A DNA stretch of 64,000 nucleotides from a virus: the IMG/VR virus record IMGVR_UViG_3300027749_000055, positions 1-64,000 of that record, one strand, 5' to 3'. The position numbers and the translations under genes were made by a program. Below the pieces are notes generated by a model. The model was not told the DNA's origin. It was given only the letters and a program-made list of their open reading frames with translations, and did not search any database. This document shows, one piece after another, positions 1 to 64,000 of this stretch; within the stretch, counting starts at the first letter, position 1; every line of letters begins with the position of its first letter.

Positions 1-304
1 GGTAGTGAAATAAAACTAGGGGGGGGGGTGGTGGCTATGTCTGTGTACCTGTCCCTGTGCGCCTGTGGCTCTGGGCTGTCGTTGTCCTGCACTCTGATAG
101 CACTTGTCCTATCAAGCCCTATGGGTAGGGGGGGTCTTGTCCTATGGGTGGGCTAGTTGTTTCACTACCCCTAGGGGATTGCTGTATCACTTGGTTCTAT
201 ACCTTGGGCGGTATGGGGTGGAGTAGTGGCTACCCCTCCCGCTATGCCCTGTGCCCTGTGTGTGTGGTTGTGTGCCCCTCTACCCTTGGAGGGTGGGGGA
301 TTGG

Positions 305-517
305 CTACATAAGCAGTTGAAGACGCTCTACGTCTACGCCAGCCTCGGCTAAGTCCTTTAGGCGTGGCTTGATGTAGCCATACTTCTGACTGATGATGAC
401 GGTCTTCAGGGGTGCGCTCACTATGTAGTGCGCCCCGTTGAATCTCGTCTCTAAGCCGTATTTGCGTATGGCTTTGAGAAGTCTGCGTAGTTCGTTGTTG
501 GCGACTTTACTTGTCAT
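305..517 (-). CDS. HicA-like small protein
   Basis: 70 aa with helix then G-x-H (NGAHYIV) strand pattern typical of the HicA fold; start overlaps upstream ORF. Confidence 0.5.
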   Translation of the reverse strand: MTSKVANNELRRLLKAIRKYGLETRFNGAHYIVSAPLKTVIISQKYGYIKPRLKDLAEAGVDVERLQLLM

Positions 518-674
518 TAGTGCCGTCTTTGTGTTCGGGGAATAGCCCGCTTACAAAGACAGCCATTCCGCCGATTGACTCAATGAATTCGACTTCGCTG
601 GCTAGGGCTTCTTCAAGCCTTGCGAGGTTGGACGGGTGGCGCAACTTTGCCTGTGATTCTTCTTGCGTGTTCAT
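507..674 (-). CDS. hypothetical 55-aa protein (MNTQEESQAKLRHP...), below the ORF-track cutoff
   Basis: Translated by hand; ATG at 674 preceded by ATAGGAGGAACC RBS and a promoter at 708-724. Confidence 0.7.
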   Translation of the reverse strand: MNTQEESQAKLRHPSNLARLEEALASEVEFIESIGGMAVFVSGLFPEHKDGTNDK

Positions 675-707
675 TGGTTCCTCCTATGGTTAGACACTTC
701 TACTACG

Positions 708-724
708 AGTGTACCACAGTTGAG
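708..724 (-). promoter_or_regulatory. promoter with CTCAACTGTGG-TACACT motif
   Basis: Extended -10 preceded by the recurrent CAAC box. Confidence 0.6.
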
Positions 725-744
725 TAACAAGTGGTGGATAGATA

Positions 745-803
745 CAACAAAGCCCCCGCCGAAACGGGGACTTGTCGCACCAGAGAAAGGAGGAACCCTA
801 GTG
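745..803 (-). ncRNA. putative anti-SD small RNA 1
   Basis: TTGACG-N16-TAGTGT promoter (836-809); CACTAG/CTGGTG hairpin with loop GGTTCCTCCTTTCT; intrinsic terminator 772-745. Confidence 0.5.
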
Positions 804-842
804 GGACAACACTACGACGGTTTGCTCATACGTCAATAAGTG

Positions 843-1448
843 TTAGTCGCTGAGACGCTTCCTCTGAGCGGGTGCTTGCTCTATCAGGGAATCAAGTTTG
901 CTCATTACGTCGTCCGTATTCGGCGTTTCCAATTCAAGCGTGGAATCTGGCTCGACCACCTCCGCCTCAATGACGTTGTATCCCGACGGCAGAATCGCTC
1001 GCTCGCTGAGTAGGGCTTCAATCTTGCGGTTCACGCTGGAAGCGTCAATTTCAATTGCTCCGCCGTCTGCGCCCGTAATCTCGGTGCGAGATACTCGACC
1101 CCAATCACGGGGGTTTGTGCGCTCTAGATACCACGCAGCGGCTTGCCACGTCTCGTTAGCGGCTTGTCGAATCTTCTCGACGGACTTGATTTCTGCCCAA
1201 GCCCGTGCCTTTTCTACTTCCACGGCAAACCAAACGAACAGTTGTTCGGTTTCGTCCAATTCACGGTCTTCTGCCTCGAAAGAAAGTGTGTTTCCCTTGC
1301 GAACCCACGCCGTAATGGAGGCTGGTGTAATCCCGACGTAGGCGGCTGCGGTGGCTAGGTAATTGCCACGCTTCAGGAGGTCAATAATGGCGTTTGCCAT
1401 TTCCTCGTTGAGAATTGAGGGTCGCCCGCCCTTAGTGTTCTTTGCCAT
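843..1448 (-). CDS. terminase small subunit
   Basis: GGRPS start, HTH, WQAAAWYLER and EITGADGGAI motifs typical of TerS. Confidence 0.8.
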   Translation of the reverse strand: MAKNTKGGRPSILNEEMANAIIDLLKRGNYLATAAAYVGITPASITAWVRKGNTLSFEAEDRELDETEQLFVWFAVEVEKARAWAEIKSVEKIRQAANETWQAAAWYLERTNPRDWGRVSRTEITGADGGAIEIDASSVNRKIEALLSERAILPSGYNVIEAEVVEPDSTLELETPNTDDVMSKLDSLIEQAPAQRKRLSD

Positions 1449-1469
1449 ATCTAAAGGCTATCAGGGGGT

Positions 1470-1592
1470 TTAGAGGTCGTCTATCTGTAGGTTGAGGGAA
1501 TCGAGGGTTGCCTTCATACGGTCTATGCGCTCTCCTAGTGCCCACATCATTACGAAGATTTCGGCGTATTCGAGTTCTTCTTCGGGGGTCAT
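1470..1592 (-). CDS. hypothetical 40-aa protein
   Basis: ATG overlaps upstream stop; MTPEEELEYAE... Confidence 0.45.
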   Translation of the reverse strand: MTPEEELEYAEIFVMMWALGERIDRMKATLDSLNLQIDDL

Positions 1593-2197
1593 TGGATAAG
1601 TGTATGAACTTGGTTGGCTGGCATTGTGTATATGGGCATTTCGGCGTAACGATTCCAACTGGTTTGCTCAAAGCCTTCGTGTTCCCAGAATCCTACCGAT
1701 GTGAGTTCTGGTTCGAACGCAATGCCGAGGTTCTGGCTAGAGGCGACCTTGGCTACTTCGCCTAGTAAAGCCTTGCCTACTCCGCTTGTGGTGTGGGTTG
1801 AGCCGATGTAATGAATGTAGAGTTCCTTTAGTCGGGGTTGAATCATCGTTGCGCCGACAGTCTTGCCTTCCGTATCCTTGGCTACCAGAATGGATACGGG
1901 GGCGTCTGGGTGTTCGTATTCTTCCTTCTCAAAGAGGGATAGGGCGGCGTAGGTCATACGGTATCCGAGCCATAGTTCGTGCTGGCTGGGGTCGGTTGGT
2001 TCTCCCTTGGGGAGTATGTCTATGCCTTGCGCCTTGGCTTGGTCAAGAACGCTTGATTGAGCGTCTCGGATTGCTTCTTCGTCTGTTAGGGGAGTAATCG
2101 AGCCTGTGAACTGCTTAGAGCCTTTGGGGTATCTTCCTGAACCTTCCCCACCTTTGGTAAAGGGGAGTAAAAGTGCGTCGGTGCTAAAGCGGTTCAT
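1589..2197 (-). CDS. leader/KGG-motif protein with GNAT acetyltransferase domain
   Basis: Start re-called at MNRFSTDALLLPFTK|GGEGSGRY; GNAT motif A (SGVGKALL) and FWEHEGF. Confidence 0.8.
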   Translation of the reverse strand: MNRFSTDALLLPFTKGGEGSGRYPKGSKQFTGSITPLTDEEAIRDAQSSVLDQAKAQGIDILPKGEPTDPSQHELWLGYRMTYAALSLFEKEEYEHPDAPVSILVAKDTEGKTVGATMIQPRLKELYIHYIGSTHTTSGVGKALLGEVAKVASSQNLGIAFEPELTSVGFWEHEGFEQTSWNRYAEMPIYTMPANQVHTLIQ

Positions 2198-2214
2198 AGG
2201 TATTTGGTTCCAAT

Positions 2215-5085
2215 TCAGTTCGAGACGATTTGGTTGTTGAACTTCTCTTCGCCACCCAAAATAACTACTTCTCGTTCCTTCAGACAGCCGACACCTGTGA
2301 GGGGTAGTGAAAAAATGCGGTCTGCGGGGACGGTGGCGGAAATGATGTTGCCGTCTAGGTGTTTGCGGTCTTTGGAGGTCAGCCCACCGGCAAAACTTTC
2401 GGCGGATTGACGGGTGGTTGCAAATGACGAGAGTGGTCGAATGTTGATTGTTACCTCTCCCCCTTGCTTCTGCCACTCGGTTTGGGCGTTATACAGTCCT
2501 CGATACAGCGGGAGGTTGGTAATTCCGTGGTCGTTGAGAAATTGTTGGGTGTTGTCGTATTGCGCCTGCAAAAATGCTTTGTAGAGGTCGCCGTTCTTGG
2601 CGGTTTCCTTGTTCAGTTGTTCTTGTTGTTTGGGCGTTATGTCCCAATCGAGGGTTCGTCCAAGCCCGAACTGTTCTTTGGCGGCTTCTTGAATGGCAAG
2701 GGACTTGATTTTGAACGTAGAGGTCGTTCCTATGCCGTTGGAAGAAACTGCCCACAGATTGACAAGTTTGGAAATGGCTGCTTGGCGAATGAGCGAACGC
2801 AGTTCGGGGTCGTCCCCCTTGAAGAATTGTGCGCCTTTGTCTTTGAGGTCTTGGAAATACCAAGTGTTGAATTGGTCGCCGGTTTTACCGAAAAACTGAA
2901 TCTCCGTCTCCACTGCCCCCATTACGCCTTGGACATCTGTTTGCACCATAAAGTTGTTGTCGGCGGTTAATGCCTTCTCCCAATTGCGAAGCGGGGCGGT
3001 TCCAATCGAGATGATTCGAGCCATTGAGAAAAGTTGCTTGTCGAACTTGTCGCCCATACGGTCTGAAATGTCTTTGGCTACCTTGGCTTTGGCAAATTGG
3101 GCGTTTTCCTTGTTGTTCAGGGGGTCGTCGCTAACGTCTTCCTGCTTGTGGGGAAGAATCTTGGTTACTGCGTCGTAGAGACGGGCGTTGTTGAGGTCAG
3201 CGGTGGAAATTTGGCTTGTCCACCCTTCTTTGTGCCGCCCAGACCCAGGCCCGCCCTTTTCGACGTTTAGGTAGTTCTTGCCTATGGGGAGTTGGGCGAT
3301 TGCTTGCATTTCTTCGAGCGTCCAAGTGGAGGTGAACGAGCCTGTAGGGGTTTTGTCGAAGGGGTGGATAATGGGTGCGAGAGTTCTGCCAATAGCCGTG
3401 TGGTAGTTGGTTGCGTCTGCCGTAGAGACACTCTCTAGGTTGGTTTGCCCTGCGACGGTGGCTATGTAGTGTTCCAAAGCCGTTGCAGTGCCAGAAATTT
3501 CGTTAGTTGAGCCTAACTCCGTGATTTTCCAATCTTTGCCCGTGCGGTGTTGGATTGCCCCCATTACGCCAACGATATTGCCGTCTTTGTCTAGGGCGAT
3601 ATACGCCTCACGGTTGTTTTCCTTGTTGAGCATTGCTAAATTGCGTCTCATCATTTGGTAGCCCTCGATAAGCCGTTTGCGTTCGGGGGTCAGTCGCTTC
3701 ACGTTGGCGAGTTCCACAGCCTTTTGGTGGATTTCACTACGGGCTTCATCAAGGGATTTGCCGTTGGGGAGTTTGGTTGCGCCTGATTTGACTTTGATGA
3801 TTGTTCCGCCAGCCTTGTAGAACTTGTTGGCGTTGGTGGTGATGAACTCCGCTACTTCGGGCGTGATTCTACCTACCGTTGTCCACTTACTTCCTTTTGG
3901 GTATCGCCCACTACCGGGCCCACCCTTGGAAACGGGTGAAAAAACTTCACTCGCAACTGCTTTGACTTCGGCGGGGTTCCAATCTAGATATCCGTCTTCA
4001 TCAGTCATCAACCAACCGTCGAAATCCTTTTTACCAAGGTCGCCCCAGAAATCTTCGCCTTCGCCAGAAGGTTCAAGGCGTATTGAAAATCCGTTGTCGC
4101 TGGCGTATTGGAATAATGCTTGTGCCAACGACGCACCTGCGCCTCGAACTTCGCCCGTTGTGCCAAAAAATGAGCAACTCACCGTGTTGGCATAGGGGCG
4201 AAAGCCCAATGCGCCAACTGCCTTGCCGTTAGAGGTGGCTACAAAGGCGTAAGCGTTGCCCAAAGCCTCTAGTGCCATAGTTGCACCGTCGGAATCGGGG
4301 TGGGCGGAGAGAAACGCCTTTAGGTCGTTGGTGTATTGGGTCTTGTCCGTTGCCAGAACAACCTTTCCGCCGTTGGTGGAAAAATAACGAATGGCTTGGG
4401 AATAATCGCTCTCCTTGTGTCGCCCACTGCCTTGCCCGCCTTTGGAAACAATGTGGTCGAGAATGTATTGGGCGAACTTCTCTGGTGCGCCCTCTGGGGA
4501 ACTCATATAGCCCTTAGCGTCTTTGATAATGGCGGGGGTTGCGTCTACTAGGTGGTTGAAGAATAAACCGTTGTTCATCGGCTTTGGCTCTTCACCAAAG
4601 TTAATGCTGGTGATGAGGTCAAGGGCGTGAGGCTCGGTAATAACGCCCCGTGCGTCTAGATACTTGTCTTCGTCTATGGAGAGGACAAAATGGTCTACTT
4701 GTGGCGTTCCCCCTCGCTCGGTGGCACTCTCAATGTGAGAGAGTGAGGTCGTAATGCTTGCCTTCATTACGGCGTTTGGAAAAATGATGTTGAGTGCTTG
4801 TGCGGTCATTAGGCAACCGCCAAAAACGGGTGTGTTGCGAATCTCGGTGCTACCCGTGATAAGTCGGTTCAGTTCTTCGTGAGCCTCTTTGGTTTCCAAA
4901 ACTTTGGCTACTTGCTCTGGGGTGGCTTTTGCGCCTTCAAGCGAACCCTCTTTTCCAAAGGGGAACGCTGGGTGGATTTCAGTGTGCCTGCCACTGCCCG
5001 GCCCGCCTTTTACAATCCTGCCCAGACGAGCCTCGGAAAACGTCGGCATTGACTCTCGAAGAATCTTCGTTAGGTCAATGGTCAT
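2215..5085 (-). CDS. polyprotein: papain-like domain, GNAT, GNAT-like, ADP-ribosyltransferase, separated by KGGxGSGR linkers
   Basis: Start at 5085 (ATGA overlap); GGC...DHF...YLD triad; RGAGASLA; YRG...SSF...EREVV. Confidence 0.8.
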   Translation of the reverse strand: MTIDLTKILRESMPTFSEARLGRIVKGGPGSGRHTEIHPAFPFGKEGSLEGAKATPEQVAKVLETKEAHEELNRLITGSTEIRNTPVFGGCLMTAQALNIIFPNAVMKASITTSLSHIESATERGGTPQVDHFVLSIDEDKYLDARGVITEPHALDLITSINFGEEPKPMNNGLFFNHLVDATPAIIKDAKGYMSSPEGAPEKFAQYILDHIVSKGGQGSGRHKESDYSQAIRYFSTNGGKVVLATDKTQYTNDLKAFLSAHPDSDGATMALEALGNAYAFVATSNGKAVGALGFRPYANTVSCSFFGTTGEVRGAGASLAQALFQYASDNGFSIRLEPSGEGEDFWGDLGKKDFDGWLMTDEDGYLDWNPAEVKAVASEVFSPVSKGGPGSGRYPKGSKWTTVGRITPEVAEFITTNANKFYKAGGTIIKVKSGATKLPNGKSLDEARSEIHQKAVELANVKRLTPERKRLIEGYQMMRRNLAMLNKENNREAYIALDKDGNIVGVMGAIQHRTGKDWKITELGSTNEISGTATALEHYIATVAGQTNLESVSTADATNYHTAIGRTLAPIIHPFDKTPTGSFTSTWTLEEMQAIAQLPIGKNYLNVEKGGPGSGRHKEGWTSQISTADLNNARLYDAVTKILPHKQEDVSDDPLNNKENAQFAKAKVAKDISDRMGDKFDKQLFSMARIISIGTAPLRNWEKALTADNNFMVQTDVQGVMGAVETEIQFFGKTGDQFNTWYFQDLKDKGAQFFKGDDPELRSLIRQAAISKLVNLWAVSSNGIGTTSTFKIKSLAIQEAAKEQFGLGRTLDWDITPKQQEQLNKETAKNGDLYKAFLQAQYDNTQQFLNDHGITNLPLYRGLYNAQTEWQKQGGEVTINIRPLSSFATTRQSAESFAGGLTSKDRKHLDGNIISATVPADRIFSLPLTGVGCLKEREVVILGGEEKFNNQIVSN

Positions 5086-7871
5086 AGCGGTTCCAATTCT
5101 ACAAGAACGTAATTGTTCAAACGGCGATTGTAATTTGTCCATTCTGGCATAGTGGGGTCTTCGGAGAGGGGTGCGTAGGGAACGTCTTTGGTGACGCTGA
5201 CGACCTTGAACGAAGATTCGGGAATTAGCCACTCCGCTTGGTATTTAAAATCCTCTATTGCGTAGGGTTCGGCGTTTACGCCCCGTGCGCCTTGTGGAAT
5301 GTGGAAAACGATGTAATTGTCGCCTCGGTTTCCCATAGGGCTGTTATCGGAAGCGAATTGTTCGCCCACCAACTTCTTGCGTGACCAACTCGAAAACGGC
5401 AACTTGACGGTTTCGCCTACTTGTAGCGACTTTATTAACTTGGGGTAGTCCTCGACGTCTACGTTAATCCCACGCCACAGTTCGGGGGCTTCTTTGTTGG
5501 CTCGCTTGGCAATTTCTTCCAATTCCTCCCGACTAGGGGAGCCCCACCCGTCGCAATTTTCTGTCCACGCTTCAATGGCTTGTTGCTCGGCTTGGGTAAG
5601 GTCGCTCTCCTTGTGCCGACCACTGCCCGGCCCGCCCTTGGTGACTTTAGAAGAAGGCGTGGTGAACGATATGCCAAGTTTGGTCAATGCCTTTACCTGC
5701 GCTGGTGTTGGCTCACCGTCAAACTCCACTCGCTCTATGTCCTTTAGGGATACGCCACCGTGAATCTGCGCCTCGACGTAGGTGTCCAACTTGGCGGAAC
5801 CGTTTTCTATCTCTTTCAACGTGGCGATTGCGTCGTTGTATATACGACTTGCCATTCCGTAGTTATGAAACATTCGAGGCGAGACAAAACCTGACGGTTG
5901 TGGGTCGGTGGCGGACAAGGGGTGATTCGTCCGCCCTAGAATCTTGTCGGTTGTTTTGTGAGCACCGTACATATCGAGGCTGTCTCCAATGGTGACGGTT
6001 GTTCTGTTCTTGACGGAATCTTTGAGAACAAACTTCACTCCGCCATACATAGTGGGGTCGGCTTCGCTTCCCTTGTGGTCTATGTATCCATAGACGGGGT
6101 GCTTACTATCAGGCTCACCCTTCAAACCGAAGAGGACATTTTCGGCTGAATATCTTTGGTATTCACCTTTTTTGCCCCAATATTTGCGTTCCGAAGTTTT
6201 AGATTCGTAGCCATTGAGGATTTTTCCGCTTTGGAGTATTTGGTCAAGGTTTTTTTCGGGAACTCGGATAGAGACGGGGTTCTCGGCAACAAAAGTCTTG
6301 ATTGCCTTAGCCGCTTCTTTTTGGTAGTCCTCTAGCGACCTGTAGCCGAGTTCGGAAAGTGCCTCTAACCCATTCTTTTGATTTTCTTCTCTAGCAGTAG
6401 CCGTGTATTGGAGGGCGTTCCGTCCTGCTTTGGCTCGCAACTTCTGGTTGGCACTTTCCAATCGAGCATTTAGGTCAGTTTCGTTTGACCTACTTGACCC
6501 CTTGTGCCGACCGGAACCAGGCCCGCCTTTGGAAATAGGGGCGATGACGTTCCAGCGGGGGAAATTCTCCTTCATCAAGTCCACGACGGGCGGGGGCGTG
6601 TCGGAGGTCATAATGGCACGGTTCGTTGCCATAGCGTAAGTCTCTGCCACGAACTCGGCGGGGTTTTTTGAGCCGTATTCAGTCATACCCGCTTCTTGAA
6701 GCATTTGGCGTTCGATTTGGTTAAATCCGCCCGTGTAATCCCATACGCCCTTGCCAAAATGGTTGCGCTCGGTGTATTGAATTTCACTGAATCGTTCCTT
6801 CCAATACGCCTCCGACGTCATTTCGTAATACGAATCCCGTTCTTCTTCCGTCAGGTATTCCTGACGGTTCCAAAACTCGTTGCCCTCAATGGCGAGTTCT
6901 GCCATTCCACTAAGCACGGGAACCAACTTGTCGAGGTTCTTTGTGTCCCAATGGAATCCTTCGTCTCGTCCGTCCTGCGCTTTGTCGCTGTAAGAAATTT
7001 CCATATCCCGCTCGAAGGCGTAGTGTCCGAGTTCGTGGGCAATCGTGTTGAAGGCGACTTCGGCTGAGTTGGTGCTAATACCGCCGACTTGGTAGTGGGT
7101 ATAGTCATACTCACGGGTGCTACTAAACGGGGAAAAATGGTCGGGTTGTTCGCCCCCCATAGCCGTTTCAATGTCGTGTCGGACTACGCCCTTGTAGATA
7201 CCCTTGTCGGGAATCAAAATCTGGTGCTGATAGCCAGAATCGGGGCGAGTTCCCGCCGCCATTCCGAGGTTGTTCTCGTAATAGGCGACTGCCGTTCTAC
7301 CACCAAAGTTGCTATTAGAAAAAAACAGTTGTATTCCGCCCTCTGGGTTCAGTTGGTCGAGCGCACTGACGATTTCACTACTTTCTTGGTCAGACGGACT
7401 CCACGCCTCGGAATTGCCCTCTGAATCCTTCGACCACTCCACTTGAACTGCGTTGTCCTTGCTGGTCAAGTAGTTGAGTATGTAATTGTCGGTTGGTTCG
7501 CCCGTCGAGCCATTCAGCACTCGGTCACTGCCAACAAATTTCCAATCCTTCGGCGTTTCCCACGAACAACCGTCGGGGAGACTGCCTGATTCGGGGTGTC
7601 TGCCGGAACCAGGCCCGCCCTTTTTGACCCGTTTTTCCTCTTTCTCCCGTTTTTCCTCTTCACCCAACATCTGAAAAAAATTTACGAACGACTGAATCTT
7701 GTATCGGTCAGCACGGAATCGGTGTCCGGCTTCGATTTCTTCTTGGGCGTGGCGTAGTGCCTCTGCCATTTGTTGTGAGTTCTTGCGCTCTTTGTCTGAT
7801 TGACGAGCGGGCTGGGCGGTTTCGTGCCCTTTTACACCACTACCGACTCCACCTTTGGAAACAGGACGCAT
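5082..7871 (-). CDS. polyprotein: short module, zincin metallopeptidase, DUF3626-like, ADP-ribosyltransferase, separated by KGGxGSG linkers
   Basis: HELGH...EYGSKNPAEFVAE; PVYG...YG...RTTVTIGDS...YVEAQIHGG; WRG...SSWS...QAEW. Confidence 0.8.
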   Translation of the reverse strand: MRPVSKGGVGSGVKGHETAQPARQSDKERKNSQQMAEALRHAQEEIEAGHRFRADRYKIQSFVNFFQMLGEEEKREKEEKRVKKGGPGSGRHPESGSLPDGCSWETPKDWKFVGSDRVLNGSTGEPTDNYILNYLTSKDNAVQVEWSKDSEGNSEAWSPSDQESSEIVSALDQLNPEGGIQLFFSNSNFGGRTAVAYYENNLGMAAGTRPDSGYQHQILIPDKGIYKGVVRHDIETAMGGEQPDHFSPFSSTREYDYTHYQVGGISTNSAEVAFNTIAHELGHYAFERDMEISYSDKAQDGRDEGFHWDTKNLDKLVPVLSGMAELAIEGNEFWNRQEYLTEEERDSYYEMTSEAYWKERFSEIQYTERNHFGKGVWDYTGGFNQIERQMLQEAGMTEYGSKNPAEFVAETYAMATNRAIMTSDTPPPVVDLMKENFPRWNVIAPISKGGPGSGRHKGSSRSNETDLNARLESANQKLRAKAGRNALQYTATAREENQKNGLEALSELGYRSLEDYQKEAAKAIKTFVAENPVSIRVPEKNLDQILQSGKILNGYESKTSERKYWGKKGEYQRYSAENVLFGLKGEPDSKHPVYGYIDHKGSEADPTMYGGVKFVLKDSVKNRTTVTIGDSLDMYGAHKTTDKILGRTNHPLSATDPQPSGFVSPRMFHNYGMASRIYNDAIATLKEIENGSAKLDTYVEAQIHGGVSLKDIERVEFDGEPTPAQVKALTKLGISFTTPSSKVTKGGPGSGRHKESDLTQAEQQAIEAWTENCDGWGSPSREELEEIAKRANKEAPELWRGINVDVEDYPKLIKSLQVGETVKLPFSSWSRKKLVGEQFASDNSPMGNRGDNYIVFHIPQGARGVNAEPYAIEDFKYQAEWLIPESSFKVVSVTKDVPYAPLSEDPTMPEWTNYNRRLNNYVLVELEPL

Positions 7872-7881
7872 TAACCCTCAC

Positions 7882-9618
7882 TTACGCCGAGGTGGTCTTG
7901 AAAATGCCCTTGTCAGACGACCAACCGTATCCTTCGGGAAGCAGGTAGTCACCAATGACGATATTGAAGTTAGCGTCGTTTGTCCACTCGGAGTCCCGTG
8001 CTGTCCGCATAAATTCACGGTCAATCGGTTCTCTAGAAATCTGTCGTGCTGGCTCACCCTGAATCTTGTCCAAGTTCCTAGCACCCGTGAAGTCAGCACC
8101 GACAAGGTTTGCACCTTCAATGTTGGCAAATGCAAGGTCAGCACCGTTGAAGATTGTTTCTGCTTGGTCACGTCTACCGTCAAGTTTTACTTTTGCAAAG
8201 TTGGCATTGGTGAGGTTAGCGTCAATGAATTTGCCACCAATCTCACGACCAGCGAAGTTCACATTGGAAAGATTTGCACCAGAGAAGTCTGCCTTCAACT
8301 CACCACGATAATCTGCCGTGAAGCCCTTGTCATTTACCTTGGGGTCGGCAAATGTTGAGCCACTTAGGTCAGCCATAGCGAACGACGGTAGTTTCATTCC
8401 GTAGGAGTTTGCCTCAAAACCACGCAAGTCGGCATTTCGCAAATCGGCACTTTCAAAGGTGGTGTTCCTTATGTCGGTTCCACCAATTCCCTTAGCGGAA
8501 GCGGCGGTTCGCACCCCTTGAAGATTCGCCCCGTCAAACGAAGCCCTAAAAGGCTTCATTCGTGCAAGGTTCGCACCGGAGAGGTCAGCGTCTTGGAAGT
8601 TTGCCCCCTCCAACTTTGCCCCCGACAAATTGGCATTGACCAAAGTTGCGTTGGAAAAATTGGCTTGTTCGGCGTTTACCTTCGTCAAGTTTGCGTCGGT
8701 AAGGTCTGCGCCTCGGAAACTACCCAATGGGACATACGCCTTAGTGAAATTAGTGCCAATAAGTTTTGCGCCGCTGAAGTCGCTCTCCTTGCCACGTTGT
8801 TCGGTGAAATCCTTGCCGGAAATGTCTTGTCCGGCAAAATCAGCCCTGATGTGCAAATCGCCAGCGACCCGTGCGGTGCTGAAGGTGTCGCTCGTCCATT
8901 CGACGGGTGCGGTGGGGAAACAGTGGGTGCAAAGCGTTGAGCCACCTTGGGCAACGGCTTCTTCTTCGGTCAAACCAGAAAAACGAGGCAACCATACAAA
9001 AGAAGTAGGGGTTATGCCGTTATTGCAAGAATGGCACTCCATTGACGAGTGAATGTGACCGTCTTGAACTCCAAAGTATCGGTTCCAACCCTCATAGTGG
9101 GAGTCGGCTTCCTCATAAACGGCACGGGCGGTGTCACGGGCTTCCTTGGTCTTTTCAAGTTCCGCCATAGATTTATCAAAATCTTCTTTGTAGTTGCGAG
9201 GCGACCCATACTGATTCTTTTCGGGAAACTCACCAAACTTGCCAGCGAGCCGTGCTTCGATAAGTTGGAACGCCTTTGGGTTCACCATTTGCTCGCCCGT
9301 GACGGTGGTGTAGACAGTCCGTTGTTGCTTGCCGTAGCCCTCCTTCTTTACTTCTACGCCTTGCTTTGCATACATAGCGGCACGTTCCTCGGCAACCATT
9401 TTGTCTGCAACCGTTCCCTGAAACTTGTAATACTTCTCGGCAATGTCGGTGTCTATACGCACCATTTCTTCACGGTCAGTGATTTTGCCGTTGGTGTTCA
9501 CTCCGGCGGGGTAACGACCTGTCCCCTCAGGGTGACGACCCGAACCAGGCCCACCTTTAGCAACGGGGTAGTTGCTCAACGGGCGCAACAGTTCTGAGGT
9601 TGAGAACGGGGTCTTCAT
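7882..9618 (-). CDS. leader/KGG-motif protein with Cys/His zinc domain and pentapeptide repeats
   Basis: MKTPFSTSELLRPLSNYPVAK|GGPGSGRH; GHIHSSMECHSC...LCTHCFP; many A(N/D)(L/F)xx pentapeptides. Confidence 0.85.
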   Translation of the reverse strand: MKTPFSTSELLRPLSNYPVAKGGPGSGRHPEGTGRYPAGVNTNGKITDREEMVRIDTDIAEKYYKFQGTVADKMVAEERAAMYAKQGVEVKKEGYGKQQRTVYTTVTGEQMVNPKAFQLIEARLAGKFGEFPEKNQYGSPRNYKEDFDKSMAELEKTKEARDTARAVYEEADSHYEGWNRYFGVQDGHIHSSMECHSCNNGITPTSFVWLPRFSGLTEEEAVAQGGSTLCTHCFPTAPVEWTSDTFSTARVAGDLHIRADFAGQDISGKDFTEQRGKESDFSGAKLIGTNFTKAYVPLGSFRGADLTDANLTKVNAEQANFSNATLVNANLSGAKLEGANFQDADLSGANLARMKPFRASFDGANLQGVRTAASAKGIGGTDIRNTTFESADLRNADLRGFEANSYGMKLPSFAMADLSGSTFADPKVNDKGFTADYRGELKADFSGANLSNVNFAGREIGGKFIDANLTNANFAKVKLDGRRDQAETIFNGADLAFANIEGANLVGADFTGARNLDKIQGEPARQISREPIDREFMRTARDSEWTNDANFNIVIGDYLLPEGYGWSSDKGIFKTTSA

Positions 9619-9648
9619 AGCCCCTAGATTACACCAGCGATTTTGAAT

Positions 9649-9777
9649 TTAGTCGCAGCAAGAATCCCGCCACCCACACTTGCGACACTTGAAGTGGGCG
9701 TGTTCGGGGGTGAGTTCAGAACCACAATGCGGGCACTCGGTGAAACAGGCAAGCGAATTATTTGTTCTTTCGGTCAC
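9649..9777 (-). CDS. CPxCG-type zinc-ribbon microprotein (42 aa)
   Basis: Hand translation ...ECPHCGSELTPEHAHFKCRKCGWRDSCCD*; GTG start. Confidence 0.65.
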   Translation of the reverse strand: MTERTNNSLACFTECPHCGSELTPEHAHFKCRKCGWRDSCCD

Positions 9778-9982
9778 GAAACCACTTCACCAAGTTGCGG
9801 GAGTAAACAATACCGTAGAAGAGTCCGAAAAAATCAAAGCCGTATTGGTGGCTAACGACTCCGTAGATAAGCCACAAGCACAAATTGAATAATACAACTA
9901 GCCAACTCCACCAATACTTACGTCCAATTAGAAACGAACCGCAGACACCGATTCCCTCTAGAACCCACGACCACAGTTGCAT
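9758..9982 (-). CDS. PnuC-like small membrane protein
   Basis: 3 TM segments; GRKYWWSW...QYGF pattern. Confidence 0.6.
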   Translation of the reverse strand: MQLWSWVLEGIGVCGSFLIGRKYWWSWLVVLFNLCLWLIYGVVSHQYGFDFFGLFYGIVYSRNLVKWFRDRKNK

Positions 9983-10726
9983 TTAGTAGTCGTAGTCGTA
10001 ATCGTCGTAATCGTCGGGTTCCCTAAAGTTGTCGTCTTCTCGACTCTCTTCTGCGTAATCTGTTGCCCTTCCTTCAATCCAAGAGTCAGAGTAGCCTTTT
10101 CCGCCGCCCGTGTAAGCAAAGTGCAACGCTTGTCCAGCCGTGCAGATTGGAACTCGCTCGCCCTTGGTGTTGTCTCCGAAGACCCAACTGTTAGGGGTAA
10201 GTTCCTTTGGTGCGTCTTCTTCCTTGCCCGATTGAGAAAAAGAAAAGTTGGTAAAACCCTTAATCAACGACTCGGCTCGAACCGCATAAGCACCTTTGGT
10301 TTCGTATTTTCCGTCATTGGCAAGGTCGGTCATAATGCTGTTGATTTTGTCGGGCAAAGAAAACTTGTAGTCCACCCGTGCTGTGCGCTCGTCGTCTAAG
10401 AAAACTTCGTAGTCATCGACCTCCACGTCTCCGGCGGGATACATAGTGTATGCGTCGTAGTTTTCGTCCTTGTTGGGGTCAAGGTAGCCCCTGCGCTCGT
10501 TGCTTGAAAACTCGTAATACTCCACATTGCCGTTGTTTTCCTTGACGGTTTGAACTGCCGGTATGGGCATCTTGCGACCAATTGCTTGACGGTAGCGAGA
10601 CAACTCGCTGTTTGCTTCAATTCTGAAGTCTTCCTTGTGGCGACCACTGCCCGGCCCGCCTTTGACGACGGGGTAGGTGCTGGCGTTCGGTAGCAGTGCG
10701 TCAGTTGAGAATGGGTTGTTGCTCAT
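9983..10726 (-). CDS. leader/KGG-motif acidic protein
   Basis: MSNNPFSTDALL...VVK|GGPGSGRH; D/E/Y-rich, ends DDYDDYDYDY. Confidence 0.8.
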   Translation of the reverse strand: MSNNPFSTDALLPNASTYPVVKGGPGSGRHKEDFRIEANSELSRYRQAIGRKMPIPAVQTVKENNGNVEYYEFSSNERRGYLDPNKDENYDAYTMYPAGDVEVDDYEVFLDDERTARVDYKFSLPDKINSIMTDLANDGKYETKGAYAVRAESLIKGFTNFSFSQSGKEEDAPKELTPNSWVFGDNTKGERVPICTAGQALHFAYTGGGKGYSDSWIEGRATDYAEESREDDNFREPDDYDDYDYDY

Positions 10727-10768
10727 ACCCTAAACAATACACCCCACCTGCGACACAGCGGTTGATAG

Positions 10769-11152
10769 TTACTCGTCCTGAAGAATCCTGTCCAACGTGG
10801 CGTTGAGTTCGTCCTGTTGCCCCTTTCCATTCTTTACGCCGTCCTGCACCATTTGGTTCAGGCGGTTGATGTTGTGCTGGTAGTTGGCTTTGATTACGTC
10901 GTAAGCGTCGCTGGTGGTCTGTGAGAGGACGGCTGAAGCCACCGCCATTTCTTCGTCGGTCATTTCGCCCGCCAGCCATTTCTTCGTAATCTCGCCCGCC
11001 CGTAGAGCGTGATTCACGGTCACTTGGTGACGGTCATACTTGGCGTGGTTCTCGAACATTTCCTCGACTTGTGCGATGAGGTAGCCCAACTTCTCGGCTT
11101 CGTGTTGAATCGAGGCAATGAGCGACGGGTCTGGATACTGAGGCTTATTCAC
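10769..11152 (-). CDS. hypothetical helical protein
   Basis: ORF in minus-strand operon. Confidence 0.65.
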   Translation of the reverse strand: MNKPQYPDPSLIASIQHEAEKLGYLIAQVEEMFENHAKYDRHQVTVNHALRAGEITKKWLAGEMTDEEMAVASAVLSQTTSDAYDVIKANYQHNINRLNQMVQDGVKNGKGQQDELNATLDRILQDE

Positions 11153-11369
11153 TGCAAATCCGAATCACTAACTCTGAGGTGACGTGATACTTCTTCGCCA
11201 CGTCTGCGGGGTCTTCACCCTTGGTCACAAGCCGACGAATTGCCTCAATTGTCCTGTGTCGTGAGTCCTGTCCACCACAGCCTCGACACTTGCCTCGATA
11301 CGGGATTTCACTATCCACCCATTCGGGCGGGCGGGAATCCACAAGGTCGTGGGGGTAAATCAACTTCAC
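11145..11369 (-). CDS. small CxxC + HTH-like protein
   Basis: CRGC, then GEDPADVAKKYHVT HTH-like pattern. Confidence 0.55.
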   Translation of the reverse strand: MKLIYPHDLVDSRPPEWVDSEIPYRGKCRGCGGQDSRHRTIEAIRRLVTKGEDPADVAKKYHVTSELVIRICSE

Positions 11370-11427
11370 CGAGCCAACCGATACTCGTTACGGTTCTGGG
11401 CGGCTCGGATTGAGCGAACGTCCTGCA

Positions 11428-11649
11428 TTAGCGGTTGCGAGCCTTCTCTAAGCGGTTGATTTCGTCGTTGATGTAGAAGATTGCCTTTTTCAAGTCCTCA
11501 ATGTGCCTTTGGTCGTCCTTGATACCGGCTCGCCACAAATACTTGATTGCGTTTCCAATGTTGAAATTCCGGTGACGGGTCACTTCGATACATTCAATCC
11601 CCGACGGGTCGCTTGTGTAATGTGCGGGGTGATTTACAAAGTCTTTCAC
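11428..11649 (-). CDS. DUF3310 family protein
   Basis: VNHPAHY...IECI...GNAIKYLWRAG.K...EDLKKA signature. Confidence 0.85.
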   Translation of the reverse strand: MKDFVNHPAHYTSDPSGIECIEVTRHRNFNIGNAIKYLWRAGIKDDQRHIEDLKKAIFYINDEINRLEKARNR

Positions 11650-11790
11650 TTTTTCTCCTTCAGTGTTGCCAACAATACCGAAATTGGGGTTAGCAAATTG
11701 GCGTTTACCGCAACTCTTTTAGGGTCGCCATTGTAAGCGGTTCCAAGGGGGTAAAGGTCGCTGGCAAACCCCCCACCCAATCGGAAACAT

Positions 11791-11997
11791 TCATTTGGGG
11801 TCTTCGTAAATCAACGGATACAAAATTTCTACGACGGATTCGTGTTCGAAGAACTTTGCGGTCATTAGTGCCCTTTCCACACCGTCCACCAACTCTTTGA
11901 TTCGAACCTTCATTTTGGCTTCACGGACGCAGTGTGGGCAATAATCCTCACTCCAACCGTGCGGGCAATCAGGAGGGGAGGCGGTTCGCTCGGTCAT
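11791..11997 (-). CDS. hypothetical protein (CPH...CPHC)
   Basis: ORF in operon. Confidence 0.55.
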   Translation of the reverse strand: MTERTASPPDCPHGWSEDYCPHCVREAKMKVRIKELVDGVERALMTAKFFEHESVVEILYPLIYEDPK

Positions 11998-12067
11998 CTG
12001 CCAAACTGCCAGCCCGCCATAATGCAGAGCAAACCCGCCAACACAGCAACAACCAACGCTGCCGTGT

Positions 12068-12304
12068 TCACGGTGCGGGTTTCTCAGCGAGAGCCTCTAG
12101 CCCCTTACGGATACAAACGTCTACGCCATCTCCGTAGCGGTGCTGAAAGCGTGTCGTGTAGTCCCAGAACGGGGTATCCCCGAAAGCGGTTTCCATTATG
12201 ACGTAGGTGTTGAGGTCGTCTGCGTCCGTGCCACCCGATTCCCGCCCAATGTGCAAAGACTTGATTGGAAGGTCGTTTACTCGAACGTCGATGTGAATGG
12301 ACAT
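12068..12304 (-). CDS. hypothetical protein
   Basis: Start MSIHIDVRVN overlaps upstream stop; HRYGDG..VC motif. Confidence 0.6.
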   Translation of the reverse strand: MSIHIDVRVNDLPIKSLHIGRESGGTDADDLNTYVIMETAFGDTPFWDYTTRFQHRYGDGVDVCIRKGLEALAEKPAP

Positions 12305-12501
12305 TACTTGGCGGCGACAACCACGGGTCGAATCGCAACAAGATAAAAAACCGCTGCGAAAATGCCGAAGAGGAAAATCAGAATCGCCCACAGAGCCTTG
12401 CTCTTACCAGCCTTGGCGTAAGCCGTGCTGGGCTGAACGAGCGAGTCAATAAACGAGCCAATTGTCACAATGGCAACAAACAAAATAATAAACGAGTCCA
12501 T
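12304..12501 (-). CDS. DUF2516-like membrane protein
   Basis: AYAKAGKSKALWAIL...YL..IRP resembles actinobacterial DUF2516; own promoter 12527-12556. Confidence 0.6.
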   Translation of the reverse strand: MDSFIILFVAIVTIGSFIDSLVQPSTAYAKAGKSKALWAILIFLFGIFAAVFYLVAIRPVVVAAK

Positions 12502-12645
12502 AGCCCCCCCCTGATTGGTTGCACCCACTCTACCAGAGTTGATGATTTGTGGTCAAGTGTTATTTGCCCCTAGCCCAAAATCCAGCAATAAACCCAGTGG
12601 TGCTAGAAATGAATGAGGAAAGCACGACGATAGCGGTGTGCGACA

Positions 12646-12807
12646 TTAGTTCTCCCTTTGTTGAATGTTGTAAGCGATAAGCAGGGCTTCGGCAAAACCC
12701 TGAGCAAAGCCGTTTTCATAGTCACTCTGCTTGGCTAACGCCAACTTGGTGTGGTGACGTGCTTCGTTTGAGAGAACCTCGACTGCTTCATTTAATTTTT
12801 TGCCCAC
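12646..12807 (-). CDS. hypothetical protein
   Basis: YENGFAQGF pattern; start uncertain. Confidence 0.45.
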   Translation of the reverse strand: MGKKLNEAVEVLSNEARHHTKLALAKQSDYENGFAQGFAEALLIAYNIQQREN

Positions 12808-13021
12808 GACCGTCCTTTCGCCATTCGACTGCGTTGCGAAAGTATATAACTTGATAAACGCAAGACGCAAGCAAAAATCCGTATTGTTTACTTATCACGG
12901 AGTAAACAATCCACGTCACGTTGTAAAACGACATTACGACCCACGCCCACCAATAACGTTTGCCCGTCAGGTAGGTTCCCGTCAAACCCATAATGCTCAA
13001 AATCCACGACCACAGTTTCAT
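12788..13021 (-). CDS. PnuC-like small membrane protein (paralog of 9758-9982)
   Basis: MKLWSW...GKRYWWAW...QYGF. Confidence 0.6.
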   Translation of the reverse strand: MKLWSWILSIMGLTGTYLTGKRYWWAWVVMSFYNVTWIVYSVISKQYGFLLASCVYQVIYFRNAVEWRKDGRGQKIK

Positions 13022-13527
13022 ACGCTTGGTGTCCATAATTCCCCGTTGCGGAGAATCGGCGGAATATCGTCAATCGGCTGGTCGAGGGTGATGACCCTGA
13101 TATTTGTTTCTGCAAACATTTGCTCGGCGGACTCGATACTGTCGTCCCAATGCGAGTTGTGGTGTGGCGAATTGTAGCGCACCACGGTTGTAATGCCCGC
13201 TTGAATAATTGCACGGGCGCAGTCGTGGCACGAAGCCCAAACCGCCACCATTGTCGCCCCACGGGTAACAAGACCGTTTCGGGCGGCTTGATAAATCACA
13301 TTGCGCTCGGCGTGTTCGACAAAGTGATACTTGGTTGGGCGTTGCCACCGCTCGGAAGATTTCACTACGTCATTTGGAAAATCGTTCACCGCCAAAGCGA
13401 ACAAATCGTTGCCGCCGTAAGTCAAACAAGCCGCATTTTGCGTCGAGGGGTCAGGGCTTTGCGCCGCCAAAAGCAGAACATATTTCATTTGCGGGTAAAA
13501 ACCGCCTAGTTCCTGCGCCGTAGCCAT
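13018..13527 (-). CDS. dCMP deaminase-like protein
   Basis: SPDPSTQ, HAERN, CxxC (CHDC) zinc-deaminase motifs. Confidence 0.85.
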   Translation of the reverse strand: MATAQELGGFYPQMKYVLLLAAQSPDPSTQNAACLTYGGNDLFALAVNDFPNDVVKSSERWQRPTKYHFVEHAERNVIYQAARNGLVTRGATMVAVWASCHDCARAIIQAGITTVVRYNSPHHNSHWDDSIESAEQMFAETNIRVITLDQPIDDIPPILRNGELWTPSV

Positions 13528-13561
13528 TTCCAAATGGTAACAGGGTTGGGTGGTAAAAAAA

Positions 13562-13828
13562 TTATTCACCAACGGTGGCGGACAACGAATCTGGGTCGTC
13601 CAAATCACAATGTTGAGCGTTGGTGCGAAGGTGCTTCCAAACGCCCTTTGGCATAACGACACAACCACCGCAGTTTACGCACGTCTTGGCGTATTTTGCC
13701 ACCCACGTTCGAATAAAAGCAGAGACAGCCCCAGAAGCGTATTCTTCCACGCTGACGTTTGTTTCCTTCGCCGCCGTTTCGAGAAATGTGTATTCTTCTT
13801 CAGTTAGGTCAATAACAAATGTGCCCAC
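13562..13828 (-). CDS. ribbon-helix-helix-like protein with CxxC tail
   Basis: FVIDLTEEEY..LE.AA pattern; CVNC. Confidence 0.55.
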   Translation of the reverse strand: MGTFVIDLTEEEYTFLETAAKETNVSVEEYASGAVSAFIRTWVAKYAKTCVNCGGCVVMPKGVWKHLRTNAQHCDLDDPDSLSATVGE

Positions 13829-13849
13829 GGCTTACAGAATACCCTTTGA

Positions 13850-14272
13850 TTATTTCAAGTCGAGTGTTGCAAAACGACAGAGCGACAGGGGAATCTCCAC
13901 AAAATCTTCTTCGCTTGTGTAGATTGTGCGCTTCTTCACAATCTTGGCGGTAGTGAAATCTTCTCCCCGCACCGCAAGAAAACGGGTTCGCTCGTCATTG
14001 AGCATAAGAAAATGATGGTTTGGCAAGGCAAACTTCAGTTTTCGGGCGGCAAAGTGAACGGCAGAGTACGGAAATGTATTTCCCTTCCAACTGTGCTTGA
14101 CTTCGACTTCCCAGCCAAACGTTTTACCACCACGGGTTCCGAGTAGGTCAATGCCGTAATCGTCGGGATTTACCCACGCTTCGTAGCCTTTGACTTCGAG
14201 CCACGCAATCACTTGGTGCTTTGCCCCGTCATCAGCCTCATACAGCGAAGGACTGAAGGGCTTGGAAACCAT
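13850..14272 (-). CDS. PD-(D/E)xK-type nuclease-like protein
   Basis: YGIDL...EVEVK motif. Confidence 0.65.
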   Translation of the reverse strand: MVSKPFSPSLYEADDGAKHQVIAWLEVKGYEAWVNPDDYGIDLLGTRGGKTFGWEVEVKHSWKGNTFPYSAVHFAARKLKFALPNHHFLMLNDERTRFLAVRGEDFTTAKIVKKRTIYTSEEDFVEIPLSLCRFATLDLK

Positions 14273-14321
14273 TTTGCCACACTACCACGGTTGGTGACTG
14301 CGTGTTGTAATTACGTCGTTG

Positions 14322-15515
14322 TTATTCCGCTACAACCGCAGTAATTGGGATACCGAGACGGTGCAGGGCTTCGTTGGGCATTTCGACACCCTCGACCCAC
14401 TCTTCGTAAATGCTCTCTGGGGCGGAAAAACCGTAATCGCCCACCTTGAATTTTACCTTTGGTTGCTTGGGCGTGGATTCACGACCTTCCAAAACCTCAG
14501 TGAAATCTTCGTCGTCAAAGCCCGTGCCCTCCAGCGAATCAAGGCTCTTTAGAACGCTACCGAGTAGGTCGTTGTCGTAGGTTGCTTTGTCCGCCGTGCG
14601 GTTATCCGCTAGAACAATTTTGGCAGCCGCCACTTCGTCCACGTCCACCCAAACCACAGCAATTTCTGTCCACCCAAGGGCTGAGGCGGCGGCGGCGGTA
14701 TGGTTGCCCTTCAAAATCTCGTTGGTGCGTCGGTTTACAACTACGGGGCGATACTGCCCCAAAACCCGCAAAGACTCGCTCACAGCCCCTATATCGCCCT
14801 CACGGGGGTTCTTGTGGTATCGGCGTAGTTCCGAGAGGGGGACAAGTTCTGTGGCTTCCAGCGTGTATTCAGCGGGTTTAGAGGTCTTTGCTTCCTTGGC
14901 TTCCTTGGGCTTTGGCGGGCGAGGTTCCTTGGGAACGTCAAGTCGTGCCCGCAGTTCCTTGTTGATGGCGGCTTTTTTGTCCCCCACAACCTCGATAATG
15001 GAGTTCAACCAGATTTCGTGGAGTTCGTGGTCGAGTTGCGCCCGCCACGCCCCAATGCGAATTGGAACATTGAGGTTCTCGATTTCGTCGGTTTCGTTTT
15101 TGGGCTGGGAAACGCCTCCGCCGGACGATTCGGACTCAGATTCCAATTCTTCCAGTATTGACGGGTCGTAGCCAGTTCCTTCGAGGTCGGGCAGTTCCCG
15201 CAAAAGGTCAATCAGGTATTGGTTGTTGTAGGTGGCAATGTCCGAAGTGCGGTTGTCGGTAATAAGTACCCGCAGAGCGTCACTTTCCGAGCCTTCGTAG
15301 CGAGTAATGGCGACTTCCTTCCAGCCCAACGACTTTGCCGCCTTCCAAGTGTGCGTTCCGGCAATGATTATGTCGTTCCACACAACCACGGGTGAGTATT
15401 GCCCATTGACGGTGAGTGATTCGGCAATCGCCGCCACGTCGCCCATACGGGGGTTTGAGGGGTGGGGCTTGATTGAGTCAATGGCGACTTTTTCCGCCCG
15501 AACGTTGATAGCCAT
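14322..15515 (-). CDS. protein with two tandem ParB/Srx-like domains
   Basis: Two copies of NPRxGD..A..ESL...GQY.PVVV...G(T/N)HT..AA..LGW.E...DNRT. Confidence 0.85.
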   Translation of the reverse strand: MAINVRAEKVAIDSIKPHPSNPRMGDVAAIAESLTVNGQYSPVVVWNDIIIAGTHTWKAAKSLGWKEVAITRYEGSESDALRVLITDNRTSDIATYNNQYLIDLLRELPDLEGTGYDPSILEELESESESSGGGVSQPKNETDEIENLNVPIRIGAWRAQLDHELHEIWLNSIIEVVGDKKAAINKELRARLDVPKEPRPPKPKEAKEAKTSKPAEYTLEATELVPLSELRRYHKNPREGDIGAVSESLRVLGQYRPVVVNRRTNEILKGNHTAAAASALGWTEIAVVWVDVDEVAAAKIVLADNRTADKATYDNDLLGSVLKSLDSLEGTGFDDEDFTEVLEGRESTPKQPKVKFKVGDYGFSAPESIYEEWVEGVEMPNEALHRLGIPITAVVAE

Positions 15516-15539
15516 ACAGCAAGGCTACCCCCCTTAGAT

Positions 15540-15610
15540 AAAAAAGAGGGGTGGCACGACAACGAGATAGGAGGAACCTATTGCGTGTCTGTTTGCCCCG
15601 CTGCCGTGCC
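15540..15610 (-). ncRNA. putative anti-SD small RNA 2
   Basis: TTGCAG-N17-TACACT promoter (15645-15617); 14-bp stem 15610-15597/15566-15553 enclosing GGTTCCTCCTAT; T-tract end. Confidence 0.55.
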
Positions 15611-15657
15611 GATAACAGTGTATCAGGGTTGAGTACCAACTGCAAGTTATTTATTAG

Positions 15658-15729
15658 CACGGGGGCAAGGACTCGAACCCTGAATGGCAGAGCCAAAATC
15701 TGCTGTGTTGCCAATTACACCACCCCCGT
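15658..15729 (-). tRNA. tRNA-Gln (TTG)
   Basis: Cloverleaf: ACGGGGG/CCCCCGT acceptor, GCAGA-TTTTGGC-TCTGC anticodon arm, GGTTCGAGTCC T-arm. Confidence 0.9.
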
Positions 15730-15751
15730 AAGGCTTGTTCAGTGTATCGCC

Positions 15752-16717
15752 TTAGCGACGGGGGTAATTGGATAATGAACGAAGAAGGTCGTCGGTAAAA
15801 AAGGACTTTTTGGTGTCTTGCGGAACGGTTGTGATTTCCTGCAGTTTCACGCCCTTCTCCTTGTCCCACGTCAAGCCCAACTTCACGGCGTTATCCCACG
15901 TCGTGTTGATTTCGTAGACCGGCAGACGCATTGAGGGGTTCAAAATGTGCATTGCGATAGCCGCAGCCCAATTGTGGTGTCCGTCGAGAACGTGACCGTC
16001 CGAGGTGACAAGGATTCGCTGGTCGTCGGGGTAGCCACCCTTCTTCAAATACGATTCCAAAATTCCACCAGCCTTACGCCCGTTGATTTCTTTCTGAATA
16101 GGCTTTAGGTCTTCGGGGTTCACTTCTTTTTTAGTGAAAGTAATGCCGTGCTTGTCGCCCAGCCATTTCAAAAACTCAGGACGCTCGTTTGATTCAATTT
16201 GTGGCATTTTGATTCGGGCAAAGCCCTTGCCATTGTGTCCAATGAGATATGTGCCCATAAGACGCAGTTCGGTAATGTCGAGCGGTGACTTTCCGCCGAG
16301 GTGCGCCATTGCTTTGATAATGTCGGGAAATGACGTGCGTGTAATTTCGGGGTCACGACCACGCCTCAATGCACGGGCGATATTGGAAGCCATTTCCTTT
16401 ATTTCTTCGGGCGTTTTACCAGCCGTTGTGTGTGGGCCGTGTTCCGGTTGCTTGCGATTAGCGGGAGTTTTGGAATTCGGATTGGTCTTCGGTGCTTTAA
16501 GTCCGTTTCTACTAGCGGGGGCAGGCTTGGGCTTTGCCTCCGTTTTCGGTTGAGGCATTTCCTCACGGGTGGACTGATAACGGTCTTCGGAAACTTGATT
16601 ACGGGCTGGGTCGGATTGACGCTCAGGTTGAGCCGTGGTGTGCCCCTTGACACCAGACCCCTCGCCACCCTTGGCGACGTGCGACAAAAGACTGTCGATA
16701 GAGAATGGCGTTTTCAT
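15752..16717 (-). CDS. leader/KGG-motif protein with ParB/Srx-like domain
   Basis: Start re-called at MKTPFSIDSLLSHVAK|GGEGSG; LKPIQ...ILVTSDGHVLDGHHNW. Confidence 0.8.
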   Translation of the reverse strand: MKTPFSIDSLLSHVAKGGEGSGVKGHTTAQPERQSDPARNQVSEDRYQSTREEMPQPKTEAKPKPAPASRNGLKAPKTNPNSKTPANRKQPEHGPHTTAGKTPEEIKEMASNIARALRRGRDPEITRTSFPDIIKAMAHLGGKSPLDITELRLMGTYLIGHNGKGFARIKMPQIESNERPEFLKWLGDKHGITFTKKEVNPEDLKPIQKEINGRKAGGILESYLKKGGYPDDQRILVTSDGHVLDGHHNWAAAIAMHILNPSMRLPVYEINTTWDNAVKLGLTWDKEKGVKLQEITTVPQDTKKSFFTDDLLRSLSNYPRR

Positions 16718-16755
16718 ACCCCCAAGGATACAGAACGATTTTTGAAATCCAATTG

Positions 16756-16828
16756 TGGAGAGTAAGGGACTCGAACCCTTGACCCCCTGCTTGCAAAGCA
16801 GGTGTTCTACCAACTGAACTAACTCCCC
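16756..16828 (-). tRNA. tRNA-Ala (TGC)
   Basis: GGGGAGT acceptor, CCTGC-TTTGCAA-GCAGG anticodon arm, GGTTCGAGTCC T-arm. Confidence 0.92.
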
Positions 16829-16955
16829 AAATTCGTCACATCACTCTAGCAACCCTGTTATTGTTCTTCTCGCCGTCAAATAACACGGTCTTCGCTGGAA
16901 AGTCTGGCGTTGTAATCAAACTGAAGCAATCCGACACTGCAAAGGTTTAACGATT

Positions 16956-16982
16956 TACCCCCACTGCAAAGTGGGGGTTTTT
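16956..16982. terminator. intrinsic terminator hairpin
   Basis: ACCCCCAC-tgcaaa-GTGGGGGT followed by TTTT. Confidence 0.6.
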
Positions 16983-16985
16983 CGT

Positions 16986-19469
16986 TTATTGCGCCATTCC
17001 TCGCTGAGCAAGCGCAACAAGAAGGTCGCCCAACAATGAGTTGTCTTCTTGCTCGTCGTCGTCCGAGCCGTCAATGGCACGGTTCACGATTCCCCGCTTG
17101 CGCTCGATAAGAGCCGCAATGTCTTCGTCAATCGTGTTCTGCGTGAGCATTAGCCAACCCGTCACGGAGTCTGTCTGACCGATACGGTGGCAACGGTCTA
17201 CCGCTTGTTCCATATCGGCGGGAGTCCAACCTTGCTCGATAAACAGCACGTCGCTCGCTGCAGTCAGGGTCAGACCAACGCCAGCCGCCTTGATTTGGCA
17301 GGCGATTACCTTCTGGTCGTCTGACTGTTGAAATGCGTCCACGGCTTCCTGACGCTTCTTCATAGACACGCCACCCTGAATCTTGCAATTGCCCGCAAAG
17401 TTATCGGCAACCATATCCACGACTTCCGTGTGCCAACCAAAGACAACCAACTTTTTGTCCTGAGCAAGAAAATCCCGAATCCATTGCTCAGCCGCCTTCA
17501 TCTTCGCCTTGGCTGCGAGTTGCTTTAACGTCGAAATAGAAACAAGGTGTTCTGCGCCACGGGCACGAAGGGCACGTTGCCACGCTTCGTTCTGCGCTTC
17601 CTTGTCGGACGCACCGGACTCACGGGCAATGCGAAGAGCCTCTTCCGAGAGATACTTCACAATGTCGGCTTCCGCCTTCTTGTATTCCTTCATAATGTTC
17701 TTGTCGCCCTCAACGAGAACTTCAGACCACATCTTCGGGGGCAACTCGGTCAGCACGTCAGCCTTGCGACGGCGAACGTAACAGGTCGCACGGAGTTTGC
17801 GATTGAGCGAGGCAAGGGTGCGAGCGTTTGAGCGTCCGTAGGCGTTGCGGAATTGCGACGACCCACCGAAATCGCCCAAGCGGTTCAGCACTTTCAACTG
17901 CGTCATTAGTTCAAGGGGTTGGTTTACGATTGCCGTTCCCGATAGGCAGATACGAACGCCGTCGTCCGTCACTTTCTCGGAAAGCGAGATACACGCCTTG
18001 GCACGAATCGTGCTTCCGTTTTTGATGTAGTGGCTCTCGTCCAAGACCAAGCCCCTGATGTTGCCAAACTTGGAATACCAATGGTCGAGAATGTCGTAGT
18101 TCACGACGTAGATGTCAGCGTCGGGGAGGTTTCCGGACGTGCCCGACAGCACAGCGACCCGAACGCCGTCAATCCACCTCTCAGCCTCTCGCTTCCAATT
18201 TATTTTGAGCGAAGCGGGAACGACCACGACTGCGGGAAAAGCGTTAGCCGCTTTGAGAACGCCCAAGCCCTGCGGGGTCTTGCCTAATCCCATTTCGTCG
18301 CCAATCAGAACGCCCTCATTACCTTCACGAACCTTGGTGAACTTGCCGTCGGCATACTCAAAGCCCATAGCCCGCATTGCATAGCGAACGCCCGCACGTT
18401 GGTAGGGAAACAGTTGAAGGTTGGGCTTACCAAACCCTTCAATAATCAACTCAGCGTCGCTGGCGGACGACGAGGCAATAATGTCTCGAACGTCAGCGGC
18501 TTCTTGGAGAAGAGCCATTGCGTCGGGGGTGACGACAGCCTCTTGCAGTGTTACAAAAGCCAGCACTTCGTCGGCGGCTTCGATTGGAACAAGCCACGCT
18601 CGCTTTGACGGATTCCACGACGAACCAGGCATTTGCCTAACGAGCGAAATGGTCTGAGCGTCGTAAGGGAATGAAAGCGCAAAGTTACGTTCGTGAACGC
18701 TGACGACTGAGCCGTTGCCCATATCAACGTCGGGCAAATCCTTCACTTCGTCGGTGAGGGTGATGTTGTATTCCTCGGCAATCTTGCGGACAAAACCCAC
18801 ACATTCCTTGGAGACAATCCACAACTTTTTTGCGCTATCCCAACGGCGATTGGGAATCGTGCGAACTGCGTCCACAATGTTCGGGTTGTAGTCGAAGCGA
18901 AGGGCGATTGACCCCTCTAAGATGAAGGCGTGACCGGCTGGCTCGGCGGGATTAGCGGACGTGTCTACCTCGTTGAGAATCGCCGTTGCACGTTCAGTGA
19001 TTGGAATGTTGTAGCGACCAGCCCAAGTGACGACTGAGCCATACTTCGCCACGCTGACTTGCCAGCCTCGAAGGTCACGATTCCAAATCGCACCCAAGCC
19101 GGACTTCGGATAGGCAATGTCGCCGTAGGGCAAGAAAACCAGCACCTTGCCACCACGAACGTCAATGCAACGAATGTCGTCTGCACCACGGGCTTCCGGT
19201 GGTTCGGGAATGGCGGTGTAGTCAATTCCGCTCTTAGACAACTGACCCTGATACTTGTGAAGCATTGTCCACGCCTTGCGCTGAAGGGCTGGTGTCCACA
19301 CTTCGGGCGGGGTGCTGGCAAGTTTCTTGCCAAACTTCGAATCAGTGCCGTTGAAACCTTGACCGTCGCTAGACGACGCACCGTCGCAACGGGCGGCTAT
19401 CGCTTGGATAGCGGAAACGAGAATGGGATTTGGTGTGTGAGCGGTGGTTTGCTCTAGAGTCATAGTCAT
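16986..19469 (-). CDS. SNF2/SMARCAL1(HARP)-like helicase
   Basis: GDEMGLGKT, DESH, LSGT, QAVDRCHRIGQ; N-terminal repeated HARP-like W-rich units. Confidence 0.9.
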   Translation of the reverse strand: MTMTLEQTTAHTPNPILVSAIQAIAARCDGASSSDGQGFNGTDSKFGKKLASTPPEVWTPALQRKAWTMLHKYQGQLSKSGIDYTAIPEPPEARGADDIRCIDVRGGKVLVFLPYGDIAYPKSGLGAIWNRDLRGWQVSVAKYGSVVTWAGRYNIPITERATAILNEVDTSANPAEPAGHAFILEGSIALRFDYNPNIVDAVRTIPNRRWDSAKKLWIVSKECVGFVRKIAEEYNITLTDEVKDLPDVDMGNGSVVSVHERNFALSFPYDAQTISLVRQMPGSSWNPSKRAWLVPIEAADEVLAFVTLQEAVVTPDAMALLQEAADVRDIIASSSASDAELIIEGFGKPNLQLFPYQRAGVRYAMRAMGFEYADGKFTKVREGNEGVLIGDEMGLGKTPQGLGVLKAANAFPAVVVVPASLKINWKREAERWIDGVRVAVLSGTSGNLPDADIYVVNYDILDHWYSKFGNIRGLVLDESHYIKNGSTIRAKACISLSEKVTDDGVRICLSGTAIVNQPLELMTQLKVLNRLGDFGGSSQFRNAYGRSNARTLASLNRKLRATCYVRRRKADVLTELPPKMWSEVLVEGDKNIMKEYKKAEADIVKYLSEEALRIARESGASDKEAQNEAWQRALRARGAEHLVSISTLKQLAAKAKMKAAEQWIRDFLAQDKKLVVFGWHTEVVDMVADNFAGNCKIQGGVSMKKRQEAVDAFQQSDDQKVIACQIKAAGVGLTLTAASDVLFIEQGWTPADMEQAVDRCHRIGQTDSVTGWLMLTQNTIDEDIAALIERKRGIVNRAIDGSDDDEQEDNSLLGDLLVALAQRGMAQ

Positions 19470-19553
19470 ACCCATACTTTACCACGGTTGAGAGGCAGAA
19501 TCTAGTTATTTTGGGCGGTTACAAGAGATTTCTTATAACCTAGGCGGAATTGC

Positions 19554-19817
19554 CTACTTACCTCGGTTGTGGTGTTTGAACAAGGCTTGCTCGGTGGTGT
19601 TAGCCCACTCCGCAATCGTGCGCCAAGTAATTCCGTGTTCACGGAGACGGGTGACGGTCTGGCGACGGTCAATTCCCAACTCCACGACCTTCTTCTCGCT
19701 ATCACGCATTTGCTTGCATACGTCCTGAATGTGTTGTAGCAGTGAAGCGACTTCGGGCGAGTAGTCCTCGTCAATCGTCTTGCGGGTGGGTAGCGGGGTC
19801 ATAGGGTCTTTGGGCAT
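19554..19817 (-). CDS. HTH DNA-binding protein
   Basis: GITWRTIAEWANTTEQAL. Confidence 0.7.
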   Translation of the reverse strand: MPKDPMTPLPTRKTIDEDYSPEVASLLQHIQDVCKQMRDSEKKVVELGIDRRQTVTRLREHGITWRTIAEWANTTEQALFKHHNRGK

Positions 19818-20022
19818 TGGAGTATTCCTTTCGCACGGTTGAGTGTAGTCGGGTTTGGAACGGGCTGTCTAGTTGGTTTCAGAAGAATCGCTTTTTACCA
19901 CTTCAGCGACCTTGCATTGGTTGGCGCAGAACCACTCCCCAGACACAAAAAATGCCCGAAGACGACAAAATAAGCAGTGACCTGCCTCGACTTCGGTGGG
20001 GACTAGATTTTCCATAACCCCA

Positions 20023-20397
20023 CTATACCTCAATAATGGTAATTTCTAGTGCGTCCCGTCCGAACTGCGGTGCTAAAAACGTCAGTTTGGTAACTATGTT
20101 GGCGTTATCGTCAATCAACACGCCTGCGTCCACAATTCCGTCAATGGCGGCTTTGACCACAGGGAAACAAGCCCCTACGTCTTGACGGTATCGAGCGTTC
20201 AGGACATACGGCTGAACCACGACCTCGATTTGTTCCAAATGTGGAACCATTGCGTCTTGCGCCAACTCGCAGAAAATCTGCCGCCAAGATTTCACTACTT
20301 TCGCCCGTGCGTGGTGGTGGACGGTGCGTTCCTTGTTGAGCGTGAAATCGGGGCGTTCTTCGTGAACAAGAACGTAGGACTTGGTTTTTTTGCTCAC
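20023..20397 (-). CDS. RusA-like Holliday junction resolvase
   Basis: D....VKAAIDGIVDAGVLIDDN motif. Confidence 0.75.
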   Translation of the reverse strand: MSKKTKSYVLVHEERPDFTLNKERTVHHHARAKVVKSWRQIFCELAQDAMVPHLEQIEVVVQPYVLNARYRQDVGACFPVVKAAIDGIVDAGVLIDDNANIVTKLTFLAPQFGRDALEITIIEV

Positions 20398-20882
20398 AGG
20401 CTCAGCACCTTGAAGGGCGCACGGACTTGGGCGGTGTGATACGCCGAGGCTTTGAGTGCGGTGGTAATACGGTCTTTGCCCGTCATAGTGGTTCCTTGCA
20501 GGGCGAACATTGCGGACATTGCCGATAAGCCTCCTGCGCCAATAGCCGTATAGTTCTCACGAAGTCGAACTACCGAGAAATCATTTCCAATTACCCATAC
20601 GCCCACAACACTAATTACCAAAATCGTTGTGTCGTTTTCGGCTTGCGACGAAGAATTGGATATCCACCAACTTTCAAGGTGGTCACGGAGTTTGTGAGGG
20701 TCGCCAATAAAAGAATCGTAGGCAATCTCCGCAAGACGGAACCCCCCAGAAGCACCCAGAAGGTAATCCTCAGCCTTCCAAACCTTGATTTCGGTCAGCG
20801 ACACGCTGTCTTCGTCAAATGCGCCGGAATCTCCGCCAATCCACGCTTGCTTCTTGTCGTGCCAGCCAACGATAACGGTCAT
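20394..20882 (-). CDS. HslV/proteasome-like Ntn hydrolase
   Basis: N-terminal MT-VIVG, GGDS, K, AIGAG. Confidence 0.75.
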   Translation of the reverse strand: MTVIVGWHDKKQAWIGGDSGAFDEDSVSLTEIKVWKAEDYLLGASGGFRLAEIAYDSFIGDPHKLRDHLESWWISNSSSQAENDTTILVISVVGVWVIGNDFSVVRLRENYTAIGAGGLSAMSAMFALQGTTMTGKDRITTALKASAYHTAQVRAPFKVLSL

Positions 20883-20913
20883 AGGGCAAGAATACTAGAC
20901 CCTAGTGAAATAT

Positions 20914-21432
20914 TTAGATTGAGCCTCGCATACTTGTTCCAAAATCGTTGATTTGACGCATTACAGAGCCCCAAGCACAGTTGTAGTGGCGACCTTCGAT
21001 ACTGCCGTCGGCGTTGCGGGCAAAGTCCTTTTTAGACGGAATCCAAGTGACCTTCACATAGGAGTCAGGCTTGCTCTCTCCCTCGGCTGGCTCGCTCATC
21101 TTTTTTGCACAAACTTTGCAAACAACCTTGTCTATGTCGGGCGAACCCGCTGCCAACTCGACAGTTTGAGCGTTGCGAAGTCGAAGTTTGGAAAACGCTG
21201 TCTTGATAGCGGCGAGCGTGTCGCCAACTTGAATCTTGTGCCACTCCGAGTTGAGGTTGGAACGGAAGACACCGTTACGTCCAGCAACGTAGTCGTGGGT
21301 GTGAGCGTCGGGCATATGCTTACCCGCAATTTGGCTACTGCCAGCGGGGTAACGCCCCGAACCCGGCCCACCTTTAGTCAGCGGGAAGAAATGCTCGTTG
21401 ATGAGATTTTCGGTGGAAAACGGGTTCGTCAT
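20914..21432 (-). CDS. leader/KGG-motif protein of unknown function
   Basis: Start re-called at MTNPFSTENLINEHFFPLTK|GGPGSGRY; CKVC...HYNC. Confidence 0.75.
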   Translation of the reverse strand: MTNPFSTENLINEHFFPLTKGGPGSGRYPAGSSQIAGKHMPDAHTHDYVAGRNGVFRSNLNSEWHKIQVGDTLAAIKTAFSKLRLRNAQTVELAAGSPDIDKVVCKVCAKKMSEPAEGESKPDSYVKVTWIPSKKDFARNADGSIEGRHYNCAWGSVMRQINDFGTSMRGSI

Positions 21433-21457
21433 ACTTGTAACGATACAACAGGGTTGG

Positions 21458-21685
21458 TTATTTTCCGTTCTTGATTTGGAAGATGACCGACGGGTACGGG
21501 CGTGGGTCGGCAATGTGTTTTTTCGCCCCTGCCTCCGCCGTGGGCTTGGTGAAAAACCGCTCTAGCCACCCGCAAGAACACTTGGCTTCAAACATATTTC
21601 CAAACATTTGCGACTTGTAGTCCTCAACGGTTGCTGAGTGGTCATCATTCGCAAAAGCGGGAGCGGTCTTCTTCTTAGGGGGCAT
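21458..21685 (-). CDS. hypothetical protein (CSCGW...H)
   Basis: Start MPPKKK overlaps upstream stop. Confidence 0.55.
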   Translation of the reverse strand: MPPKKKTAPAFANDDHSATVEDYKSQMFGNMFEAKCSCGWLERFFTKPTAEAGAKKHIADPRPYPSVIFQIKNGK

Positions 21686-22023
21686 TAGATGTTGCGCTTG
21701 AACAATTCCCAGAACCGTGCGCCACGCTTGACGACAACAATCCATTGGTCGTAGCACATACGTCCCTCACGATATCCCACACACTCCCAAATGGTTCCAA
21801 TGGGCGTGTTCCACGAATCGGGCAAGTCGCAGTTGTGCGGGCTGTAAATAATTCGACCCGTGGGCGGTTGAGGGTGGTGGTGTTCTACCTCAGGAGACGG
21901 CTTAGTGAAATGTTTGCGGTAAGCCTCTTCGCTCATCTTGGGCGCAGAAACAACCCGCCACGGCAGGTTCTTGTTTTCGGCGTTCCATTTGTTTATAAAA
22001 TTCTTGCGCTCTTCGTCGGACAT
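21685..22023 (-). CDS. hypothetical protein
   Basis: HNCDLP...GTIWEC. Confidence 0.6.
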   Translation of the reverse strand: MSDEERKNFINKWNAENKNLPWRVVSAPKMSEEAYRKHFTKPSPEVEHHHPQPPTGRIIYSPHNCDLPDSWNTPIGTIWECVGYREGRMCYDQWIVVVKRGARFWELFKRNI

Positions 22024-22175
22024 TACTTCCCCATAGCCTTGTGAGCCTCACGACGCTCTGCGTTTCGCCTGTGTAGTGAAGCACGGTTTACGGTTTGTAT
22101 ATTAGACCTGTGCTTGCGTAGGCGCAAGCGTGTTTCGAATCGAGCCAACTCACTGAAAAAAAACATCGGAAACCT

Positions 22176-22697
22176 TTAGGACTGAGGACGAATTGCAATC
22201 CACAATTGCGTGGGAGTAACAGTATAAATGTCGTCCCAATCAAAGTAGACACCGCCATATCGCAGTGCTTCCGCTGCAAGGGCTGAACAAATCCACGTTC
22301 CATTGCGTCGAACCGACAAAAACCAATCGGGGGTCAAAATGTCCGTGGCGATACACAGGTCGCTCAAAAGTCCATACGGTTTACCCACCTGAGCGTGAGC
22401 AAAGTCAGCCACCCTGTTTGGATTTACTTCCTTTGGCGGGTGAACAATATGAATTGACGCACCTGATTCAATTAGGTTGTGAAGGTTACTTACCACCACG
22501 CCCTTCAGGGTCGCTTGGGCAATCCAAATTTCGTTAGCAAGTTCCCCAACGCTTACCACAACAAAGGTGTGGTTCCACTCACACTCACGCCACTTTAATT
22601 TTTCACCGGCTCTAATCAAGCCACCAAGAACTCCGGTGGTGTGGGCAAATCCAATATCGCCAACTTTGATTTCGCCTTCAGTGACGAGGCGGGGCAT
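22176..22697 (-). CDS. permuted papain-like (YiiX/YaeF) protein
   Basis: GDI...WNH...QVGKPY...WICSAL...VTP order (His before Cys). Confidence 0.8.
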   Translation of the reverse strand: MPRLVTEGEIKVGDIGFAHTTGVLGGLIRAGEKLKWRECEWNHTFVVVSVGELANEIWIAQATLKGVVVSNLHNLIESGASIHIVHPPKEVNPNRVADFAHAQVGKPYGLLSDLCIATDILTPDWFLSVRRNGTWICSALAAEALRYGGVYFDWDDIYTVTPTQLWIAIRPQS

Positions 22698-22732
22698 TTT
22701 TAGGGAAGCGGTCACGGGTAAGAGCCTACAAG

Positions 22733-23212
22733 TCATTCCCAAGAATGTTTGGTAAGCCCTAAAGCGTGGGCTTCTTCGGGGTTGTCTTCAATCCAAGTGT
22801 TGTGGTGGTTGCAGACCAAAATGATTCCCGATACGTCAAGAAGGTTCTCGTCTGTGCGTCCAGCCCGTGCCCGTGAGAGGATTTCGTGTCCGTTCACTTC
22901 GCCCCAGCACATTGTTGGGAGAATGTCTCGAACTGAACATTTCCAATCCTCACGCTTGCCGAAATGCTCTTCGAGAGCGATACGGCGTTTCTTATTTACT
23001 TCTTTGCGTCTGTCGCTTATTGGCTTCAGGGCGGTGCGCTTCATCGTCGAAGTCTTGCGCTCTAACGGCTTGCGTTGCAGCGTTTTTGTTTGACGCTCAG
23101 AAGCCCGACAGGACTTGCACCGTGGCAAATACTTGTCGGGCTTGTCTTTGCGTTGAATGAACTCGGTTAGTGGCAGTATCTCCCGACACGACCCGCACCG
23201 CTTGTTGTCCAT
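22733..23212 (-). CDS. HNH-like endonuclease with N-terminal Zn finger
   Basis: CGSC...CKSC; GHE...VCNHHN. Confidence 0.7.
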   Translation of the reverse strand: MDNKRCGSCREILPLTEFIQRKDKPDKYLPRCKSCRASERQTKTLQRKPLERKTSTMKRTALKPISDRRKEVNKKRRIALEEHFGKREDWKCSVRDILPTMCWGEVNGHEILSRARAGRTDENLLDVSGIILVCNHHNTWIEDNPEEAHALGLTKHSWE

Positions 23213-23307
23213 TAGTTGTCGTCTTTCAGGCGGAAGCAGTGGTTAATCACAGCGACTATCAGCACCAAGGCATTTATGCCCAGCCAAAAACAAACGACGT
23301 TGAACAA

Positions 23308-23880
23308 TTACTGCAGAGTGTTGTTGGCGTTCGACAAGGCGTTCGACAGGTTCTCAATGTCTTTGCCAACCGCCGAACTTGCGTCGATGAAGCCCTGCGT
23401 CACGTCGCCACCGTTCTGAATGTTCGAGATTGACGTAATGCCCTCAAACGAAAGCGTCTGAACATCGTTTGCCAATTGTTGAACTACCTGAGTGGTTGTC
23501 ACGTCGGGCGAGATTGAGTCAGAGTCCAAGTTCGTAGCGTCCTGCCCCAGCGTTGCGAGGTCAGAGGTAGCCGCAGAAGCGTCGTTGTTGTTCAGGTCGG
23601 CAAGCGTGGTGGTGTAGTCCGAACGGAACTGCGAGAAAAGGGGCTGAAAGTTTGCTTTCCAATCAGACCACTGCGACGAGAGGCTCTGCGTCGTAGGGGT
23701 GGTGTCCTGAGTCGAGGGCGTGTTGTTGCTATTTCCATTGTTGTTACCACCGCTCGCACCGGCGATAATCAAAACCACCACAACGACGGCAACGCCAATA
23801 GCAATCTTGGCGTTCTTACTCAGGGTGTTCCAGCCCGACTTCGGTTCAGCCGTCGGGGTGGGGGTTGGGGTTGCTTCCAT
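23308..23880 (-). CDS. membrane-anchored extracytoplasmic protein
   Basis: Single TM, N/T-rich linker, helical domain; AAGGAGGAAC RBS; own promoter near 23927-23942. Confidence 0.7.
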   Translation of the reverse strand: MEATPTPTPTAEPKSGWNTLSKNAKIAIGVAVVVVVLIIAGASGGNNNGNSNNTPSTQDTTPTTQSLSSQWSDWKANFQPLFSQFRSDYTTTLADLNNNDASAATSDLATLGQDATNLDSDSISPDVTTTQVVQQLANDVQTLSFEGITSISNIQNGGDVTQGFIDASSAVGKDIENLSNALSNANNTLQ

Positions 23881-23900
23881 TGTCTGTTCCTCCTTGGGAA

Positions 23901-24437
23901 TCAGTCGCCTTGTGGCGCACTGAGAGACTCTACCACAGTTGATTTGAGAAGCGCAACATTTCCTGATTCAAGGGCAAATCCCTTGCTTGCGATAATTTGC
24001 TGGTCGGACTTGTTTTTGAGTTGTTCATACATTTTGTTGAACTGCGCTCGAACCGTCGTGATGTTATCCGTCTGGCAGATGTGCCAGTAACCCAATGCCT
24101 TGACGGTTTGACGAATCAAATCGTGCGACCAAGGGGGGCGAGCCTCAAACTGATAAACGCCGTAGCGTTCAGCCACGTCCTGCACTTCAACCCACGCCTC
24201 GGCCGGAGACGGGGCAAGAAATCCTTGTAACTCGGCGGACTTTTTGCGGAGAGCCGCCACACTCGGCGGACGTTCTTCGGTCAAAATCCATTGCGTCGCC
24301 GCTTTATGAATTACGGTGGCGGGAATGTCCTGCAGTGCCCTGTGAAATACCAGCACGGTTTCCTTGGGCGCACTCCACGACGGATATGCGCCTGCGATAA
24401 TAGCCATCACCTCGGCTGTCTCTTGCGGTGTGGTCAC
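23901..24437 (-). CDS. helicase loader/inhibitor (G39P-like)
   Basis: MT..ET..VM.II.GAYP...PPSVA...EAW; directly follows the initiator. Confidence 0.7.
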   Translation of the reverse strand: MTTPQETAEVMAIIAGAYPSWSAPKETVLVFHRALQDIPATVIHKAATQWILTEERPPSVAALRKKSAELQGFLAPSPAEAWVEVQDVAERYGVYQFEARPPWSHDLIRQTVKALGYWHICQTDNITTVRAQFNKMYEQLKNKSDQQIIASKGFALESGNVALLKSTVVESLSAPQGD

Positions 24438-25279
24438 TGAACTTCCTCCAAAAATTGTATGATTCCGCTAAAGCCCTTGGGCTGTGTCTTCTTGAAATCC
24501 TTTTCCGCCTGAAGACGAAGGCGGTCATACTGCTTACGCAACTTGGCGGGGCTGAGAATGTTAGCCCGCCAGAAATCGCTGGCTTGTGCCCAGCGAATCA
24601 GAACCTCGACCTCAACGGGGTCACGCTTGTCTATGCGAATGGTCTTCTCAATGTCTCGCACCCACGCCGCCGTAACCGTTGGGGGCTTACAGCCGTTCTC
24701 GACAATCAACGTGGCGAGCAGCGTCGCTAAACGGTGAGGCTCAACCCACTTGCCCGCAGTCAAATCGTTTGCGGTTAGTTCGTCGTCGTCAGGGTCATAA
24801 ATCTCAGCCTCGACAACGACGAAAGAATCCGCCCCGAAGGGTGCGGCCTCCATTTCAGTTATTTCTACTTCATCAGTATTTACTAATAAATCAGTTCTTA
24901 CTATGTCTACGGGTTTGCCGTATACGGCTGAACCGTTTACGGTTTTACCGTATACGGTTTTGCCGACTACGGTGGAATCGGAAATGTCGTGGACGATTCG
25001 TTCCATTTCACTAAACTCGCCACCTTCGCAGCGGGTCTGTTCCTGCGTGATGTAACCAGCCGTCTCTAGTTCGTTGAGGATTCGATAAACCTTCTCTCGA
25101 CCAGCGGACGGCGATTCACTGATGAGGTGCTTTACGTTCACCTTCCAATGGTCGGGCTTGGATAGGAGATAAACGAGAAGCCCACGGGCTTCCCAAGACA
25201 AGCGGGAATCGGTGATTGTCGGATTACTGACGATAGTGAAGTTCCTACGAAGGGCTGAGGGCGAACGACGAATAGCCAC
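24434..25279 (-). CDS. replication initiator protein
   Basis: NFTIVSN...LSWEARGLL.YLLSKPD.W HTH; FW..NILSPAKLRKQYD C-terminus. Confidence 0.85.
   Translation of the reverse strand: MAIRRSPSALRRNFTIVSNPTITDSRLSWEARGLLVYLLSKPDHWKVNVKHLISESPSAGREKVYRILNELETAGYITQEQTRCEGGEFSEMERIVHDISDSTVVGKTVYGKTVNGSAVYGKPVDIVRTDLLVNTDEVEITEMEAAPFGADSFVVVEAEIYDPDDDELTANDLTAGKWVEPHRLATLLATLIVENGCKPPTVTAAWVRDIEKTIRIDKRDPVEVEVLIRWAQASDFWRANILSPAKLRKQYDRLRLQAEKDFKKTQPKGFSGIIQFLEEVQ
24908..24972. repeat. iteron array / probable origin of replication
   Basis: About four tandem 15-bp units TACGG-N5-CCG(TA) inside the initiator gene. Confidence 0.7.
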
Positions 25280-25401
25280 GGTGTCTCCTTTCTGTGTAAG
25301 TGGAGTAGCACTCTACACTCAACTGTCGTCAAATGGGTGTAGACACGAAAAGACCACCCCAGCATTTCTGCCAAGGCGGTCTTCTCCACTGCGGGTCTGC
25401 C

Positions 25402-26310
25402 CTACGAGGGAATGACCTCTTCGGCTTCGCCGTCCCCACCCTCAATGTAAGTCAGAAGGTCAATGACTTCCTGATAACGGGTTTCGGTGAGTTGCGCCAC
25501 CTTCGGCAAGTTTGCCTCCGACCACGCCTTCTTCAACGCCGACTTAGTTTCGGGATTGAGGTTGGCAATGCGGTTCTCGACAGCGTTGCGCTTGTTTGAG
25601 TCAAGCAACGGCTCGCCAGCGTTGAGCCACGTCGTGAACGTGTCCAATGCTTCCTGCGAGTTAGCCGGAGTAAAGGTGCGGTCAGCGAGAGCGACGCAAC
25701 GGGTCTTTGATACGGAAGCACGGTGCTGAGCGTCAATGTCGAAGACGAGGGTGAACTCGTATTCGATACCGTCACGCTGTTGCGGGGCGAGTCCGACTTT
25801 GCGAATTTCGGTCTTGCCCTTCTCGTTCTTGTCCATAGCCCACTCGGTCTTTGAGCGCATAGTGACGACAATGTGCCCGTTGAACGAGAGCAGTGCGTCA
25901 ATCATCTGCTGTTGAATCGGAGTGCCGACCGCCCACGCACGATACGAATTGTTGAGACGAGCGTTTGCTTCCTCAACAATTTCGAGAGTACCTCCCTTGC
26001 CCGACCAGAAGTGAGTAAGTGAGTCAATGACGACGACCGCATACTCTTCTTGCTCGGCAACACGAAGAACCTCGACGAGACGCTGGGGGTTGTAGGGCGG
26101 TGAAAACGACAAGGTGTCGAAAGCAAACTTGTCTGCGTAGAGCGAAGCGGAACTGCGCTCGGTGTCTATCACGGCAATCTTTCCGCCGTCAGCCAACTCG
26201 GTTGCCATTTGCAATGACCAATAGGTTTTGCCGGAACCGGACGGCCCGCTGAAAGCGACCCGTGCCTTTGCCTGCGACTTCTTTGCCTTGCTAAACAATG
26301 AACTACTCAT
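25402..26310 (-). CDS. AAA ATPase, Sak4-like recombinase
   Basis: GPSGSGKT, IDTE, VIDSLTH, GIEYEF. Confidence 0.85.
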   Translation of the reverse strand: MSSSLFSKAKKSQAKARVAFSGPSGSGKTYWSLQMATELADGGKIAVIDTERSSASLYADKFAFDTLSFSPPYNPQRLVEVLRVAEQEEYAVVVIDSLTHFWSGKGGTLEIVEEANARLNNSYRAWAVGTPIQQQMIDALLSFNGHIVVTMRSKTEWAMDKNEKGKTEIRKVGLAPQQRDGIEYEFTLVFDIDAQHRASVSKTRCVALADRTFTPANSQEALDTFTTWLNAGEPLLDSNKRNAVENRIANLNPETKSALKKAWSEANLPKVAQLTETRYQEVIDLLTYIEGGDGEAEEVIPS

Positions 26311-26351
26311 TTTGAGCCTCCTGTATCTATCTGTCCTAATGTCCTGCGGTC

Positions 26352-26381
26352 AGTGTAGTGCGTAAACACAACCCCCGTCAA
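26352..26381 (-). promoter_or_regulatory. leftward sigma70-type promoter
   Basis: TTGACG-N18-TACACT. Confidence 0.6.
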
Positions 26382-26390
26382 GTCAAGAAA

Positions 26391-26456
26391 CCGTGGAACC
26401 CCCGTTTAGTAGTTTCCCTTGTACCGTGGAACCCCCGTTTAGTAGTTTCCCTTGTA
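26391..26456. repeat. perfect 33-bp tandem duplication
   Basis: ccgtggaacccccgtttagtagtttcccttgta x2. Confidence 0.95.
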
Positions 26457-26489
26457 ATTACAGGGGTTTGAAGTTTCTTGTTCAATGAT

Positions 26490-26518
26490 TTGCAATCTTC
26501 ACTCAACCATAGTAGAGT
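26490..26518 (+). promoter_or_regulatory. rightward promoter with CAAC box
   Basis: TTGCAA-N17-TAGAGT with CTCAACC in the spacer. Confidence 0.7.
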
Positions 26519-26557
26519 TCACTACGTCACAACGACACGGACGCAAGGAGGAACCAA

Positions 26558-26905
26558 ATGTCCGAAGTAAAACAAGACACACTTCTCGAAGAAGTAACGC
26601 TTCGTGAGAAGGCTCAGTATGAAGGCAAGACGTTTGGCAGTCTTCGCTTGACCAACATCACTTTCGAAATCTCGCTGAGCGAGAAAAACGATTGGGTCAT
26701 CACCGCAAACGAATACAACGGCGAGGGCAGGTTCTTCGTCAGCGGATTCATCAGCGGTGATTCAGCGAAGTCGGCAATGGACGTGGCGATTGAGGTTATG
26801 GCGAATCCCCTGCTTACCAACGTCTACAACGTCGAGGCGCAGTTGCAAATGGGCTACGACCTATTGAGCGTAATTGCAGTGTCACACGACTCTGCAATCA
26901 TTTAG
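26558..26905 (+). CDS. hypothetical early protein
   Basis: AAGGAGGAACC RBS; own promoter. Confidence 0.75.
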   Translation: MSEVKQDTLLEEVTLREKAQYEGKTFGSLRLTNITFEISLSEKNDWVITANEYNGEGRFFVSGFISGDSAKSAMDVAIEVMANPLLTNVYNVEAQLQMGYDLLSVIAVSHDSAII

Positions 26906-26930
26906 TTTCAACAACAAGGAGAGAAAAACA

Positions 26931-27506
26931 ATGGAAACCACTATTACCGAAATGTCGCTGGAAGACTTCCTTACCAGCGAGGCAACTCCCGAAGGCTTTG
27001 CCTTTGGCGAGGCGTTCACCATCAACAACGACGACGAGGCTCTGTGGGCTATGCGCTCACTGGCTCAGGCTCAGCGTTGTATTGACGAGGTGGAGCGTCA
27101 GGCTCAAATTGAACTTGACCGAATCAACCGTTGGGTCGAAGCGAACGTGGTCGGCAACACGCAGACCGTTGAATACTTTGACCGTATTCTTGGTGACTAC
27201 CTAATGCGAGTTCGTGAGAACGACGCTGACGGGCGCAAGTCGCTGTCCTTCCCCGACGGCACAGTGACGAGCCGTGTGACCCAGCCCAAGGTTGAAGTCA
27301 CCGACCTCGAAGCGTTTTTGACGTGGGCGGAGTCCAACGGTCACGCCGAGTGGGTGCGTGTGAAGCGTGAGGCGAACCTTGCCGAAATCAAGAAGGGCGT
27401 GGACTTTGAAGAGTCCGCTGTCCTCGACCCGATTACGGGCTTACCGATTGACGGGCTTGCGCCTGTCGCTGGCGGTATCAGCACCTCAACCAAGGTGGCT
27501 GAGTAG
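26931..27506 (+). CDS. Mu Gam-like host-nuclease inhibitor
   Basis: FTI..D.EA.WA.R...KSLSFPDGTVTSR; AAGGAG RBS. Confidence 0.75.
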   Translation: METTITEMSLEDFLTSEATPEGFAFGEAFTINNDDEALWAMRSLAQAQRCIDEVERQAQIELDRINRWVEANVVGNTQTVEYFDRILGDYLMRVRENDADGRKSLSFPDGTVTSRVTQPKVEVTDLEAFLTWAESNGHAEWVRVKREANLAEIKKGVDFEESAVLDPITGLPIDGLAPVAGGISTSTKVAE

Positions 27507-27618
27507 CCCACGGTCGTCACGGTGGGTAGGGAAATCACTACCCAATCAGGGTTGCAGTTGTGCTACCCCTACCTACCGTGTCGTTAGCCGTAGTGTGGAC
27601 TACAACGCTACGCAAAGC

Positions 27619-27659
27619 AGAAATCCCCACCAGCCCTTATTTGGTTAGGTGGGGATTTC
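27619..27659. terminator. terminator between convergent units
   Basis: GAAATCCCCACC...GGTGGGGATTTC inverted repeat. Confidence 0.6.
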
Positions 27660-27710
27660 GCCGTTCTAAGACGGCCACTGTGCTTGCCTATCGCAAAGCC
27701 TGTGGCGATA

Positions 27711-27989
27711 CTACTGCTTGTTTAGTGAAGCGGGCTTGGTAGCACCAAGAAGACGGCTGAGGGCGGGAACCTTCGCTTCGAGGTAGTGAGAGACGGTGCT
27801 GTAGACCGTGCCAACTACGGGTGCAACGATTCCAAACGCCTGTGCAGGCGAGAGGCTGAAGCCAGCCTTCGCAGCAAGCGATACAAGAACGCCGACCAAC
27901 GTGGGAACAACGTAACGAATGACTGTGGCTTGAATAGCCTTAGGGTCAATCTTGATTGGGGTGGATTGTGGGGTAGGTTGGGTAGTCAC
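27711..27989 (-). CDS. holin-like protein
   Basis: 2 TM; IRYVVPTLVG...LEAKVP.LSRLLG resembles actinophage holins. Confidence 0.65.
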   Translation of the reverse strand: MTTQPTPQSTPIKIDPKAIQATVIRYVVPTLVGVLVSLAAKAGFSLSPAQAFGIVAPVVGTVYSTVSHYLEAKVPALSRLLGATKPASLNKQ

Positions 27990-28314
27990 CTTTGTATTCC
28001 TTCTTTAGAGCCGATTCTAGGTCAAAATCACTTTCGGCTTCGGCTCTATGCCAACCGAGGTGACGCTCTACCTTATCCTCAATCGAGTCGAAGCGTAAGT
28101 CCATACGCTCAACCTTGATATCAACTTTTTCGAGGCTTGTCTGCAGAGTTCCAAAACGATTGTCGAGTTGCAGCAAACGGTCTTGAACGATGGCGTGGTC
28201 GGAACTGTTTTCTTTGCGACCACGATGAGAGTTTTTCCAAGCGGCGATAGACGAAACCGTTGCCGGAATAGCGGTGATTACCGCTGCAATTACAAATGGT
28301 TGCGCTGTCGCCAT
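27946..28314 (-). CDS. membrane protein, N-terminal TM plus coiled coil (lysis cassette)
   Basis: Hydrophobic N-terminus, heptads, next to holin. Confidence 0.6.
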   Translation of the reverse strand: MATAQPFVIAAVITAIPATVSSIAAWKNSHRGRKENSSDHAIVQDRLLQLDNRFGTLQTSLEKVDIKVERMDLRFDSIEDKVERHLGWHRAEAESDFDLESALKKEYKGDYPTYPTIHPNQD

Positions 28315-28351
28315 AGCAAAATCCTACATTCAAGTTTTGGAAATAAAGTTT

Positions 28352-29191
28352 CTAGGAGTGAACGCCCAAGTCGGTAATCATCAACCGCTGGGGGGAACTT
28401 GCGCTCATTGTGACCGTCGTGGCTGCGTTGGCAACCCTGAAGGCAACACCCCAAAACCCCTTGTTATTTGGGTGTCGAGCCGTCCAAGCACCAACGTTGG
28501 TGTAGTGCGTGGGGTTGTTATCCCACCACGTCGTTGATGCGCTGACCGTGTAGGTCTGCCCTGCAGTGGTCGGGCTTTGGAAAACTTGGTGCGGAACCTG
28601 CGTGGTCGAAGACGTGGCGGAAAGACCGTCGGGGGTGACTACGCCAACCGAAACACTGCTTGCCGTGCCACCTACGGTGAAAGAGATGAGCAACTCCGCT
28701 TTGTAAATCCGATTTGGAAGAACGTTGTGCGTCACCAGAAATGGCGTAGGGGCTGTCGAGGACGTTACGGGGTCTAACTGCTTCCACCAGAAAGGGCTTG
28801 TCCAACCAGAAAGAACCGTGGTGCTAGTGAAATCTCCGTGGCTGACCGTGGTTGCCGAGGAACGCTTGAATCCCACAACGTCACTTGGAATGTCGGATTG
28901 GGCGGAGGTCATAGAGCCAAGAACCCACAAGTCTTCGCCACTCATAGTTATCCATACCGTGTCGCCCAGAACCGGCGTGTAGGTGTCGGCAAAGCGAATT
29001 CCGTGAACAACCTGTGAGTCACCGCCGATAGTGACGCTAACAACGGGATAACCGTGGCTTTGATTAGCAAAGTTGTAGGACGGGTCGTATCCAATTACTC
29101 GCCCAAGGCGCAGATTGTCCTGCGGGGGCAAACGAAACTGCCCATTGTTCACAATTGAATTGGAAAGTGACTTGAAGTCGAAGTTTGCCAT
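28352..29191 (-). CDS. minor tail protein
   Basis: YTPVLGDTVWI...LWVLG OB-like N-terminus; position in tail module. Confidence 0.65.
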   Translation of the reverse strand: MANFDFKSLSNSIVNNGQFRLPPQDNLRLGRVIGYDPSYNFANQSHGYPVVSVTIGGDSQVVHGIRFADTYTPVLGDTVWITMSGEDLWVLGSMTSAQSDIPSDVVGFKRSSATTVSHGDFTSTTVLSGWTSPFWWKQLDPVTSSTAPTPFLVTHNVLPNRIYKAELLISFTVGGTASSVSVGVVTPDGLSATSSTTQVPHQVFQSPTTAGQTYTVSASTTWWDNNPTHYTNVGAWTARHPNNKGFWGVAFRVANAATTVTMSASSPQRLMITDLGVHS

Positions 29192-30825
29192 TAGTTGTAA
29201 ACCGCCCACGGGTCGGGAAGGGTGTATTCACCGATACGAATAGCCTCCTGCTTGGTTCCCACTCGACGCTCACGGGCAACAATTTCCATTGGTTTGTCGA
29301 GGTCTAGTGGAATCGTAACGGAGTCCACCATATAGTTTGTTCCACCGTCACCGCCCGTGTTGGGGTCAATGAAGTCGGTGTAACGGCGGAAGTTTGTGAG
29401 CAACGTCACAGGGTTGATGTGTAAAACCGTGTCGCCCTTATTGGCGTTTGCCGACACGACAACATTTTGCGTGGCAAACGAGTTGATGAGTTGAAGGGTC
29501 GTGCCTGCGCCAATTGGTTTTGCCAGCGGTTGCACACGGATTTCACCAATCGGGCTTGCGTCGTATTGGCGAAACAAATCCTGTCCTAGCGAGGCAACAC
29601 TATTACGTTTATTGAAGATTCCAAGACGCTGACGGCGAACTCGAACCACGTCGCCTACGTCCAAAGCGGGATTTACCACGCCTTCGATAGTTACGGCTTC
29701 GTCACCGCCCGTATACCAATTGAGGTAGGTCTTCGCCGCCAAGTCCACCTCGGCTTGGGTTGTAAGTTTCTTACGGCCTGGTTCCATTGCGGAGACAATG
29801 CCAAAATCGCCACCGTAGTAGGTCGGGGAGGACGGGTCATTGTTGATAGCAATCGAGCGCAGCGGTAATTGCGTCATTGAACTTTCGCCCGTCGCCCACA
29901 CATAGTTCACAGCCTTCGAATCGTCCAACTTGCGGGTGGCGGAAATTAACAGACCGCCTTCGCCGTCCAAAAACTCCCACGTCGGCTGAACCGAGTTGGG
30001 GTCTACGATTTCCAAAAGTGTGAACGCACCTTCTGGGTCTACAAAGATTTCAGCACCCATAGACGCAGCGATACCGGAAATATCAGTCCACGGAGAGGTT
30101 GAACTCATTGAGGTCGGGTTGGTTGAACCGAAAACAATGGGTTTGAGTAGTTTCTTGTCCGCTACTGCGCTGAAATGAAAAACCGGCTGACCAATATGGC
30201 TTTTCTTAGGCCACCTATCTCGAACAAGCAGTTCGATTGCTTCCTTGAAATACGAAGCGATAAGCGTCTGAACGTTGAGAAGAATGGCAGACACTTGCGT
30301 CATAACAATTGGCGGAGTGTAATGAGTTGTCCATACGGTAGTCGTGCCCGTCCAATGGTTTTTGGCAATGTTTGACGTAATATCCGAGCCGCTTACCTGC
30401 AGTTCCAAGGTTCCGTCACCCTTTTCGTCAATGGTGACGGAGTTGATTCGGAAAACACCCACGGGGACGAGTTCATATGCAAGATTGGCGGGTCGTAGCA
30501 TTTCTTCGGAGAGCGGAACGTTGGCAGACCATAATTTCGGGTCAATCTCAGGACGGTTCCAAATCACGCCTCGATAAGCAAAAATGTGGTTGGCGTAAAT
30601 GTTGAGCGGGTCGGCATTGTGAAGCGGAACCAGAGTTTCGTCATTGGTAGTGAAATTTATGGTGCGCCGAGCGTCCTGAGAGGTTCGGTCAATCTTGACC
30701 GAGCCACCCGTAATTGGAATGTTCGTCATTGTTCCATCTATCGACAAAACTTTGATGACGACAAAGGGAACGTGCGGCCCTTTGATTGTGTCCGTCATTC
30801 GCTGCGTCATTTTTGCGTAGGGCAT
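29191..30825 (-). CDS. minor tail / hub protein
   Basis: GGSVKIDR...RRT, VPVGVFRI, VNPALDVGDVV typical of actinophage minor tail proteins. Confidence 0.75.
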   Translation of the reverse strand: MPYAKMTQRMTDTIKGPHVPFVVIKVLSIDGTMTNIPITGGSVKIDRTSQDARRTINFTTNDETLVPLHNADPLNIYANHIFAYRGVIWNRPEIDPKLWSANVPLSEEMLRPANLAYELVPVGVFRINSVTIDEKGDGTLELQVSGSDITSNIAKNHWTGTTTVWTTHYTPPIVMTQVSAILLNVQTLIASYFKEAIELLVRDRWPKKSHIGQPVFHFSAVADKKLLKPIVFGSTNPTSMSSTSPWTDISGIAASMGAEIFVDPEGAFTLLEIVDPNSVQPTWEFLDGEGGLLISATRKLDDSKAVNYVWATGESSMTQLPLRSIAINNDPSSPTYYGGDFGIVSAMEPGRKKLTTQAEVDLAAKTYLNWYTGGDEAVTIEGVVNPALDVGDVVRVRRQRLGIFNKRNSVASLGQDLFRQYDASPIGEIRVQPLAKPIGAGTTLQLINSFATQNVVVSANANKGDTVLHINPVTLLTNFRRYTDFIDPNTGGDGGTNYMVDSVTIPLDLDKPMEIVARERRVGTKQEAIRIGEYTLPDPWAVYN

Positions 30826-30833
30826 ATCTATTC

Positions 30834-33800
30834 CTAATTTACATAAGTGTAAGTAGGCGGCGCAGACTCCACGAACGGAATGGTTATTTCTCGATAAGGG
30901 TTCACGGCGGCGTGGTGAACAATTTGAATGTCCTGATTGACGAAGATGTAGCGACGCTCGTTCTCGACGGGGTTGAGCAAGATAAAGATTTCACCACGCT
31001 TCAAGAACGCCAAGAACGCTTCCCACGTTGTCGGGTCTGTCCACATAACCTTCAGCGAGCCGTCTCGACCCGTCACCACCCCAGGCACGGTCAGCGGATA
31101 CGGAGAGCCAAGCGGGTAGAAGGTTCCCGCAGGGTGACGCTGGCTTTCGTCCATACCGTCCAAAACGTTGATAGCAAAGCGGATTGAATCGTCCGAGGTG
31201 CTGGCAATCCACCACGAATTGTTGGAAATCGTGTTTGCTTGCAGAGAGGCAGAACGAATACCGACCACGCCTTTTCCGGCAGGTGTCGTGTAGGTCGGGG
31301 TTATGCGGTAAATTGTGGTTTGGTTTGGAATTGCCTCATAGTCAATGAGAGATGTGAACCCGCTGCTATTTACTTGCAATTGACTACCACCACGAAGGGA
31401 CGACCACGTTTGCCCTTGGTCTTCGCTGCGCTCAACCAAAACCTTGTAGGAAGTGTGGGTATTAGCAGTGTTCACCCAAGCGGCGGTGTTCCAATTGAAG
31501 ACCGCAACCTGAGTTCCACTGTTTTGATTTTGACGAACCTGACCCGAAATACCGGCAGTCGCAGCATAAATCTGTGCGCCCTTCTTGTGGCTGAACCACA
31601 GGGGCGAAGCAAGCGTCACGGTTGCCGAACCGTTCCACGTCGAAGAAATGTTTACATATTCGACCTGAGACGAGCCAAAATCCACCGTCAGGGCAGAGTT
31701 GGCGGCAAGTCCTTCAACGGAATTCAAAATAATTGAGGTGTCGCCCACGTTTGCTGCGGAGGTCAGCGACGACCAAAGGGCGGAGTTTCCACTGCCGTAG
31801 TGGATTTCACGGGTTCCAGCGTCGTTGGCGGGGTCAATGACGTAAATCGAGGCTTCACCCAACGTCGGAGTGCTACTAGGAATGGTCAAAGCATTGTTAT
31901 TGGGCTGGTTGATAGCCCCTGTGACCACTGAGGACTGTAGGGTCGCCAGAGACGTGTTGAGGGGGCTGTAATCGCTTGTGGGGGCTGGGGCTTGCATAGC
32001 CTTGAACATCACCGCAGAGAGCGAATAGGCGTCCGTGTTGAGAACGTTTACCCATTGGAAGCGAGGACAAGCGTAAGAGGCGGAAACGGTGATATTTCCA
32101 ACAGTCGGCGGAACGGTTCCAGTGGTAAAACGAACTGCCATTGTGGTTGCGCCCTGAGCCGTGGTGGTCGTGGTAATAACGTTAAACGTGCCATTAAAGG
32201 TCAGCGGGGTTCCGGCTGAGATTGAGTGTGCCAGACCAATTGAGAAGTTGAGTTGTGCCGTTGAAGACGTTACGCCCGAAGTCGTGGCGGCGTAGGCAAG
32301 AACGTAATTTTGCGGGGCGGTGGCGACCATAAACGCAGGACACCAACCCTGACCCCACACGTTTTTTGTGTCGGTCAAAACCGTCGCTGCGTCTTGAACA
32401 GGGTTCAACTTGGTTCCCGCAGTGAAATTGTTGTGAACGTAAATATTTATGTTTGTCAAAGAAGCGGTGGCATTGGCGGACATAGTGATTGTCGTGCCAG
32501 AAATCGAGGAAACCGTTGTGCCAGAGGGAATTCCAATTCCCGAAATCACCTGATTCACGGCGACGTTTGTAATGGGCGACACGTTGCTCAGTTGGTTGCT
32601 ACCAGAGGTGATGTTTCCGGTAACAAGGGGCTTTGTCAGGCTTCGAGTGCCATTTGAAGTTGCAATTAAGTTGCCATAGGAGTCATACCAATCCACATAG
32701 GGCGTAAACAACGGATAATCCGGCGTGGAAATACCAGCCGTGCTGGGCACACGGGTTCCCTCAATCATCTTCGAGAAGCCACCAAAACCGTAGGTGTTAC
32801 CGGCATAAACCGGAACCGAGTTCGTAGCCGTCCAACCGTTCCACGACGCAGGGGCTAATGAAATCTCTGCGGTGAGCGGTGAAGCGTAGGTTCCTGATAG
32901 CGAAGGGTCAATCGTGGCGGTGTTCTGTCCAAAAATTGGCGGGTTGGTAATAACAATTGGGCAGTAAGCGTCGTAGTTGAAGTTGGAGTAGAAGGGCGTA
33001 ACGGGAATACTCGTTGAACCGGCAGGAATTTTTTTAGCGGCGGGTGAGTAAAGAATTACATCAACCGTGCCAGAGAGCGTGAACGAGCCGGTAGAACCGT
33101 TGTAGCCCGTAGCGGCTTGCTGGCAAGAGTTACTCAGCGTCACCGTAAACGAGCCACCGCTCGACGCAGTATTAGAAACAACGTATGCGCCCGCAGGCAT
33201 ACCAACGCCTGAAATAATCCAACTTTGATAGGCGTTTGAGGCAACGCTGGTTGTAATCGTCGTCGTCGTTCCGTTGGCGGTTGCCTTGTTCGAAAGCGTG
33301 ATTGAGTTGTTGATGTTGTTGATGTAGGTAATGGTGGTGCTTGACGGAATACCCGTTCCCGAAACGTTCATTCCAATCGTCAAACCACCAAGCAGGCTGG
33401 CGGAAATATTAGAAACAGTGGTCGAACCATTCGTGGTATTTCCGGTGAACGACGAGGTTCCAAGCGGAATCGAGAGTGTCGTGTAGGGGTCGGACGGAAT
33501 TACCGCATTTTTATAGGTGGCGTAATACTGCGTCAGACCAACATAGAACGTCTGATAGGTCTTGTTGGAAACTTGTTTTTGCGGGGTAAACCACTGCCCC
33601 TGAGCCGTTGAACCACCAACAACTTTGTTCGTGGTGAACTGCAACTTGTCGTTCTTTCTAACGGTCTGACCCGCCCACTGACCTTGATTCAGAGACTTAT
33701 CAAAAATGACCTTCTTGCGAGAAGCGTGACGGGGTGCGGGAACGTAGTGAACCATATTGCCGACAGGAATTGCCGACATTTTTGTCCCAGGAATCGTATA

Positions 33801-36800
33801 CATTGGGCACGAAGTCGTGGGAACAACGGGAATGTTCCACGTTGAAACACCGCCCGCAAACTGCCCGCCGGAAAAATTTGAAGCAACTGTAAAAATGGCT
33901 GCGACAGTTCGGCTTGTGTCTTGTGTTCCGTCCGCCTTGAAGGGGTGTCCAAAAACTTTGAAAATGTCGCCCTTGCGCCAACCGTCATCGTAGAGACGAG
34001 TGGCATTGGGGGTAGCACTGTTCAAGGGTGATACTGAAATATTTGTGTTTGTAACCGTCACCTTTAGGTGAGTAATAACTTTGACCTTGCCGGTGTGCTG
34101 GTCGGTTCCGCAAGCGTGGTCTTGTGACAAGTATCCAATTCGAACATCGGCTCCACCGGACGTAGTAGCACCCACAACGCTAATGATTTTTGCAGGTTCG
34201 GCTGATTGCGCCGAGGTCGGGGCGGTTTGCGTTGCCTTGGGCTGTATGAAAGTAACCGCTTGGCTGCTTCCGGCAGAGTTGAAGGTGTAATAACTCTTAG
34301 CCGCCGGAACCGTCCACGTCGAGTATTGAATTTGACAGTCGAGGCTTTGACCACTGCCAACGGGCAGGCTGTCGTTTGGGTCGTCAATGAGGACGTAATT
34401 CTTGTGCTGGTCGTTGCCTTCAACAATATTGTAAGAGTTAGTGACTGACTTGGAGTAAGTTCCGCCCGTTGCCGGTTCAACAATTTTCCAAACCGCCGTG
34501 CCGAGAACGGTGGTGTCGTAAGTAAATGACAAAATTCCATTACTGCCGGTGTAAATGGGTTGTTGCAGACCATAAACAATTTGCGACCATTTGGAGTGCG
34601 TCAGACCCGTGCCGCCCGTGCCCGTTGAGTAGTTGTAGTTGCGGAGAATAATTTTGAACGTGTCCGCCTTAGTTTTGGAACCGTCCGAGAGGTTTTTCAC
34701 TAAGATTTGCTCGGCGTTGGTTCCGTCGGCATTTTGGACAGTTACCCAAAATGGCGGGCTGGTCGGGCTGGTTGAGCCAATCGGAAATCCCGTTGCTTTG
34801 ACGGTTGCACCATTGAGGCTCGACACGGAGAACGTGCCGGTTCCGGTGGTGGTAGAAAGCGCACCCACCGTAGAGACGTATCCAGAAGCACCTACGGGAA
34901 TTGAACTAATCAACTGACCTTTGGTGAACGAACTGCTTGAGTTGGTGGCGGTCTTGCCAAAATAAAGCGACGTTCCGGCGGTGTCGTTAGTTCCCTTGTG
35001 CCAACCACCCACGCTGGAACCAAAGTCGGCGTTGTTGTCGCCCAAAAGGTTGTCCGACACTTGAATCGCCAAGTGATTGACTGCGTTGGTGTTGTCTGTG
35101 AAAGCGGTCACAAGCGGTTGCTGTGGCTGAGTTACGAGCGTGGCAAAATACGCCGAGTTCCAATCACTCCACCACGCCTTCTGGTGGAAATCTTTGGAGA
35201 CACGAACAAAAACCCAATAAAACTCGCCGCTAATGAACCGCTTTGTTCCGGTAAAACCGTCTGAAGTCAAGAAAACCGACGAAGCGTCGTTGTTGGCGGA
35301 CTTTTTCCAAATTGGCGTTGAAGAGTTGGGGTCGAAAGCGGAGTTCTGATAAGTGAAATCGTCAAAGACTCGAACGTCCCAGCCGGTCTGTGGGTCGTTT
35401 TCAACGTCGGAGTAAGTCCACCCAATGTAGGGGTTGGTACTGTCGGATATTTCCAAAATATCCGAAGGCGAGAGGTAAATACCGGCAACTGACGGGCCGC
35501 CTCGGAACGTAATCTGCATTGCGATTGCTCGGAGAGCAACGCTGGTGGACTGAGGAACAACAACCCGTGCGTTGAGCAAAACGTTTTGCAAAGAACTTGC
35601 CGACCATTCGTTACCGTTGGGGTCGGTCGGGCGAACATTACCGACGTTCACCGTGTAACTAGCGGGCGAGTTGTTCGAGAAACTGTCGGCAGTTCCCACC
35701 GCACCCGTCACGGGGTCTACAAGGGTGAAAATTTCTTTGTCTTTGTAGGACGAAGAAACTGCGCCAAGGACTGAGTAGACATTTTGAACGTTGTGGACAC
35801 GGGCATAACTCCACCCGTTGCCGTCAAAGATGTAGAAACTGTCCAAATCGGGGCGGTAGGTAACGTCGCCAATGGCGGGATTTGTGGGGAACTCATACCA
35901 TTCGAGGGTTGCGCCTGCGCTGTGGTTGTAAACCGTCGGGAAGGCAATTGGAAGGGCAAACGGCGGGGTTCCGGCGGTGATGTTCGAGGTGGAATACGGC
36001 AGAGCCGTGGGGTAGACGGTTTCTTGCACTGCGCCAGAATCCAAAACCAAGGGGTAGAGGTATTGAATTTGCGCCGTGTTGTCGTAGGGGTAGTTCGGGT
36101 TGAACGGCTTTACGGAGAATGATGTAGACGTTTCAGGCGTGTAAGCGGTGACGGTCAATGTTTGGGTCGTGGTTCCATCACCGGAAGTAAGCAAAACAAC
36201 GTCATTTTGATTGAGCGGAATGTTCAACCCGACGGTGATAATGGTGTTGTAGTTGGTAATTACACCATTTGAGCCAATTACCGCAGGGAAATTGTGCGGA
36301 GGCTTAAAATATTGAATTGGAATTGTGGTTGAACCAGCGGGGGTGTCCTGCGCCACCGTAACAACTGCCGAGGCGGTTCCGTAAACGAGGTAAAGGTTCA
36401 AGCCATTTGTCAAAGCAATCGGCGTAGGTGTTGTCGTCAATGACGTAATGGGGTTTCCAATAACCACATTGACCGTGGGGTAAAAGTAGGGGACGGATAT
36501 TGAAGTAATGGTGCTGGATACGTCCATAACCGCCGTCGAAACGGGCGACAAATCGGGGTAGGTATTTGTTGTGGGCGAAGTCAGTGTAAAAACGTATGAC
36601 GAAGTATTGTTCAAAATCGAGGAACACGTCAGCGTGTCTCCGTTGATAACGATTTGGAAGTTTGACGTTCCCGACAGGGCGATTGGTTGCTGAAAGCCAG
36701 AGGTGACGTTGATTGAAATTTGCGTTGAGCCGACGGGGGTGTTCCCAACCACCCGACCCAAAGAGCCAATGGATAGTCCGATGGGGGTCTTTGTGGTGTC

Positions 36801-39800
36801 GTCATTTTGATTGTAAACCGAGGAATAAGCAGTGGGGAAGTCGTTTGCGTCGTCAATGGTGATAGAGCCGGAGCCAACGGTTGCCGAGTAAGTCAGCGTG
36901 GTGTTGATGTTGGGCTGACCGCTTACGCCAGACTGATACCAAGGCTGAGTGAAATTCATAGACGCATTTGTGGTGAGTGTCGTTTGACCACTTGGGTTTG
37001 AGGCGACAAGTGCGCCAGCGGTTAATACGCCGTTGTTGGCAACGGTTCCATTGTCTGCTCCACTGAGAACGGGGGCATTCTTGCCGTGGTTGTTGGCAAA
37101 ACTGCCAATAACGTTTGGAATGGTAACAGTTTCACCCGCACTGTGATTGTATTGAAACGACTGCCCTTCGGCAAGCGACCAAATTACCGCCCCAGCGTTG
37201 GCTTGTGTAATGTCGCTACCGTCGATTGTTGAATACGAGCCACTAATTACAACGGCTTCTTGCGTTTCGCCGTCGCCAACAATGACGACGTTGTTGGCGT
37301 TGCCGTAGGTCAAGTTTATGAAATTGGTAATGGGTGCAACGGGGCTTCCCGAACGTGCAGGCTTGTAAGAACTGCCCGAAGTCAGTCCGCCGTTTACAAT
37401 TAACGCTTGCGAGGACTGAGAAACAATGTCGGAAAAAAGAGTTCCGCTAACGTATGAGCCGAGGAAGGCGGGGGCGACTGTTTCAATGTCTCCCGTCGTG
37501 CTACTGCCAAAATAACGATTGCCGGAAAGCCAACTGCCGACGGCGGTTCCCGCAACGTGCTTCTTGGCGATGGCGTCCACATACACACAACCAGAACCCG
37601 TATTTTGATATCCGGTGTTCGTAATCATTGAGCCGTCGGAATAACCAGCGGAGTTGTATGCAAAAAACGAATTTTTGGCGTAGTCGCCGTTGGTGTAGGG
37701 GGTGGTAGCCAAGGTGTAAGCGGGGCTTCCCGTGTTAGCGACAAAATACGGTTGAGCAACGTTTACAACGCCGCCACTGACGTAAACGTCCGTCTCCGTG
37801 CTACTGACGGTAAAGGTGTTTGAGGTTGTTCCCGTGATATTTACACCGACCAAGTTCAACGTCGTTGGGATAATGCCGGAAATGGTGACGGTCTGAAGCG
37901 TTGCAAGATTGTGCGTTGCGGAGGTCGTGTAAGTAACGGCAGAACCCGTGGTCGAAACTCCAATAATTGTCCACGACTGCGATTTTGTTGTGACCGTGTA
38001 TAGAGCGTTGCGGAAGAGGTAGGTAGAGTTAATGTTTATATTTGCGGTGGAATCAACAAAGAACGTTGAGGTTCCGGTCTGTAATGACGTTGATTGAACC
38101 AACGTCGCCGCAGGAGTTTTTGCAAAGTTGGTCAAAGACAACGTGACTTTGCCATAGGGTGCAGTAACAGAACCAACGTCCTGTGCCCGCCACGGGAAGG
38201 TTCGGAACTGACCATAAAAAGATGATTCGCCAATCTGCGAGCCGTCCAGAGTGCAAAAAGGATAAACCAACGAAGGCGTGAAGGTCGAAGACGAAACAAG
38301 CAACCAATTGCCGGAAACCGTGGTGCTTCCGCCGTTGGTGTCTATGGTTGAACTGCCGTCGGCAATATTGACAGCCACATTGGAAGAAAGCGTCCCCGTG
38401 AAGGCGTTGGAGATAGTGAAATAACTTGTGTCCGCCAAATATGCCGATACAGAGCCGCCCGTTGAAAGGTGTGAACTACCGTCGGTGGCGAGGCTCCACG
38501 TTCCCGTCAGCGTTCCACCAGACGGGTTGGTTGCACGGGTAATGGTGAACTGCGTAGAGGTGGCAGAAACAACCTTTTCGCCGGTGGCCACGTTGAAGTT
38601 GGTGGTTCCCGTGACCGTGATGTAGTCGCCCGCTTGCAGGTTGTTGCCTGCGGTATAAGTCCAAGTGTATAGGCCTCCACCAGCCGCCGAAGAAGAAACG
38701 GTAGTGATAGAACCGTAGGCGGTTTTGGAAATGTTGAATGACGTGGACGAGGGAACGCTTGAAATCGTGTAAGTGCCGTTGATGTAATTTCCACCCGACA
38801 ACGTAACTTGTTGCCCAACAACAAAGGGGTGCGCCGACGAGGTGGCAACCAAGCACCACGCTTCGTTGTAAGGGGAAGAATTAGTTACGATTGACGTAAC
38901 TGCATATGAAGGTAAGGAGACACCCGCACTGCCAACGCTGGGGATTCCGGTAACGGTGGTGCTGGTGGGGATTCCACTGCCCGTAATCGTTGTACCAATG
39001 CTCGGTGAGTATGAACCGCTAGTCAAAGACATTGGGTTCTGAGTAGAAACCGTCGAACCCGTAATCAACTTGTTTTGTAACGAAGAAGGGGTGGTAATCG
39101 AAAAGGCTTGGCCAGGGCTGGCGTAGGTATATGAACCTTGTGCGCCCGTGTTGATGTAAATTGCGTTGTTGGCAGCGTCCACGCCTACAACCGTGGACGC
39201 TGCAAGGTATCCGCCAATTACCCCAAACGCCATTCCGACTTGGATACCCACTGTGCTATTTACAATCAAACGGGTAACGGCATTTATCATAATTCCAACC
39301 GCCCCAACGCTGGTGGTGGTGCTAGTGCTGGAAAATGTAAGAGTGGTGGAACTATTGACGGTTACAACGGTGTAAAAACCCGTGTATGCCGAAATGTTCG
39401 CAAACGAAATCAAGTCGCCAACCGAACGTCCGTGGGCGGTTCCCGTTACCAAAACGGCATAATAGTTAGTAGGTGAACCAGCGGCTGTAATCGAGGTTAC
39501 GGTGTGTAAGGTAGAGGCATACGAGGCTGTGATATATCCGGTAATGGTCGGGTTTTGAAATTGCGTTGTAAACGTTGCACCAGAAATGGGTGCGGAAATC
39601 GCTTGACCAATTAAGGTTCCACCAGCGTTGGTGGGGTCGTAGAGATTATCTCCGCTAAGAACCGACGGGCTGGGAATTGGGGTGTTGATGTATCCCGTGT
39701 TGTCGAGGTAGTCAAAGAGGATAAAACTCTTTGGGCTTCCAATGGTTGCACCGGCAATTTCGTGATATTGAGCGGTTGCGCTGATACTTGCACCCGACAT

Positions 39801-41351
39801 TGCGCCATAAATGGAAACAATGTAAGCGGTTCCGCCACCGTTGGACGTTCCCGTTGTCGAATTGGTGACGGTGAACTGCGAACTGTCTGCGTATGCGATA
39901 GTCGCATTAGAGAGGTTGAGCGAGGGCGTATCGGTAAGACCAATAATCGTGACCGCCTGACCCGCCACAAAAGAGTTGGGTGCGGTGTAGGTGACTGTCG
40001 TTCCATTACCCACAGCCGACGAAATCAAAGCGGTGGTAGAAACCGACACGCTTACATAGTCGGTTGAAGAAACCGTCGTGGAATAGTTGTAGGAACTAGG
40101 CGTTGCGCCAGAAATCGTAATGGGCGTTCCAACGGGCTTTTGAAGGTAACTGTCGTTCCACCCAATTTGGAAATATCCCAAAGTGGCAACTCCCGTTTGC
40201 CCCGTCAAAGTGCCGGAAGCATTGGAACTAACGGTAAATTGCGTCGAGGTTGCGGTGGCAACCGGAACGTTCGTCAGGTTAAACGCCGAGTTCGTTAGCC
40301 CTAAAACGGTAACTACGTCGCCCACGGAAAAGTTGTTGCTTGCGGTATAGGTGACTGTCGAAATACCATCACCACTTGCGCCCGTGATTTGAGCGGCATT
40401 TTTCACTGTAGAAAAATTACTTGACGTGGTGGCGTTGGTGCTGGTGTTTGACTGAGTGTCCTGCAAGGTTAAATAACCTGCCGACACCGCTGTAATTACA
40501 CCAAGGTAATTCGAGTAAGAGTCTGTAAGCGTTTGCCCAACAACAAAGTTGAGTCCGTCGTTGTTTGGAAGAAAAACAACGTTATTGGGAATTGTTACTG
40601 TTACGGTTCCCGCACCCGTGGTGGGGGCAGAAATGGTAATTTGCTTTGACGAACCAATTGAAACAATGGTTGCACCGGACGGAATGTTTGTTCCTGATAC
40701 CGACATACCTACGGCAAGGTTGGCGGTTGAAGAAACGTTGGTCAAAACTGCAGTCGAACCGTCCGTGGTTGCAGTCAGCGTCCACGGCAAGTTGGTGTAA
40801 TAACCAGATGAGAGCGTGTAGTCGGAGAAAAGGCGACGCATAACGGCTTGCGGAACGTCTGGTGGAGTAGAAAAATTCATTGTGATTGGGGTTCCGCCAC
40901 CAATGGTGTCGGGGTATGGAACCGCAGTCCACGTTGGAACGTTTGTGGTGGGAATCAAACCAACCGATTGAATGTTGGCTTGCTCACTGTAAAAATTGTC
41001 CGTTGAGGTATTACCACCATAACCTTCGATAACGGCAAGATTTTGACCCTTTTGGAAACCAGCAACCTCATCTATGAAAAGCCACGATTGGTCAGCACCC
41101 TTGGGAAAGTCGTTTGCGTAAATCGCACTGCCGATAAGGGTGCTATTAGTTGTTGTGGAAAAGCCGGTGAAAAAACGAGTAATGTCCTCAACCTGAATAG
41201 AACTGTAAAGCGAAATGCTATCCAAAATGTTGCCAGCGGCAACTTTGGTCAGGGTTGAAAGTGCTGAGGCTGCGTCGGACGTTTGCGGAACAGACCACCC
41301 TTGGTCGGTCTGGGCATTGGCGTAATTGGGGGCTGCAGTCAGAATCCTCAT
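30834..41351 (-). CDS. giant (3505 aa) tail/adhesin protein with repeated beta modules
   Basis: Follows tape measure; T/S/G-rich; repeated VTYTA.N.F.VG..VT and VG..VSGTGIPS.TT units. Confidence 0.85.
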   Translation of the reverse strand: MRILTAAPNYANAQTDQGWSVPQTSDAASALSTLTKVAAGNILDSISLYSSIQVEDITRFFTGFSTTTNSTLIGSAIYANDFPKGADQSWLFIDEVAGFQKGQNLAVIEGYGGNTSTDNFYSEQANIQSVGLIPTTNVPTWTAVPYPDTIGGGTPITMNFSTPPDVPQAVMRRLFSDYTLSSGYYTNLPWTLTATTDGSTAVLTNVSSTANLAVGMSVSGTNIPSGATIVSIGSSKQITISAPTTGAGTVTVTIPNNVVFLPNNDGLNFVVGQTLTDSYSNYLGVITAVSAGYLTLQDTQSNTSTNATTSSNFSTVKNAAQITGASGDGISTVTYTASNNFSVGDVVTVLGLTNSAFNLTNVPVATATSTQFTVSSNASGTLTGQTGVATLGYFQIGWNDSYLQKPVGTPITISGATPSSYNYSTTVSSTDYVSVSVSTTALISSAVGNGTTVTYTAPNSFVAGQAVTIIGLTDTPSLNLSNATIAYADSSQFTVTNSTTGTSNGGGTAYIVSIYGAMSGASISATAQYHEIAGATIGSPKSFILFDYLDNTGYINTPIPSPSVLSGDNLYDPTNAGGTLIGQAISAPISGATFTTQFQNPTITGYITASYASTLHTVTSITAAGSPTNYYAVLVTGTAHGRSVGDLISFANISAYTGFYTVVTVNSSTTLTFSSTSTTTSVGAVGIMINAVTRLIVNSTVGIQVGMAFGVIGGYLAASTVVGVDAANNAIYINTGAQGSYTYASPGQAFSITTPSSLQNKLITGSTVSTQNPMSLTSGSYSPSIGTTITGSGIPTSTTVTGIPSVGSAGVSLPSYAVTSIVTNSSPYNEAWCLVATSSAHPFVVGQQVTLSGGNYINGTYTISSVPSSTSFNISKTAYGSITTVSSSAAGGGLYTWTYTAGNNLQAGDYITVTGTTNFNVATGEKVVSATSTQFTITRATNPSGGTLTGTWSLATDGSSHLSTGGSVSAYLADTSYFTISNAFTGTLSSNVAVNIADGSSTIDTNGGSTTVSGNWLLVSSSTFTPSLVYPFCTLDGSQIGESSFYGQFRTFPWRAQDVGSVTAPYGKVTLSLTNFAKTPAATLVQSTSLQTGTSTFFVDSTANININSTYLFRNALYTVTTKSQSWTIIGVSTTGSAVTYTTSATHNLATLQTVTISGIIPTTLNLVGVNITGTTSNTFTVSSTETDVYVSGGVVNVAQPYFVANTGSPAYTLATTPYTNGDYAKNSFFAYNSAGYSDGSMITNTGYQNTGSGCVYVDAIAKKHVAGTAVGSWLSGNRYFGSSTTGDIETVAPAFLGSYVSGTLFSDIVSQSSQALIVNGGLTSGSSYKPARSGSPVAPITNFINLTYGNANNVVIVGDGETQEAVVISGSYSTIDGSDITQANAGAVIWSLAEGQSFQYNHSAGETVTIPNVIGSFANNHGKNAPVLSGADNGTVANNGVLTAGALVASNPSGQTTLTTNASMNFTQPWYQSGVSGQPNINTTLTYSATVGSGSITIDDANDFPTAYSSVYNQNDDTTKTPIGLSIGSLGRVVGNTPVGSTQISINVTSGFQQPIALSGTSNFQIVINGDTLTCSSILNNTSSYVFTLTSPTTNTYPDLSPVSTAVMDVSSTITSISVPYFYPTVNVVIGNPITSLTTTPTPIALTNGLNLYLVYGTASAVVTVAQDTPAGSTTIPIQYFKPPHNFPAVIGSNGVITNYNTIITVGLNIPLNQNDVVLLTSGDGTTTQTLTVTAYTPETSTSFSVKPFNPNYPYDNTAQIQYLYPLVLDSGAVQETVYPTALPYSTSNITAGTPPFALPIAFPTVYNHSAGATLEWYEFPTNPAIGDVTYRPDLDSFYIFDGNGWSYARVHNVQNVYSVLGAVSSSYKDKEIFTLVDPVTGAVGTADSFSNNSPASYTVNVGNVRPTDPNGNEWSASSLQNVLLNARVVVPQSTSVALRAIAMQITFRGGPSVAGIYLSPSDILEISDSTNPYIGWTYSDVENDPQTGWDVRVFDDFTYQNSAFDPNSSTPIWKKSANNDASSVFLTSDGFTGTKRFISGEFYWVFVRVSKDFHQKAWWSDWNSAYFATLVTQPQQPLVTAFTDNTNAVNHLAIQVSDNLLGDNNADFGSSVGGWHKGTNDTAGTSLYFGKTATNSSSSFTKGQLISSIPVGASGYVSTVGALSTTTGTGTFSVSSLNGATVKATGFPIGSTSPTSPPFWVTVQNADGTNAEQILVKNLSDGSKTKADTFKIILRNYNYSTGTGGTGLTHSKWSQIVYGLQQPIYTGSNGILSFTYDTTVLGTAVWKIVEPATGGTYSKSVTNSYNIVEGNDQHKNYVLIDDPNDSLPVGSGQSLDCQIQYSTWTVPAAKSYYTFNSAGSSQAVTFIQPKATQTAPTSAQSAEPAKIISVVGATTSGGADVRIGYLSQDHACGTDQHTGKVKVITHLKVTVTNTNISVSPLNSATPNATRLYDDGWRKGDIFKVFGHPFKADGTQDTSRTVAAIFTVASNFSGGQFAGGVSTWNIPVVPTTSCPMYTIPGTKMSAIPVGNMVHYVPAPRHASRKKVIFDKSLNQGQWAGQTVRKNDKLQFTTNKVVGGSTAQGQWFTPQKQVSNKTYQTFYVGLTQYYATYKNAVIPSDPYTTLSIPLGTSSFTGNTTNGSTTVSNISASLLGGLTIGMNVSGTGIPSSTTITYINNINNSITLSNKATANGTTTTITTSVASNAYQSWIISGVGMPAGAYVVSNTASSGGSFTVTLSNSCQQAATGYNGSTGSFTLSGTVDVILYSPAAKKIPAGSTSIPVTPFYSNFNYDAYCPIVITNPPIFGQNTATIDPSLSGTYASPLTAEISLAPASWNGWTATNSVPVYAGNTYGFGGFSKMIEGTRVPSTAGISTPDYPLFTPYVDWYDSYGNLIATSNGTRSLTKPLVTGNITSGSNQLSNVSPITNVAVNQVISGIGIPSGTTVSSISGTTITMSANATASLTNINIYVHNNFTAGTKLNPVQDAATVLTDTKNVWGQGWCPAFMVATAPQNYVLAYAATTSGVTSSTAQLNFSIGLAHSISAGTPLTFNGTFNVITTTTTAQGATTMAVRFTTGTVPPTVGNITVSASYACPRFQWVNVLNTDAYSLSAVMFKAMQAPAPTSDYSPLNTSLATLQSSVVTGAINQPNNNALTIPSSTPTLGEASIYVIDPANDAGTREIHYGSGNSALWSSLTSAANVGDTSIILNSVEGLAANSALTVDFGSSQVEYVNISSTWNGSATVTLASPLWFSHKKGAQIYAATAGISGQVRQNQNSGTQVAVFNWNTAAWVNTANTHTSYKVLVERSEDQGQTWSSLRGGSQLQVNSSGFTSLIDYEAIPNQTTIYRITPTYTTPAGKGVVGIRSASLQANTISNNSWWIASTSDDSIRFAINVLDGMDESQRHPAGTFYPLGSPYPLTVPGVVTGRDGSLKVMWTDPTTWEAFLAFLKRGEIFILLNPVENERRYIFVNQDIQIVHHAAVNPYREITIPFVESAPPTYTYVN

Positions 41352-41389
41352 AGTCGGCTCTCTACCACTCTACTCCGCCTTTGGAAAAA

Positions 41390-44089
41390 CTACCGCCCCA
41401 TTGCCCGCAACGTGCGGTGAAATTCTTTGAACTGACCTTCGACGTGGTGCTTGATGAGTTCGACAGTGTGCTGGTCGGCATTGCCATTGACCACAATGTT
41501 CACGTTGGGGGCTTGCTGAGCCTGTCCGTTGCCTCGACTGCCACGACTCAGGGCGTGAACCGCCGAAATGCTCAATACGGCTTCACCCGCCTGAAGAATG
41601 GCGGGAACTTCGGAACCCTTGCGGCCAGGAACCATACCGCCTTGGTGAAACTTGATGACTTTGGCAGTCTTCGTGTCGTGGACGGTTCGGGTCGGCTTGG
41701 GAGGCCCTGAATTTCCAAGACCGAGGAAGTGTCCAATTCCCTTCAGCGCACCGCCAATTTGGTGACGGAACTGATACGCCAAAAGACCGGCAGCAACCAC
41801 CTGCCCAATACCAGGAATCAAGTTTGCCAACGCCTCTGCACCTGCCATTTCAGCACCCGTGGCAACTGCGTCTGCACCGAGGCTTAGACCCAACTTTTTA
41901 GCAAGCGAGGTTCCACCCAACTTTGCCAGACCGCCACCAATTTTGGTTGCGCCGAACTTCTCTGCCATTGCGCCAAGGCGACCTCCACCCGCTCGAAGAA
42001 GACCATTGCGAGCAAATTTGGCAAGACCCTTTTCGCCAAACTTTTTCATTTCGCTTTCAGCCTTGTTTTTGATTTCTTTTTCAATTGGGTTTGAGCCACT
42101 GCCACCCACACCACCGCCACCTTTTTGAATGACTTTGGTGAGGTTGATAATGGCGTTCGTCAGGTTCACGGTGGGGTTTTTGGTGTTGGTGGACAACATT
42201 CCACCAAGGTCGCCAGTCATTCCGCCAGCCTTGCCCAATAACTTGCCAGCCATTCCACTGAATTTTCCAATAATGGGAATTTTGGAGAATAACTTGACCG
42301 CCAAGCCGGAGTGTTTTTCCACTTCCTTAGCGACGATACCCTCAACCTTTGAGGTTGTTCCGCCACCCAAACGCTTTAGCATTGGAATAGACGCAATAGC
42401 ACCTGCTACACCTTCGCCGCCTTCGAGGGCAGTAACGCCCATCTTGGCAACCTTTCCAAGACCAAACAACGATTTGACCTTGCCTCCCACCGAACCCATA
42501 ATTCCGGTAAGACCACCAAGCCCGCCAGCAATTGCCTTGATTCCCGAAAGCATAAAGTCAATCGGGCCTCCAAACATCTTTTTAGCAAACCACACCGTTG
42601 CAAGTATGGCAAAAGCGTCCTTCAAAAGACCCACACCACCGACCAATTTTGCCATTGAAGCAATGACGAGAAGAAATTGGTTTCCCGCTTTGATGAGAAT
42701 GGCTAGAAACTTAACAAAATATTCGACCAAAAGGGCAAGATACGGCAACATCTGAATCAACGTCGGCAAGGCGGCGATAAAAAACTGTGCGAACGTCGTT
42801 GCCAACAACGGGAGAAGGGGCGCAATGGCAACAATGGTTTGTTCGAGGGCGTTCAGGAAGACTTGCATTTGCCCATTGCTGACCATATCGCTGAACGCCT
42901 TAGATACCGCTTCGGCGGCGGGCTGAAGGTTTTTGGCAAACGTGTTTGCCATATCGGTCAAAATGTAAGCCAGACCCTTGAAATCGCCCTTGCCGTTGAT
43001 AATGGTGGTCAAAATACCCACCAAGGGCTTAGCCATTTGTGCAATGACGTTGATGACTGATTCTGCAATGGTCAGAATGGCTGGCAAAATGCCTTGGGCT
43101 AGGGCGTTGAACAAGGGAACTAAAACCGTGAAAATATCACCAAGGCTCTTACCGAGTGCTTCGGTTGTTGCCTGAATCGCAGTCGCCATAGATTCGAACA
43201 CGGGCTGTAGCGCATTGAGAAGCGGGGTCAAAGCCTGTGCGAATGATTCAAGAATTGGAAGAAGACCGACACCAATAGACTGATAAATCAACATCAAGTC
43301 ATTTTTCAATCTGTCCATAGGAGAACGGCTTGCCGACGCAATTCCCTGAACGTGCTTGTTGATATCTTGAAGCAACAAGTCCTGAGCCGCAAGCAGACCA
43401 GAGGTCGCTTCGGTAGCCTTAATTCGCTGTTGCTCAGCCTTCGAGAGCGACACACCCGTTCGCACCATTGCGCTCATACGCTTGGCGGGGTCGGTCAAAA
43501 CACGGCTCAGGAGTCGGGCTGAACCAACTACAGAACCACCGCTACCGCCACCCATAACCTCAGCCATATTTGCAGCGTTCTGCAATGTAAGTTTCATATC
43601 GCTGGCGTGTGCTTGATACAACTTCGCAAGGTCTTGGTTGGGAAGCAGAAGGTTCTGTGCTTGGATATATTGGTTTTTAGCAATACCCGTTTGAACAGAC
43701 AGGCTGTTTGCCTGATTGTCGAGGATTACCGAGTAGGCACGACCCGACTTAGTAACTTGGTCGTTGGTTTTTACTATTTTGCCGGATTGGTCTACGATAT
43801 TGCCCGAAATGTTCTTCAGGCTCACGCCCATTGCGGCTTGGTTGTTGAGAAGGACAGCCTGAATCTTCTGCAACTTGACTTGCTGTGCGCCGAGTTCAAG
43901 ACCCTTATCAACGGCTGTGCCAAGGGCAAGCCAACCAACGGCTTTCTTTAGGATTCCACCAAGTTCGTTGAACTGCTCGCCAACCTTTTTGGAAGTTTCC
44001 GAGGCGGCTTTTTCGGTTTCCTTAAACGACTCCTTTACCCCCGAAGCGTCGCCAAGGATTTTATAAAGGAGTGAGTTTTCGTCTGCCAT
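41390..44089 (-). CDS. tape measure protein
   Basis: ILGDAS start, long amphipathic helices, FHQGG.VPG...EVPAILQAGE C-terminus. Confidence 0.9.
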   Translation of the reverse strand: MADENSLLYKILGDASGVKESFKETEKAASETSKKVGEQFNELGGILKKAVGWLALGTAVDKGLELGAQQVKLQKIQAVLLNNQAAMGVSLKNISGNIVDQSGKIVKTNDQVTKSGRAYSVILDNQANSLSVQTGIAKNQYIQAQNLLLPNQDLAKLYQAHASDMKLTLQNAANMAEVMGGGSGGSVVGSARLLSRVLTDPAKRMSAMVRTGVSLSKAEQQRIKATEATSGLLAAQDLLLQDINKHVQGIASASRSPMDRLKNDLMLIYQSIGVGLLPILESFAQALTPLLNALQPVFESMATAIQATTEALGKSLGDIFTVLVPLFNALAQGILPAILTIAESVINVIAQMAKPLVGILTTIINGKGDFKGLAYILTDMANTFAKNLQPAAEAVSKAFSDMVSNGQMQVFLNALEQTIVAIAPLLPLLATTFAQFFIAALPTLIQMLPYLALLVEYFVKFLAILIKAGNQFLLVIASMAKLVGGVGLLKDAFAILATVWFAKKMFGGPIDFMLSGIKAIAGGLGGLTGIMGSVGGKVKSLFGLGKVAKMGVTALEGGEGVAGAIASIPMLKRLGGGTTSKVEGIVAKEVEKHSGLAVKLFSKIPIIGKFSGMAGKLLGKAGGMTGDLGGMLSTNTKNPTVNLTNAIINLTKVIQKGGGGVGGSGSNPIEKEIKNKAESEMKKFGEKGLAKFARNGLLRAGGGRLGAMAEKFGATKIGGGLAKLGGTSLAKKLGLSLGADAVATGAEMAGAEALANLIPGIGQVVAAGLLAYQFRHQIGGALKGIGHFLGLGNSGPPKPTRTVHDTKTAKVIKFHQGGMVPGRKGSEVPAILQAGEAVLSISAVHALSRGSRGNGQAQQAPNVNIVVNGNADQHTVELIKHHVEGQFKEFHRTLRAMGR

Positions 44090-44130
44090 AAGGGTTTACC
44101 TAGCCCTTAGTCTGCCACAGGATTTTAGAA

Positions 44131-44325
44131 TTACCCATTGCGGGCGGCACGTTCCGCTTCTTCTTGCTCATAGGCACGAAGATTCCATATAGCCTGCCAT
44201 TCCACTAACTCTTTTGAAGATAGTGGTCTATGCGCTGGGGAACCTTCGAGAAGTTCGCCAACCGTCCGACCCAATTTTTCCGCTAACTCAAAGAGAAAGC
44301 GTCGGTCAGGGTTGGCTAAGAGTCT
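44131..44325 (-). CDS. tail assembly chaperone, -1 frameshift extension (gpT-like)
   Basis: -1 frame after GGGAAAA reads RLLANPDRRFLFELAEKLGRTVGELL...ELVEWQA...RNG*. Confidence 0.8.
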   Translation of the reverse strand, partial: RLLANPDRRFLFELAEKLGRTVGELLEGSPAHRPLSSKELVEWQAIWNLRAYEQEEAERAARNG

Positions 44326-44669
44326 TTTCCCGCAACATCAGCCGCCCCGTCAGCCAAACCCGAAAGTTCCATTGCGACGGTAGCGATTTGCTCAATGGCA
44401 GCGGCACTCTTAGCAAGAAGAGCGTCACGGTCATTTTCGCTAAACACCCTCTCGCCCGTTTCGGGGTCGTAGGTACAAAGGATAACAATTTCGGGCAGCA
44501 CGTTGCCGAGGTCAATGTTGCCACCATTTTCAGCGGCCGACGCCAACATCTTGCTACGGTCACGGGCGGTCATTGACTTGACGACAACGCTCACATTCCA
44601 CTGCTTGACTTCGACAACCTTCGACTCAATGTCGTCGGAAGCAAAAATCTGTTCTGAAAGGCTAGACAT
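44316..44669 (-). CDS. tail assembly chaperone (gpG-like)
   Basis: Between tail tube and tape measure; ends at slippery G GGA AAA (44331-44325). Confidence 0.85.
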   Translation of the reverse strand: MSSLSEQIFASDDIESKVVEVKQWNVSVVVKSMTARDRSKMLASAAENGGNIDLGNVLPEIVILCTYDPETGERVFSENDRDALLAKSAAAIEQIATVAMELSGLADGAADVAGKDS

Positions 44670-44736
44670 AGCACTCCGTTTCTAGGGGTAAACCCCTAGT
44701 CATAGAGTGTAGTCGCTGTTTTGGAATCGTGCAGGA

Positions 44737-45459
44737 TTACAGAATCGAGCGGGTCACGACACCCGTGACCTGCAATTCGCCGTCAAACGAAATCACAGCG
44801 TTCACGCCCGACTTCAAGTCATACTTGTTCAGGAGAGCCTGACCGTAGAAGACAACCGAAGGGGTCTGACCCGTAAACGCCCCAGGCGTCGAAGGCCCGT
44901 AGATGAACGAGATGAACTTGCCAGCGTCCTGAAAAGAAATCAGCGAGTTCATAATTGCGTCAGTTCCACCCGTGGTGGTCGAAGAACCGGCGGTGGGGTC
45001 ATACATACCGGCAAACGTAATCGTGTAGGCCTTCAGACCCACAATGTAGGTCTTTACACCAGCCTGCGAGAACGTGGTCGTCTCAGGGGTTTCTATTTGC
45101 GTCGGGAACGAAACGTCGTTGATGAAGGGCGAGAGGTTCACCATAGGAAGCACGGGGCTTCCTGCAGCAGCGGAAACCGAAGAGGGTGACACCGAGAGGG
45201 TGTAGGACGTCGTGGCGGTGGCAAACGGGGTTGCCGTGCCAACGGGGATACCGTTCACGAACGCACCGTAGACCGTCGAGGTCGGGGTGGAAATCGCCTT
45301 GTCCGCTAGTGAAATACCGCCAGCGAGCAAAGTTCCCGCCGTGGGGGTCACGGTCAGCGAACCACTCGTAATCGAGCCTGTGTTTATCGTAGCGGCACTT
45401 GTTTCGTAGCCAATTGCCAGAAACCCGTTCTTACCGTGTTGGAAAGCAGGAGTAGCCAT
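44737..45459 (-). CDS. major tail (tube) protein
   Basis: FQHGK...ETTTF...KTYIVGLK...GELQVTG. Confidence 0.8.
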   Translation of the reverse strand: MATPAFQHGKNGFLAIGYETSAATINTGSITSGSLTVTPTAGTLLAGGISLADKAISTPTSTVYGAFVNGIPVGTATPFATATTSYTLSVSPSSVSAAAGSPVLPMVNLSPFINDVSFPTQIETPETTTFSQAGVKTYIVGLKAYTITFAGMYDPTAGSSTTTGGTDAIMNSLISFQDAGKFISFIYGPSTPGAFTGQTPSVVFYGQALLNKYDLKSGVNAVISFDGELQVTGVVTRSIL

Positions 45460-45472
45460 TATTTATTCCTTC

Positions 45473-46429
45473 CTAGAAACGGGCAAACCCGTAGCAGATA
45501 GTTGCCGACGGGCTTGTTCCCGAAAGCGTCCAAATGAGTTGTGTGTATTGCAACAGCGGATTCGGCAAAAACAAGACCACGTTGCCAACCGTCGAAATGG
45601 TTGAACCAGAAACCGTCTGGTAGGTCGAGTTGTTAGCCGAGTGCTGAAAACTGAGGCTCAAAGTTCCTTGCAGTGCAAGAACGTTGATAATCAGAAGACC
45701 GCCCCTAGTGGTTTGCAGACCATTGTTTTTGGCAGTGGTGCTACTGCTAGAGGTCGTAGTGAAATATTGCCCGAAGCCACGCCACACGCCACCGTCGGAG
45801 ACGATTTCGGTGTCTATAGCCACAACGCCCGAAACGGGAGTCTTCAGGTCATACTTGTTTTCCAATCCACGGGCGAGGTGGCACACAGAATTCTGCGCCG
45901 TTCCGCCGTCGGGGAACACAAGTACCGCCTCGTCTGCGGAGTTTTTTGTGGCGTTTGCCATAATCTCATCTACCGCAGCGTATGAGCCGTCGTAAAAACC
46001 GGCGAGGGTGATTGAGCCCTCCTTCAAGCCTGAGATGTAGGTCTTCACACCGCTGTTTTGGAAGGTCGTTGTCTCAACGGGGTCTAAGGCAGTGGCGACA
46101 CTTACATCATTGAAGAACTGAGAGAGGTCGAATGAAGCACCATTCGAGAGGGCAAAGGAGATAAGGGTCGGCGCAGTCAGGCTTGAAGAAGCCGTGGCAT
46201 TTGCCGAGAGGGTCAAAGTGTATTGAGTAATCGCCGTAACCGTGGTGCTTGACGGGATTCCCGTGCCCGTGACGGTTGCGCCGAGAGGCAGGGTGGCAGG
46301 CAGATTTCCCACAATGGTCACAACGTTGCTACCACTGGCGAGAACGCCTAGGAACGATTGGCTGGTCTGCGAGGGGTTTGAGAACACAACCCGTGAGTTC
46401 TTACCGTGGAGAAATGAAGGGCCAGCCAT
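45473..46429 (-). CDS. tail tube paralog with beta insertion and C-terminal domain
   Basis: FLHGK...ETTTF...KTYISGLK...NKYDLK shared with 44737-45459. Confidence 0.75.
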   Translation of the reverse strand: MAGPSFLHGKNSRVVFSNPSQTSQSFLGVLASGSNVVTIVGNLPATLPLGATVTGTGIPSSTTVTAITQYTLTLSANATASSSLTAPTLISFALSNGASFDLSQFFNDVSVATALDPVETTTFQNSGVKTYISGLKEGSITLAGFYDGSYAAVDEIMANATKNSADEAVLVFPDGGTAQNSVCHLARGLENKYDLKTPVSGVVAIDTEIVSDGGVWRGFGQYFTTTSSSSTTAKNNGLQTTRGGLLIINVLALQGTLSLSFQHSANNSTYQTVSGSTISTVGNVVLFLPNPLLQYTQLIWTLSGTSPSATICYGFARF

Positions 46430-46689
46430 TATTGAGCCTCTGTAGTGACCTCAGAGCCGTCGGAAGGAACGCTCGAAGGGTTTGGGGTAGGAGATTCATC
46501 AGGTGTTACGGGGGTTTCGGCAGGCACGGGGGCAGCGTCAGAGGGGGCAATCCAGCCCAACGCCAAGTCCGACGTAATGCTGTCGGCTGGGTAGTCGGTC
46601 ACGATATCGCCCGTCTGCACGAATTTCCCGTTGTAGTAAAGCGGCGTAGGGCTGATGACCACATACGCAACTTGCTTAGCCTTTGCCAT
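46429..46689 (-). CDS. small virion-associated protein
   Basis: GDIV...LALGWI pattern, P-rich tail. Confidence 0.55.
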   Translation of the reverse strand: MAKAKQVAYVVISPTPLYYNGKFVQTGDIVTDYPADSITSDLALGWIAPSDAAPVPAETPVTPDESPTPNPSSVPSDGSEVTTEAQ

Positions 46690-46736
46690 ACGACCTTCCG
46701 AGTAGATGACTTCGGGAAAATCGTAGCATTGGAAAT

Positions 46737-46772
46737 AGAAAAACCCGTTGGCTCAAAACCAACGGGTCTTTC
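46737..46772 (-). terminator. intrinsic terminator
   Basis: ACCCGTTGG...CCAACGGGT followed by TTTT on minus strand. Confidence 0.65.
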
Positions 46773-46787
46773 ATTGTGGAGGTGGGT

Positions 46788-47060
46788 TTAGTCCTCCGAG
46801 GCTGTCCTGCGCTTGCGCTTACGGATTGCCGAGACACGGTGAGGGTAGAAGGCTCGAATGGACTTGTTCCCATTCGTGCCGCCGTGGACGATTACGTCCG
46901 TGACCTCGCCCTGACGAGTGTGAATCTTGATGAACGTGAACTCGCCACGCTCGCCCTGAACCCTCACGGGGTCATTGGGTTGAATTCCGTTCCACTCCAA
47001 CTCGACCTGATAGGTCGGCGTGTAGTGAGGCGCAATCTCCATTGTCTTCCTAGTTGCCAT
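46788..47060 (-). CDS. small SH3-like beta protein, moron-like insertion
   Basis: Own promoter TTGATG-N17-TAGGAT, AAAGGAGGAACC RBS, own terminator. Confidence 0.7.
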   Translation of the reverse strand: MATRKTMEIAPHYTPTYQVELEWNGIQPNDPVRVQGERGEFTFIKIHTRQGEVTDVIVHGGTNGNKSIRAFYPHRVSAIRKRKRRTASED

Positions 47061-47122
47061 ATGTGGTTCCTCCTTTGAAGCAACGAGTGAATCCTAGCAT
47101 ACTTATCAACCCCCATCAAGTA

Positions 47123-47359
47123 TTAGGAAACAATTTTTTCTTGATAACCACATTCACAAACTTGAAACACGCCTGCGCCCGTTGAGATTTTCAATGCGTT
47201 TTCGTGGGTGCAATCCCCTTCGACAACATCTTCTGTCGCCTCTACGGGCTTCTGAGCGGGTGCGATTATCTCCAACACAGCGTCAATCGCCATAATTGAA
47301 GCGAGATTGCTTTCACGGGCTGCTTGTAGCGCAAGCACTACGACGTTGGGAGAACTCAC
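47123..47359 (-). CDS. hypothetical protein (CTH...CECG)
   Basis: ORF in operon. Confidence 0.6.
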   Translation of the reverse strand: MSSPNVVVLALQAARESNLASIMAIDAVLEIIAPAQKPVEATEDVVEGDCTHENALKISTGAGVFQVCECGYQEKIVS

Positions 47360-47820
47360 GGCATAGGCAGACCGTCACTGCCAACGTTCATAGTGAAGGT
47401 GAAGTTCATTGTGAACTTGGGACGTTGAATCTCGTCATAACCAATTGGGTTAGGAATACCGAGTGATTCAATCCTGAGAACATTTGTGAAGTAAGTCGAG
47501 TTCGGAAGAATCACTCCGGTCAGCGTGTTGCGAATCAAGCGTGACCACGCATACGCCGTTGGGTAGTCCTCTCGAAGACCACGCACCTCAATCTGCACCT
47601 TGGGATACTCGATTGCGGAGTTGCCACCTGCGCCCATAGTGAACGTCGGGGCTTTGCCCTGATATTGCTGAATGACGATTGCAGCGTCGGGGGCTTCGGC
47701 GGGGTATCGAGCCAAGAACATATTGACTCCACTCACCAATCCCTGAGTCCCGTAAGTTGCGGGAACAAGCGTCGCTTGTAGGTATGAGGCAATCTCTTCG
47801 ATTAGTGGCGTGTAGGTCAT
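47356..47820 (-). CDS. tail terminator / minor capsid-family protein
   Basis: P.APD..I...YP.VQI.VRG...GYDE.QRP.F..NF. Confidence 0.75.
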   Translation of the reverse strand: MTYTPLIEEIASYLQATLVPATYGTQGLVSGVNMFLARYPAEAPDAAIVIQQYQGKAPTFTMGAGGNSAIEYPKVQIEVRGLREDYPTAYAWSRLIRNTLTGVILPNSTYFTNVLRIESLGIPNPIGYDEIQRPKFTMNFTFTMNVGSDGLPMP

Positions 47821-48218
47821 AGTTGTCCTAGAAATTGGTTAATTGCTTCCGAGAGTTGTGAGGTTATCTCAGGCACTTGTTCCTCGAAGGGGATTTCGAG
47901 GAACTTTGCTTGACCGCCGTGGGGGTGGTGCATTTGCAGGTCTTCGTGAACCTTGACCGCATAGTCCACCAAACCACCGCCATAGGAGATAGACGCATAC
48001 ATTTCTTCGTTACCTTCGGGGTCTTTGGTCAGCACTTCGCCGGAATCCCGCAGCCTACCCGTGAGAACCGGAATAAGGGGCTGGCTGTTCTCGTAAATGA
48101 TTTGAGCGTTGTCCTCGAAGACTTTTTGAACAACCTTGGGAATTCCTCTTTGCGCTTTTTTAAGGTTCTTTTTGAAATTGGAATCCTCGACCTTGATACT
48201 GATTGCCTTGCCCTTCAT
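47817..48218 (-). CDS. HK97 gp10-like neck protein
   Basis: PV.TG.LRDSG...YAVKVHE...GQAKFLE. Confidence 0.8.
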   Translation of the reverse strand: MKGKAISIKVEDSNFKKNLKKAQRGIPKVVQKVFEDNAQIIYENSQPLIPVLTGRLRDSGEVLTKDPEGNEEMYASISYGGGLVDYAVKVHEDLQMHHPHGGQAKFLEIPFEEQVPEITSQLSEAINQFLGQL

Positions 48219-48220
48219 AA

Positions 48221-48655
48221 CTACTCGAAGTGAATTGTCGTGTTGTATCCAACTATGCCGGTTTCGTCATAGTTGTTCTCAATGAACGCAATGACGGGGT
48301 GCTGCAGGGCGGGCTGAACTTGTTGTGGAACCGTGAGGCGGGCTTCTGTCGAGATTTGCGGGAAAAATCCAGCGAGGTAGGCACGACCAGAACTTTTGCG
48401 GTCACGCCCGTCTTTGCTTGGGACGATTTTTACCGAGTATTCCAAACGGCACTGATACGTCACGCCCGCTTGCCACTCGACGTTGCCGGAGACGGAGGGC
48501 GTTCCGGTGCTAGTGGAATCGTGTCGTCCATACAAGTCCAAGACGGGCGTAGGGGTTCCCGAAGCACTGACGGGCGTGTAGGCAGTGACGGGCGTGGGGT
48601 TTTCCACGATAATCGTCTGCGTCATCACCTCTAGAAGTTCGGGGTCAATAGTCAT
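48221..48655 (-). CDS. head closure/adaptor protein
   Basis: Position; D.YG motif. Confidence 0.65.
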   Translation of the reverse strand: MTIDPELLEVMTQTIIVENPTPVTAYTPVSASGTPTPVLDLYGRHDSTSTGTPSVSGNVEWQAGVTYQCRLEYSVKIVPSKDGRDRKSSGRAYLAGFFPQISTEARLTVPQQVQPALQHPVIAFIENNYDETGIVGYNTTIHFE

Positions 48656-48666
48656 TACATTGAGTC

Positions 48667-49140
48667 CTATCCGCCACCGTTTTGCGGGTTGTAGCCCGTT
48701 CCGTAGGTGGTGGTAACACCCAGCACGGACTCGGACGGCCAATCGTTGGGAGAGGCGTAATAGGGGTCAAACTTGCCAATAACAAACTCCGCACCAAGGG
48801 CGTTGGAGTCTACGTTCACCATTGGTGGGTTCACACGGCGTGAGCGGGCAAGCAAGTCCTTCGAGAGACGTTGATACTGTTGCGCCTTGTCGCCAAACGA
48901 CTTGCTGAGGCTAAGTCCACCAACTGACTTGCTGGTGCTTTGGGCCCCTCCCGTGTAAAAAGCGGCAATGCTCTGTGCCACCGTCGAGGCGGCTCGGTAG
49001 ATTTCACCACCGAACTCAGCGAGGCAAAAAGCGATTTCCTCGTCCTGAATCAACGGCGAGTCAATATCGGTGTCGCCCACCAACCAGCGAATTGCGTCCT
49101 TCTTCGAGGTTGTGGGGTCTGCGCTATAAGTCCAAGACAT
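48667..49140 (-). CDS. head-tail connector protein
   Basis: SWTY..DP...D.IR.LVGDTD...L.DEEI...VG.LSLS. Confidence 0.75.
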   Translation of the reverse strand: MSWTYSADPTTSKKDAIRWLVGDTDIDSPLIQDEEIAFCLAEFGGEIYRAASTVAQSIAAFYTGGAQSTSKSVGGLSLSKSFGDKAQQYQRLSKDLLARSRRVNPPMVNVDSNALGAEFVIGKFDPYYASPNDWPSESVLGVTTTYGTGYNPQNGGG

Positions 49141-49150
49141 TTTTACACTC

Positions 49151-49492
49151 CTACATTGGTTGATAATCAAAGCGCATTGAACCCGTGAGGATTCGCTGTG
49201 CGTTATTCGAAATTTGAGTTGCGGTGATTTGGAAATACCAGCGACCAGCGGTCAAACCGGAGAGTTCGTTGTTTGTCCACGCAACAACGAGATTTGCTGT
49301 TCCGTTTGCGCCATTACTGCTCGTAAAACCGACGGTCTTAGTGATTTTGGCGGTGTTCGGCGGTTGCCCAATCTTCATTGAGAACGTCCAGCCGGTAGTG
49401 AAATCTACGGGGTTGCCACCTGCGTCGAGCCAGCGAAAGTTTGCTGCGGGAAGGCTGGAGGCGGGGGTGGGGTATTCAAGCGTGTCGGGCAT
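49151..49492 (-). CDS. virion structural protein (BppU-N-like)
   Basis: G.PVDFT.G...L.AG.W...G pattern. Confidence 0.55.
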   Translation of the reverse strand: MPDTLEYPTPASSLPAANFRWLDAGGNPVDFTTGWTFSMKIGQPPNTAKITKTVGFTSSNGANGTANLVVAWTNNELSGLTAGRWYFQITATQISNNAQRILTGSMRFDYQPM

Positions 49493-50325
49493 TAGGAGTT
49501 GTTCCACTTTCTCTCGGTAAAGAAGGATACCTCGCCCTCTTGGAAAACCTCGGTGGACTGCGGTTCAACAACGGTGGCAAACGTGGCGGTTTCGGCACTT
49601 GTGGCAGTGTTGTGGTCGGTTTGAGAACCCGTGGTCAGGAACTCGGTAAAAAGAATCGGGCTGGTGAGAATGATTTGAGTGACGTAAGCCCACACGCTCG
49701 TCGCTTGGGTGAGCGCAGCCTGCCCGTCCTTGCTAAATACCGCCCGTTTAATTGCGGTGACGGTCTGAGACAACGCCGAGGACACGTTTTGAACCCGTCG
49801 AACAGCCCTGACGGACGATACGGCTTGCGTCTCCGAAGCAGAACCAACCACTTTATGAACAACCGTTTTAGCACCCCTTGTGGCTTGTGATTCGGCATTG
49901 GCGGAACGACGAACCAGCGTTCTAGCCGCCGTGCCGACAGCCGATTCGGTTTGTGTTTCAATGCCAACCTGCGTGTGAATGGTTGCACGATTGGAAACGG
50001 TTGCTTCCGCAAGTATTTCTGAGCCAAGGCGGATTTTGACGGTGTTGGTATTTCCCAACGCCGATTCCAAAAGTGGATTCGCCCCAGAACGACCCAGAGC
50101 GGTGTTTTTACCACCATTGACCGCTTCGGTTCCCGCCACAGAATTCGAGCGAACCAATACAAGTGTGCGTGTTCCAATTGCGCTTTGTAGCAAACTTGCT
50201 ACGCCGACGACGTTGTAAGCGGTTCCCGAAAACGAGATTCCGTAATACAAGCCAGAGAAGGGCGTGTTGCCTCCGCCGTTGTAGAGGGTGCTAAAAACTC
50301 CGTAGGTAGGTTTGGTTATGGGCAT
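49492..50325 (-). CDS. putative structural protein
   Basis: Degenerate A/S/T-rich repeats; structural operon. Confidence 0.55.
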   Translation of the reverse strand: MPITKPTYGVFSTLYNGGGNTPFSGLYYGISFSGTAYNVVGVASLLQSAIGTRTLVLVRSNSVAGTEAVNGGKNTALGRSGANPLLESALGNTNTVKIRLGSEILAEATVSNRATIHTQVGIETQTESAVGTAARTLVRRSANAESQATRGAKTVVHKVVGSASETQAVSSVRAVRRVQNVSSALSQTVTAIKRAVFSKDGQAALTQATSVWAYVTQIILTSPILFTEFLTTGSQTDHNTATSAETATFATVVEPQSTEVFQEGEVSFFTERKWNNS

Positions 50326-50340
50326 AGCCCGTCACCAGCC

Positions 50341-50997
50341 TTAGTTGCTCATCAACCAAGTAGGCGTGAAGTTCAACGAGTCGTTGGGGGTCAAAACGGG
50401 GCTAGAAGCGTCCGCAAAGTTGGCTGCGTAGAGGGCGGTTCCACCCGACAAAGCCGTGGCAATAAAGAAGCCGTTAGCCGCAGTCCACGTTCCCTGAGCC
50501 GAGAAGACCGAGTTCGAGGCAGGAACGGACTTCATACCCGTCACAGCGTCACCAAACGTCACCGTTGCGCCGTTGGATTGGTTCGAGGCAAGGGGCGACG
50601 AGAGAACGACTTGGTTTCCGACAATGGCGGTCACGACCTTGACGGACTCCGTGCCGACCACAATGCTCATACCGACGGTCAGCGTTTTACTACTTGGGGC
50701 AACGCTGGTAAGGGTCACAACTTGAACGCCAGCGAGGACTGCGCCGTTGAGGGTCGTAGTTCCAAAAGGCGTGGTGTAAGAGGTGGCGACAGCGGGGGTT
50801 CCGTAAGTAACAGTCTGACGAGCGTAGTTCTGACCCGAAACCTCAACAATCGCAGGGGAACCGCCCGCCGCTGGAACTGTCGTGCCAGAAAGACTCGTAA
50901 ACAAACCAACATACAACTGCGAGTAGGTCACAGGGGAAGCCGTGATGACCTGATTGAACAGGACTGTAAGACCGCTATTGAGGAAAACCTGTGCCAC
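50341..50997 (-). CDS. tail-fibre-associated structural protein
   Basis: LYVGLFT...EVSG.NYARQ.V...ALSGG. Confidence 0.7.
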   Translation of the reverse strand: MAQVFLNSGLTVLFNQVITASPVTYSQLYVGLFTSLSGTTVPAAGGSPAIVEVSGQNYARQTVTYGTPAVATSYTTPFGTTTLNGAVLAGVQVVTLTSVAPSSKTLTVGMSIVVGTESVKVVTAIVGNQVVLSSPLASNQSNGATVTFGDAVTGMKSVPASNSVFSAQGTWTAANGFFIATALSGGTALYAANFADASSPVLTPNDSLNFTPTWLMSN

Positions 50998-51053
50998 GCA
51001 TACTCCTAGGGGACGTTATTCTCCCCCTAGTCTGCCACAAAGTTTGGAAAAAC

Positions 51054-51305
51054 CTACTGTGCGGGCGGGGTGGCTGGCTCAGGCAAAGCGGCAAGTTCTT
51101 CGATGTGAACCTGCAGGGCCTGGTCGAGGTTGGCAATCGAAGCCGTGGCATAATCAACGGCATTGGTATCGCCCGTGAGTTCGGCAACCTTCAGGTTCAG
51201 GCTGTGCTGGTAAGCCTCAGCCGCAAATTGCTGAATTCGCTGGGTCAGAAGTTCACGCTTCTGGTCGTCGGTAAGAAGTGCTGAGTAATCCATAGATTTC
51301 ATCAT
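51054..51305 (-). CDS. small coiled-coil protein (possible fibre chaperone)
   Basis: Downstream of fibre gene. Confidence 0.55.
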   Translation of the reverse strand: MMKSMDYSALLTDDQKRELLTQRIQQFAAEAYQHSLNLKVAELTGDTNAVDYATASIANLDQALQVHIEELAALPEPATPPAQ

Positions 51306-51403
51306 AGCGCACTATTCGCTTGGATAAGGGAACTTTTGCCAAGCCATAAAGCGTTGTGAGTGGGGGTAAATACGCTAATCATTTGATTAGCCTAAATTAT
51401 CCT

Positions 51404-54400
51404 TTATTGAAGGCCCAGAACGGTGAACGTAAAATAGTTGTAGGTGGGGGCGGTTGTTGGTGAACCGCTGTATTCCGTTTGAAAACTTAACGTAGTTGAA
51501 CCGCTGGTGCTAATGGTAATAGGCCAAGTAACGGAGTGAGAATTAAGCGAAGTAGATGTTGATGATGCTTGCCCAAGCGTATAAAAAGTAGTTGCTCCGG
51601 CGGTTATGGTTCCGGTGCTTAATGCAACTTGTCCCAACATACGAACCGAAGTGTTGGCGGCAACGGTTTGAGTCATACTGAATGAAACCAAATACTGGGT
51701 AAAACCCGACACAGTTACACTGTTTTGCGTTACAAATGATGAGGTTTGTTGAACAGCAATGTTGTTGTAACTAAACCAATAGTTGTTAGGAATACCAGCA
51801 CCAAGGTTGGTCAAAGCACCTGTTGCGGTTGTTGCGCCAGTACCACCGTTGGCAACGGGTACGGCACTTCCGTTCCAAGTTCCTGAAGTAATAGTTCCAA
51901 CGGTGGTGATTGAAGATGAACCGGCGAGGGGCGACAATGTTGCTTCAGCGGCTAACGCCCGTGTTTTTTCTACACCAACGGCAGAATCGGCGTAAGCGGT
52001 AGTTGCAAGTTGGGTCGAGTTGGTAAGCGCAGTAGCGGTGGGAGCGGTAGGGGTTCCCGTTAAAACAGGAGAAGCAAGTGGGGCTTTAAACGTTAAATCA
52101 GTTGATGTAGCAAGCGTTGCCGACGAAGGGATTGTCGTGCCGTTTACCGAAGTTACATTTGGAAGCGACACGGTTGCGCTGGTAATAAGCGTTGCCGAGG
52201 CGGGAATAGACGTTCCGTTTACCGTCGTCAGGCTGGGCAACGAGGTGGTGGCGGTTGTTACCAAGGTAGATGAAGCGGGAATCGTGGTTCCATTGACGCT
52301 GGTAACGCTCGGTAATGAAGTTACATTGGAAGCCATTGCGCCGAGGTTGGTGAGCGCACCAGAAGCGGTGGTTGAGCCGGTTCCACCCGCTAAAACAGGG
52401 AGGGTTCCAGCCGTAAGTGCTGATGAGGAAGTTGAATAAATAGCGTTATTTGCTGCCGTAAAATTAGTTAAGTTTGTTCCGCCATTAGCGGTGGGTAAAA
52501 CACCCGTTACGCCAGAAGTAAGGGGCAAATCCGTTGCGTTTGTCAGGGTTCCCGATAAGGGTGTTCCTAGCGCACCACCCGAAACCACAAGGGTTGCTGA
52601 CAACGGAATCGTCGTTCCATTCACCGAGGTAACGCTCGGCAAGGAAGTTGTCGCAGAGGTAATCAGCGTGGCACTAGCAGGGATACTGGTTCCATTAACC
52701 GTCGTGAGGCTAGGTAGCGAGGTTGTTGCCGTCGTTACCAAAGTTGCTGATGAGGGAATGGTAGTTCCGTTGATAGACGTGGCAGTAGCGACACCCAATG
52801 ACGGCGTAGTGAAAGACGGACTTACTAGCGGGGCTTTGGCAGCAAGGTCGGTGGTGAGGTTAGTTACTTGTGATTCCGTAACAACAAGGCTGGGAAGGCT
52901 TGTAGTTGCTGAAGTGGCAAGCGTCGCTGACGAGGGAATGGTCGTGCCGTTGATGGTAGTGGCGGTGGCAACTCCAAGCGAAGGGGTGGTAAAACTTGGA
53001 CTGACCAACGGGGCGTATGAAGCCAATTGACCGTAAGCAACTGCGTCGCTAGAGGCAGTGCCGTTAGCCAGACCCGTAATCTTGTTGCTGTAGGCGTTGA
53101 TTACCCAAGTAGGCGCACCAGCCGAGCCTGTGTTGGAAACACCGAACAAAGCCGTTCCTGCGGTATCCTGAACTTGTAAAACATCGGCGGTTTGACCCGT
53201 CGTTGTGGCGGTTCCCGTCGAAGTCGCACCCGTGGTTGCGCTGGTAATCGTGAACAAAATACCTGTAGCCGTGGCGATTGTGTAGGTTCCGTTGTAATTG
53301 GTTGTTCCCGTGATTACAACGGTCTGACCAACCGAGAAGTAGTGGTTGGCGGTGACGGTAATGGTCGTTCCGTTTCCAACAATCGCCGTAATTGAGGCGG
53401 TGTTTTGAACCGCTCGAACCACAAATGAAGTTGAACCACCACCCATAATCCAGCGTCCTGATGTATCGGCTCGCAGTAGGGTGTTGGTTGGGGCGGAGCG
53501 CAGTGAAATCAAGTCACCCGTGTTTACACCGTTTTGATAAATAGCAAGTCCGGGCAAGTTTGAGCCTGCATAGTTTGGGAGAGTAAGTACCCCCAACTGG
53601 TTCGCACCTGCAACTCGTATGTAAGGGCCTGTGTGATATAAGGCTTCGCTGAGGGTGGTTGTGCCATTATACTTAGTACCAGTTTGTAAAACTGTTGTTC
53701 CAATTGCGTCTTTCACCACCAACCCATAGGTGGTATTTGTGTATGCGGTTGCGGTTCCGCCCGATGTGTAAGTTCCAGTTGCGGTTGAGGCGATGGTGAA
53801 ACTCGTTGAGGAAACTGCCGTAATAGCCGCACCTGAACCCCCAACGTTAAACGCACCCGTTGGTACTGAAACCACACCCGTAACAGTGACATACTGACCA
53901 ACGCTAAATGAGTTGTTTGCGGTAAACGTCACCGAACCGGCAGAGGGCGAACCTGCTGCCACACCTGTAATGGTTGCGGTAGCACCTTGTTGTTGAATCG
54001 TCATTGTTGAGTTGGCGGTTGTAGTTCCCGAAGCGGTAGTGATACCGCCTAGCGTGACGGTGTTGTTGAAGGTATTAGCACCTGAAAAGGAATTTGTGCG
54101 AGACAAATATGGTTTATTGGCGTCGGCTACTACTGGCTCCCACGATGTAGACGCCGAATTGTAAACCACCACAAGCGTTTGATACTGCGTTGAGGAAGCG
54201 GCGGCGGCAGAGGTGGTGGAACCACGAATCGTGTCCGAGCCACTAGGCGCAAGAGTGGTTGTTCCTGTTCCTATATTGACAACGCCTACCTGAGTACCGT
54301 TAGCAGGGGCGGCAGGCAGTGTGACCGTTGTGTTTCCACTACCGTTCATCACGACAAAATCGCCAGCAACGGCGTTGGCGGAGGCGGTCTGAACGGTTGG

Positions 54401-55069
54401 TGTTAGGGAGCGACCAATCCATTGTCCGTAAGCCACAGCGTCCGAAGCCGACGTGCCGTTAGCCAGGCCCGTAATCTTCTGCGAGTTGAGGGTGATAAGT
54501 CCAGCCGAGGAAATCGCAACGAGGTTTGTTCCCGCCGAGTTTTGGATATCTACCAAGTCGCCCGTTTGTGAAGCAAGACCCTTGACGATTAGACCTACTG
54601 CAGAAGTCGAGGACGGGTTCAGGGTTGGCGAGAGAAGCGGGGCATACGTCGTTGGAATTGTGGAAATTACACTCCACAAAGCAGAAAAGTCGGTTCCGCC
54701 GATAAAGGGGAAGCAGTTGAGGTTTGCCGACGAGCCAGCCGAGTGAGCGGATTTTGGCGTTCCGTCCCAACCTCGCCCGTTATTGGTTCCGTCTGTCCAA
54801 ATCGTGACTACGCCCGTGGAGACGTTTACCGCTGAACAAAGTATGTGTTCTTCCGCTGCCGTGCCAAAATCCACAACTACGGTGAAAACTCCCGACGTTC
54901 CAAGGGGATTGGAAGTGCGCTGACCGTTGATTCCCGTTTCATACCACGTCGAAGCGTCCGCAATCGTGAAAGTCGTCTCGACATAAGTGCTAGAAAGCGT
55001 TGTGGTCGGGTATGAGGGATTGGCTGAACCTGCGACAGAGCGAAGTGCGGTAGCCAAGGGGTATGCCAT
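51404..55069 (-). CDS. tail fibre protein
   Basis: KITGLANGT..SDAV, APL.SP.FT, PVANGGTGATTA motifs; ~24-aa repeats. Confidence 0.85.
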   Translation of the reverse strand: MAYPLATALRSVAGSANPSYPTTTLSSTYVETTFTIADASTWYETGINGQRTSNPLGTSGVFTVVVDFGTAAEEHILCSAVNVSTGVVTIWTDGTNNGRGWDGTPKSAHSAGSSANLNCFPFIGGTDFSALWSVISTIPTTYAPLLSPTLNPSSTSAVGLIVKGLASQTGDLVDIQNSAGTNLVAISSAGLITLNSQKITGLANGTSASDAVAYGQWIGRSLTPTVQTASANAVAGDFVVMNGSGNTTVTLPAAPANGTQVGVVNIGTGTTTLAPSGSDTIRGSTTSAAAASSTQYQTLVVVYNSASTSWEPVVADANKPYLSRTNSFSGANTFNNTVTLGGITTASGTTTANSTMTIQQQGATATITGVAAGSPSAGSVTFTANNSFSVGQYVTVTGVVSVPTGAFNVGGSGAAITAVSSTSFTIASTATGTYTSGGTATAYTNTTYGLVVKDAIGTTVLQTGTKYNGTTTLSEALYHTGPYIRVAGANQLGVLTLPNYAGSNLPGLAIYQNGVNTGDLISLRSAPTNTLLRADTSGRWIMGGGSTSFVVRAVQNTASITAIVGNGTTITVTANHYFSVGQTVVITGTTNYNGTYTIATATGILFTITSATTGATSTGTATTTGQTADVLQVQDTAGTALFGVSNTGSAGAPTWVINAYSNKITGLANGTASSDAVAYGQLASYAPLVSPSFTTPSLGVATATTINGTTIPSSATLATSATTSLPSLVVTESQVTNLTTDLAAKAPLVSPSFTTPSLGVATATSINGTTIPSSATLVTTATTSLPSLTTVNGTSIPASATLITSATTSLPSVTSVNGTTIPLSATLVVSGGALGTPLSGTLTNATDLPLTSGVTGVLPTANGGTNLTNFTAANNAIYSTSSSALTAGTLPVLAGGTGSTTASGALTNLGAMASNVTSLPSVTSVNGTTIPASSTLVTTATTSLPSLTTVNGTSIPASATLITSATVSLPNVTSVNGTTIPSSATLATSTDLTFKAPLASPVLTGTPTAPTATALTNSTQLATTAYADSAVGVEKTRALAAEATLSPLAGSSSITTVGTITSGTWNGSAVPVANGGTGATTATGALTNLGAGIPNNYWFSYNNIAVQQTSSFVTQNSVTVSGFTQYLVSFSMTQTVAANTSVRMLGQVALSTGTITAGATTFYTLGQASSTSTSLNSHSVTWPITISTSGSTTLSFQTEYSGSPTTAPTYNYFTFTVLGLQ

Positions 55070-55073
55070 AGCG

Positions 55074-56201
55074 TTATTCTACGCTGACGATTTTTATTTT
55101 ACCCTTGTATTCGTGGGAATAAGAAAGCCGTGGGCTTGGTTGCCAATTGGAAAACTTGGCCACTCGGTTTTCCCTATGCATTGTATCCGTCCGTTTGACG
55201 TGGTTTTTTGACGTAGCCCGCCAGAATGGAGAAGCGTCTCGATATGCACCCATACGGGGGTGAGTTGTTTTGGCAAAGTAGCGGTAGCCGGAGGCAGTGA
55301 AATATTCCCCCAGCCAATCCGAAAGTCGCACCCCCAGCCCTAAACCTTGAAAATCGGGCAGAGTAACAACCCTGTGCCCCCGCCAAGCGTTTTTTAGGGT
55401 TCCGCTGGGAAGAGTGATTGCTGAGGCGAAGGCGGCTGGTCGTCCGTCAATAACGGCGACAAAGCATTTGGAAGCAATTGAAATATCTCCCGTGAGGTAG
55501 TGGTGTTCCAAGAAATGCGACCACAAGCCTCGGCTGACTTCATATACGTCTGCCACCAATTTTGGTTGTTGAAGACACTCCTTAGGACGAATGGCATACA
55601 TACCGGAATCGGTATCCACAACCCAATCGGGCTGTAGCCAAGGTAAAACGTCACGGTGGCAGGTGGCAAAGACCACGCCCGTAATTCTATTTTTCCGAAT
55701 GAACCCGCTAATTGAGCGTGATGTAGCCATAGCCACGGTTCTGTCTACGACGGAGGTGAACTCGTCAATTGCCGCTTCATTTTCCAATTGTCGAGCAAGG
55801 TCGGCTCGGAATTTCTCCCCCACAGACAAAACGTCGTAGGGCTTCAGCCACGTCGGAACGGAAGACAAGCCCACGGCGTAGAACTTCTCGGCGGCTTCGT
55901 CCGCAGTGGAAAAATGGTCGGCAATCGTCTTGTCGGACGACCACTCGACGAGCGTGGAAGAAAAGTTTTCTTTCAGAAGAGTGGATTTGCCCGTTCCTGA
56001 GCCACCGACGATTACGCCGACGTTCCACCCCTCAGGTAGTTCTGGGAGTATCCACGGGTCGAAATTAGCCCTTTTGTCGGGGTCGTAGTCAAATCGGCTG
56101 ACCAACTCCCTAGCGACGCCCTGAGGGGCTACAGGGGTCGTCAGAGGGGTTCCTAGACGCTCTAGTGGTGTCCAAGCGTCTTCGAAGGCGAGAGAACTCA
56201 T
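55074..56201 (-). CDS. ABC-type ATPase fused to GNAT acetyltransferase
   Basis: GGSGTGKS, LSVGE, IDEFTSVVDR, H-loop; HHYL...RVVTLPDFQGLGLG. Confidence 0.85.
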   Translation of the reverse strand: MSSLAFEDAWTPLERLGTPLTTPVAPQGVARELVSRFDYDPDKRANFDPWILPELPEGWNVGVIVGGSGTGKSTLLKENFSSTLVEWSSDKTIADHFSTADEAAEKFYAVGLSSVPTWLKPYDVLSVGEKFRADLARQLENEAAIDEFTSVVDRTVAMATSRSISGFIRKNRITGVVFATCHRDVLPWLQPDWVVDTDSGMYAIRPKECLQQPKLVADVYEVSRGLWSHFLEHHYLTGDISIASKCFVAVIDGRPAAFASAITLPSGTLKNAWRGHRVVTLPDFQGLGLGVRLSDWLGEYFTASGYRYFAKTTHPRMGAYRDASPFWRATSKNHVKRTDTMHRENRVAKFSNWQPSPRLSYSHEYKGKIKIVSVE

Positions 56202-56782
56202 TTGCAGGCGCAGTTGTCACTGCAACAAGCGGTTTTTGCTTGCTCGGAATCCCACAGAACCTTGGTGATGACAATTTGGTTCGCCAAGTCAAGGAGGCTG
56301 TCCGTGACGTTTTCGTGGTTCATTTTTTTTCCACCAAAGAAGTTGGTCAAGCGTTGCACTTTCTCCAAAGCACGAACAAAGCACGACTTCCAAGCCGGAA
56401 CACCAATGGCTTCGGCAGCGACGTAGTTGGCATACGGGTCTGCGCCCGTGCCGTAGTCGTTGGACTTGGAAATATGAATAGTTAGCATTTCTGCTAACAC
56501 CGCACGGAATCGAGGGTCGCCACCTTCGGGGAACTCTGGCTTGGTGTAGGGCGTTCCGTCGGGGTTCACACGACGACGACCCGAACCGGCTCGCACGACC
56601 TTGGGCGGAAGGCTAGTGAAATAGAACGTTCCGTTGCTGGTTTCGCTGGTATTGCCACCCGCAACGGTAACTTTGGCGAAGGGGGTGTGCAACTGCTTTT
56701 CCTGAATCTTGCGTTCTTCTTCACGCAAAAACCTGTTTACCCGCTTGGTGTAAGCGGGGCTGGTCAGTGATTCTTCGGTCAT
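56198..56782 (-). CDS. DUF1599/nucleotide-modification-associated helical domain protein
   Basis: K.NDYG...DP.AN...K..RL...D.LLDLAN. Confidence 0.7.
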   Translation of the reverse strand: MTEESLTSPAYTKRVNRFLREEERKIQEKQLHTPFAKVTVAGGNTSETSNGTFYFTSLPPKVVRAGSGRRRVNPDGTPYTKPEFPEGGDPRFRAVLAEMLTIHISKSNDYGTGADPYANYVAAEAIGVPAWKSCFVRALEKVQRLTNFFGGKKMNHENVTDSLLDLANQIVITKVLWDSEQAKTACCSDNCACK

Positions 56783-57258
56783 TCCGACTCCCTTCTTTCC
56801 AATTCAACAAGCGTGTGAATCTCGCTTGTCAATTTTTTGACGGCTCGAACTTCCCTTTGCAGTTCTTTGATTAGTTCACCGCTAGTCTTCGAGATGGTTA
56901 AGTGAGATAAGGCTTGCTCTGCGGCTACAGCGTCCGCTCGCTTCGCAGCGATAAGAAGGATTGCGCCCTGCAGACCCGCCAGCATAGACAAAAAAAGGTT
57001 GAGCAAGATGTATGGGTAAACGTCCCACGCACTGTGGCGCAGGATAAGTGAGTTTGTAGTTGCCCACAAAACCATAAACAGTAAGAATGAAGCAACAAAC
57101 CCCCACGAACCCATACGGTTGCGAACTGCGTCAGCGGCTTTTTCACCACGGGTCAGTTCTGCGCCCGTGCGGACGCCTGGGAGGTGTGTCCAAGGGTTGC
57201 TGGGGTCGAACCACGCCTCGGTTTCTATCCCGTCAGTCCACGCTTGAACTTCTGCCAT
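56779..57258 (-). CDS. DUF1003 membrane protein
   Basis: GEKAAD...GSW.F...D.YPYILLNLFLS.LA..Q. Confidence 0.85.
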   Translation of the reverse strand: MAEVQAWTDGIETEAWFDPSNPWTHLPGVRTGAELTRGEKAADAVRNRMGSWGFVASFLLFMVLWATTNSLILRHSAWDVYPYILLNLFLSMLAGLQGAILLIAAKRADAVAAEQALSHLTISKTSGELIKELQREVRAVKKLTSEIHTLVELERRESE

Positions 57259-57599
57259 TATGCCAAGACCTCAGCACGGGTCACGATTTTGATGTTGTTG
57301 AGTTGTTCTAACACTTCGGGACGGTATTGGTGGTAGGCATACACGGGCTTGCGGAGAAGTGTGGCGACCAAAATCTCACTTTTGGCAATGTCGTCTCGAC
57401 CCCACGCCGGTAAAACAATTACAGCGTCAGCGTCCAAAAGGGCGTTCATACGTTGAGTGTTGCTCGACAAATACTCCATTGGATTTTGAAGGTTGCAATT
57501 TTTCCGTAAAAGTGTGCCGTAAGCCTCGTCAAATGAAGCAATGTTGTTGTTGGGCAGTCCAGCCGTCGGGCCGGTCAGGTAGTAACGAATGTCGCTCAC
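57258..57599 (-). CDS. DUF4406 / nucleoside deoxyribosyltransferase-like protein
   Basis: YLTGP..GLP..N...F...NP...DAVIVLP.W...E. Confidence 0.75.
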   Translation of the reverse strand: MSDIRYYLTGPTAGLPNNNIASFDEAYGTLLRKNCNLQNPMEYLSSNTQRMNALLDADAVIVLPAWGRDDIAKSEILVATLLRKPVYAYHQYRPEVLEQLNNIKIVTRAEVLA

Positions 57600-58822
57600 A
57601 GAACTTCCAAATCTCCCCAGCCACGAACCCCGTAGTCCAAGCCGATACCAATGGTAATCATTCCCGCAGGGCTAGTTTGCCCCGTGTTCGAGGTAAACCA
57701 ATTCGAGCCACCGTCCATTGCCGGACTTTGAAAAATGGTACGTCCGGTTGCTTCCGAGCAAATGAAATGGTGCAAATGCCCGCTAAAAAGAATGGCGCAC
57801 TGTGATACGGGTGTGCGACCCATAACCTGACCCGTCAGCCAATTTTCCAACTTGGTCTGCGACTTGCCCGACTTGGCGCATTGGTGTCCGTGAATAAACG
57901 ATACGGGAACTCCGGCGATTTCTACCGTGGCAGAAAGGTCGTCGCTATTGAGAATCTCGTCAAAATCAGGGACGTGGACGTTGGCATATCGTTCGGGGTT
58001 GCCAAGGCAGATTTCACCGACTTGCTCGAAGACAGCCAAATCGTCGTTGTCGAGCCACGTTGTAAATGCTCGTCCTGACGCATTGCGGTTCTCTCCGTGA
58101 TTGCCAGGCACAGCCAAAAGCACAATTGGAATGTCAAACTTGTCCACCAGAAGGTCAATCAACTTCAGAATCAAACGGCGAGCAAGGCGCATTTGCGAAC
58201 GCCTATCCAAATCGGTATTGGCGGTCTGCATTGCGTAGTGTCCCGCACATTGTTCGATAAGGTCGCCCAAACCCGCTATATAAATAGCACTAGGGGCTTG
58301 ACCCTTCTTGACAAGTTCGGTAAGGCGGTGGACAATTTTGTCGTAGGCAAGAAGAATTCGCTCGGTTGTGCCTTTCGAACCGCCCCCCTCATTTTTGCCC
58401 AACTGCCAATCGCTCAAAACGTAAAGGAAGGCTCGGTTGCCGGTTCCGGCGGGGAGGGTCTTCTTGGGGGTCTTGTGCTTCGCTACAAGGGCGCAGAGAG
58501 CCTCAATGTCCTCTCGGTCATCTCCCGCCTCCCGACGCTTAATTGACGCTCGGTAGTAGCGCATACGGCGGATTTCACCACCGCCGACGTTGGTATCCCA
58601 GCCCCGAATGTGAACGCTTCCGTCCACGATTTCCGTAAACTTTGGGTCTAATCCCCAATCCTGAATAACGTCAGCCCAAATGCTTTCGTCGGGTTCTTGG
58701 TCGAGAAGGGGGGTGTCTATGTATCCCTCTTTGCCGTTCCACTTGATTGAGGGTTCGGTTCCCTTGTGAATGGTTGGCACACGCTTCTTGGGCAAAGAGG
58801 CTTCTACGTCTCGCAGGCTCAT
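57596..58822 (-). CDS. calcineurin-like metallophosphoesterase
   Basis: SDWQ, GDLIE, GNHGE, HGH, GHLH. Confidence 0.9.
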   Translation of the reverse strand: MSLRDVEASLPKKRVPTIHKGTEPSIKWNGKEGYIDTPLLDQEPDESIWADVIQDWGLDPKFTEIVDGSVHIRGWDTNVGGGEIRRMRYYRASIKRREAGDDREDIEALCALVAKHKTPKKTLPAGTGNRAFLYVLSDWQLGKNEGGGSKGTTERILLAYDKIVHRLTELVKKGQAPSAIYIAGLGDLIEQCAGHYAMQTANTDLDRRSQMRLARRLILKLIDLLVDKFDIPIVLLAVPGNHGENRNASGRAFTTWLDNDDLAVFEQVGEICLGNPERYANVHVPDFDEILNSDDLSATVEIAGVPVSFIHGHQCAKSGKSQTKLENWLTGQVMGRTPVSQCAILFSGHLHHFICSEATGRTIFQSPAMDGGSNWFTSNTGQTSPAGMITIGIGLDYGVRGWGDLEVL

Positions 58823-59073
58823 TGGTAAACCCCTCGCTGAACGGTTTTCTCAGGGCAGTGGCATACACCGTCGAGGTGACGCTTTAGCGTCTTTTCGTTG
58901 ATGGAAAGACCACCCGCCTTGACGACACGGGAAATCCAACCTGCGGGCTTTTTTTCACTAACCCACTCGTCAAATACCGACTTATCGTCTTTGTCTAGAC
59001 CTTGGTAAAAAGAGACGAACTTGCAGTGTGCAGAAGCCTGTTCCAAATGCTGTTGCGCTTGCCGTAATGACAT
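58819..59073 (-). CDS. small protein with H..G.C.C tail
   Basis: Directly upstream of the phosphoesterase. Confidence 0.6.
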   Translation of the reverse strand: MSLRQAQQHLEQASAHCKFVSFYQGLDKDDKSVFDEWVSEKKPAGWISRVVKAGGLSINEKTLKRHLDGVCHCPEKTVQRGVYQ

Positions 59074-59113
59074 ACTGCAAGAATACAGCGTCCTCTGCGG
59101 AAATCAAGTCTTC

Positions 59114-59404
59114 TTACTTGTCCGTGGACGGTGCAGCCTTCTTTGCGGCGGTTGCCTTCTTAGCCGGTGACTTTTTTGCCACGGGCTTCTCGTCTGCTTC
59201 CAAAACAGGCTCGGCAGGAACCTCGACGGCGGGTTTGCTCAACTTGGCAATCTCTTCGGGGGTAAGGCGGACGACAAAGCCCTTTTCTTCGACATACTTT
59301 TTGCCGTAAACAGTCCAAGATTCGTCCGACATAAGAGTTCCTACAGGAACCCACTCGTCGTTCTCCTTGAACGTGTGAACTACTCGGTGGGTGAAATTGG
59401 TCAT
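59114..59404 (-). CDS. hypothetical protein with K/A-rich tail
   Basis: Directly downstream of capsid gene. Confidence 0.6.
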   Translation of the reverse strand: MTNFTHRVVHTFKENDEWVPVGTLMSDESWTVYGKKYVEEKGFVVRLTPEEIAKLSKPAVEVPAEPVLEADEKPVAKKSPAKKATAAKKAAPSTDK

Positions 59405-59427
59405 AGTGAAATAATACACCCCCATAG

Positions 59428-59460
59428 CAAAACCCCCCCACCCTAAGGTGAGGGGGTTTC
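59428..59460 (-). terminator. terminator after major capsid gene
   Basis: AAACCCCCTCACC...GGTGGGGGGGTTTT hairpin. Confidence 0.65.
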
Positions 59461-59485
59461 ACTGAGAAACCGAGGGGTTTACTTC

Positions 59486-60505
59486 TTAGATAATCGCTGT
59501 CCAGAAGTAGCCCAAGTCCTTTGCAACGACCTTGTTGTCGAAGGCGATTTCAGCCTCAACACGGTCAGCCTTCAACTCTTCCATACGGAAGCGTGAAACG
59601 CCGACAGTCGTTCCCAGACCGCCCGACACACCCGTCCACATAAACGAGTAGCCAGCCGAGGGGGTCATCAGACCAGGGTTCGGAGCCGTGTAGCAAAGCA
59701 GAGCCGCACCCGCACCACCGTTGGTGGCGACGAAGTTGTAGGTCTGCGAGTTGCTGCCTTCCTTACCCGTGTTCACAACCGACTTGGCGACCAGCACACG
59801 GTCTACTCCGAAGAGTTGAGCGAGCAGGTCTTCCGTGACGATTGCGCCCGCTTGCGTATACTTGTAGCGGTCTACGAGCAGCGGGTGGTTCTTCAGGACT
59901 TGGAACACCTTGTAGCCAAGGACGAGCGTGTTCGGCTCGTAGCCGGTGTTCTGCAGGACGATTGCCTTGGCGACTTCCACGTCCACGATAGGGTTCGACT
60001 TGTAAGTCGTCGGGGCAGCCTCGTAGTCAGACCAAGCGTAGGTCTGACTAGCGGTGGGGTTGGTCGAAGCGTCGGCCACTCCCGTAATGTCGGTTGCCCA
60101 GACACCCGTTTGGAAGTAGTCCACTGCCCACTGAACCTCACGACGGAGAAGGAGACGCTGAGTAACAAACTGCGTAGCCTCCATATCGGGGTTCAAGGGG
60201 TTGTCGGCGTTCGCACGGGTCTGGTCGCCAATGTCCTTGTGGAAGGCAAACACGTCAGTCTGATAGGTGTCCGTGGTCAGACCGTAGCCGGAACCAGCCG
60301 AAGCAGTGCCGTCAGCACGACGCTGAGCCTCGTCACGGAACCAATCGTCCTTCGTGTATTTGAAGTAGAGGTTCGACTTCTTGTCCACAGGGATAGTCGG
60401 GAAGACCTTATCCGCAATGAAGTTGTTGGTGTTCTGCAAATAAGCAACCGAGATGTTGGTCAGGATTGCGTCAATGTGAACGTTGTTTACGTTGGGTTGT
60501 GGCAT
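59486..60505 (-). CDS. major capsid protein
   Basis: HIDAILTNISVAY...FIADKVFP..PV; lambda-E-like capsid family pattern. Confidence 0.9.
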   Translation of the reverse strand: MPQPNVNNVHIDAILTNISVAYLQNTNNFIADKVFPTIPVDKKSNLYFKYTKDDWFRDEAQRRADGTASAGSGYGLTTDTYQTDVFAFHKDIGDQTRANADNPLNPDMEATQFVTQRLLLRREVQWAVDYFQTGVWATDITGVADASTNPTASQTYAWSDYEAAPTTYKSNPIVDVEVAKAIVLQNTGYEPNTLVLGYKVFQVLKNHPLLVDRYKYTQAGAIVTEDLLAQLFGVDRVLVAKSVVNTGKEGSNSQTYNFVATNGGAGAALLCYTAPNPGLMTPSAGYSFMWTGVSGGLGTTVGVSRFRMEELKADRVEAEIAFDNKVVAKDLGYFWTAII

Positions 60506-60525
60506 TTTAGATTAGTCCTTTCTGA

Positions 60526-61278
60526 CTATGCCGCACGGCCAGCAGCGGCAGCCGCTACAGCCATAGTGATAACGTCGCCCTGAATACCCGAAGCGAGAGC
60601 CGTTCCGAGAATGTATTGGGTCGAAGACGTGGTGGTCTTTACCGAACCGGCAGAGCCGTAAGTAACCGTGCTTGCGACAGGGTTGGTAATGGTGAAGGCG
60701 TAAGAACCCGACGAACCACTGACGGCACTGATAACGCCCTCGTAGTTCAGCGAGCCAGCACCCGTGCCGGTCTGAACAATGCCCGAAACAGCCACGAACT
60801 GACCAACCGTGAAAGCAGTGGTCGAGTTAGTGGTGTAGGCAACGGTAGTGCCGCTAGCGGTTGCACCCGTAATGGTTGCAGTCGTCTGGGCGGCCGCAGA
60901 CACACCAAACTGTGCAGTGACCGCACGACCCGAAGCGTCAATGGTCAATGCGTCACCAACGGTAACGCTGTCGCCAGCGACAATTTTCGAGATACCGGAA
61001 ATGGTCACTTCAGCCTCCGACACACCCTCAATGTTTCCAGCAGCGTCGAACCAAGCCTTAGGCTGGTTCTGCAGGATACCGAGGGGACGGTCAGTAGCGA
61101 CGGTGCAAGCGGTCACGACGTTGCCGGACTCGTTGTAGGACGTAATGCTGGCAGTAGCCAACTTGACGAACGTGAACTGAGTCTGCAGGTAGGTCGAACC
61201 ACCAACGACTACGCTTGCGCCAGTAGCGTCTGCGACAGCCGTAATCTTTACAGCGTAGGGATTTTGCTCGTAAGCCAT
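60526..61278 (-). CDS. capsid cement/decoration protein with beta insertion
   Basis: GILQNQP...GISK...GD.LT.DASGRAV...G.AL...GDVI. Confidence 0.75.
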   Translation of the reverse strand: MAYEQNPYAVKITAVADATGASVVVGGSTYLQTQFTFVKLATASITSYNESGNVVTACTVATDRPLGILQNQPKAWFDAAGNIEGVSEAEVTISGISKIVAGDSVTVGDALTIDASGRAVTAQFGVSAAAQTTATITGATASGTTVAYTTNSTTAFTVGQFVAVSGIVQTGTGAGSLNYEGVISAVSGSSGSYAFTITNPVASTVTYGSAGSVKTTTSSTQYILGTALASGIQGDVITMAVAAAAAGRAA

Positions 61279-61280
61279 TG

Positions 61281-62039
61281 TTATCGTGCCTTCTCGTTCA
61301 GGTATTGAACGTAGAGTTTGGGGTTAGCCTGCGAAGCGGCAAGAAGCGCAGCCTCGTAGGAAGCCGACGTGCCAGAAGCGACGGCAGCCTTAGCGATTCC
61401 GTCCAACTTAGCGAAAGCGTCGTCAGCGGCAGGTGCGCTGTCTGAGCCAACTTCAGTGAAAACGGCGTTTGTGACCAGCAACGAGTTAGCCGAGTCAAGA
61501 GCCTTGACGATTTCGTTAGCCAGAACAGCGTCCGACTCCGAAAGACGACGAAGCGCAGGGCCAACAATCGTAGGGTCAATGTTGAGTTGCGACCACTCGG
61601 CAGCCTTGATTACGGCAGCCTCATCAGCACGGGCTTCACGCTCGTTGATGAGGGCTTGCTCGCTCGCAGCAGCCTTGCGGAGAGCCGCCTCAGCAGTTGC
61701 CTTGCTGTCATTCAACATTTTCTTGATGACGCTCGGCATTGCCTTGACGATATCCGCCTCGTTCGCACTCTCAGGAATCACGACCATTGACGGACGTGGA
61801 GAGGTGAAAGACATTTGGAAATCCTCCAAGTTAGTAGGGGTTGGTTGTGCTTTGAAAACTCGCTTCGTCGTCTCGACGGGGGCTTGCTTCTTTAAGCGCA
61901 GTTCGTCAAGAACTGCTTGAATTTCGGAGGACGTGTTAGCAGACGACTTCATTACAACCCAACCTTCGTGGAGGTGTGCGGGGTGGTCTACCCCACTCGT
62001 CTCCTTGATGTTGAGTTTTTGCAACTTACGTCGTGCCAC
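61281..62039 (-). CDS. scaffolding protein with N-terminal protease-like fragment
   Basis: GTG start with AGGAG; LNIKETSGVDHPAH resembles the E.S.V..PA motif of prohead proteases; helical body, EVGS, NPKLY. Confidence 0.7.
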   Translation of the reverse strand: MARRKLQKLNIKETSGVDHPAHLHEGWVVMKSSANTSSEIQAVLDELRLKKQAPVETTKRVFKAQPTPTNLEDFQMSFTSPRPSMVVIPESANEADIVKAMPSVIKKMLNDSKATAEAALRKAAASEQALINEREARADEAAVIKAAEWSQLNIDPTIVGPALRRLSESDAVLANEIVKALDSANSLLVTNAVFTEVGSDSAPAADDAFAKLDGIAKAAVASGTSASYEAALLAASQANPKLYVQYLNEKAR

Positions 62040-62163
62040 TTGTTCTCCTAGAACTAGCAACCTTTGAGTTATCTCGAAGGTCTTGACTACTAGAAGCGTA
62101 AGTGACGTTTTGGAAAAGTCAAGGCGTGTGAGTGTGTGCGCCCGAATTCGTTATTTTCTATGA

Positions 62164-62973
62164 CTAAAACGGGTCAGGCTCAGCCTTGGCGGGGCAAATG
62201 TCTTGGTAGGAACACCACCCGCAGAGGACACTCTCTTTCGGCGGGAAGAAGCCGTCCTCGTAGCAAGCCTCAACATTCGCCCACGTCTCCTTGACCCGTT
62301 GCTCAGCCTGAGCGATATCAGAATCAGTGACGGGCAGGGCGAGTGTCGTGCCGGTCTTGACGTAGAGCAACTTCATTTCCTTGGGGCGAATCCCATAGAC
62401 CTTCTCAATGAGATAGGCGTAAGTCTGCACTCCGTGGAAGGCTTTGGCTTCCCACCCTCGACGTGGGGGCTTGCCGGTTTTGTAGTCCACAATGGAATAC
62501 GAGCCGTCGGGCAGAACGTCAAGGCGGTCAATGATTCCTCGAAGACCCCAATCGTCGCCCATAGAGAAATCCAAACGAATCTCGACTTCTTTGGCAACAA
62601 CCGTGGTTGGGTCTTCCATTTGATAGTAGTTGCGAATCAACTTCACAATCTCGGCGGCAAAGTTTTGACGACCCACTGAATCGAGTTCAAGTTCTTCGGC
62701 AACCTCGTCGGTCACAAAGATAGGGAAGACCAGACGGAAGAACTCTAGGCAGTTGTCGAGCGTTCGCTTTTCGGGAGTCTCCATACTTTCTTGAAACATC
62801 ATCTCCATAACGGCGTGAAAGACCGTGCCACGGAAAGCGTCAATTTTCTTGCCCTCGACTCGTTTCTCGACGGAAACGTATTGGTATTGGCGGGGGCAGT
62901 TATTGAACTGCGAGATACGAGAGGGGGATAACCCGTCGGGCTTAGGGTGCAGATGAACGGGGGTTGAATCCAT
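62164..62973 (-). CDS. Cas4/RecB-like PD-(D/E)xK exonuclease
   Basis: LSPS...CPR, GIIDRLD...IVDYKTG, Q..Y, C.WC.Y...C. Confidence 0.9.
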   Translation of the reverse strand: MDSTPVHLHPKPDGLSPSRISQFNNCPRQYQYVSVEKRVEGKKIDAFRGTVFHAVMEMMFQESMETPEKRTLDNCLEFFRLVFPIFVTDEVAEELELDSVGRQNFAAEIVKLIRNYYQMEDPTTVVAKEVEIRLDFSMGDDWGLRGIIDRLDVLPDGSYSIVDYKTGKPPRRGWEAKAFHGVQTYAYLIEKVYGIRPKEMKLLYVKTGTTLALPVTDSDIAQAEQRVKETWANVEACYEDGFFPPKESVLCGWCSYQDICPAKAEPDPF

Positions 62974-63088
62974 AACGCACACGATAGCAGGACGGTGCGA
63001 CAAGGTATTGAAACCCTTACAAATATTGGGCTTTCAAAAGTTAGATAAATAACTTGCGTCTGTTACTCAACTGTGGTAGAGTATTAGA

Positions 63089-63243
63089 AGAACTAAAGAA
63101 CCACCCTGCGAAGGCGGGGAGGTGAGCCCGAACACCTTGCAGGGTGGGTCGGGAAGTTGTGAGCGAGACGGTTAGCCCTAGGAAACGGGAACTCCGGTAA
63201 GTAGCACAACGCAGAAGCCTCACCTTCGGGTGGGGCTTTTTTG
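63089..63243 (+). ncRNA. orphan structured ncRNA
   Basis: TTGCGT-N17-TAGAGT promoter (63054-63082); stems 63100-63148 and 63156-63210; terminator 63216-63243. Confidence 0.6.
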
Positions 63244-63244
63244 T

Positions 63245-63514
63245 TTACAGGGTGACTAAGCCGTTGTAGCGACGAGCCTTGCGGAAAATACGGTTGATTT
63301 TCTCCGCCGTCTTCATAGCCATAAGCAGGTCACGGACGGTCAGCGAGAAGTCGTAAAAGGGAACGCCCAGCCCGCCCTCAATGTAGTCGTAGCGAATCAA
63401 CCGCAGTTGTGCGTGGTCTTTGTCCGAGTAAACGACATACTTGTATTGACCGTCACGGGCTTCGAGGACGTTAGGGTCAGTTGTCTTCCATTCCAAAGCA
63501 GGACGGCGCAACAC
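63245..63514 (-). CDS. hypothetical protein
   Basis: ORF; start uncertain. Confidence 0.55.
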   Translation of the reverse strand: MLRRPALEWKTTDPNVLEARDGQYKYVVYSDKDHAQLRLIRYDYIEGGLGVPFYDFSLTVRDLLMAMKTAEKINRIFRKARRYNGLVTL

Positions 63515-63759
63515 TAGATAGAACCCTCGGCATACTGTGCCAAATGCGACAGGTGTTCCATCAGTTCCAACTTGGTAATGTGTTCACCCGCAATGCGGAG
63601 AGCCTCGGTGAGACGCTCGTTATCGGCGGCGAGTTGTTCAAGGCTTGTTCTTTGGTTGAGCGCAATCTGAATAAGACGACCAATATCGGTAGCGTCGTAA
63701 GCGTCTTGCGTCACGGACTTCCAAATTCTGTCGGTCAATTCTTGCAAAGGCTGGCTCAT
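63514..63759 (-). CDS. hypothetical coiled-coil protein
   Basis: GAGGGAG RBS before MSQPL. Confidence 0.6.
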   Translation of the reverse strand: MSQPLQELTDRIWKSVTQDAYDATDIGRLIQIALNQRTSLEQLAADNERLTEALRIAGEHITKLELMEHLSHLAQYAEGSI

Positions 63760-63812
63760 AATGTCTCCCTCACTAGGGTTGCTTACCCACAGGTTAGCAC
63801 ACAACCTGTGGA

Positions 63813-64000
63813 TTACTGCTGTTCCATAAAGCGAAACCACGTTTCGGGCTTGGCGGGGTCGGGTTTGTATTCGACGGCGGTTTCACGCCAACACAAAATG
63901 CAAACAACAAAGATTTCCCCGTTTTCGTTTGCCTCGGTGGTCTTGACCCGCCAATCGTGCTGGCATATTTCGGGATTATGACCGCTAACGACTCGAATCA
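63813..64000 (-). CDS. hypothetical protein (C.H.W...C..C), start at window edge
   Basis: Hand translation IRVVSGHNPEICQHDW...VCILC...EQQ*. Confidence 0.5.
   Translation of the reverse strand, partial: IRVVSGHNPEICQHDWRVKTTEANENGEIFVVCILCWRETAVEYKPDPAKPETWFRFMEQQ

Follow-up and report, generated by a model that had tools for sequence, protein, structure and literature searches.

What is encoded by the short intergenic stretch at positions 745-836, near the left end of this phage genome? The window analysed here covers the leftmost 64 kb of a 113,659-base IMG/VR virus contig; the contig, of a freshwater lake phage, is estimated to be 91% complete. The original prediction placed a minus-strand promoter, an RNA of about 60 nt with a hairpin loop, and a terminator in this stretch and read them as a trans-acting translational repressor; the sequence features that it named were all present. 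As judged from its sequence, 745-836 is probably a non-coding RNA element of the minus strand. Because its hairpin loop mirrors the strongest ribosome-binding sites (RBSs) of the phage itself, the element probably blocks translation from these sites.

Anatomy of the minus-strand element

The genes of the window lie nearly all on the minus strand, as does every gene neighbouring 745-836. The element is located between a gene for a terminase-small-subunit-like (TerS-like)/HTH protein upstream (843-1448, minus strand; PHROG 4102, E = 4e-30), in whose 3′ untranslated region it lies, and a 55-aa ORF downstream (507-674, minus strand). The cultured-phage matches to the TerS-like protein were 14 Arthrobacter-phage records only. 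Two WhiB-family genes scored above the Pfam cut-off, at genome positions 83410-83622 and 89104-89286 (both minus strand), and among 14 control genomes this family was found in Corynebacterium only. Because of the two WhiB genes and the Arthrobacter-phage matches of the TerS-like gene, the host of the phage is likely actinobacterial.

Along the minus strand, the stop codon of the TerS-like gene (845-843) is followed by a promoter-like sequence termed P1 (836-809), a predicted RNA start at A802, a hairpin (803-778), a terminator (773-750) with a U-rich tail, a second promoter-like sequence termed P2 (724-708), an RBS (685-676) and the ATG at 674 of the 55-aa ORF. P1 reads TTGACG-N16-TAGTGT, with 5/6 and 3/6 matches to the consensus. 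Its -35-like hexamer TTGACG (831-836) lies 6 nt past the TerS-like stop codon and was unchanged in all four close relatives compared below (contigs L115, X4, X6 and X9). Its -10-like hexamer TAGTGT (809-814) is TAGAGT in three other haplotypes; the -10 in the phage's own promoter family likewise reads TAGAGT. The promoter originally proposed is present in its hexamers, which are kept in relatives, but its score is under the cut-off of the consensus scan, which called none here. P1 is not of the CTCAAC promoter class of the phage. The RNA start at A802 is predicted from the spacing of P1 only.

The minimum-energy hairpin pairs 803-796 with 785-778 (CACUAGGG/CUCUGGUG) and encloses the 10-nt loop UUCCUCCUUU (795-786), which was unpaired with a probability of about 1 in the predicted short RNA at equilibrium folding. 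While the anti-Shine-Dalgarno (anti-SD) loop was present as described, the stem GUCCCAC/GUGCGAC assigned to it earlier was replaced by the minimum-energy stem. The anti-SD sequence GGUUCCUCCUUUCU lies at 797-784 of the minus strand. The seed GGUUCCUCCU (797-788), drawn from the 10-nt loop together with the stem bases GG, is complementary to AGGAGGAACC at every position. The location in a hairpin loop is not unusual in itself, CCTCC being not enriched in hairpin loops (23/121 versus 21-34 for control 5-mers). The terminator was called by the scan at 773-750, in agreement with the prediction. It consists of a 10-pair stem (6 G-C) with a UUCG loop and the tail UGUUGUAUCU (749-740), the whole spanning 740-773. 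The tail has 5 U in 8, with the U tract broken by a G. Stem-loop and tail together have the make-up of an intrinsic terminator; on the plus strand the same stem has no U tract.

Two further features had not been described before. P2 (CTCAACTGTGGTACACT, 708-724), which was found by promoter-family search between the terminator and the RBS of the 55-aa gene, belongs to the family CTCAAC(C/T)-N4-TA(G/C)A(G/C)T. Its -10 is TATACT in L115, which still reads TAnnnT. As a separate promoter of the 55-aa gene, P2 would drive this gene without the anti-SD. The second feature is the RBS of the same gene, AGGAGGAACC at 676-685 (ATG 674-672), which is a perfect 10-nt complement of the hairpin seed and lies 100 nt downstream of it on the same strand.

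The whole window was compared with Rfam 15, where two tRNAs alone passed the gathering threshold and the element matched no family (6C, RsaE/RoxS and C4 included). When 640-900 was searched at E up to 10, sub-threshold matches of 13-15 bits only were obtained; those to RsmY, rnk leader and rdlD cover little beyond the terminator, and that to istR spans 748-845.

Ribosome-binding sites mirrored by the loop

The sequence AGGAGGAACC, read on the plus strand at 788-797, occurs in 5 copies in the window versus 0.06 expected, and AGGAGGAAC in nine copies in the genome. Seven of the nine are RBSs placed 1-5 nt before the start codon of ORFs of 55-190 codons, with gene starts at 674, 23880, 26558 and 47060 in the window and at 89975, 94517 and 103342 outside it. 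The remaining two (788 and 15569) are oriented against all local genes. The seed matches each of the seven RBSs exactly over 9-12 nt, and the three matches reported earlier, of 12 nt at 47065-47076, 11 nt at 26545-26555 and 10 nt at 23886-23895, were all correct. By its sequence, AGGAGGAACC is the strongest RBS of the phage's own. A strong SD was found in ~27/133 large ORFs (a rough count), and most phage genes look leaderless or devoid of a strong SD.

Five of the seven AGGAGGAAC genes stand behind a promoter of the CTCAAC family, and the seven include genes for a gamma-glutamyl-cyclotransferase-like protein and a DUF7246 protein. These genes look like self-promoted accessory cassettes. The promoter family, written in full as (TTGCnn-N6-)CTCAAC(C/T)-N4-TA(G/C)A(G/C)T, has 13 members in the genome. 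Besides P2 (724-708, minus strand), the members in the window are at 12541, 15633, 19492 and 23941 on the minus strand and at 26502 and 63066 on the plus strand; those in the rest of the genome are at 84654, 86016, 103385 and 113217 on the minus strand and at 89933 and 91766 on the plus strand. They are located before accessory genes and before two protein-less units (at 15.6 and 63.1 kb); in some cases a leaderless start follows them directly. The same motif was seen before orthologous genes in the relatives G001 and G002. The RBS of the gamma-glutamyl-cyclotransferase-like gene sits in the loop of a 6-pair hairpin, the stem of which holds the start codon (AGCCAC...AUGGCU; genome 89950-89979, L211:5950-5979).

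The loop had also been equated with the actinobacterial 16S 3′ end. The sequence GGATCACCTCCTTTCT was indeed found in Actinomycetota, but it is not specific to them and is also present in Bacillota, Alphaproteobacteria, Planctomycetota and others. A loop UUCCUCCUUUCU that imitates the anti-SD tail might serve as a decoy, soaking up a binding or cutting factor such as an anti-SD-cleaving toxin of host defence. Three such loops exist in the one phage genome, and CCUCCUUUCU is the 16S tail of many bacteria including Actinomycetota, both in keeping with a decoy. Among mycobacterial MazF toxins, some cleave the anti-SD at UCCUU. However, the two best copies extend the match with GGUU, and no such factor is known for the uncultured host. 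Because the GGUU extension fits the flank AACC of the phage RBSs and not the 16S sequence (AUCACCUCC), the idea of a 16S mimic adds little by this comparison, and we consider a decoy very unlikely.

Pairing between loop and RBS was predicted within transcripts and between RNAs. The minimum-energy fold of 655-845 (minus strand) includes the anti-SD:SD pairing. In read-through RNA, whether it originates at P1 or in the upstream operon, each of the ten anti-SD:SD pairs had a probability of 0.81-1.0 at equilibrium folding. The SD of the 55-aa gene was unpaired at 0.01-0.02 in this RNA versus 0.58 in the RNA from P2. In predicted dimers, the seed paired with all seven RBSs at ddG values of -5 to -12 kcal/mol, the adjacent 55-aa gene having the best value of all targets; random control windows gave -2.4 +/- 2.3 kcal/mol, and 4.7% of them reached -7. 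The open loop, the exact RBS matches and the dimer ddG together provide the accessible seed of a trans-encoded SD-occluding sRNA. The layout is of the c4 type, the anti-SD (797-788) being located upstream of the target SD (685-676) with both on the minus strand. When duplexes with a 22-nt seed were scanned genome-wide, the result was too noisy for target ranking. Because of the folding and dimer predictions, SD occlusion by RNA pairing was adopted as the reading of the element.

Such occlusion might operate in cis only. The anti-SD would then solely fold away the RBS of the 55-aa gene and the overlapping 70-aa gene on transcripts reading through from the upstream operon or from P1, translation would come from P2 transcripts only, and no trans RNA would be involved. 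Cis action is favoured because of the geometry, with a perfect same-strand partner at short distance and P2 placed exactly between both partners, and because no assumption on RNA abundance is needed. The near-complete pairing in read-through RNA, compared with the open SD in P2 RNA, and the best ddG of the adjacent target are also in its favour. On the other hand, P1 with its conserved hexamers directly before the hairpin would be superfluous to a purely local insulator, and six other RBSs also match the seed. That the element works in cis only is thought to be unlikely.

Conservation, strand and further copies

Relatives were sought by two protein-guided scans of viral contigs and one scan of metagenome contigs, and the sole close contig was the metagenome contig L115 (93% identical over 650 nt). 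It was compared together with Logan DNA contigs of the runs X4, X6 and X9. The contigs of X4 and X6 cover all of 743-806 and that of X9 covers it from 756, and no variant was seen where covered. In this core, where the predicted start site lies together with hairpin and terminator, 0/64 positions were changed versus 13/104 in the intergenic flanks (Fisher one-sided p = 0.0014), in haplotypes that are few, closely related and probably not independent of each other. For the terminator part, conservation would be expected in any case; 743-773 was unchanged in the relatives, and position 742 was A>T in X4 and L115. Taken by itself, the hairpin half (774-806, 33 nt) showed 0 changes versus about 4 expected at the flank rate. 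Eight changes were found in 807-842, two of them (838-839) just upstream of the -35 and six others that were examined (807, 811, 817, 821, 824 and 828). These six fall in the discriminator, in the spacer (817, 821, 824 and 828) and in the variable middle of the -10, where TAGTGT becomes TAGAGT. The -35 hexamer was left intact, as were T-A...T within the -10.

The same comparison bears on the strand. In the alternative named by the original prediction, the plus strand carries an SD-like sequence followed by a 12-codon ORF from GTG 801 (801-839). This ORF exists in the window, the AGGAGGAACC-CTA-GTG spacing is ideal, and the SD, GTG and GGA all lie within the invariant core. However, 807 C>T (CAA to TAA) makes a stop at codon 3 in L115, X4 and X9, leaving 2 codons, and X6 carries two non-synonymous changes (811 and 817). 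The neighbouring genes being all on the minus strand also speaks against the peptide, as do the unremarkable plus-strand fold (z = -1.6) and the result that no plus-strand promoter of the phage family was found before 26502. The peptide was rejected because its ORF is broken or altered in relatives, and such a gene is extremely improbable. Comparison of the haplotypes supports the minus-strand RNA over the plus-strand peptide.

A second copy of the hairpin is present at 15559-15584, with an identical 10-nt loop and the same 8-pair stem built from different letters. When its stem was anchored on the 10-mer, 15/16 cells were paired and five pairs were changed on both sides, compared with 44-62% paired in slid controls. 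The two copies share loop and fold, yet none of the five outer stem pairs is the same, a pattern pointing to selection on structure, and the compensatory pairs, counted between two sequences (n = 2), are suggestive. The copies at 788 and 15569 also share flanks that are absent from real RBSs, reading GAGA-N-10mer-(C)TA on the plus strand. The second copy has a canonical promoter of the family. A third anti-SD loop, UUACCUCCUUUCCUA, was found in a terminator-like structure after the gene at 84.1 kb. This structure (genome 83990-84090, minus strand, after the gene ending at 84133) has three helices and an inner loop AAAGUUACCUCCUUUCCUA, followed by a long U tract. Neither the second copy nor the third loop (about 84.0 kb) has a matching RBS downstream, a further point against action in cis only.

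The second anti-SD unit (15540-15645; promoter and hairpins, about 100 nt) is missing from contig L082. The ParB-like protein of L082 is 95% identical, and its start lies almost immediately after the tRNA-Gln gene. The second copy is an insertion/deletion polymorphism, as would be expected of a mobile or neutral cassette too.

Among more distant relatives, the element was not found past the TerS-like gene of G001 (complete, 121 kb), G002, G005, L116 or L333; TerS identity is 48-59% in G001, G002, G005 and L333. It was absent in every examined relative with a TerS-like protein at ≤59% identity, and there is consequently no deep covariation. The TerS-like homologues P0003-P0005 are 72-79% identical. 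An exact-pattern scan of viral contigs for the core found none, and megablast against cultured phages gave no match. Seed and fold are invariant in four close haplotypes and one paralogue carries five compensatory pairs, while the element was absent from all more distant relatives examined. The AGGAGGAACC class of RBS was not found in G001 or G002. Three target genes are shared with these genomes, and for the two with readable starts the orthologues have the same promoter type with other SDs or are leaderless. Since G001 and G002 are without the RBS class and without the elements, both appear together in one lineage.

These observations also bear on whether the element has any regulatory role. 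It might be neutral or merely structural, either as an accessory 3′-end structure of the TerS-like mRNA or as the relic of an inverted promoter-RBS cassette that marks recombination joints in variable regions; the conservation among near-identical strains would then reflect the terminator and a short divergence time. This would agree with the confinement to one lineage, with the presence or absence of the second copy between 95%-identical strains, with a loop display that is not enriched over control words, and with the promoter-plus-stem-loop cassettes known from T4-type phages. It is at odds with the unchanged hairpin half, with two copies that keep loop and fold through different outer stem pairs, and with the joint absence of RBS class and elements in relatives. 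A lack of any regulatory role is regarded as improbable.

Proposed action and related RNAs

We infer that the element is transcribed and acts on translation in the following way. P1, as a sigma-A-type promoter, would start an RNA of about 58 nt near A802, and the same sequence would also terminate the mRNA of the TerS-like gene. The RNA would consist of one hairpin with an open anti-SD loop and the intrinsic terminator. Pairing of the loop to the SD would hide the SD from the 30S subunit and lower the translation of the AGGAGGAACC gene class, with the strongest effect on the adjacent 55-aa/70-aa unit. Transcripts reading through the terminator would hold both partners and fold the RBS of the 55-aa gene away, while P2 transcripts, which are without the anti-SD, would remain open except where the small RNA acts on them in trans. 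An SD-occluding sRNA acting in trans, with an additional effect in cis, is our tentative preference, held at somewhat below an even chance. The trans component is favoured because of P1, the seven sites that match and a second copy that has no partner in cis. If this is true, phages of Actinobacteria would control a defined class of their own genes via short anti-SD hairpin RNAs and a shared RBS. It would be a compact timing device, and the lack of a cultured host would not prevent its reconstruction in a model actinobacterium by means of reporters.

A more far-reaching version is conceivable, in which AGGAGGAACC is a private RBS 'barcode' on about seven accessory genes and is read by two or three small-RNA loops. 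This class, and perhaps SD-led mRNAs of the host, would be switched off by RNA, and genes with weak SDs or leaderless starts would stay translated. We hold this version to be quite doubtful. If it were true, the phage would have built an RNA-based translational timing switch in an actinobacterial host.

The element was compared with known RNAs. The 6C sRNA of Mycobacterium and other Actinobacteria is described as working without an RNA chaperone (PMC6486639). It is similar in coming from the same host phylum and in being a short RNA, the C-rich loops of which are described as pairing with G-rich mRNA sites by G-C pairs (PMC6486639). Together with the WhiB genes and the Arthrobacter-phage relatives, this indicates that the type of host fits chaperone-independent sRNAs with C-rich loops. 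However, there is no sequence or structure match to 6C (Rfam), and 6C has two loops where the phage element has one. The element also differs in being phage-encoded, in its full anti-SD loop with the phage-specific GGUU and in its proposed targets, which are the phage's own genes.

The c4 antisense RNA, the gene of which lies upstream of its single target and is oriented like it, is excised from the leader of the operon. In phages P1 and P7, its loops are reported to pair around the RBS of a phage mRNA and to block translation (Citron and Schuster 1990, via PMC12197685). Our element is similar in being phage RNA with a loop pairing at an RBS and in the upstream, same-orientation layout. It has no Rfam match to c4, and it differs in having its own promoter, in being separated from its target by a terminator and a second promoter, and in matching six sites besides this target. 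To our knowledge, base-pairing small RNAs of lytic phages have been little studied. The examples of base-pairing sRNAs presented in PMC12197685 come mainly from temperate phages of enterobacteria.

Other RNAs share the C-rich loop or the cassette-like arrangement. C-rich loops that pair with SD regions and repress translation are known from SprX (RsaOR) of Staphylococcus aureus (PMC4005690) and from sRNAs of the RsaE/RoxS and RNAIII type. The pairing of a C-rich loop with the SD is common to these RNAs and the element, but they belong to another host phylum and show no homology. SprX, which is carried by a phage-derived element, and RNAs of its type use UCCC motifs, whereas the phage hairpin uses 10-12 nt that complement a single RBS class exactly. 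Promoter-early stem-loop (PeSL) cassettes occur in T4-type phages. They resemble the element in that a promoter and a stem-loop are linked within a variable region; here the second copy is present or absent between close strains. P1, in contrast, is outside the main promoter class of this phage, and we know of no PeSL loops that are RBS complements. By this comparison, the element would act in the manner of C-rich-loop sRNAs from Gram-positive bacteria; the closest system in terms of host is the 6C sRNA and the layout resembles c4, with the element itself in none of these families.

The nearest candidate target is a two-gene unit (305-674, minus strand), in which the 55-aa ORF (507-674) overlaps a 70-aa ORF (305-517) by 11 nt. 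No Pfam, PHROG or PADLOC family was found for either protein. The 55-aa product is acidic and polar. The 70-aa orphan protein is composed of a helix, four strands and two helices, with a G-A-H motif present, and sequence homologues outside its own cluster were not found. Its fold is weakly HicA-like (TM 0.64 to a HicA cluster in the ESM Atlas), and the best match by Foldseek against the PDB, 1whz, was not significant (E = 0.3). A type I toxin-antitoxin pair was also considered and rejected: the 55-aa protein is not a small hydrophobic toxin, and the 70-aa protein gave the weak HicA-like fold signal only.

Compared with L115, the 55-aa gene differs at 34/168 positions (~20%) and by a 6-nt deletion, and the overlapping 70-aa gene at 8/202 positions. 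The 55-aa gene is either fast-evolving or weakly constrained, as far as this comparison suggests. The contigs of X4, X6 and X9 depart from the window sequence at 1427, within the first codons of the TerS-like gene. Those of X4 and X9 also depart at about 303-305, just beyond the 70-aa gene, and L115 diverges left of about 300. The departures at 1427 and 303-305 look like recombination boundaries around a conserved block that extends from the TerS-like gene to the 70-aa gene.

What the first reader, a model, noticed from the sequence alone, without database searches (positions are those of the whole stretch)
1589..21432. Candidate new system: virion-packaged, protease-processed effector arsenal marked by a K|GGxGSG linker
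Seen: 13 copies of [V/I/L/F]-x-K-GG-x-GSG-(R/V) in seven genes. The Lys codons are at about 2155; 5010, 4443, 3927, 3258; 7856, 7622, 6530, 5639; 9558; 10663; 16672; 21375. In the two large proteins each copy falls between distinct domains; in the five smaller ones it follows a short leader. The cargo is enzymatic: three GNAT-like, two ART, papain-like, zincin, DUF3626-like, ParB-like, Zn plus pentapeptide, acidic. Established: T4 internal proteins and Alt are packaged and trimmed by the prohead protease, and phage polyvalent and MuF-fused proteins carry similar host-takeover domains. Inference: these precursors are loaded into the prohead, cut after Lys into about 13 modules that each start GGxGSG, and injected with the DNA to counter defences or take over the host. 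No MuF domain was recognised in them.
Basis: partly seen in the sequence, partly recalled or inferred. Interest (0 to 1): 0.95.

Follow-up and report, generated by a model that had tools for sequence, protein, structure and literature searches.

The report
Tagged, protease-jointed phage cargo polyproteins
A 114-kb uncultured phage gives a quarter of its genome to enzyme modules that each begin with the same short peptide (hydrophobic-x-Lys, then GGxGSGR), probably a head-protease cut site plus a cargo tag for proteins carried in the capsid, though no cut has been measured.

Summary
All 13 K-GG-x-GSG copies sit at the stated codons. The whole 113,659-bp phage genome has 40 copies in 18 minus-strand genes (24% of the genome), against 0.016 expected by chance.

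The residue two before the Lys is always V/I/L/F. Codons vary synonymously, so selection acts on the peptide. Homology between modules starts right after the Lys and ends at the next tag. The same module is internal here and a stand-alone leader-plus-module gene in another phage.

The tag occurs in at least 131 protein clusters from uncultured phages. There it is fused to portal, MuF and XkdF-protease domains and to ART, GNAT, NUDIX and SAM-lyase cargo.

This phage's only recognisable head protease is an XkdF domain next to the portal. Its model has the T4 gp21/herpesvirus protease fold. Lys-type tags go with XkdF (8 of 11 contigs). Ala-type tags (h-x-A-GGPGSGR) do not (0 of 11). HK97's known cut site reads F-N-K|S.

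Best reading (about 0.55): the head protease cuts after Lys, and the tagged modules are carried in the capsid. Cleavage, packaging and injection are all untested.

This scan has noted similar Lys-plus-tag cargo systems, with other tags, on other DNA.

The parts
1589..2197 (-). Gene A, 202 aa: 15-aa leader (M-N-R-F-S-T...F-T-K), tag, one GNAT-like module
   Evidence: ORF and motif; weak GNAT Pfam hits just below or at cut-off
2215..5085 (-). Gene B, 956 aa polyprotein: 26-aa leader and four tagged modules (Lys at aa 26, 215, 387, 610). Its ATG overlaps the stop codon of gene C.
   Evidence: P0006. Module 3 is 62% identical over its full length to stand-alone leader+module ORFs in L026/L038. Module 4 is a paralogue of the last module of the 1222-aa protein at 67028-70696. 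Weak GNAT hit; ART lead.
5082..7871 (-). Gene C, 929 aa polyprotein: 6-aa leader M-R-P-V-S-K and four tagged modules (78, 364, 297, 184 aa)
   Evidence: HExxH in module 2 with zincin-peptidase atlas lead at 0.92. DUF3626 in module 3, 31.8 bits against a cut-off of 27.
7882..9618 (-). Gene D, 578 aa: 21-aa PFST-type leader, tag, 557-aa module with pentapeptide repeats
   Evidence: Pentapeptide PF00805 E=3e-37; phrog_2433
9983..10726 (-). Gene E, 247 aa: 22-aa PFST-type leader, tag, acidic 225-aa module of unknown function
   Evidence: no Pfam or PHROG hit
15752..16717 (-). Gene F, 321 aa: 16-aa leader M-K-T-P-F-S-I..., tag of the GSG-V-K-G-H variant, 305-aa basic module. It lies between tRNA-Gln and tRNA-Ala.
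   Evidence: phrog_2859
20914..21432 (-). Gene G, 172 aa: 20-aa leader M-T-N-P-F-S-T-E-N-L..., tag, 152-aa basic module
   Evidence: The leader is 78% identical to that of the protein at 71309-73024.
2132..2155 (-). Tag copy (K-GG-E-GSG-R), gene A
4987..5010 (-). Tag copy, gene B site 1
4420..4443 (-). Tag copy, gene B site 2
3904..3927 (-). Tag copy, gene B site 3
3235..3258 (-). Tag copy, gene B site 4
7833..7856 (-). Tag copy (GSG-V variant), gene C site 1
7599..7622 (-). Tag copy, gene C site 2
6507..6530 (-). Tag copy, gene C site 3
5616..5639 (-). Tag copy, gene C site 4
9535..9558 (-). Tag copy, gene D
10640..10663 (-). Tag copy, gene E
16649..16672 (-). Tag copy (GSG-V variant), gene F
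21352..21375 (-). Tag copy, gene G
59486..60505 (-). Major capsid protein (context): no tag and no N-terminal propeptide
   Evidence: phrog_1005 E=1e-92, aligned from residue 1; 54% identity to the Arthrobacter phage Ottawa capsid protein
61281..62060 (-). 259-aa protein upstream of scaffold and capsid genes (context): seven h-x-K-(A/S) sites. Possible protease substrate or scaffold.
   Evidence: Enrichment p=3e-4 against the genome rate, about 0.04 after correction for 143 proteins; phrog_13547

Best explanation
The motif has two parts. Hydrophobic-x-Lys is the cut site of the phage's XkdF-type head-maturation protease, with P3 hydrophobic and P1 Lys as in HK97. The GG-x-GSG-(R) that follows stays on as the new N-terminus of each module. 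It probably acts as a cargo tag that loads or retains the module inside the procapsid. Precursors with short leaders, or long polyproteins, enter the prohead and are cut after each Lys into single-domain modules: 13 from the window and about 40 from the genome. These modules (GNAT, ART-like, zincin, DUF3626, pentapeptide and others) are released into the host with the DNA for takeover or counter-defence. Shown here: the motif, its modular grammar, its spread, its link to head proteins and its link to XkdF. Inferred: cleavage, the scissile bond, packaging, injection and what the tag binds.
For: There are 40 copies against 0.016 expected. Position -2 is always V/I/L/F. Ser uses both TCN and AGY codons and Arg both CGN and AGR, so the peptide is what is selected. 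Fifteen of the 18 tagged proteins have only a 6-26 aa leader before the first tag. The tag is never directly at the N-terminus: even the shortest leader keeps h-x-K. BLAST homology between modules begins at residue 1 after the Lys and stops at the next tag. Modules move between polyproteins and stand-alone genes. No tag lies inside a Pfam domain envelope. A profile search found 144 protein clusters; 131 carry the strict motif, 314 copies in all, with -2 hydrophobic in 95%. Some of these proteins are fused to XkdF (5), MuF (at least 5) or portal (1). In this genome one array starts directly downstream of the portal and a 504-aa protein with an XkdF domain (PF14550, 39 bits against a cut-off of 24). 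No S78, ClpP, S77 or MuF was found. The XkdF model (pLDDT 78.6) matches T4 gp21 best (Z 8.0, 105 residues aligned), then VZV protease (Z 6.3), and has invariant His and Ser. In related XkdF loci, 49 tags lie downstream on the same strand and 1 lies upstream; 25 of 33 close relatives have them against 0 of 23 more distant ones. Lys-type contigs at least 50% complete have XkdF in 8 of 11. Ala-type contigs have it in 0 of 11 (Fisher p=0.001). The residue before the tag is uniform within a protein but differs between lineages (K, A, H), as a protease P1 residue would. HK97 gp5 reads F-N-K|S at its known cut (the position of the cut is from my own knowledge of Duda et al. 1995).
Against: There are no proteomic or biochemical data, and no cultured phage with the tag was found. 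Capsid, scaffold, portal and protease proteins carry no tag. The conserved part lies on the P' side and is longer than a usual protease site. It also occurs in phages with no recognisable XkdF, S78, S77 or ClpP, so the protease alone does not explain it. Three of 11 Lys-type contigs lack XkdF, and one of them is complete. Genes A-G lie among replication genes (SNF2 helicase, deaminase, ParB_N), far from the head genes, and their timing is unknown. Leaders fall into at least three families, not one targeting sequence. About 9,085 residues of cargo is a lot to pack. The contig sets are not phylogenetically independent.
Confidence: 0.55

Rival explanations
1. The tag is a loading, retention or docking peptide that is not cut. 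Polyproteins stay whole, and the peptide binds the capsid interior, scaffold, portal or DNA, much as encapsulin cargo-loading peptides bind HK97-fold shells.
For: The GGxGSGR core is constant across lineages that differ in the preceding residue and in protease content. Structural proteins lack it. It heads cargo fused to portal or MuF.
Against: One tag per polyprotein would be enough for loading, yet every module has its own. h-x-K is kept even in 6-8 aa leaders. The preceding residue behaves like a lineage-specific P1 and goes with XkdF. Stand-alone and fused forms of one module are interchangeable.
Confidence: 0.2
2. The joints are cut by a different enzyme: the zincin (MPTase-like) module that the cargo itself encodes, as Iyer et al. 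2017 proposed for polyvalent proteins, or a host protease. This could happen in the cytoplasm or after injection, with or without capsid packaging.
For: Gene C module 2 has HExxH, and its nearest atlas clusters are phage M90/M48/ATLF-like peptidases. M48 and ATLF hits occur in two other tagged polyproteins. PMC5512222 predicts such autoprocessing. Genes A-G lie outside the head module.
Against: Zincin hits are rare among tagged proteins, 2 of about 122 scanned. The K-versus-A switch follows XkdF presence. h-x-P1 with hydrophobic P3 is the rule of the assemblin/HK97/T4 protease fold (the T4 and herpesvirus rules are from my own knowledge). The Pfam zincin models missed even this genome's own module, so their absence elsewhere is inconclusive.
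Confidence: 0.15
3. The conserved joint is mainly an evolutionary device: a shared linker that lets modules be shuffled by recombination, with no biochemical role of its own.
For: Modules are clearly shuffled at the joints, within this genome and between phages.
Against: Codons at the joint vary freely, including both Ser and both Arg codon classes, so DNA identity is not maintained. The same peptide is kept in phages from 32% to 59% G+C. It also follows short N-terminal leaders, where no joint is needed.
Confidence: 0.05

Closest known systems
T4 internal proteins IPI-III and Alt with the capsid targeting sequence, cut by prohead protease gp21
   Same: Short N-terminal leaders on unrelated cargo. 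The cut is made by a head protease of the same fold (T4 gp21 is the best structural match to this XkdF model) at a hydrophobic-x-P1 site. The cargo includes an ADP-ribosyltransferase and anti-defence proteins injected with the DNA (T4 facts from my own knowledge).
   Different: P1 is Lys, not Glu. A conserved 7-8 residue tag stays on the product. Many modules are strung into polyproteins. The protease family is XkdF (PF14550), not S77. There are several leader families instead of one.
Phage-type polyvalent proteins (Iyer, Burroughs, Anand, de Souza, Aravind 2017, PMC5512222) and MuF polymorphic toxins (Jamet et al. 2017, PMC5576092)
   Same: Multi-enzyme proteins with ART, GNAT, ParB, zincin and similar domains, predicted to travel in the virion. 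In other phages the same tag sits right after MuF or portal domains.
   Different: This genome has no MuF. Neither paper mentions a conserved joint or tag. Processing there is assigned to the zincin domain; here the evidence points to the head protease.
HK97 prohead protease gp4 cutting gp5 at Lys103|Ser104, and herpesvirus assemblin cutting at (V/L/I)-x-A|S
   Same: The rule is the same: hydrophobic P3, then x, then a small or basic P1. HK97 reads F-N-K|S. The Ala-type tags read h-x-A|GG. The XkdF model has the same fold.
   Different: Those enzymes trim capsid or scaffold proteins. Here the capsid protein has no propeptide and the candidate substrates are enzyme cargo.
Inner-body and ejection proteins of giant phages phiKZ and SPN3US, processed by the prohead protease (PMC10052503, PMC7411985)
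   Same: Many packaged, protease-trimmed proteins that are ejected into the host.
   Different: Those sites are (S/A/G)-x-E, propeptides are removed rather than modules separated, and no shared retained tag is reported (abstracts seen; site rule from my own knowledge).
Encapsulin cargo-loading peptides
   Same: A short conserved peptide marks unrelated enzymes for enclosure in an HK97-fold shell (from my own knowledge).
   Different: Those peptides are usually C-terminal, are not linked to proteolysis, and have a different sequence. No binding was tested here.

Membership tests
XkdF-type prohead protease (Pfam PF14550, Peptidase_S78_2): the 504-aa protein at genome 80005-81519 | Match to the family model above the curated cut-off | tested here: met
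   39.0 bits against a cut-off of 24, residues 364-484; 669 homologues, all of those listed carrying PF14550
XkdF-type prohead protease | Conserved His and Ser (catalytic pair of the assemblin-like fold) | tested here: met
   His and the Ser of G-(F/Y)-S-I-G-G are invariant in 47 sequences down to 16% identity
XkdF-type prohead protease | Fold of phage/herpesvirus capsid maturation proteases | tested here: met
   VIA-align: T4 gp21 5jbl Z 8.0, rmsd 3.4, 105 aligned; VZV protease 1vzv Z 6.3; next unrelated row Z 4.7. Foldseek was weak.
XkdF-type prohead protease | Gene beside the portal gene in the head module | tested here: met
   Portal at 81669-83339 (phrog_113, E=1e-84) lies directly upstream
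XkdF-type prohead protease | Proteolytic activity on head proteins | not testable with these tools
   Needs biochemistry
T4-like capsid-targeted, protease-trimmed internal proteins | Shared short N-terminal leader ending at a protease site | tested here: inconclusive
   Fifteen of 18 proteins have 6-26 aa leaders ending in h-x-K. The leaders fall into at least 3 families, and some are too short to be signals.
T4-like capsid-targeted, protease-trimmed internal proteins | Presence of the processed form in virions and injection into the host | not testable with these tools
   No isolate or proteome is available
Polyvalent proteins (Iyer et al. 2017) | Two or more unrelated effector domains in one polypeptide | tested here: met
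   B, C and the 1222-aa and 950-aa proteins hold 4-6 unrelated modules. Pfam gives GNAT and DUF3626; the atlas gives ART and zincin leads.
Polyvalent proteins (Iyer et al. 2017) | Virion-anchoring domain such as MuF in the same protein or genome | tested here: not met
   No PF04233 match in the genome. It is met in other tag-bearing proteins (P0031, P0050, P0051, P0054, P0105).
Polyvalent proteins (Iyer et al. 2017) | Zincin-like MPTase domain | tested here: inconclusive
   HExxH in C module 2 and an atlas score of 0.92 to phage M90/M48 clusters. There is no Pfam hit.
P-loop NTPase Walker A (the tag resembles GGPGSGK of adenylate kinases) | G-x4-G-K-(S/T) after a beta strand, inside an NTPase domain | tested here: not met
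   Arg or Val, then His/Tyr, replace Lys-Ser/Thr. The motif lies at domain borders and after leaders of unrelated modules.

The most novel reading that the evidence does not exclude
GG-x-GSG-(R) is a general, protease-independent cargo peptide of tailed phages. It loads or retains any protein domain in the procapsid, and perhaps primes it for ejection. The residue in front of it (Lys, Ala, His) is tuned to each phage's own head protease. If so, it defines a portable 'cut here, keep inside' grammar shared by hundreds of uncultured phages, and it gives a direct way to read their injected arsenals from sequence and to load foreign proteins into capsids.
Probability: 0.35. Interest if true: 0.9.

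Novelty: new variant of a known kind. Interest (0 to 1): 0.8.

Why it matters
Packaged, injected phage proteins are the first weapons to reach the host. Outside T4, P1, N4 and the giant phages they can hardly be recognised from sequence.

If this joint is what it appears to be, it labels about 40 candidate injected modules in one genome, and several hundred more in the 131 clusters found here, most of unknown function. That would be a ready list of candidate anti-defence and takeover enzymes.

It would also answer an open point about polyvalent and MuF-fused proteins: how they are split into working units. The answer offered here is the head protease at a conserved site, not the zincin domain.

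Pairing the P1 residue with the protease family is testable at the bench with two plasmids. A short peptide that directs proteins into capsids would also be a useful tool.

Tried and rejected
**Searches that gave nothing useful**
- Megablast of the region against phage records: no match.
- tblastn with a 40-aa leader plus tag: only noise, because the low-complexity filter masks the tag.
- Word-indexed protein search restricted to residues 1-40 of gene E: only four near-identical proteins.
- PDB sequence search with the XkdF profile: nothing. Foldseek: no match at E<=0.001.

**Named phages checked**
- Arthrobacter phage Ottawa (whole genome), and the head regions of Rhodobacter phage RcTiptonus and Rhizobium phage RHph_TM16, have XkdF-type or related head genes but no tag.

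**Controls that failed or were weak**
- A random 16-mer sample of viral contigs, meant as a baseline, gave contigs too short to use. The Ala-type contigs served as the control instead.
- Relatives of the Ala-type protein P0052 shared one module but had no tags.
- Pfam zincin models (M90, ATLF) missed even this genome's own HExxH module, so they say nothing about the zincin rival.
- The scan of 185,579 prokaryote species genomes gave 61 matches that look like chance: no hydrophobic residue at -2, and short or out-of-frame ORFs in GC-rich DNA.

**Readings considered and dropped**
- P-loop: wrong residues and wrong context.
- Mimic of the Pup C-terminus (V-Q-K-G-G-Q/E): the x position is Pro in 27 of 40 copies.
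- Double-glycine leader cut by a C39 peptidase: the spacing of the hydrophobic residue does not fit; no C39 search was run.
- 2A-like ribosome skipping: a eukaryotic mechanism.
- DNA repeat or recombination site: the codons vary.
Full report
**The observation.** All are on the minus strand and inside seven long ORFs. The window is the first 64 kb of a single 113,659-bp viral contig. Its first 145 bases repeat at its end, so the map is circular or terminally redundant.

Over the whole contig there are 40 copies in 18 minus-strand genes, 9,085 residues or 24% of the genome, against 0.016 copies expected by chance. On the closed map they form two arrays. One runs from 112.6 kb across the junction to 1.6 kb, with outliers at 15.7 and 20.9 kb; the window holds part of this array. 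The other lies at 67.0-79.6 kb.

The residue two before the Lys is V, I, L or F in all 40 copies. Ser is encoded by TCN 30 times and AGY 10 times, and Arg by both CGN and AGR. So the peptide is under selection, not a DNA repeat.

**Anatomy.** Fifteen of the 18 tagged proteins start with a leader of only 6-26 residues that ends in h-x-K. The other three start with a larger first module. Leaders fall into families:
- M-x-N-P-F-S-T-x-x-L-L...Y-P-V-x-K on eight proteins;
- an amphipathic ...E-Q-W-L-x-x-x-K type on three;
- very short ones such as M-R-P-V-S-K.

The tag never stands directly at the N-terminus. The modules between tags are 76-557 residues long, the size of single domains.

BLAST between modules starts at residue 1 after the Lys and stops at the next tag. 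Module 3 of gene B, which is internal, is 62% identical over its full length to stand-alone leader-plus-module genes on other viral contigs. A related polyprotein lacks exactly one module. One module is first in one protein and second in another. No tag falls inside any Pfam domain envelope that I obtained.

**Cargo.** Pfam gives weak GNAT hits (A, B and the 1222-aa protein), DUF3626 (C) and strong pentapeptide repeats (D). The language-model atlas gives leads only: a zincin peptidase for C module 2, which has HExxH, and an ADP-ribosyltransferase for B module 4. Most modules match nothing. The untagged genes between the window's tagged genes are a ParB_N protein, a dCMP-deaminase-like protein and an SNF2 helicase.

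**The phage.**
- The capsid protein (59486-60505) is of the lambda-E/YuA kind. It is 54% identical to that of Arthrobacter phage Ottawa and has no propeptide.
- The portal is at 81669-83339.
- Directly downstream is a 504-aa protein whose C-terminus is an XkdF domain (PF14550, 39 bits against a cut-off of 24). Its AlphaFold model (pLDDT 78.6) matches T4 gp21 best (Z 8.0), then varicella-zoster protease (Z 6.3), both clear of the next row. One His and the Ser of G-Y-S-I-G-G are invariant across 47 sequences.
- The second tag array begins 63 bases downstream of this gene's neighbour.
- The genome has no S78, ClpP, S77 or MuF match.

**Spread.** A degenerate DNA pattern for K-GGPGSGR-H found 37 stretches in IMG/VR, from 32% to 59% G+C. 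Nearly all were in long ORFs with a hydrophobic residue at -2. The wider consensus is h-x-K-GGPGSGR-(H/Y)-P-(E/K)-G.

The same pattern in 185,579 prokaryote species genomes gave 61 matches that look like chance.

A profile of 39 joints, searched against 1.84 billion representative proteins, gave 144 clusters at E<=0.001. Of these, 131 carry the strict motif, with 314 copies and up to eight per protein. Their Pfam content is that of phage polyvalent proteins: XkdF, MuF, portal, GNAT, ART and ART-PolyVal, NUDIX, SAM lyase, ChaB, ParB_N, PI3/4-kinase, 2H phosphoesterase, zeta toxin and M48/ATLF zincins.

Typical architectures are:
- portal(113-421)-tag-x-tag-ART;
- MuF-tag-cargo-tag-cargo, with the first tag 16-20 residues after MuF;
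- cargo-tag-cargo-tag-XkdF, or XkdF-tag-cargo.

**Which protease.** Four lines point to XkdF.
- Among Lys-type contigs at least 50% complete, 8 of 11 have XkdF above its cut-off and one more has a weak match.
- Around 80 relatives of this phage's XkdF domain, 49 tags lie downstream on the same strand and 1 lies upstream. Among loci with at least 3 kb of downstream sequence, 25 of 33 at 66% identity or more have tags, against 0 of 23 more distant ones.
- In other lineages the same GGPGSGR tag is preceded not by Lys but by Ala (h-x-A-GG...), or by His. The choice is uniform within each protein. Eleven large Ala-type contigs, five of them complete, have no XkdF at all, and no S78, S77 or ClpP either. 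The contrast of 8/11 against 0/11 gives Fisher p=0.001. The caveat is that these contigs are not phylogenetically independent.
- HK97 gp5 reads F-N-K|S at its known maturation cut (the position of the cut is from my own knowledge). T4 gp21 ((L/I)-x-E|) and herpesvirus assemblin ((V/L/I)-x-A|S) follow the same rule of hydrophobic P3, x, P1 (my own knowledge).

In this genome, h-x-K-(A/S/G) is also most enriched in two untagged or degenerately tagged head-module proteins. One is the 259-aa protein next to the scaffold and capsid genes (7 sites). The other is a 403-aa protein inside the second array (9 sites). After correction the p values are about 0.03-0.04, so this is weak support.

**Reading.** The joint has two parts. 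The first is a lineage-specific protease site ending in Lys here. The second is a constant tag that would remain as the N-terminus of each product.

The tag is not explained by the protease alone:
- it lies on the P' side;
- it is longer than usual protease sites;
- it is absent from the capsid, scaffold, portal and protease proteins;
- it is shared by phages with a different or unrecognised protease.

A loading or retention role would explain why every module carries its own copy: after cutting, small modules could otherwise leave the procapsid. That is inference. In close relatives of this phage the Arg after GSG is not kept, so K-GG-x-GSG is the stable core. A second, unrelated module-head peptide (P-R-D-x-x-G-(K/R)-F) occurs alongside GG tags in three polyproteins. 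Other agents of this scan described that peptide on other genomes.

**Literature.** Full-text searches for the motif strings found nothing relevant. The polyvalent-protein paper assigns processing to the zincin domain and mentions no joint. The MuF-toxin paper mentions no cleavage, linker or motif. XkdF appears in the literature only as an annotation or as a predicted head peptidase. Subscription journals were not searched.

**Verdict.** Cleavage, packaging and injection remain untested. I rate it a new variant of a known kind (protease-processed capsid cargo and polyvalent proteins), with a newly recognised and widespread sequence grammar. The same tag was flagged by first readers of the other windows of this genome, and similar Lys-plus-tag systems were reported by this scan on other DNA.

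Noticed in passing
window 30834-41351 (-): A 3,505-aa ORF directly downstream of the tape-measure gene (41390-44089). It has no Pfam or PHROG match at all. It is probably a giant tail or baseplate protein.
   Followed up: partly
window 1-145 and genome 113515-113659: The first 145 bases of the contig repeat at its end (99.3% identity), although the record is classed as linear. The genome is therefore circularly closed or terminally redundant, and the tag arrays at 105.7-112.6 kb and 1.6-10.7 kb are one continuous array.
   Followed up: partly
window 5082-5085: The start codon of polyprotein B overlaps the stop codon of polyprotein C, which suggests translational coupling of the two large cargo genes.
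   Followed up: no
window 15657-15729 and 16755-16828 (-): tRNA-Gln(TTG) and tRNA-Ala(TGC) flank tagged gene F.
   Followed up: no
L001:16005-17519 (genome 80005-81519), residues about 95-160 and 265-295: The XkdF protein has long Ser/Asp/Glu-rich acidic stretches before the protease domain. Two h-x-K-S sites (L-Q-K-S, I-R-K-S) lie right at the start of the domain and may be self-release sites.
   Followed up: no
P0203, P0204, P0252 and others: In the 60-kb Arthrobacter-phage-like group, the gene annotated 'RNA ligase' (for example in phage Salgado) is a 2H-phosphoesterase domain fused to a C-terminal XkdF protease domain. Other relatives fuse zeta-toxin-like kinase, HAD or Hva1_TUDOR domains to XkdF. 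These look like cargo carried in by the protease itself, without the GG tag.
   Followed up: partly
L249, L260, L262, L271, L275, L276, L278 (IMG/VR contigs): Large phages (up to 125 kb, several complete) carry h-x-Ala-GGPGSGR tags but have no recognisable XkdF, S78, S77 or ClpP protease. Their head protease is unidentified.
   Followed up: partly
L001:9885-11096 (genome 73885-75096): A 403-aa Ala/Lys-rich protein inside the head-side array has nine h-x-K-(A/S/G) sites, a Cys-rich stretch and a shortened tag (V-K-G-R-S-G-R-H-K-G). It has no family match.
   Followed up: partly
P0007, P0054, P0073: A second module-head peptide, P-R-D-x-x-G-(K/R)-(F/W), occurs in the same polyproteins as GG tags. 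The two tags therefore seem interchangeable.
   Followed up: partly

What the first reader, a model, noticed from the sequence alone, without database searches (positions are those of the whole stretch)
7882..21432. Shared PFSTxxLL leader, a putative capsid-targeting signal, also found once at a C-terminus
Seen: N-termini MKTPFSTSELLRPLSNYPVAK (9618), MSNNPFSTDALLPNASTYPVVK (10726), MKTPFSIDSLLSHVAK (16717), MTNPFSTENLINEHFFPLTK (21432), MNRFSTDALLLPFTK (2197), and weaker MPTFSEARL in 5085. The ParB-like protein also ends in KKSFFTDDLLRSLSNYPRR, a near copy of the 9618 leader. Otherwise unrelated proteins therefore share a portable peptide lying on the discarded side of the predicted cut. Inference: a packaging signal analogous to the T4 capsid-targeting sequence, and position-independent.
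Basis: partly seen in the sequence, partly recalled or inferred. Interest (0 to 1): 0.85.

Follow-up and report, generated by a model that had tools for sequence, protein, structure and literature searches.

The report
Shared N-terminal address peptide on phage cargo
An uncultured lake phage starts many unrelated proteins with the same short peptide, which ends at a conserved junction motif; it is most likely a removable label that loads these proteins into the virus head, as phage T4 does with a different peptide, but no experiment has tested this.

Summary

- **Leader.** Five window genes (minus-strand starts 2197, 9618, 10726, 16717, 21432) and three more in the same 113.7-kb phage genome begin with a 15-22-residue peptide. 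It reads M-x-N-PFSTxxLL ... hydrophobic-x-K and ends exactly at the first K|GGxGSG junction tag.
- **Portability.** The payloads behind it are unrelated, and conserved residues use different codons. The peptide precedes none of the 25 non-N-terminal tags.
- **Relatives.** Related uncultured phages carry the same leader (class A), plus two other leader classes, on many cargo genes. A profile finds 724 protein clusters, and complete matches start at residue 1. Orthologous payloads carry leader A or leader B.
- **New here.** The same element (invariant F, T, LL, K) sits inside a conserved helical head-module protein, just before that protein's own tag.
- **C-terminal copy.** It does not show position independence. 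Homologues continue there with a tag and another module. Here a one-base shift in a C-run ends the frame 22 nt before a tRNA gene. The copy ends the 16717 gene, not the Pfam-detectable ParB gene.

Best reading (about 0.55): a removable address peptide like the T4 capsid targeting sequence, in a phage lineage with an XkdF-type protease. Neither cleavage nor packaging has been measured. This scan has reported analogous leader-plus-joint systems on other phage DNA.

The parts
9556..9618 (-). Leader A (21 aa) of the 578-aa pentapeptide-repeat cargo gene 7882-9618. It ends at the Lys of the first K|GGPGSG tag.
   Evidence: AlphaFold2 pLDDT is 30-39 for residues 1-44. Orthologues keep leader A or carry leader B.
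10661..10726 (-). Leader A (22 aa) of the 247-aa gene 9983-10726, whose payload is unknown.
16670..16717 (-). Leader A (16 aa; Ile in place of the usual Thr) of the 321-aa gene 15752-16717.
   Evidence: The 93%-identical orthologue P0050 has Thr at that position.
21373..21432 (-). Leader A (20 aa, subtype ending FPLTK) of the 172-aa gene 20914-21432.
2153..2197 (-). Leader A (15 aa, shortest form) of the 202-aa GNAT acetyltransferase gene 1589-2197.
   Evidence: Its payload is homologous to a leaderless internal module of polyprotein 2215-5085.
5008..5085 (-). 26-aa N-terminal peptide of polyprotein 2215-5085. It matches leader A only weakly and may be another leader type. Its start overlaps the upstream stop codon (ATGA).
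7854..7871 (-). Minimal 6-aa N-terminus before the first tag of polyprotein 5082-7871. It is an example of a tagged chain without leader A.
15755..15811 (-). C-terminal near-copy of leader A (19 aa) that ends gene 15752-16717. I read it as a truncated internal junction.
   Evidence: Homologues P0051 and P0052 continue here with a tag plus a module. Removing one C of the C-run reads NYPVAK.
15657..15729 (-). tRNA-Gln gene 22 nt downstream of the stop codon that ends the C-terminal copy.
16755..16828 (-). tRNA-Ala gene just upstream of the 16717 leader gene.
59486..60505 (-). Major capsid protein (339 aa) with no tag, no leader and no long N-terminal extension. It is context for the head module. 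The portal, the protease and the conserved helical protein lie beyond the window at genome 81669-83339, 80005-81519 and 73885-75096.

Best explanation
Leader A is a short, flexible, portable N-terminal address peptide. Its N-terminal half (N-P-F-S/T-T-x-x-L-L; F and the first L invariant) would be the recognition part. Its C-terminal end (hydrophobic-x-K followed by G) is the first copy of the junction tag found between all cargo modules.

Proposed sequence of events (every step is inferred, none shown):
1. The leader docks the newly made cargo chain onto a component of the assembling head core.
2. The likeliest partner is the one that also binds the identical element inside the conserved 403-aa helical head protein (genome 73885-75096), or that protein itself, or the long form of the XkdF-type protease protein (80005-81519).
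3. The chain is enclosed in the procapsid.
4. The protease cuts after the Lys of every tag, which frees the leader and separates the modules.
5. The modules (GNAT, pentapeptide-repeat, DUF3626-like and others) stay in the head and enter the host with the DNA.

Two other leader classes appear to be interchangeable alternatives. Class B is amphipathic (xEIxxWVxxAK). Class C (MDFRxIxxILK) was seen only in relatives. The C-terminal copy is a leftover junction, not a second kind of signal.
For: - **Anatomy.** Eight genes start with the element and each runs directly into a tag. It precedes 0 of 25 non-N-terminal tags in this genome. In the database hits it precedes 28 of 83 N-terminal tags against 4 of 349 internal tags (p 2.5e-18). 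One address per chain is what a loading signal needs. A pure cleavage determinant would be needed at every tag.
- **Portability.** The first payload modules of the eight genes are not homologous to each other. A GNAT module occurs both with and without the leader. One payload is a stand-alone leader-A gene in L076 and L060, and the last module of a 793-aa polyprotein in L066. Orthologues of the pentapeptide cargo carry leader A or leader B.
- **Selection.** There is synonymous codon variety at the conserved residues. In 31 distinct leaders from 17 loci, F5, L10 and K21 are invariant. A profile finds 724 clusters (at 50% identity) at E<=1e-3, and full-length matches lie at residues 1-36.
- **Head context.** One tagged cluster lies directly behind the portal gene and the protease gene (Peptidase_S78_2). 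Tags occur in loci where the whole 504-aa protease protein is conserved. They are absent from 20 of 22 loci where only its XkdF domain is related.
- **Copy in a core protein.** The best-conserved part of the helical head protein family is the same element followed by the tag, with F, T, LL, K and G invariant in 31 sequences.
- **Structure.** The leader and tag have pLDDT 30-39, and the folded payload starts near residue 45.
- **Precedent.** T4 internal proteins have 10-19-residue N-terminal propeptides. Their N-terminal part carries the targeting determinants and their end carries the processing determinants, and the prohead protease removes them (PMC9026906, PMC3012670). The first 30 residues of P1 DarB suffice for encapsidation (PMC9024508).
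Against: - There is no virion proteome, cleavage map or expression timing, and no cultured relative carries the system.
- Three tagged chains begin with large modules and no leader (70696, 73852, 76316). Three others have only 6-12 residues before the first tag (7871, 77237, 106756). Leader A therefore cannot be the only route into the head, if these proteins are packaged at all.
- Four of the five window leader genes (9618, 10726, 16717, 21432) carry promoter-like elements of their own. Two of them, 16717 and 21432, also lie among DNA-metabolism genes, far from the head module. Late expression is an assumption.
- The element is internal in the helical head protein and in rare fusions (P0084, P0108, L066), so it is not strictly an N-terminal device.
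- AlphaFold2 gives no confident docking of the element within the helical protein (pLDDT 45-59).
- Sequence analysis cannot separate targeting from protease docking.
Confidence: 0.55

Rival explanations
1. The element is a protease-docking exosite, not a capsid address. It recruits the XkdF-type protease (or its N-terminal region) to the first junction of a substrate, and something else decides whether the protein is packaged.
For: - The element always lies immediately upstream of a tag, also in the helical head protein, where it precedes that protein's only tag.
- Tags co-occur with the long form of the protease protein.
- Where the element is internal (L066, P0084, P0108) it still abuts a tag.
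Against: - 25 of 40 tags in this genome and about 345 of 349 internal tags in database hits lack the element. They keep the hydrophobic-x-K|G consensus, so cleavage sites evidently do not need it.
- Removing a 15-22-residue N-terminal peptide has no obvious purpose unless the peptide did something beforehand.
- This rival is not exclusive of the main reading. If the protease is itself built into the procapsid, docking to it would also achieve targeting.
Confidence: 0.2
2. The element is a safety propeptide. It would keep effectors inactive, mark unpackaged copies for degradation, or bind a chaperone in the producing cell until it is removed.
For: The peptide is on the side predicted to be cut off.
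Against: - One 15-22-residue disordered peptide is unlikely to inhibit unrelated folds.
- Internal modules of polyproteins with similar enzymes have no such peptide.
- No known degron or chaperone motif was recognised.
- This reading does not explain the copy in the conserved head protein.
Confidence: 0.1
3. The element has no function of its own. It is a hitch-hiking relic of cassette duplication and recombination at the repeated tag DNA, inherited together with the tag.
For:
- Fusion and fission events leave the element internal or terminal.
Against: - F, L and K are invariant across 31 divergent leaders and across a protein family at 32-59% identity. This comes with free synonymous change and variable spacers, which indicates purifying selection on the peptide.
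- The element is strictly enriched at chain starts.
Confidence: 0.05
4. The element is a double-glycine-type export leader, cut after G-G by a C39 peptidase transporter, as in class II bacteriocins.
For: It resembles that class superficially: an N-terminal 15-22-residue peptide with hydrophobic residues and an acidic residue, ending in K-G-G. The comparison consensus is from my own knowledge.
Against: - No Peptidase_C39 is encoded in the genome.
- The spacing from the F-x-x-x-x-L-L core to G-G varies from 5 to about 20 residues.
- Relatives have K-G-D or K-Y-E instead of K-G-G.
- The same tag recurs up to six times inside single chains in this genome and up to nine times in database proteins.
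Confidence: 0.02

Closest known systems
Capsid targeting sequence (CTS) of phage T4 internal proteins IPI, IPII, IPIII and Alt, removed by prohead protease gp21 (PMC9026906, PMC3012670; Mullaney and Black 1996 as cited there)
   Same: - It is a short N-terminal propeptide (10-19 residues in T4, 15-22 here) on otherwise unrelated proteins.
- It is bipartite: recognition residues lie near the N-terminus and the protease consensus lies at the end.
- The cargo set is diverse and evolves fast.
   Different: - There is no sequence relationship.
- The junction here is hydrophobic-x-K|G, not L/I-x-E|.
- The protease is XkdF-type (Peptidase_S78_2), and no Peptidase_S77 match was found (though that search had no positive control).
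- At least three interchangeable leader classes exist.
- The cargo is often a polyprotein with up to six internal tags.
- The leader is also embedded in a conserved head protein.
- T4 has experimental proof; nothing here has been measured.
N-terminal packaging signal of phage P1 DarB (PMC9024508)
   Same: An N-terminal segment (30 residues) directs a large anti-defence protein, or a reporter, into the capsid.
   Different: - In P1 the signal is described on DarB only (PMC9024508), whereas here one leader is shared by many genes.
- A cleavage tag is coupled to the leader here.
- There is no sequence similarity.
Propeptides of ejection and head proteins of giant phages (SPN3US, phiKZ group) removed by the prohead protease (PMC7411985, PMC10052503, PMC5694885)
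   Same: Many head-internal proteins are trimmed at a short consensus by one head protease.
   Different: I did not read these papers' text; the contrasts rest on my own knowledge. Those phages use T4-like proteases with Glu-type sites, and no conserved portable leader of this kind or regular module junctions have been reported for them.
Polyvalent proteins of phages and conjugative elements (Iyer et al. 2017, PMC5512222)
   Same: Conflict-related domains are strung together in phage proteins that are predicted to be packaged and injected.
   Different: - That paper proposes processing by zincin-like metallopeptidases and anchoring by MuF.
- A term search of its text found no mention of a linker or of XkdF.
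- This genome has no MuF domain.
Encapsulin cargo-loading peptides
   Same: Short terminal peptides load unrelated cargo into an HK97-fold shell.
   Different: - Those peptides are usually C-terminal and stay attached.
- They bind the shell protein directly.
- No protease or junction tag is involved.

Membership tests
T4-type capsid targeting propeptide (functional class) | A short N-terminal peptide shared by otherwise unrelated proteins of one phage | tested here: met
   Eight genes carry it. Their payloads are not homologous by BLASTP. Leaders A and B swap on orthologous payloads.
T4-type capsid targeting propeptide (functional class) | The peptide ends at the head protease's cleavage consensus and is removed in the procapsid | tested here: inconclusive
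   It always ends at the invariant K|G junction tag, and an XkdF-type protease gene heads one tagged cluster. No cleavage data exist.
T4-type capsid targeting propeptide (functional class) | The peptide is sufficient to encapsidate a foreign protein and necessary for packaging its own | not testable with these tools
   This needs a cultured phage or a reconstituted procapsid. No cultured relative carries the system.
T4-type capsid targeting propeptide (functional class) | The cargo is present in virions | not testable with these tools
   Only gene position supports it: a tagged cluster lies behind the portal and protease genes, and the tag is shared with a conserved head-module protein.
T4 CTS / gp21 system (homology) | A gp21-type protease (Peptidase_S77) and an L/I-x-E cleavage motif | tested here: not met
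   The protease domain is Peptidase_S78_2. There is no S77 match in the genome, but the control for that search was silent. Junctions end in Lys, not Glu.
Polyvalent proteins (Iyer et al. 2017) | Several conflict-related domains in one phage polypeptide | tested here: met
   GNAT-like modules occur in 2215-5085, a DUF3626 domain in 5082-7871 and pentapeptide repeats in 7882-9618. There are up to six tags per chain.
Polyvalent proteins (Iyer et al. 2017) | A MuF anchor or a zincin-like processing peptidase in the system | tested here: not met
   There is no Phage_Mu_F match in the genome. Pfam found no metallopeptidase domain in the 19 tagged proteins scanned.
Double-glycine bacteriocin-type leader | Fixed-register leader cut after G-G by a C39 peptidase transporter | tested here: not met
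   No Peptidase_C39 was found, with a positive control in 7 of 14 genomes. The spacer is variable, and relatives have K-G-D or K-Y-E.

The most novel reading that the evidence does not exclude
Cargo loading works by mimicry of core head proteins. Leader A would be a copy of the contact peptide that the conserved helical head protein uses just before its own cleavage tag. Cargo chains would then enter the procapsid by occupying the same binding site as that core protein. Classes A, B and C would address different sites, copy numbers or exit orders. That would be a small 'address code' letting this phage lineage load, cut and inject dozens of shuffled effector modules (40 tags in this genome).
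Probability: 0.25. Interest if true: 0.75.

Novelty: new variant of a known kind. Interest (0 to 1): 0.58.

Why it matters
If the reading holds, capsid-targeting propeptides are not peculiar to T4-like and P1 phages. They would be a general, independently evolved way for tailed phages to carry protein arsenals. Here the lineage has an HK97-type capsid, an XkdF-type protease and probably actinobacterial freshwater hosts.

The defined leader plus junction tag would also help annotation. Hundreds of uncharacterised metagenomic proteins (724 clusters) could be labelled as probable injected cargo and split into modules at the tags.

The system makes testable predictions. It names the residues to mutate (F, LL, K) and a short list of candidate receptors. 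The interchangeable leader classes raise a new question: do different addresses mean different places, amounts or timing?

The same logic could eventually be used to load foreign proteins into such capsids.

Tried and rejected
- **Recent DNA repeat.** Rejected. Codons differ at the conserved residues, and the upstream DNA is mostly unrelated.
- **Cultured relatives with proteomes.** Megablast of the region against phage records found nothing. tblastn with the helical head protein found nothing. The XkdF domain finds Arthrobacter (Laroyevirus) and Microbacterium phages, but their head regions carry no tag and no leader.
- **Literature.** Searches for the tag and for the GHxFxGNQ motif as strings found no relevant paper. 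The polyvalent-protein paper does not mention such a linker.
- **Fold of the helical head protein.** Foldseek against PDB and BFVD gave only generic coiled-coil and helical-hairpin matches with E > 1e-3. 'Scaffold-like' therefore rests on architecture and gene position only.
- **Internal translation start before the element in the helical protein.** A Met lies 2-10 residues upstream in 10 of 14 distinct orthologues. None has a Shine-Dalgarno sequence, and this genome has no such Met. This is unresolved.
- **Single-linkage clustering of all modules from all loci.** It collapsed into one cluster because of tag-adjacent similarity. I replaced it with a within-genome comparison with the tags trimmed.
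- **Remnant of the lost downstream module after the C-terminal copy.** tblastn found none.
- The contigs of P0002, P0051 and similar proteins could not be examined.
- **Pfam on the tagged proteins of the other two clusters.** No domains were found.


Full report
**What is there**

The window is the first 64 kb of a 113,659-bp phage record. CheckV estimates it as 91% complete with linear ends. Nearly all long ORFs are on the minus strand.

Each is 15-22 residues long. Each contains N-P-F-S-T-x-x-L-L or a close variant. Each ends with hydrophobic-x-K and is followed at once by GGxGSG.

The genome has 40 such K|GGxGSG tags in 19 genes, in three groups: 2.1-21.4 kb, 68.0-79.6 kb and 106.2-112.6 kb. 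Three further genes outside the window (starts 73024, 111883 and 112636) carry the same leader. I call this leader class A.

Three genes (79632, 109618 and 110278) carry a different, amphipathic leader, class B. Three have only 6-12 residues before the first tag, and three begin with a large module.

**More than chance, and selected as a peptide**

A loose pattern for the core finds ten places in real genes: eight at gene starts, one internal and one C-terminal. The expected number within the first 12 residues of about 130 ORFs is 0.04, against 8 observed (p ~3e-16).

The element precedes 8 of 15 N-terminal tags and none of the 25 other tags (p 8e-5).

Conserved residues are coded by different codons. 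Ser uses both codon families, and Pro and Leu use 3-4 codons each. The upstream DNA is mostly unrelated. This is not a recent nucleotide repeat.

**Portability**

- With tags trimmed, the first payload modules behind the eight leaders are not homologous to one another. They are a 187-aa GNAT, a 557-aa pentapeptide-repeat protein and unknown modules of 225, 305, 152, 76, 160 and 94 aa.
- The GNAT behind the 2197 leader is homologous to an internal, leader-less module of polyprotein 2215-5085.
- In relatives, one payload is a stand-alone gene with leader A in L076 and L060. In L066 it is the last module of a 793-aa polyprotein, which keeps the element internally.
- Orthologues of the pentapeptide cargo at 39-84% identity keep leader A. 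Two orthologues at 32% identity carry leader B instead.
- AlphaFold2 gives pLDDT 30-39 for residues 1-44 of that protein and a confident fold from about residue 45. The leader and tag are a flexible extension.

**Relatives**

Loci fetched through the protease protein and through the helical head protein are uncultured IMG/VR contigs.

In them the junction tag reads K|GDxxGHxFxGNQ or the long form K|GGPGSGxxxGHPFxGNQ. There are about 6-22 tags per ~20-kb locus. The tag in this genome is a shortened version.

The same three leader classes head many genes there: class A, class B and a class C of the form MDFRxIxxILK. In an alignment of 31 distinct leader-A instances from 17 loci, F, the first L and K are invariant.

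A profile of that alignment, searched against 1.84 billion representative proteins, finds 724 proteins at E<=1e-3 and 271 at E<=1e-10. Some have up to nine tags and 3461 residues. Matches covering the whole profile lie at residues 1-36 of the target.

In the best 150 hits a strict leader-A pattern precedes 28 of 83 N-terminal tags and 4 of 349 other tags (p 2.5e-18). Only two of those four are clear, and both look like tandem fusions of two leader genes.

**The new piece: the element inside a core head protein**

The head module lies on the minus strand, so gene order runs towards lower coordinates:
- a Mu/P23-45-type portal (genome 81669-83339);
- a 504-aa protein whose C-terminal part is an XkdF-type protease domain (80005-81519);
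- one cluster of tagged genes (67.0-79.6 kb);
- further on, the major capsid protein (window 59486-60505).

Within that cluster the 403-aa gene 73885-75096 has orthologues in all relatives. The best-conserved stretch of the family is FxTxxLLTRDFQKS..., followed by K and the tag. F, T, LL, K and several tag residues are invariant in 31 sequences. This genome's copy has a degenerate tag.

AlphaFold2 predicts these parts:
- a long helical hairpin (residues 22-119, pLDDT >90);
- a zinc ribbon;
- a poorly defined segment holding the element and the tag;
- a beta hairpin plus a three-helix bundle (263-375, pLDDT >90).

Fold searches give only generic helical matches. The capsid protein has no tag and no long N-terminal extension. 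I therefore regard this helical protein as a scaffold-like or core candidate. That is an inference.

So the leader on cargo genes is a copy of a peptide that a conserved head protein carries immediately before its own tag.

Tags are found in loci where the whole protease protein is conserved (L005-L019). They are missing in 20 of 22 loci where only the XkdF domain is related. The loci are related to one another, so this is a correlation, not an independent test.

**The C-terminal copy**

It ends gene 15752-16717, which also has the N-terminal leader. That gene has no Pfam match. The detectable ParB gene is 14322-15515.

A 93%-identical orthologue ends the same way. Two homologues at 51% identity have, at that position, a related peptide followed by K|GGQGSG and a further module of about 75 residues.

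In the window the DNA reads TAC CCC CGT CGC TAA. Without one C of the run it reads NYPVAK, exactly the end of the 9618 leader. tRNA-Gln (15657-15729) starts 22 nt after the stop, and tRNA-Ala (16755-16828) lies just upstream of the gene.

The C-terminal copy is thus a junction that lost its tag and downstream module. It is not evidence that the signal works at either end.

**How it most likely works**

The pattern is one leader per chain, at the chain start, in front of a tag that otherwise joins modules. It is portable, exchangeable with other leader classes, disordered and under peptide-level selection. It is also mirrored in a core head protein. All of this is what a removable capsid-targeting propeptide would look like.

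In T4 the 10-19-residue propeptides of internal proteins target them to the scaffolding core. Their targeting determinants lie in the N-terminal part and their processing determinants at the end, and gp21 then removes them (PMC9026906, PMC3012670). In P1 the first 30 residues of DarB suffice for encapsidation (PMC9024508).

I put this reading at about 0.55. The step 'binds a head-core component' is inferred. 'Cut after Lys' is inferred from the invariant K|G and the neighbouring protease gene. 'Packaged' is inferred from gene position only.

The main rival (0.2) is a protease-docking exosite without a targeting role. Most tags lack the element, which argues against it, but the two ideas merge if the protease is itself part of the procapsid core. 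A safety propeptide (0.1), a functionless relic (0.05) and a double-glycine export leader (0.02; no C39 peptidase) are less likely.

**Comparison with known systems and novelty**

The system works like the T4 CTS but is not a member of that system. The protease family differs (S78_2, not S77), the junction ends in Lys rather than Glu, and the peptide is unrelated.

It overlaps the concept of polyvalent proteins (PMC5512222). It lacks MuF and any recognisable metallopeptidase. That paper does not describe such leaders or tags. String searches of the literature found nothing. No cultured phage in the held collection carries it.

I class it as a new variant of a known kind.

Within this scan, other readers noted the same leaders from an overlapping window of this genome (e1-5977149). 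Analogous leader-plus-joint cargo systems were reported on several other phage genomes. One of them has a tag that also sits in joints of head-protease and scaffold polyproteins (e1-5999636). The theme is therefore recurrent, which tempers the surprise but supports generality.

**Limits**

Everything rests on sequence.

Noticed in passing
window 9619-9640, 10727-10748, 16718-16739, 21433-21454 (minus strand, upstream of the starts): Four of the five window leader-A genes share TGTAWYNT followed by exactly 7 nt and then ATG, with no clear Shine-Dalgarno spacing. A TGnTAnnnT-N6-8-ATG/GTG arrangement also precedes the genes starting at 19469, 14272, 13527, 1448 and 62973, and two genes beyond the window. 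This looks like -10 elements of leaderless mRNAs, which would fit an actinobacterial host.
   Followed up: partly
window 15657-15729 and 16755-16828 (minus): The tRNA-Gln(TTG) and tRNA-Ala(TGC) genes bracket the 321-aa leader gene. They are the only tRNAs in the window.
   Followed up: partly
window 30834-41351 (minus): A single 3505-aa ORF lies next to an 899-aa ORF and a 544-aa ORF. It was not examined here.
   Followed up: no
genome 80005-81519 (L001:16005-17519, minus): The protease protein has, before its XkdF domain, a small conserved N-terminal domain, very long Asp/Ser/Glu-rich low-complexity stretches and a Cys-rich segment. This long form co-occurs with the tag system across loci.
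   Followed up: partly
genome 73034-73852 (L001:9034-9852, minus): This is a 272-aa tagged protein with a strongly basic N-terminus. A degenerate leader-A-like element follows, and then this genome's only full GHPFRGNQW motif, which is the long tag form typical of relatives.
   Followed up: no
L009, L014, L015, L016, L060, L065, L075, L082, L083, L084 (orthologues of genome 73885-75096): In 10 of 14 distinct orthologues of the helical head protein a Met lies 2-10 residues before the invariant F, without a Shine-Dalgarno sequence. It could be a relic of a fused leader-bearing gene or an internal start.
   Followed up: partly
window 60526-61278 (minus): This 250-aa protein just upstream of the capsid gene gets a weak PHROG 'head scaffolding' hit. 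It is rich in Ala, Thr, Ser, Gly and Val and looks more like a decoration or beta-rich protein. The true scaffold of this phage is not settled.
   Followed up: no
window 5082-5085: An ATGA overlap joins the stop of polyprotein 5082-7871 and the start of polyprotein 2215-5085. It suggests translational coupling of two cargo polyproteins.
   Followed up: no
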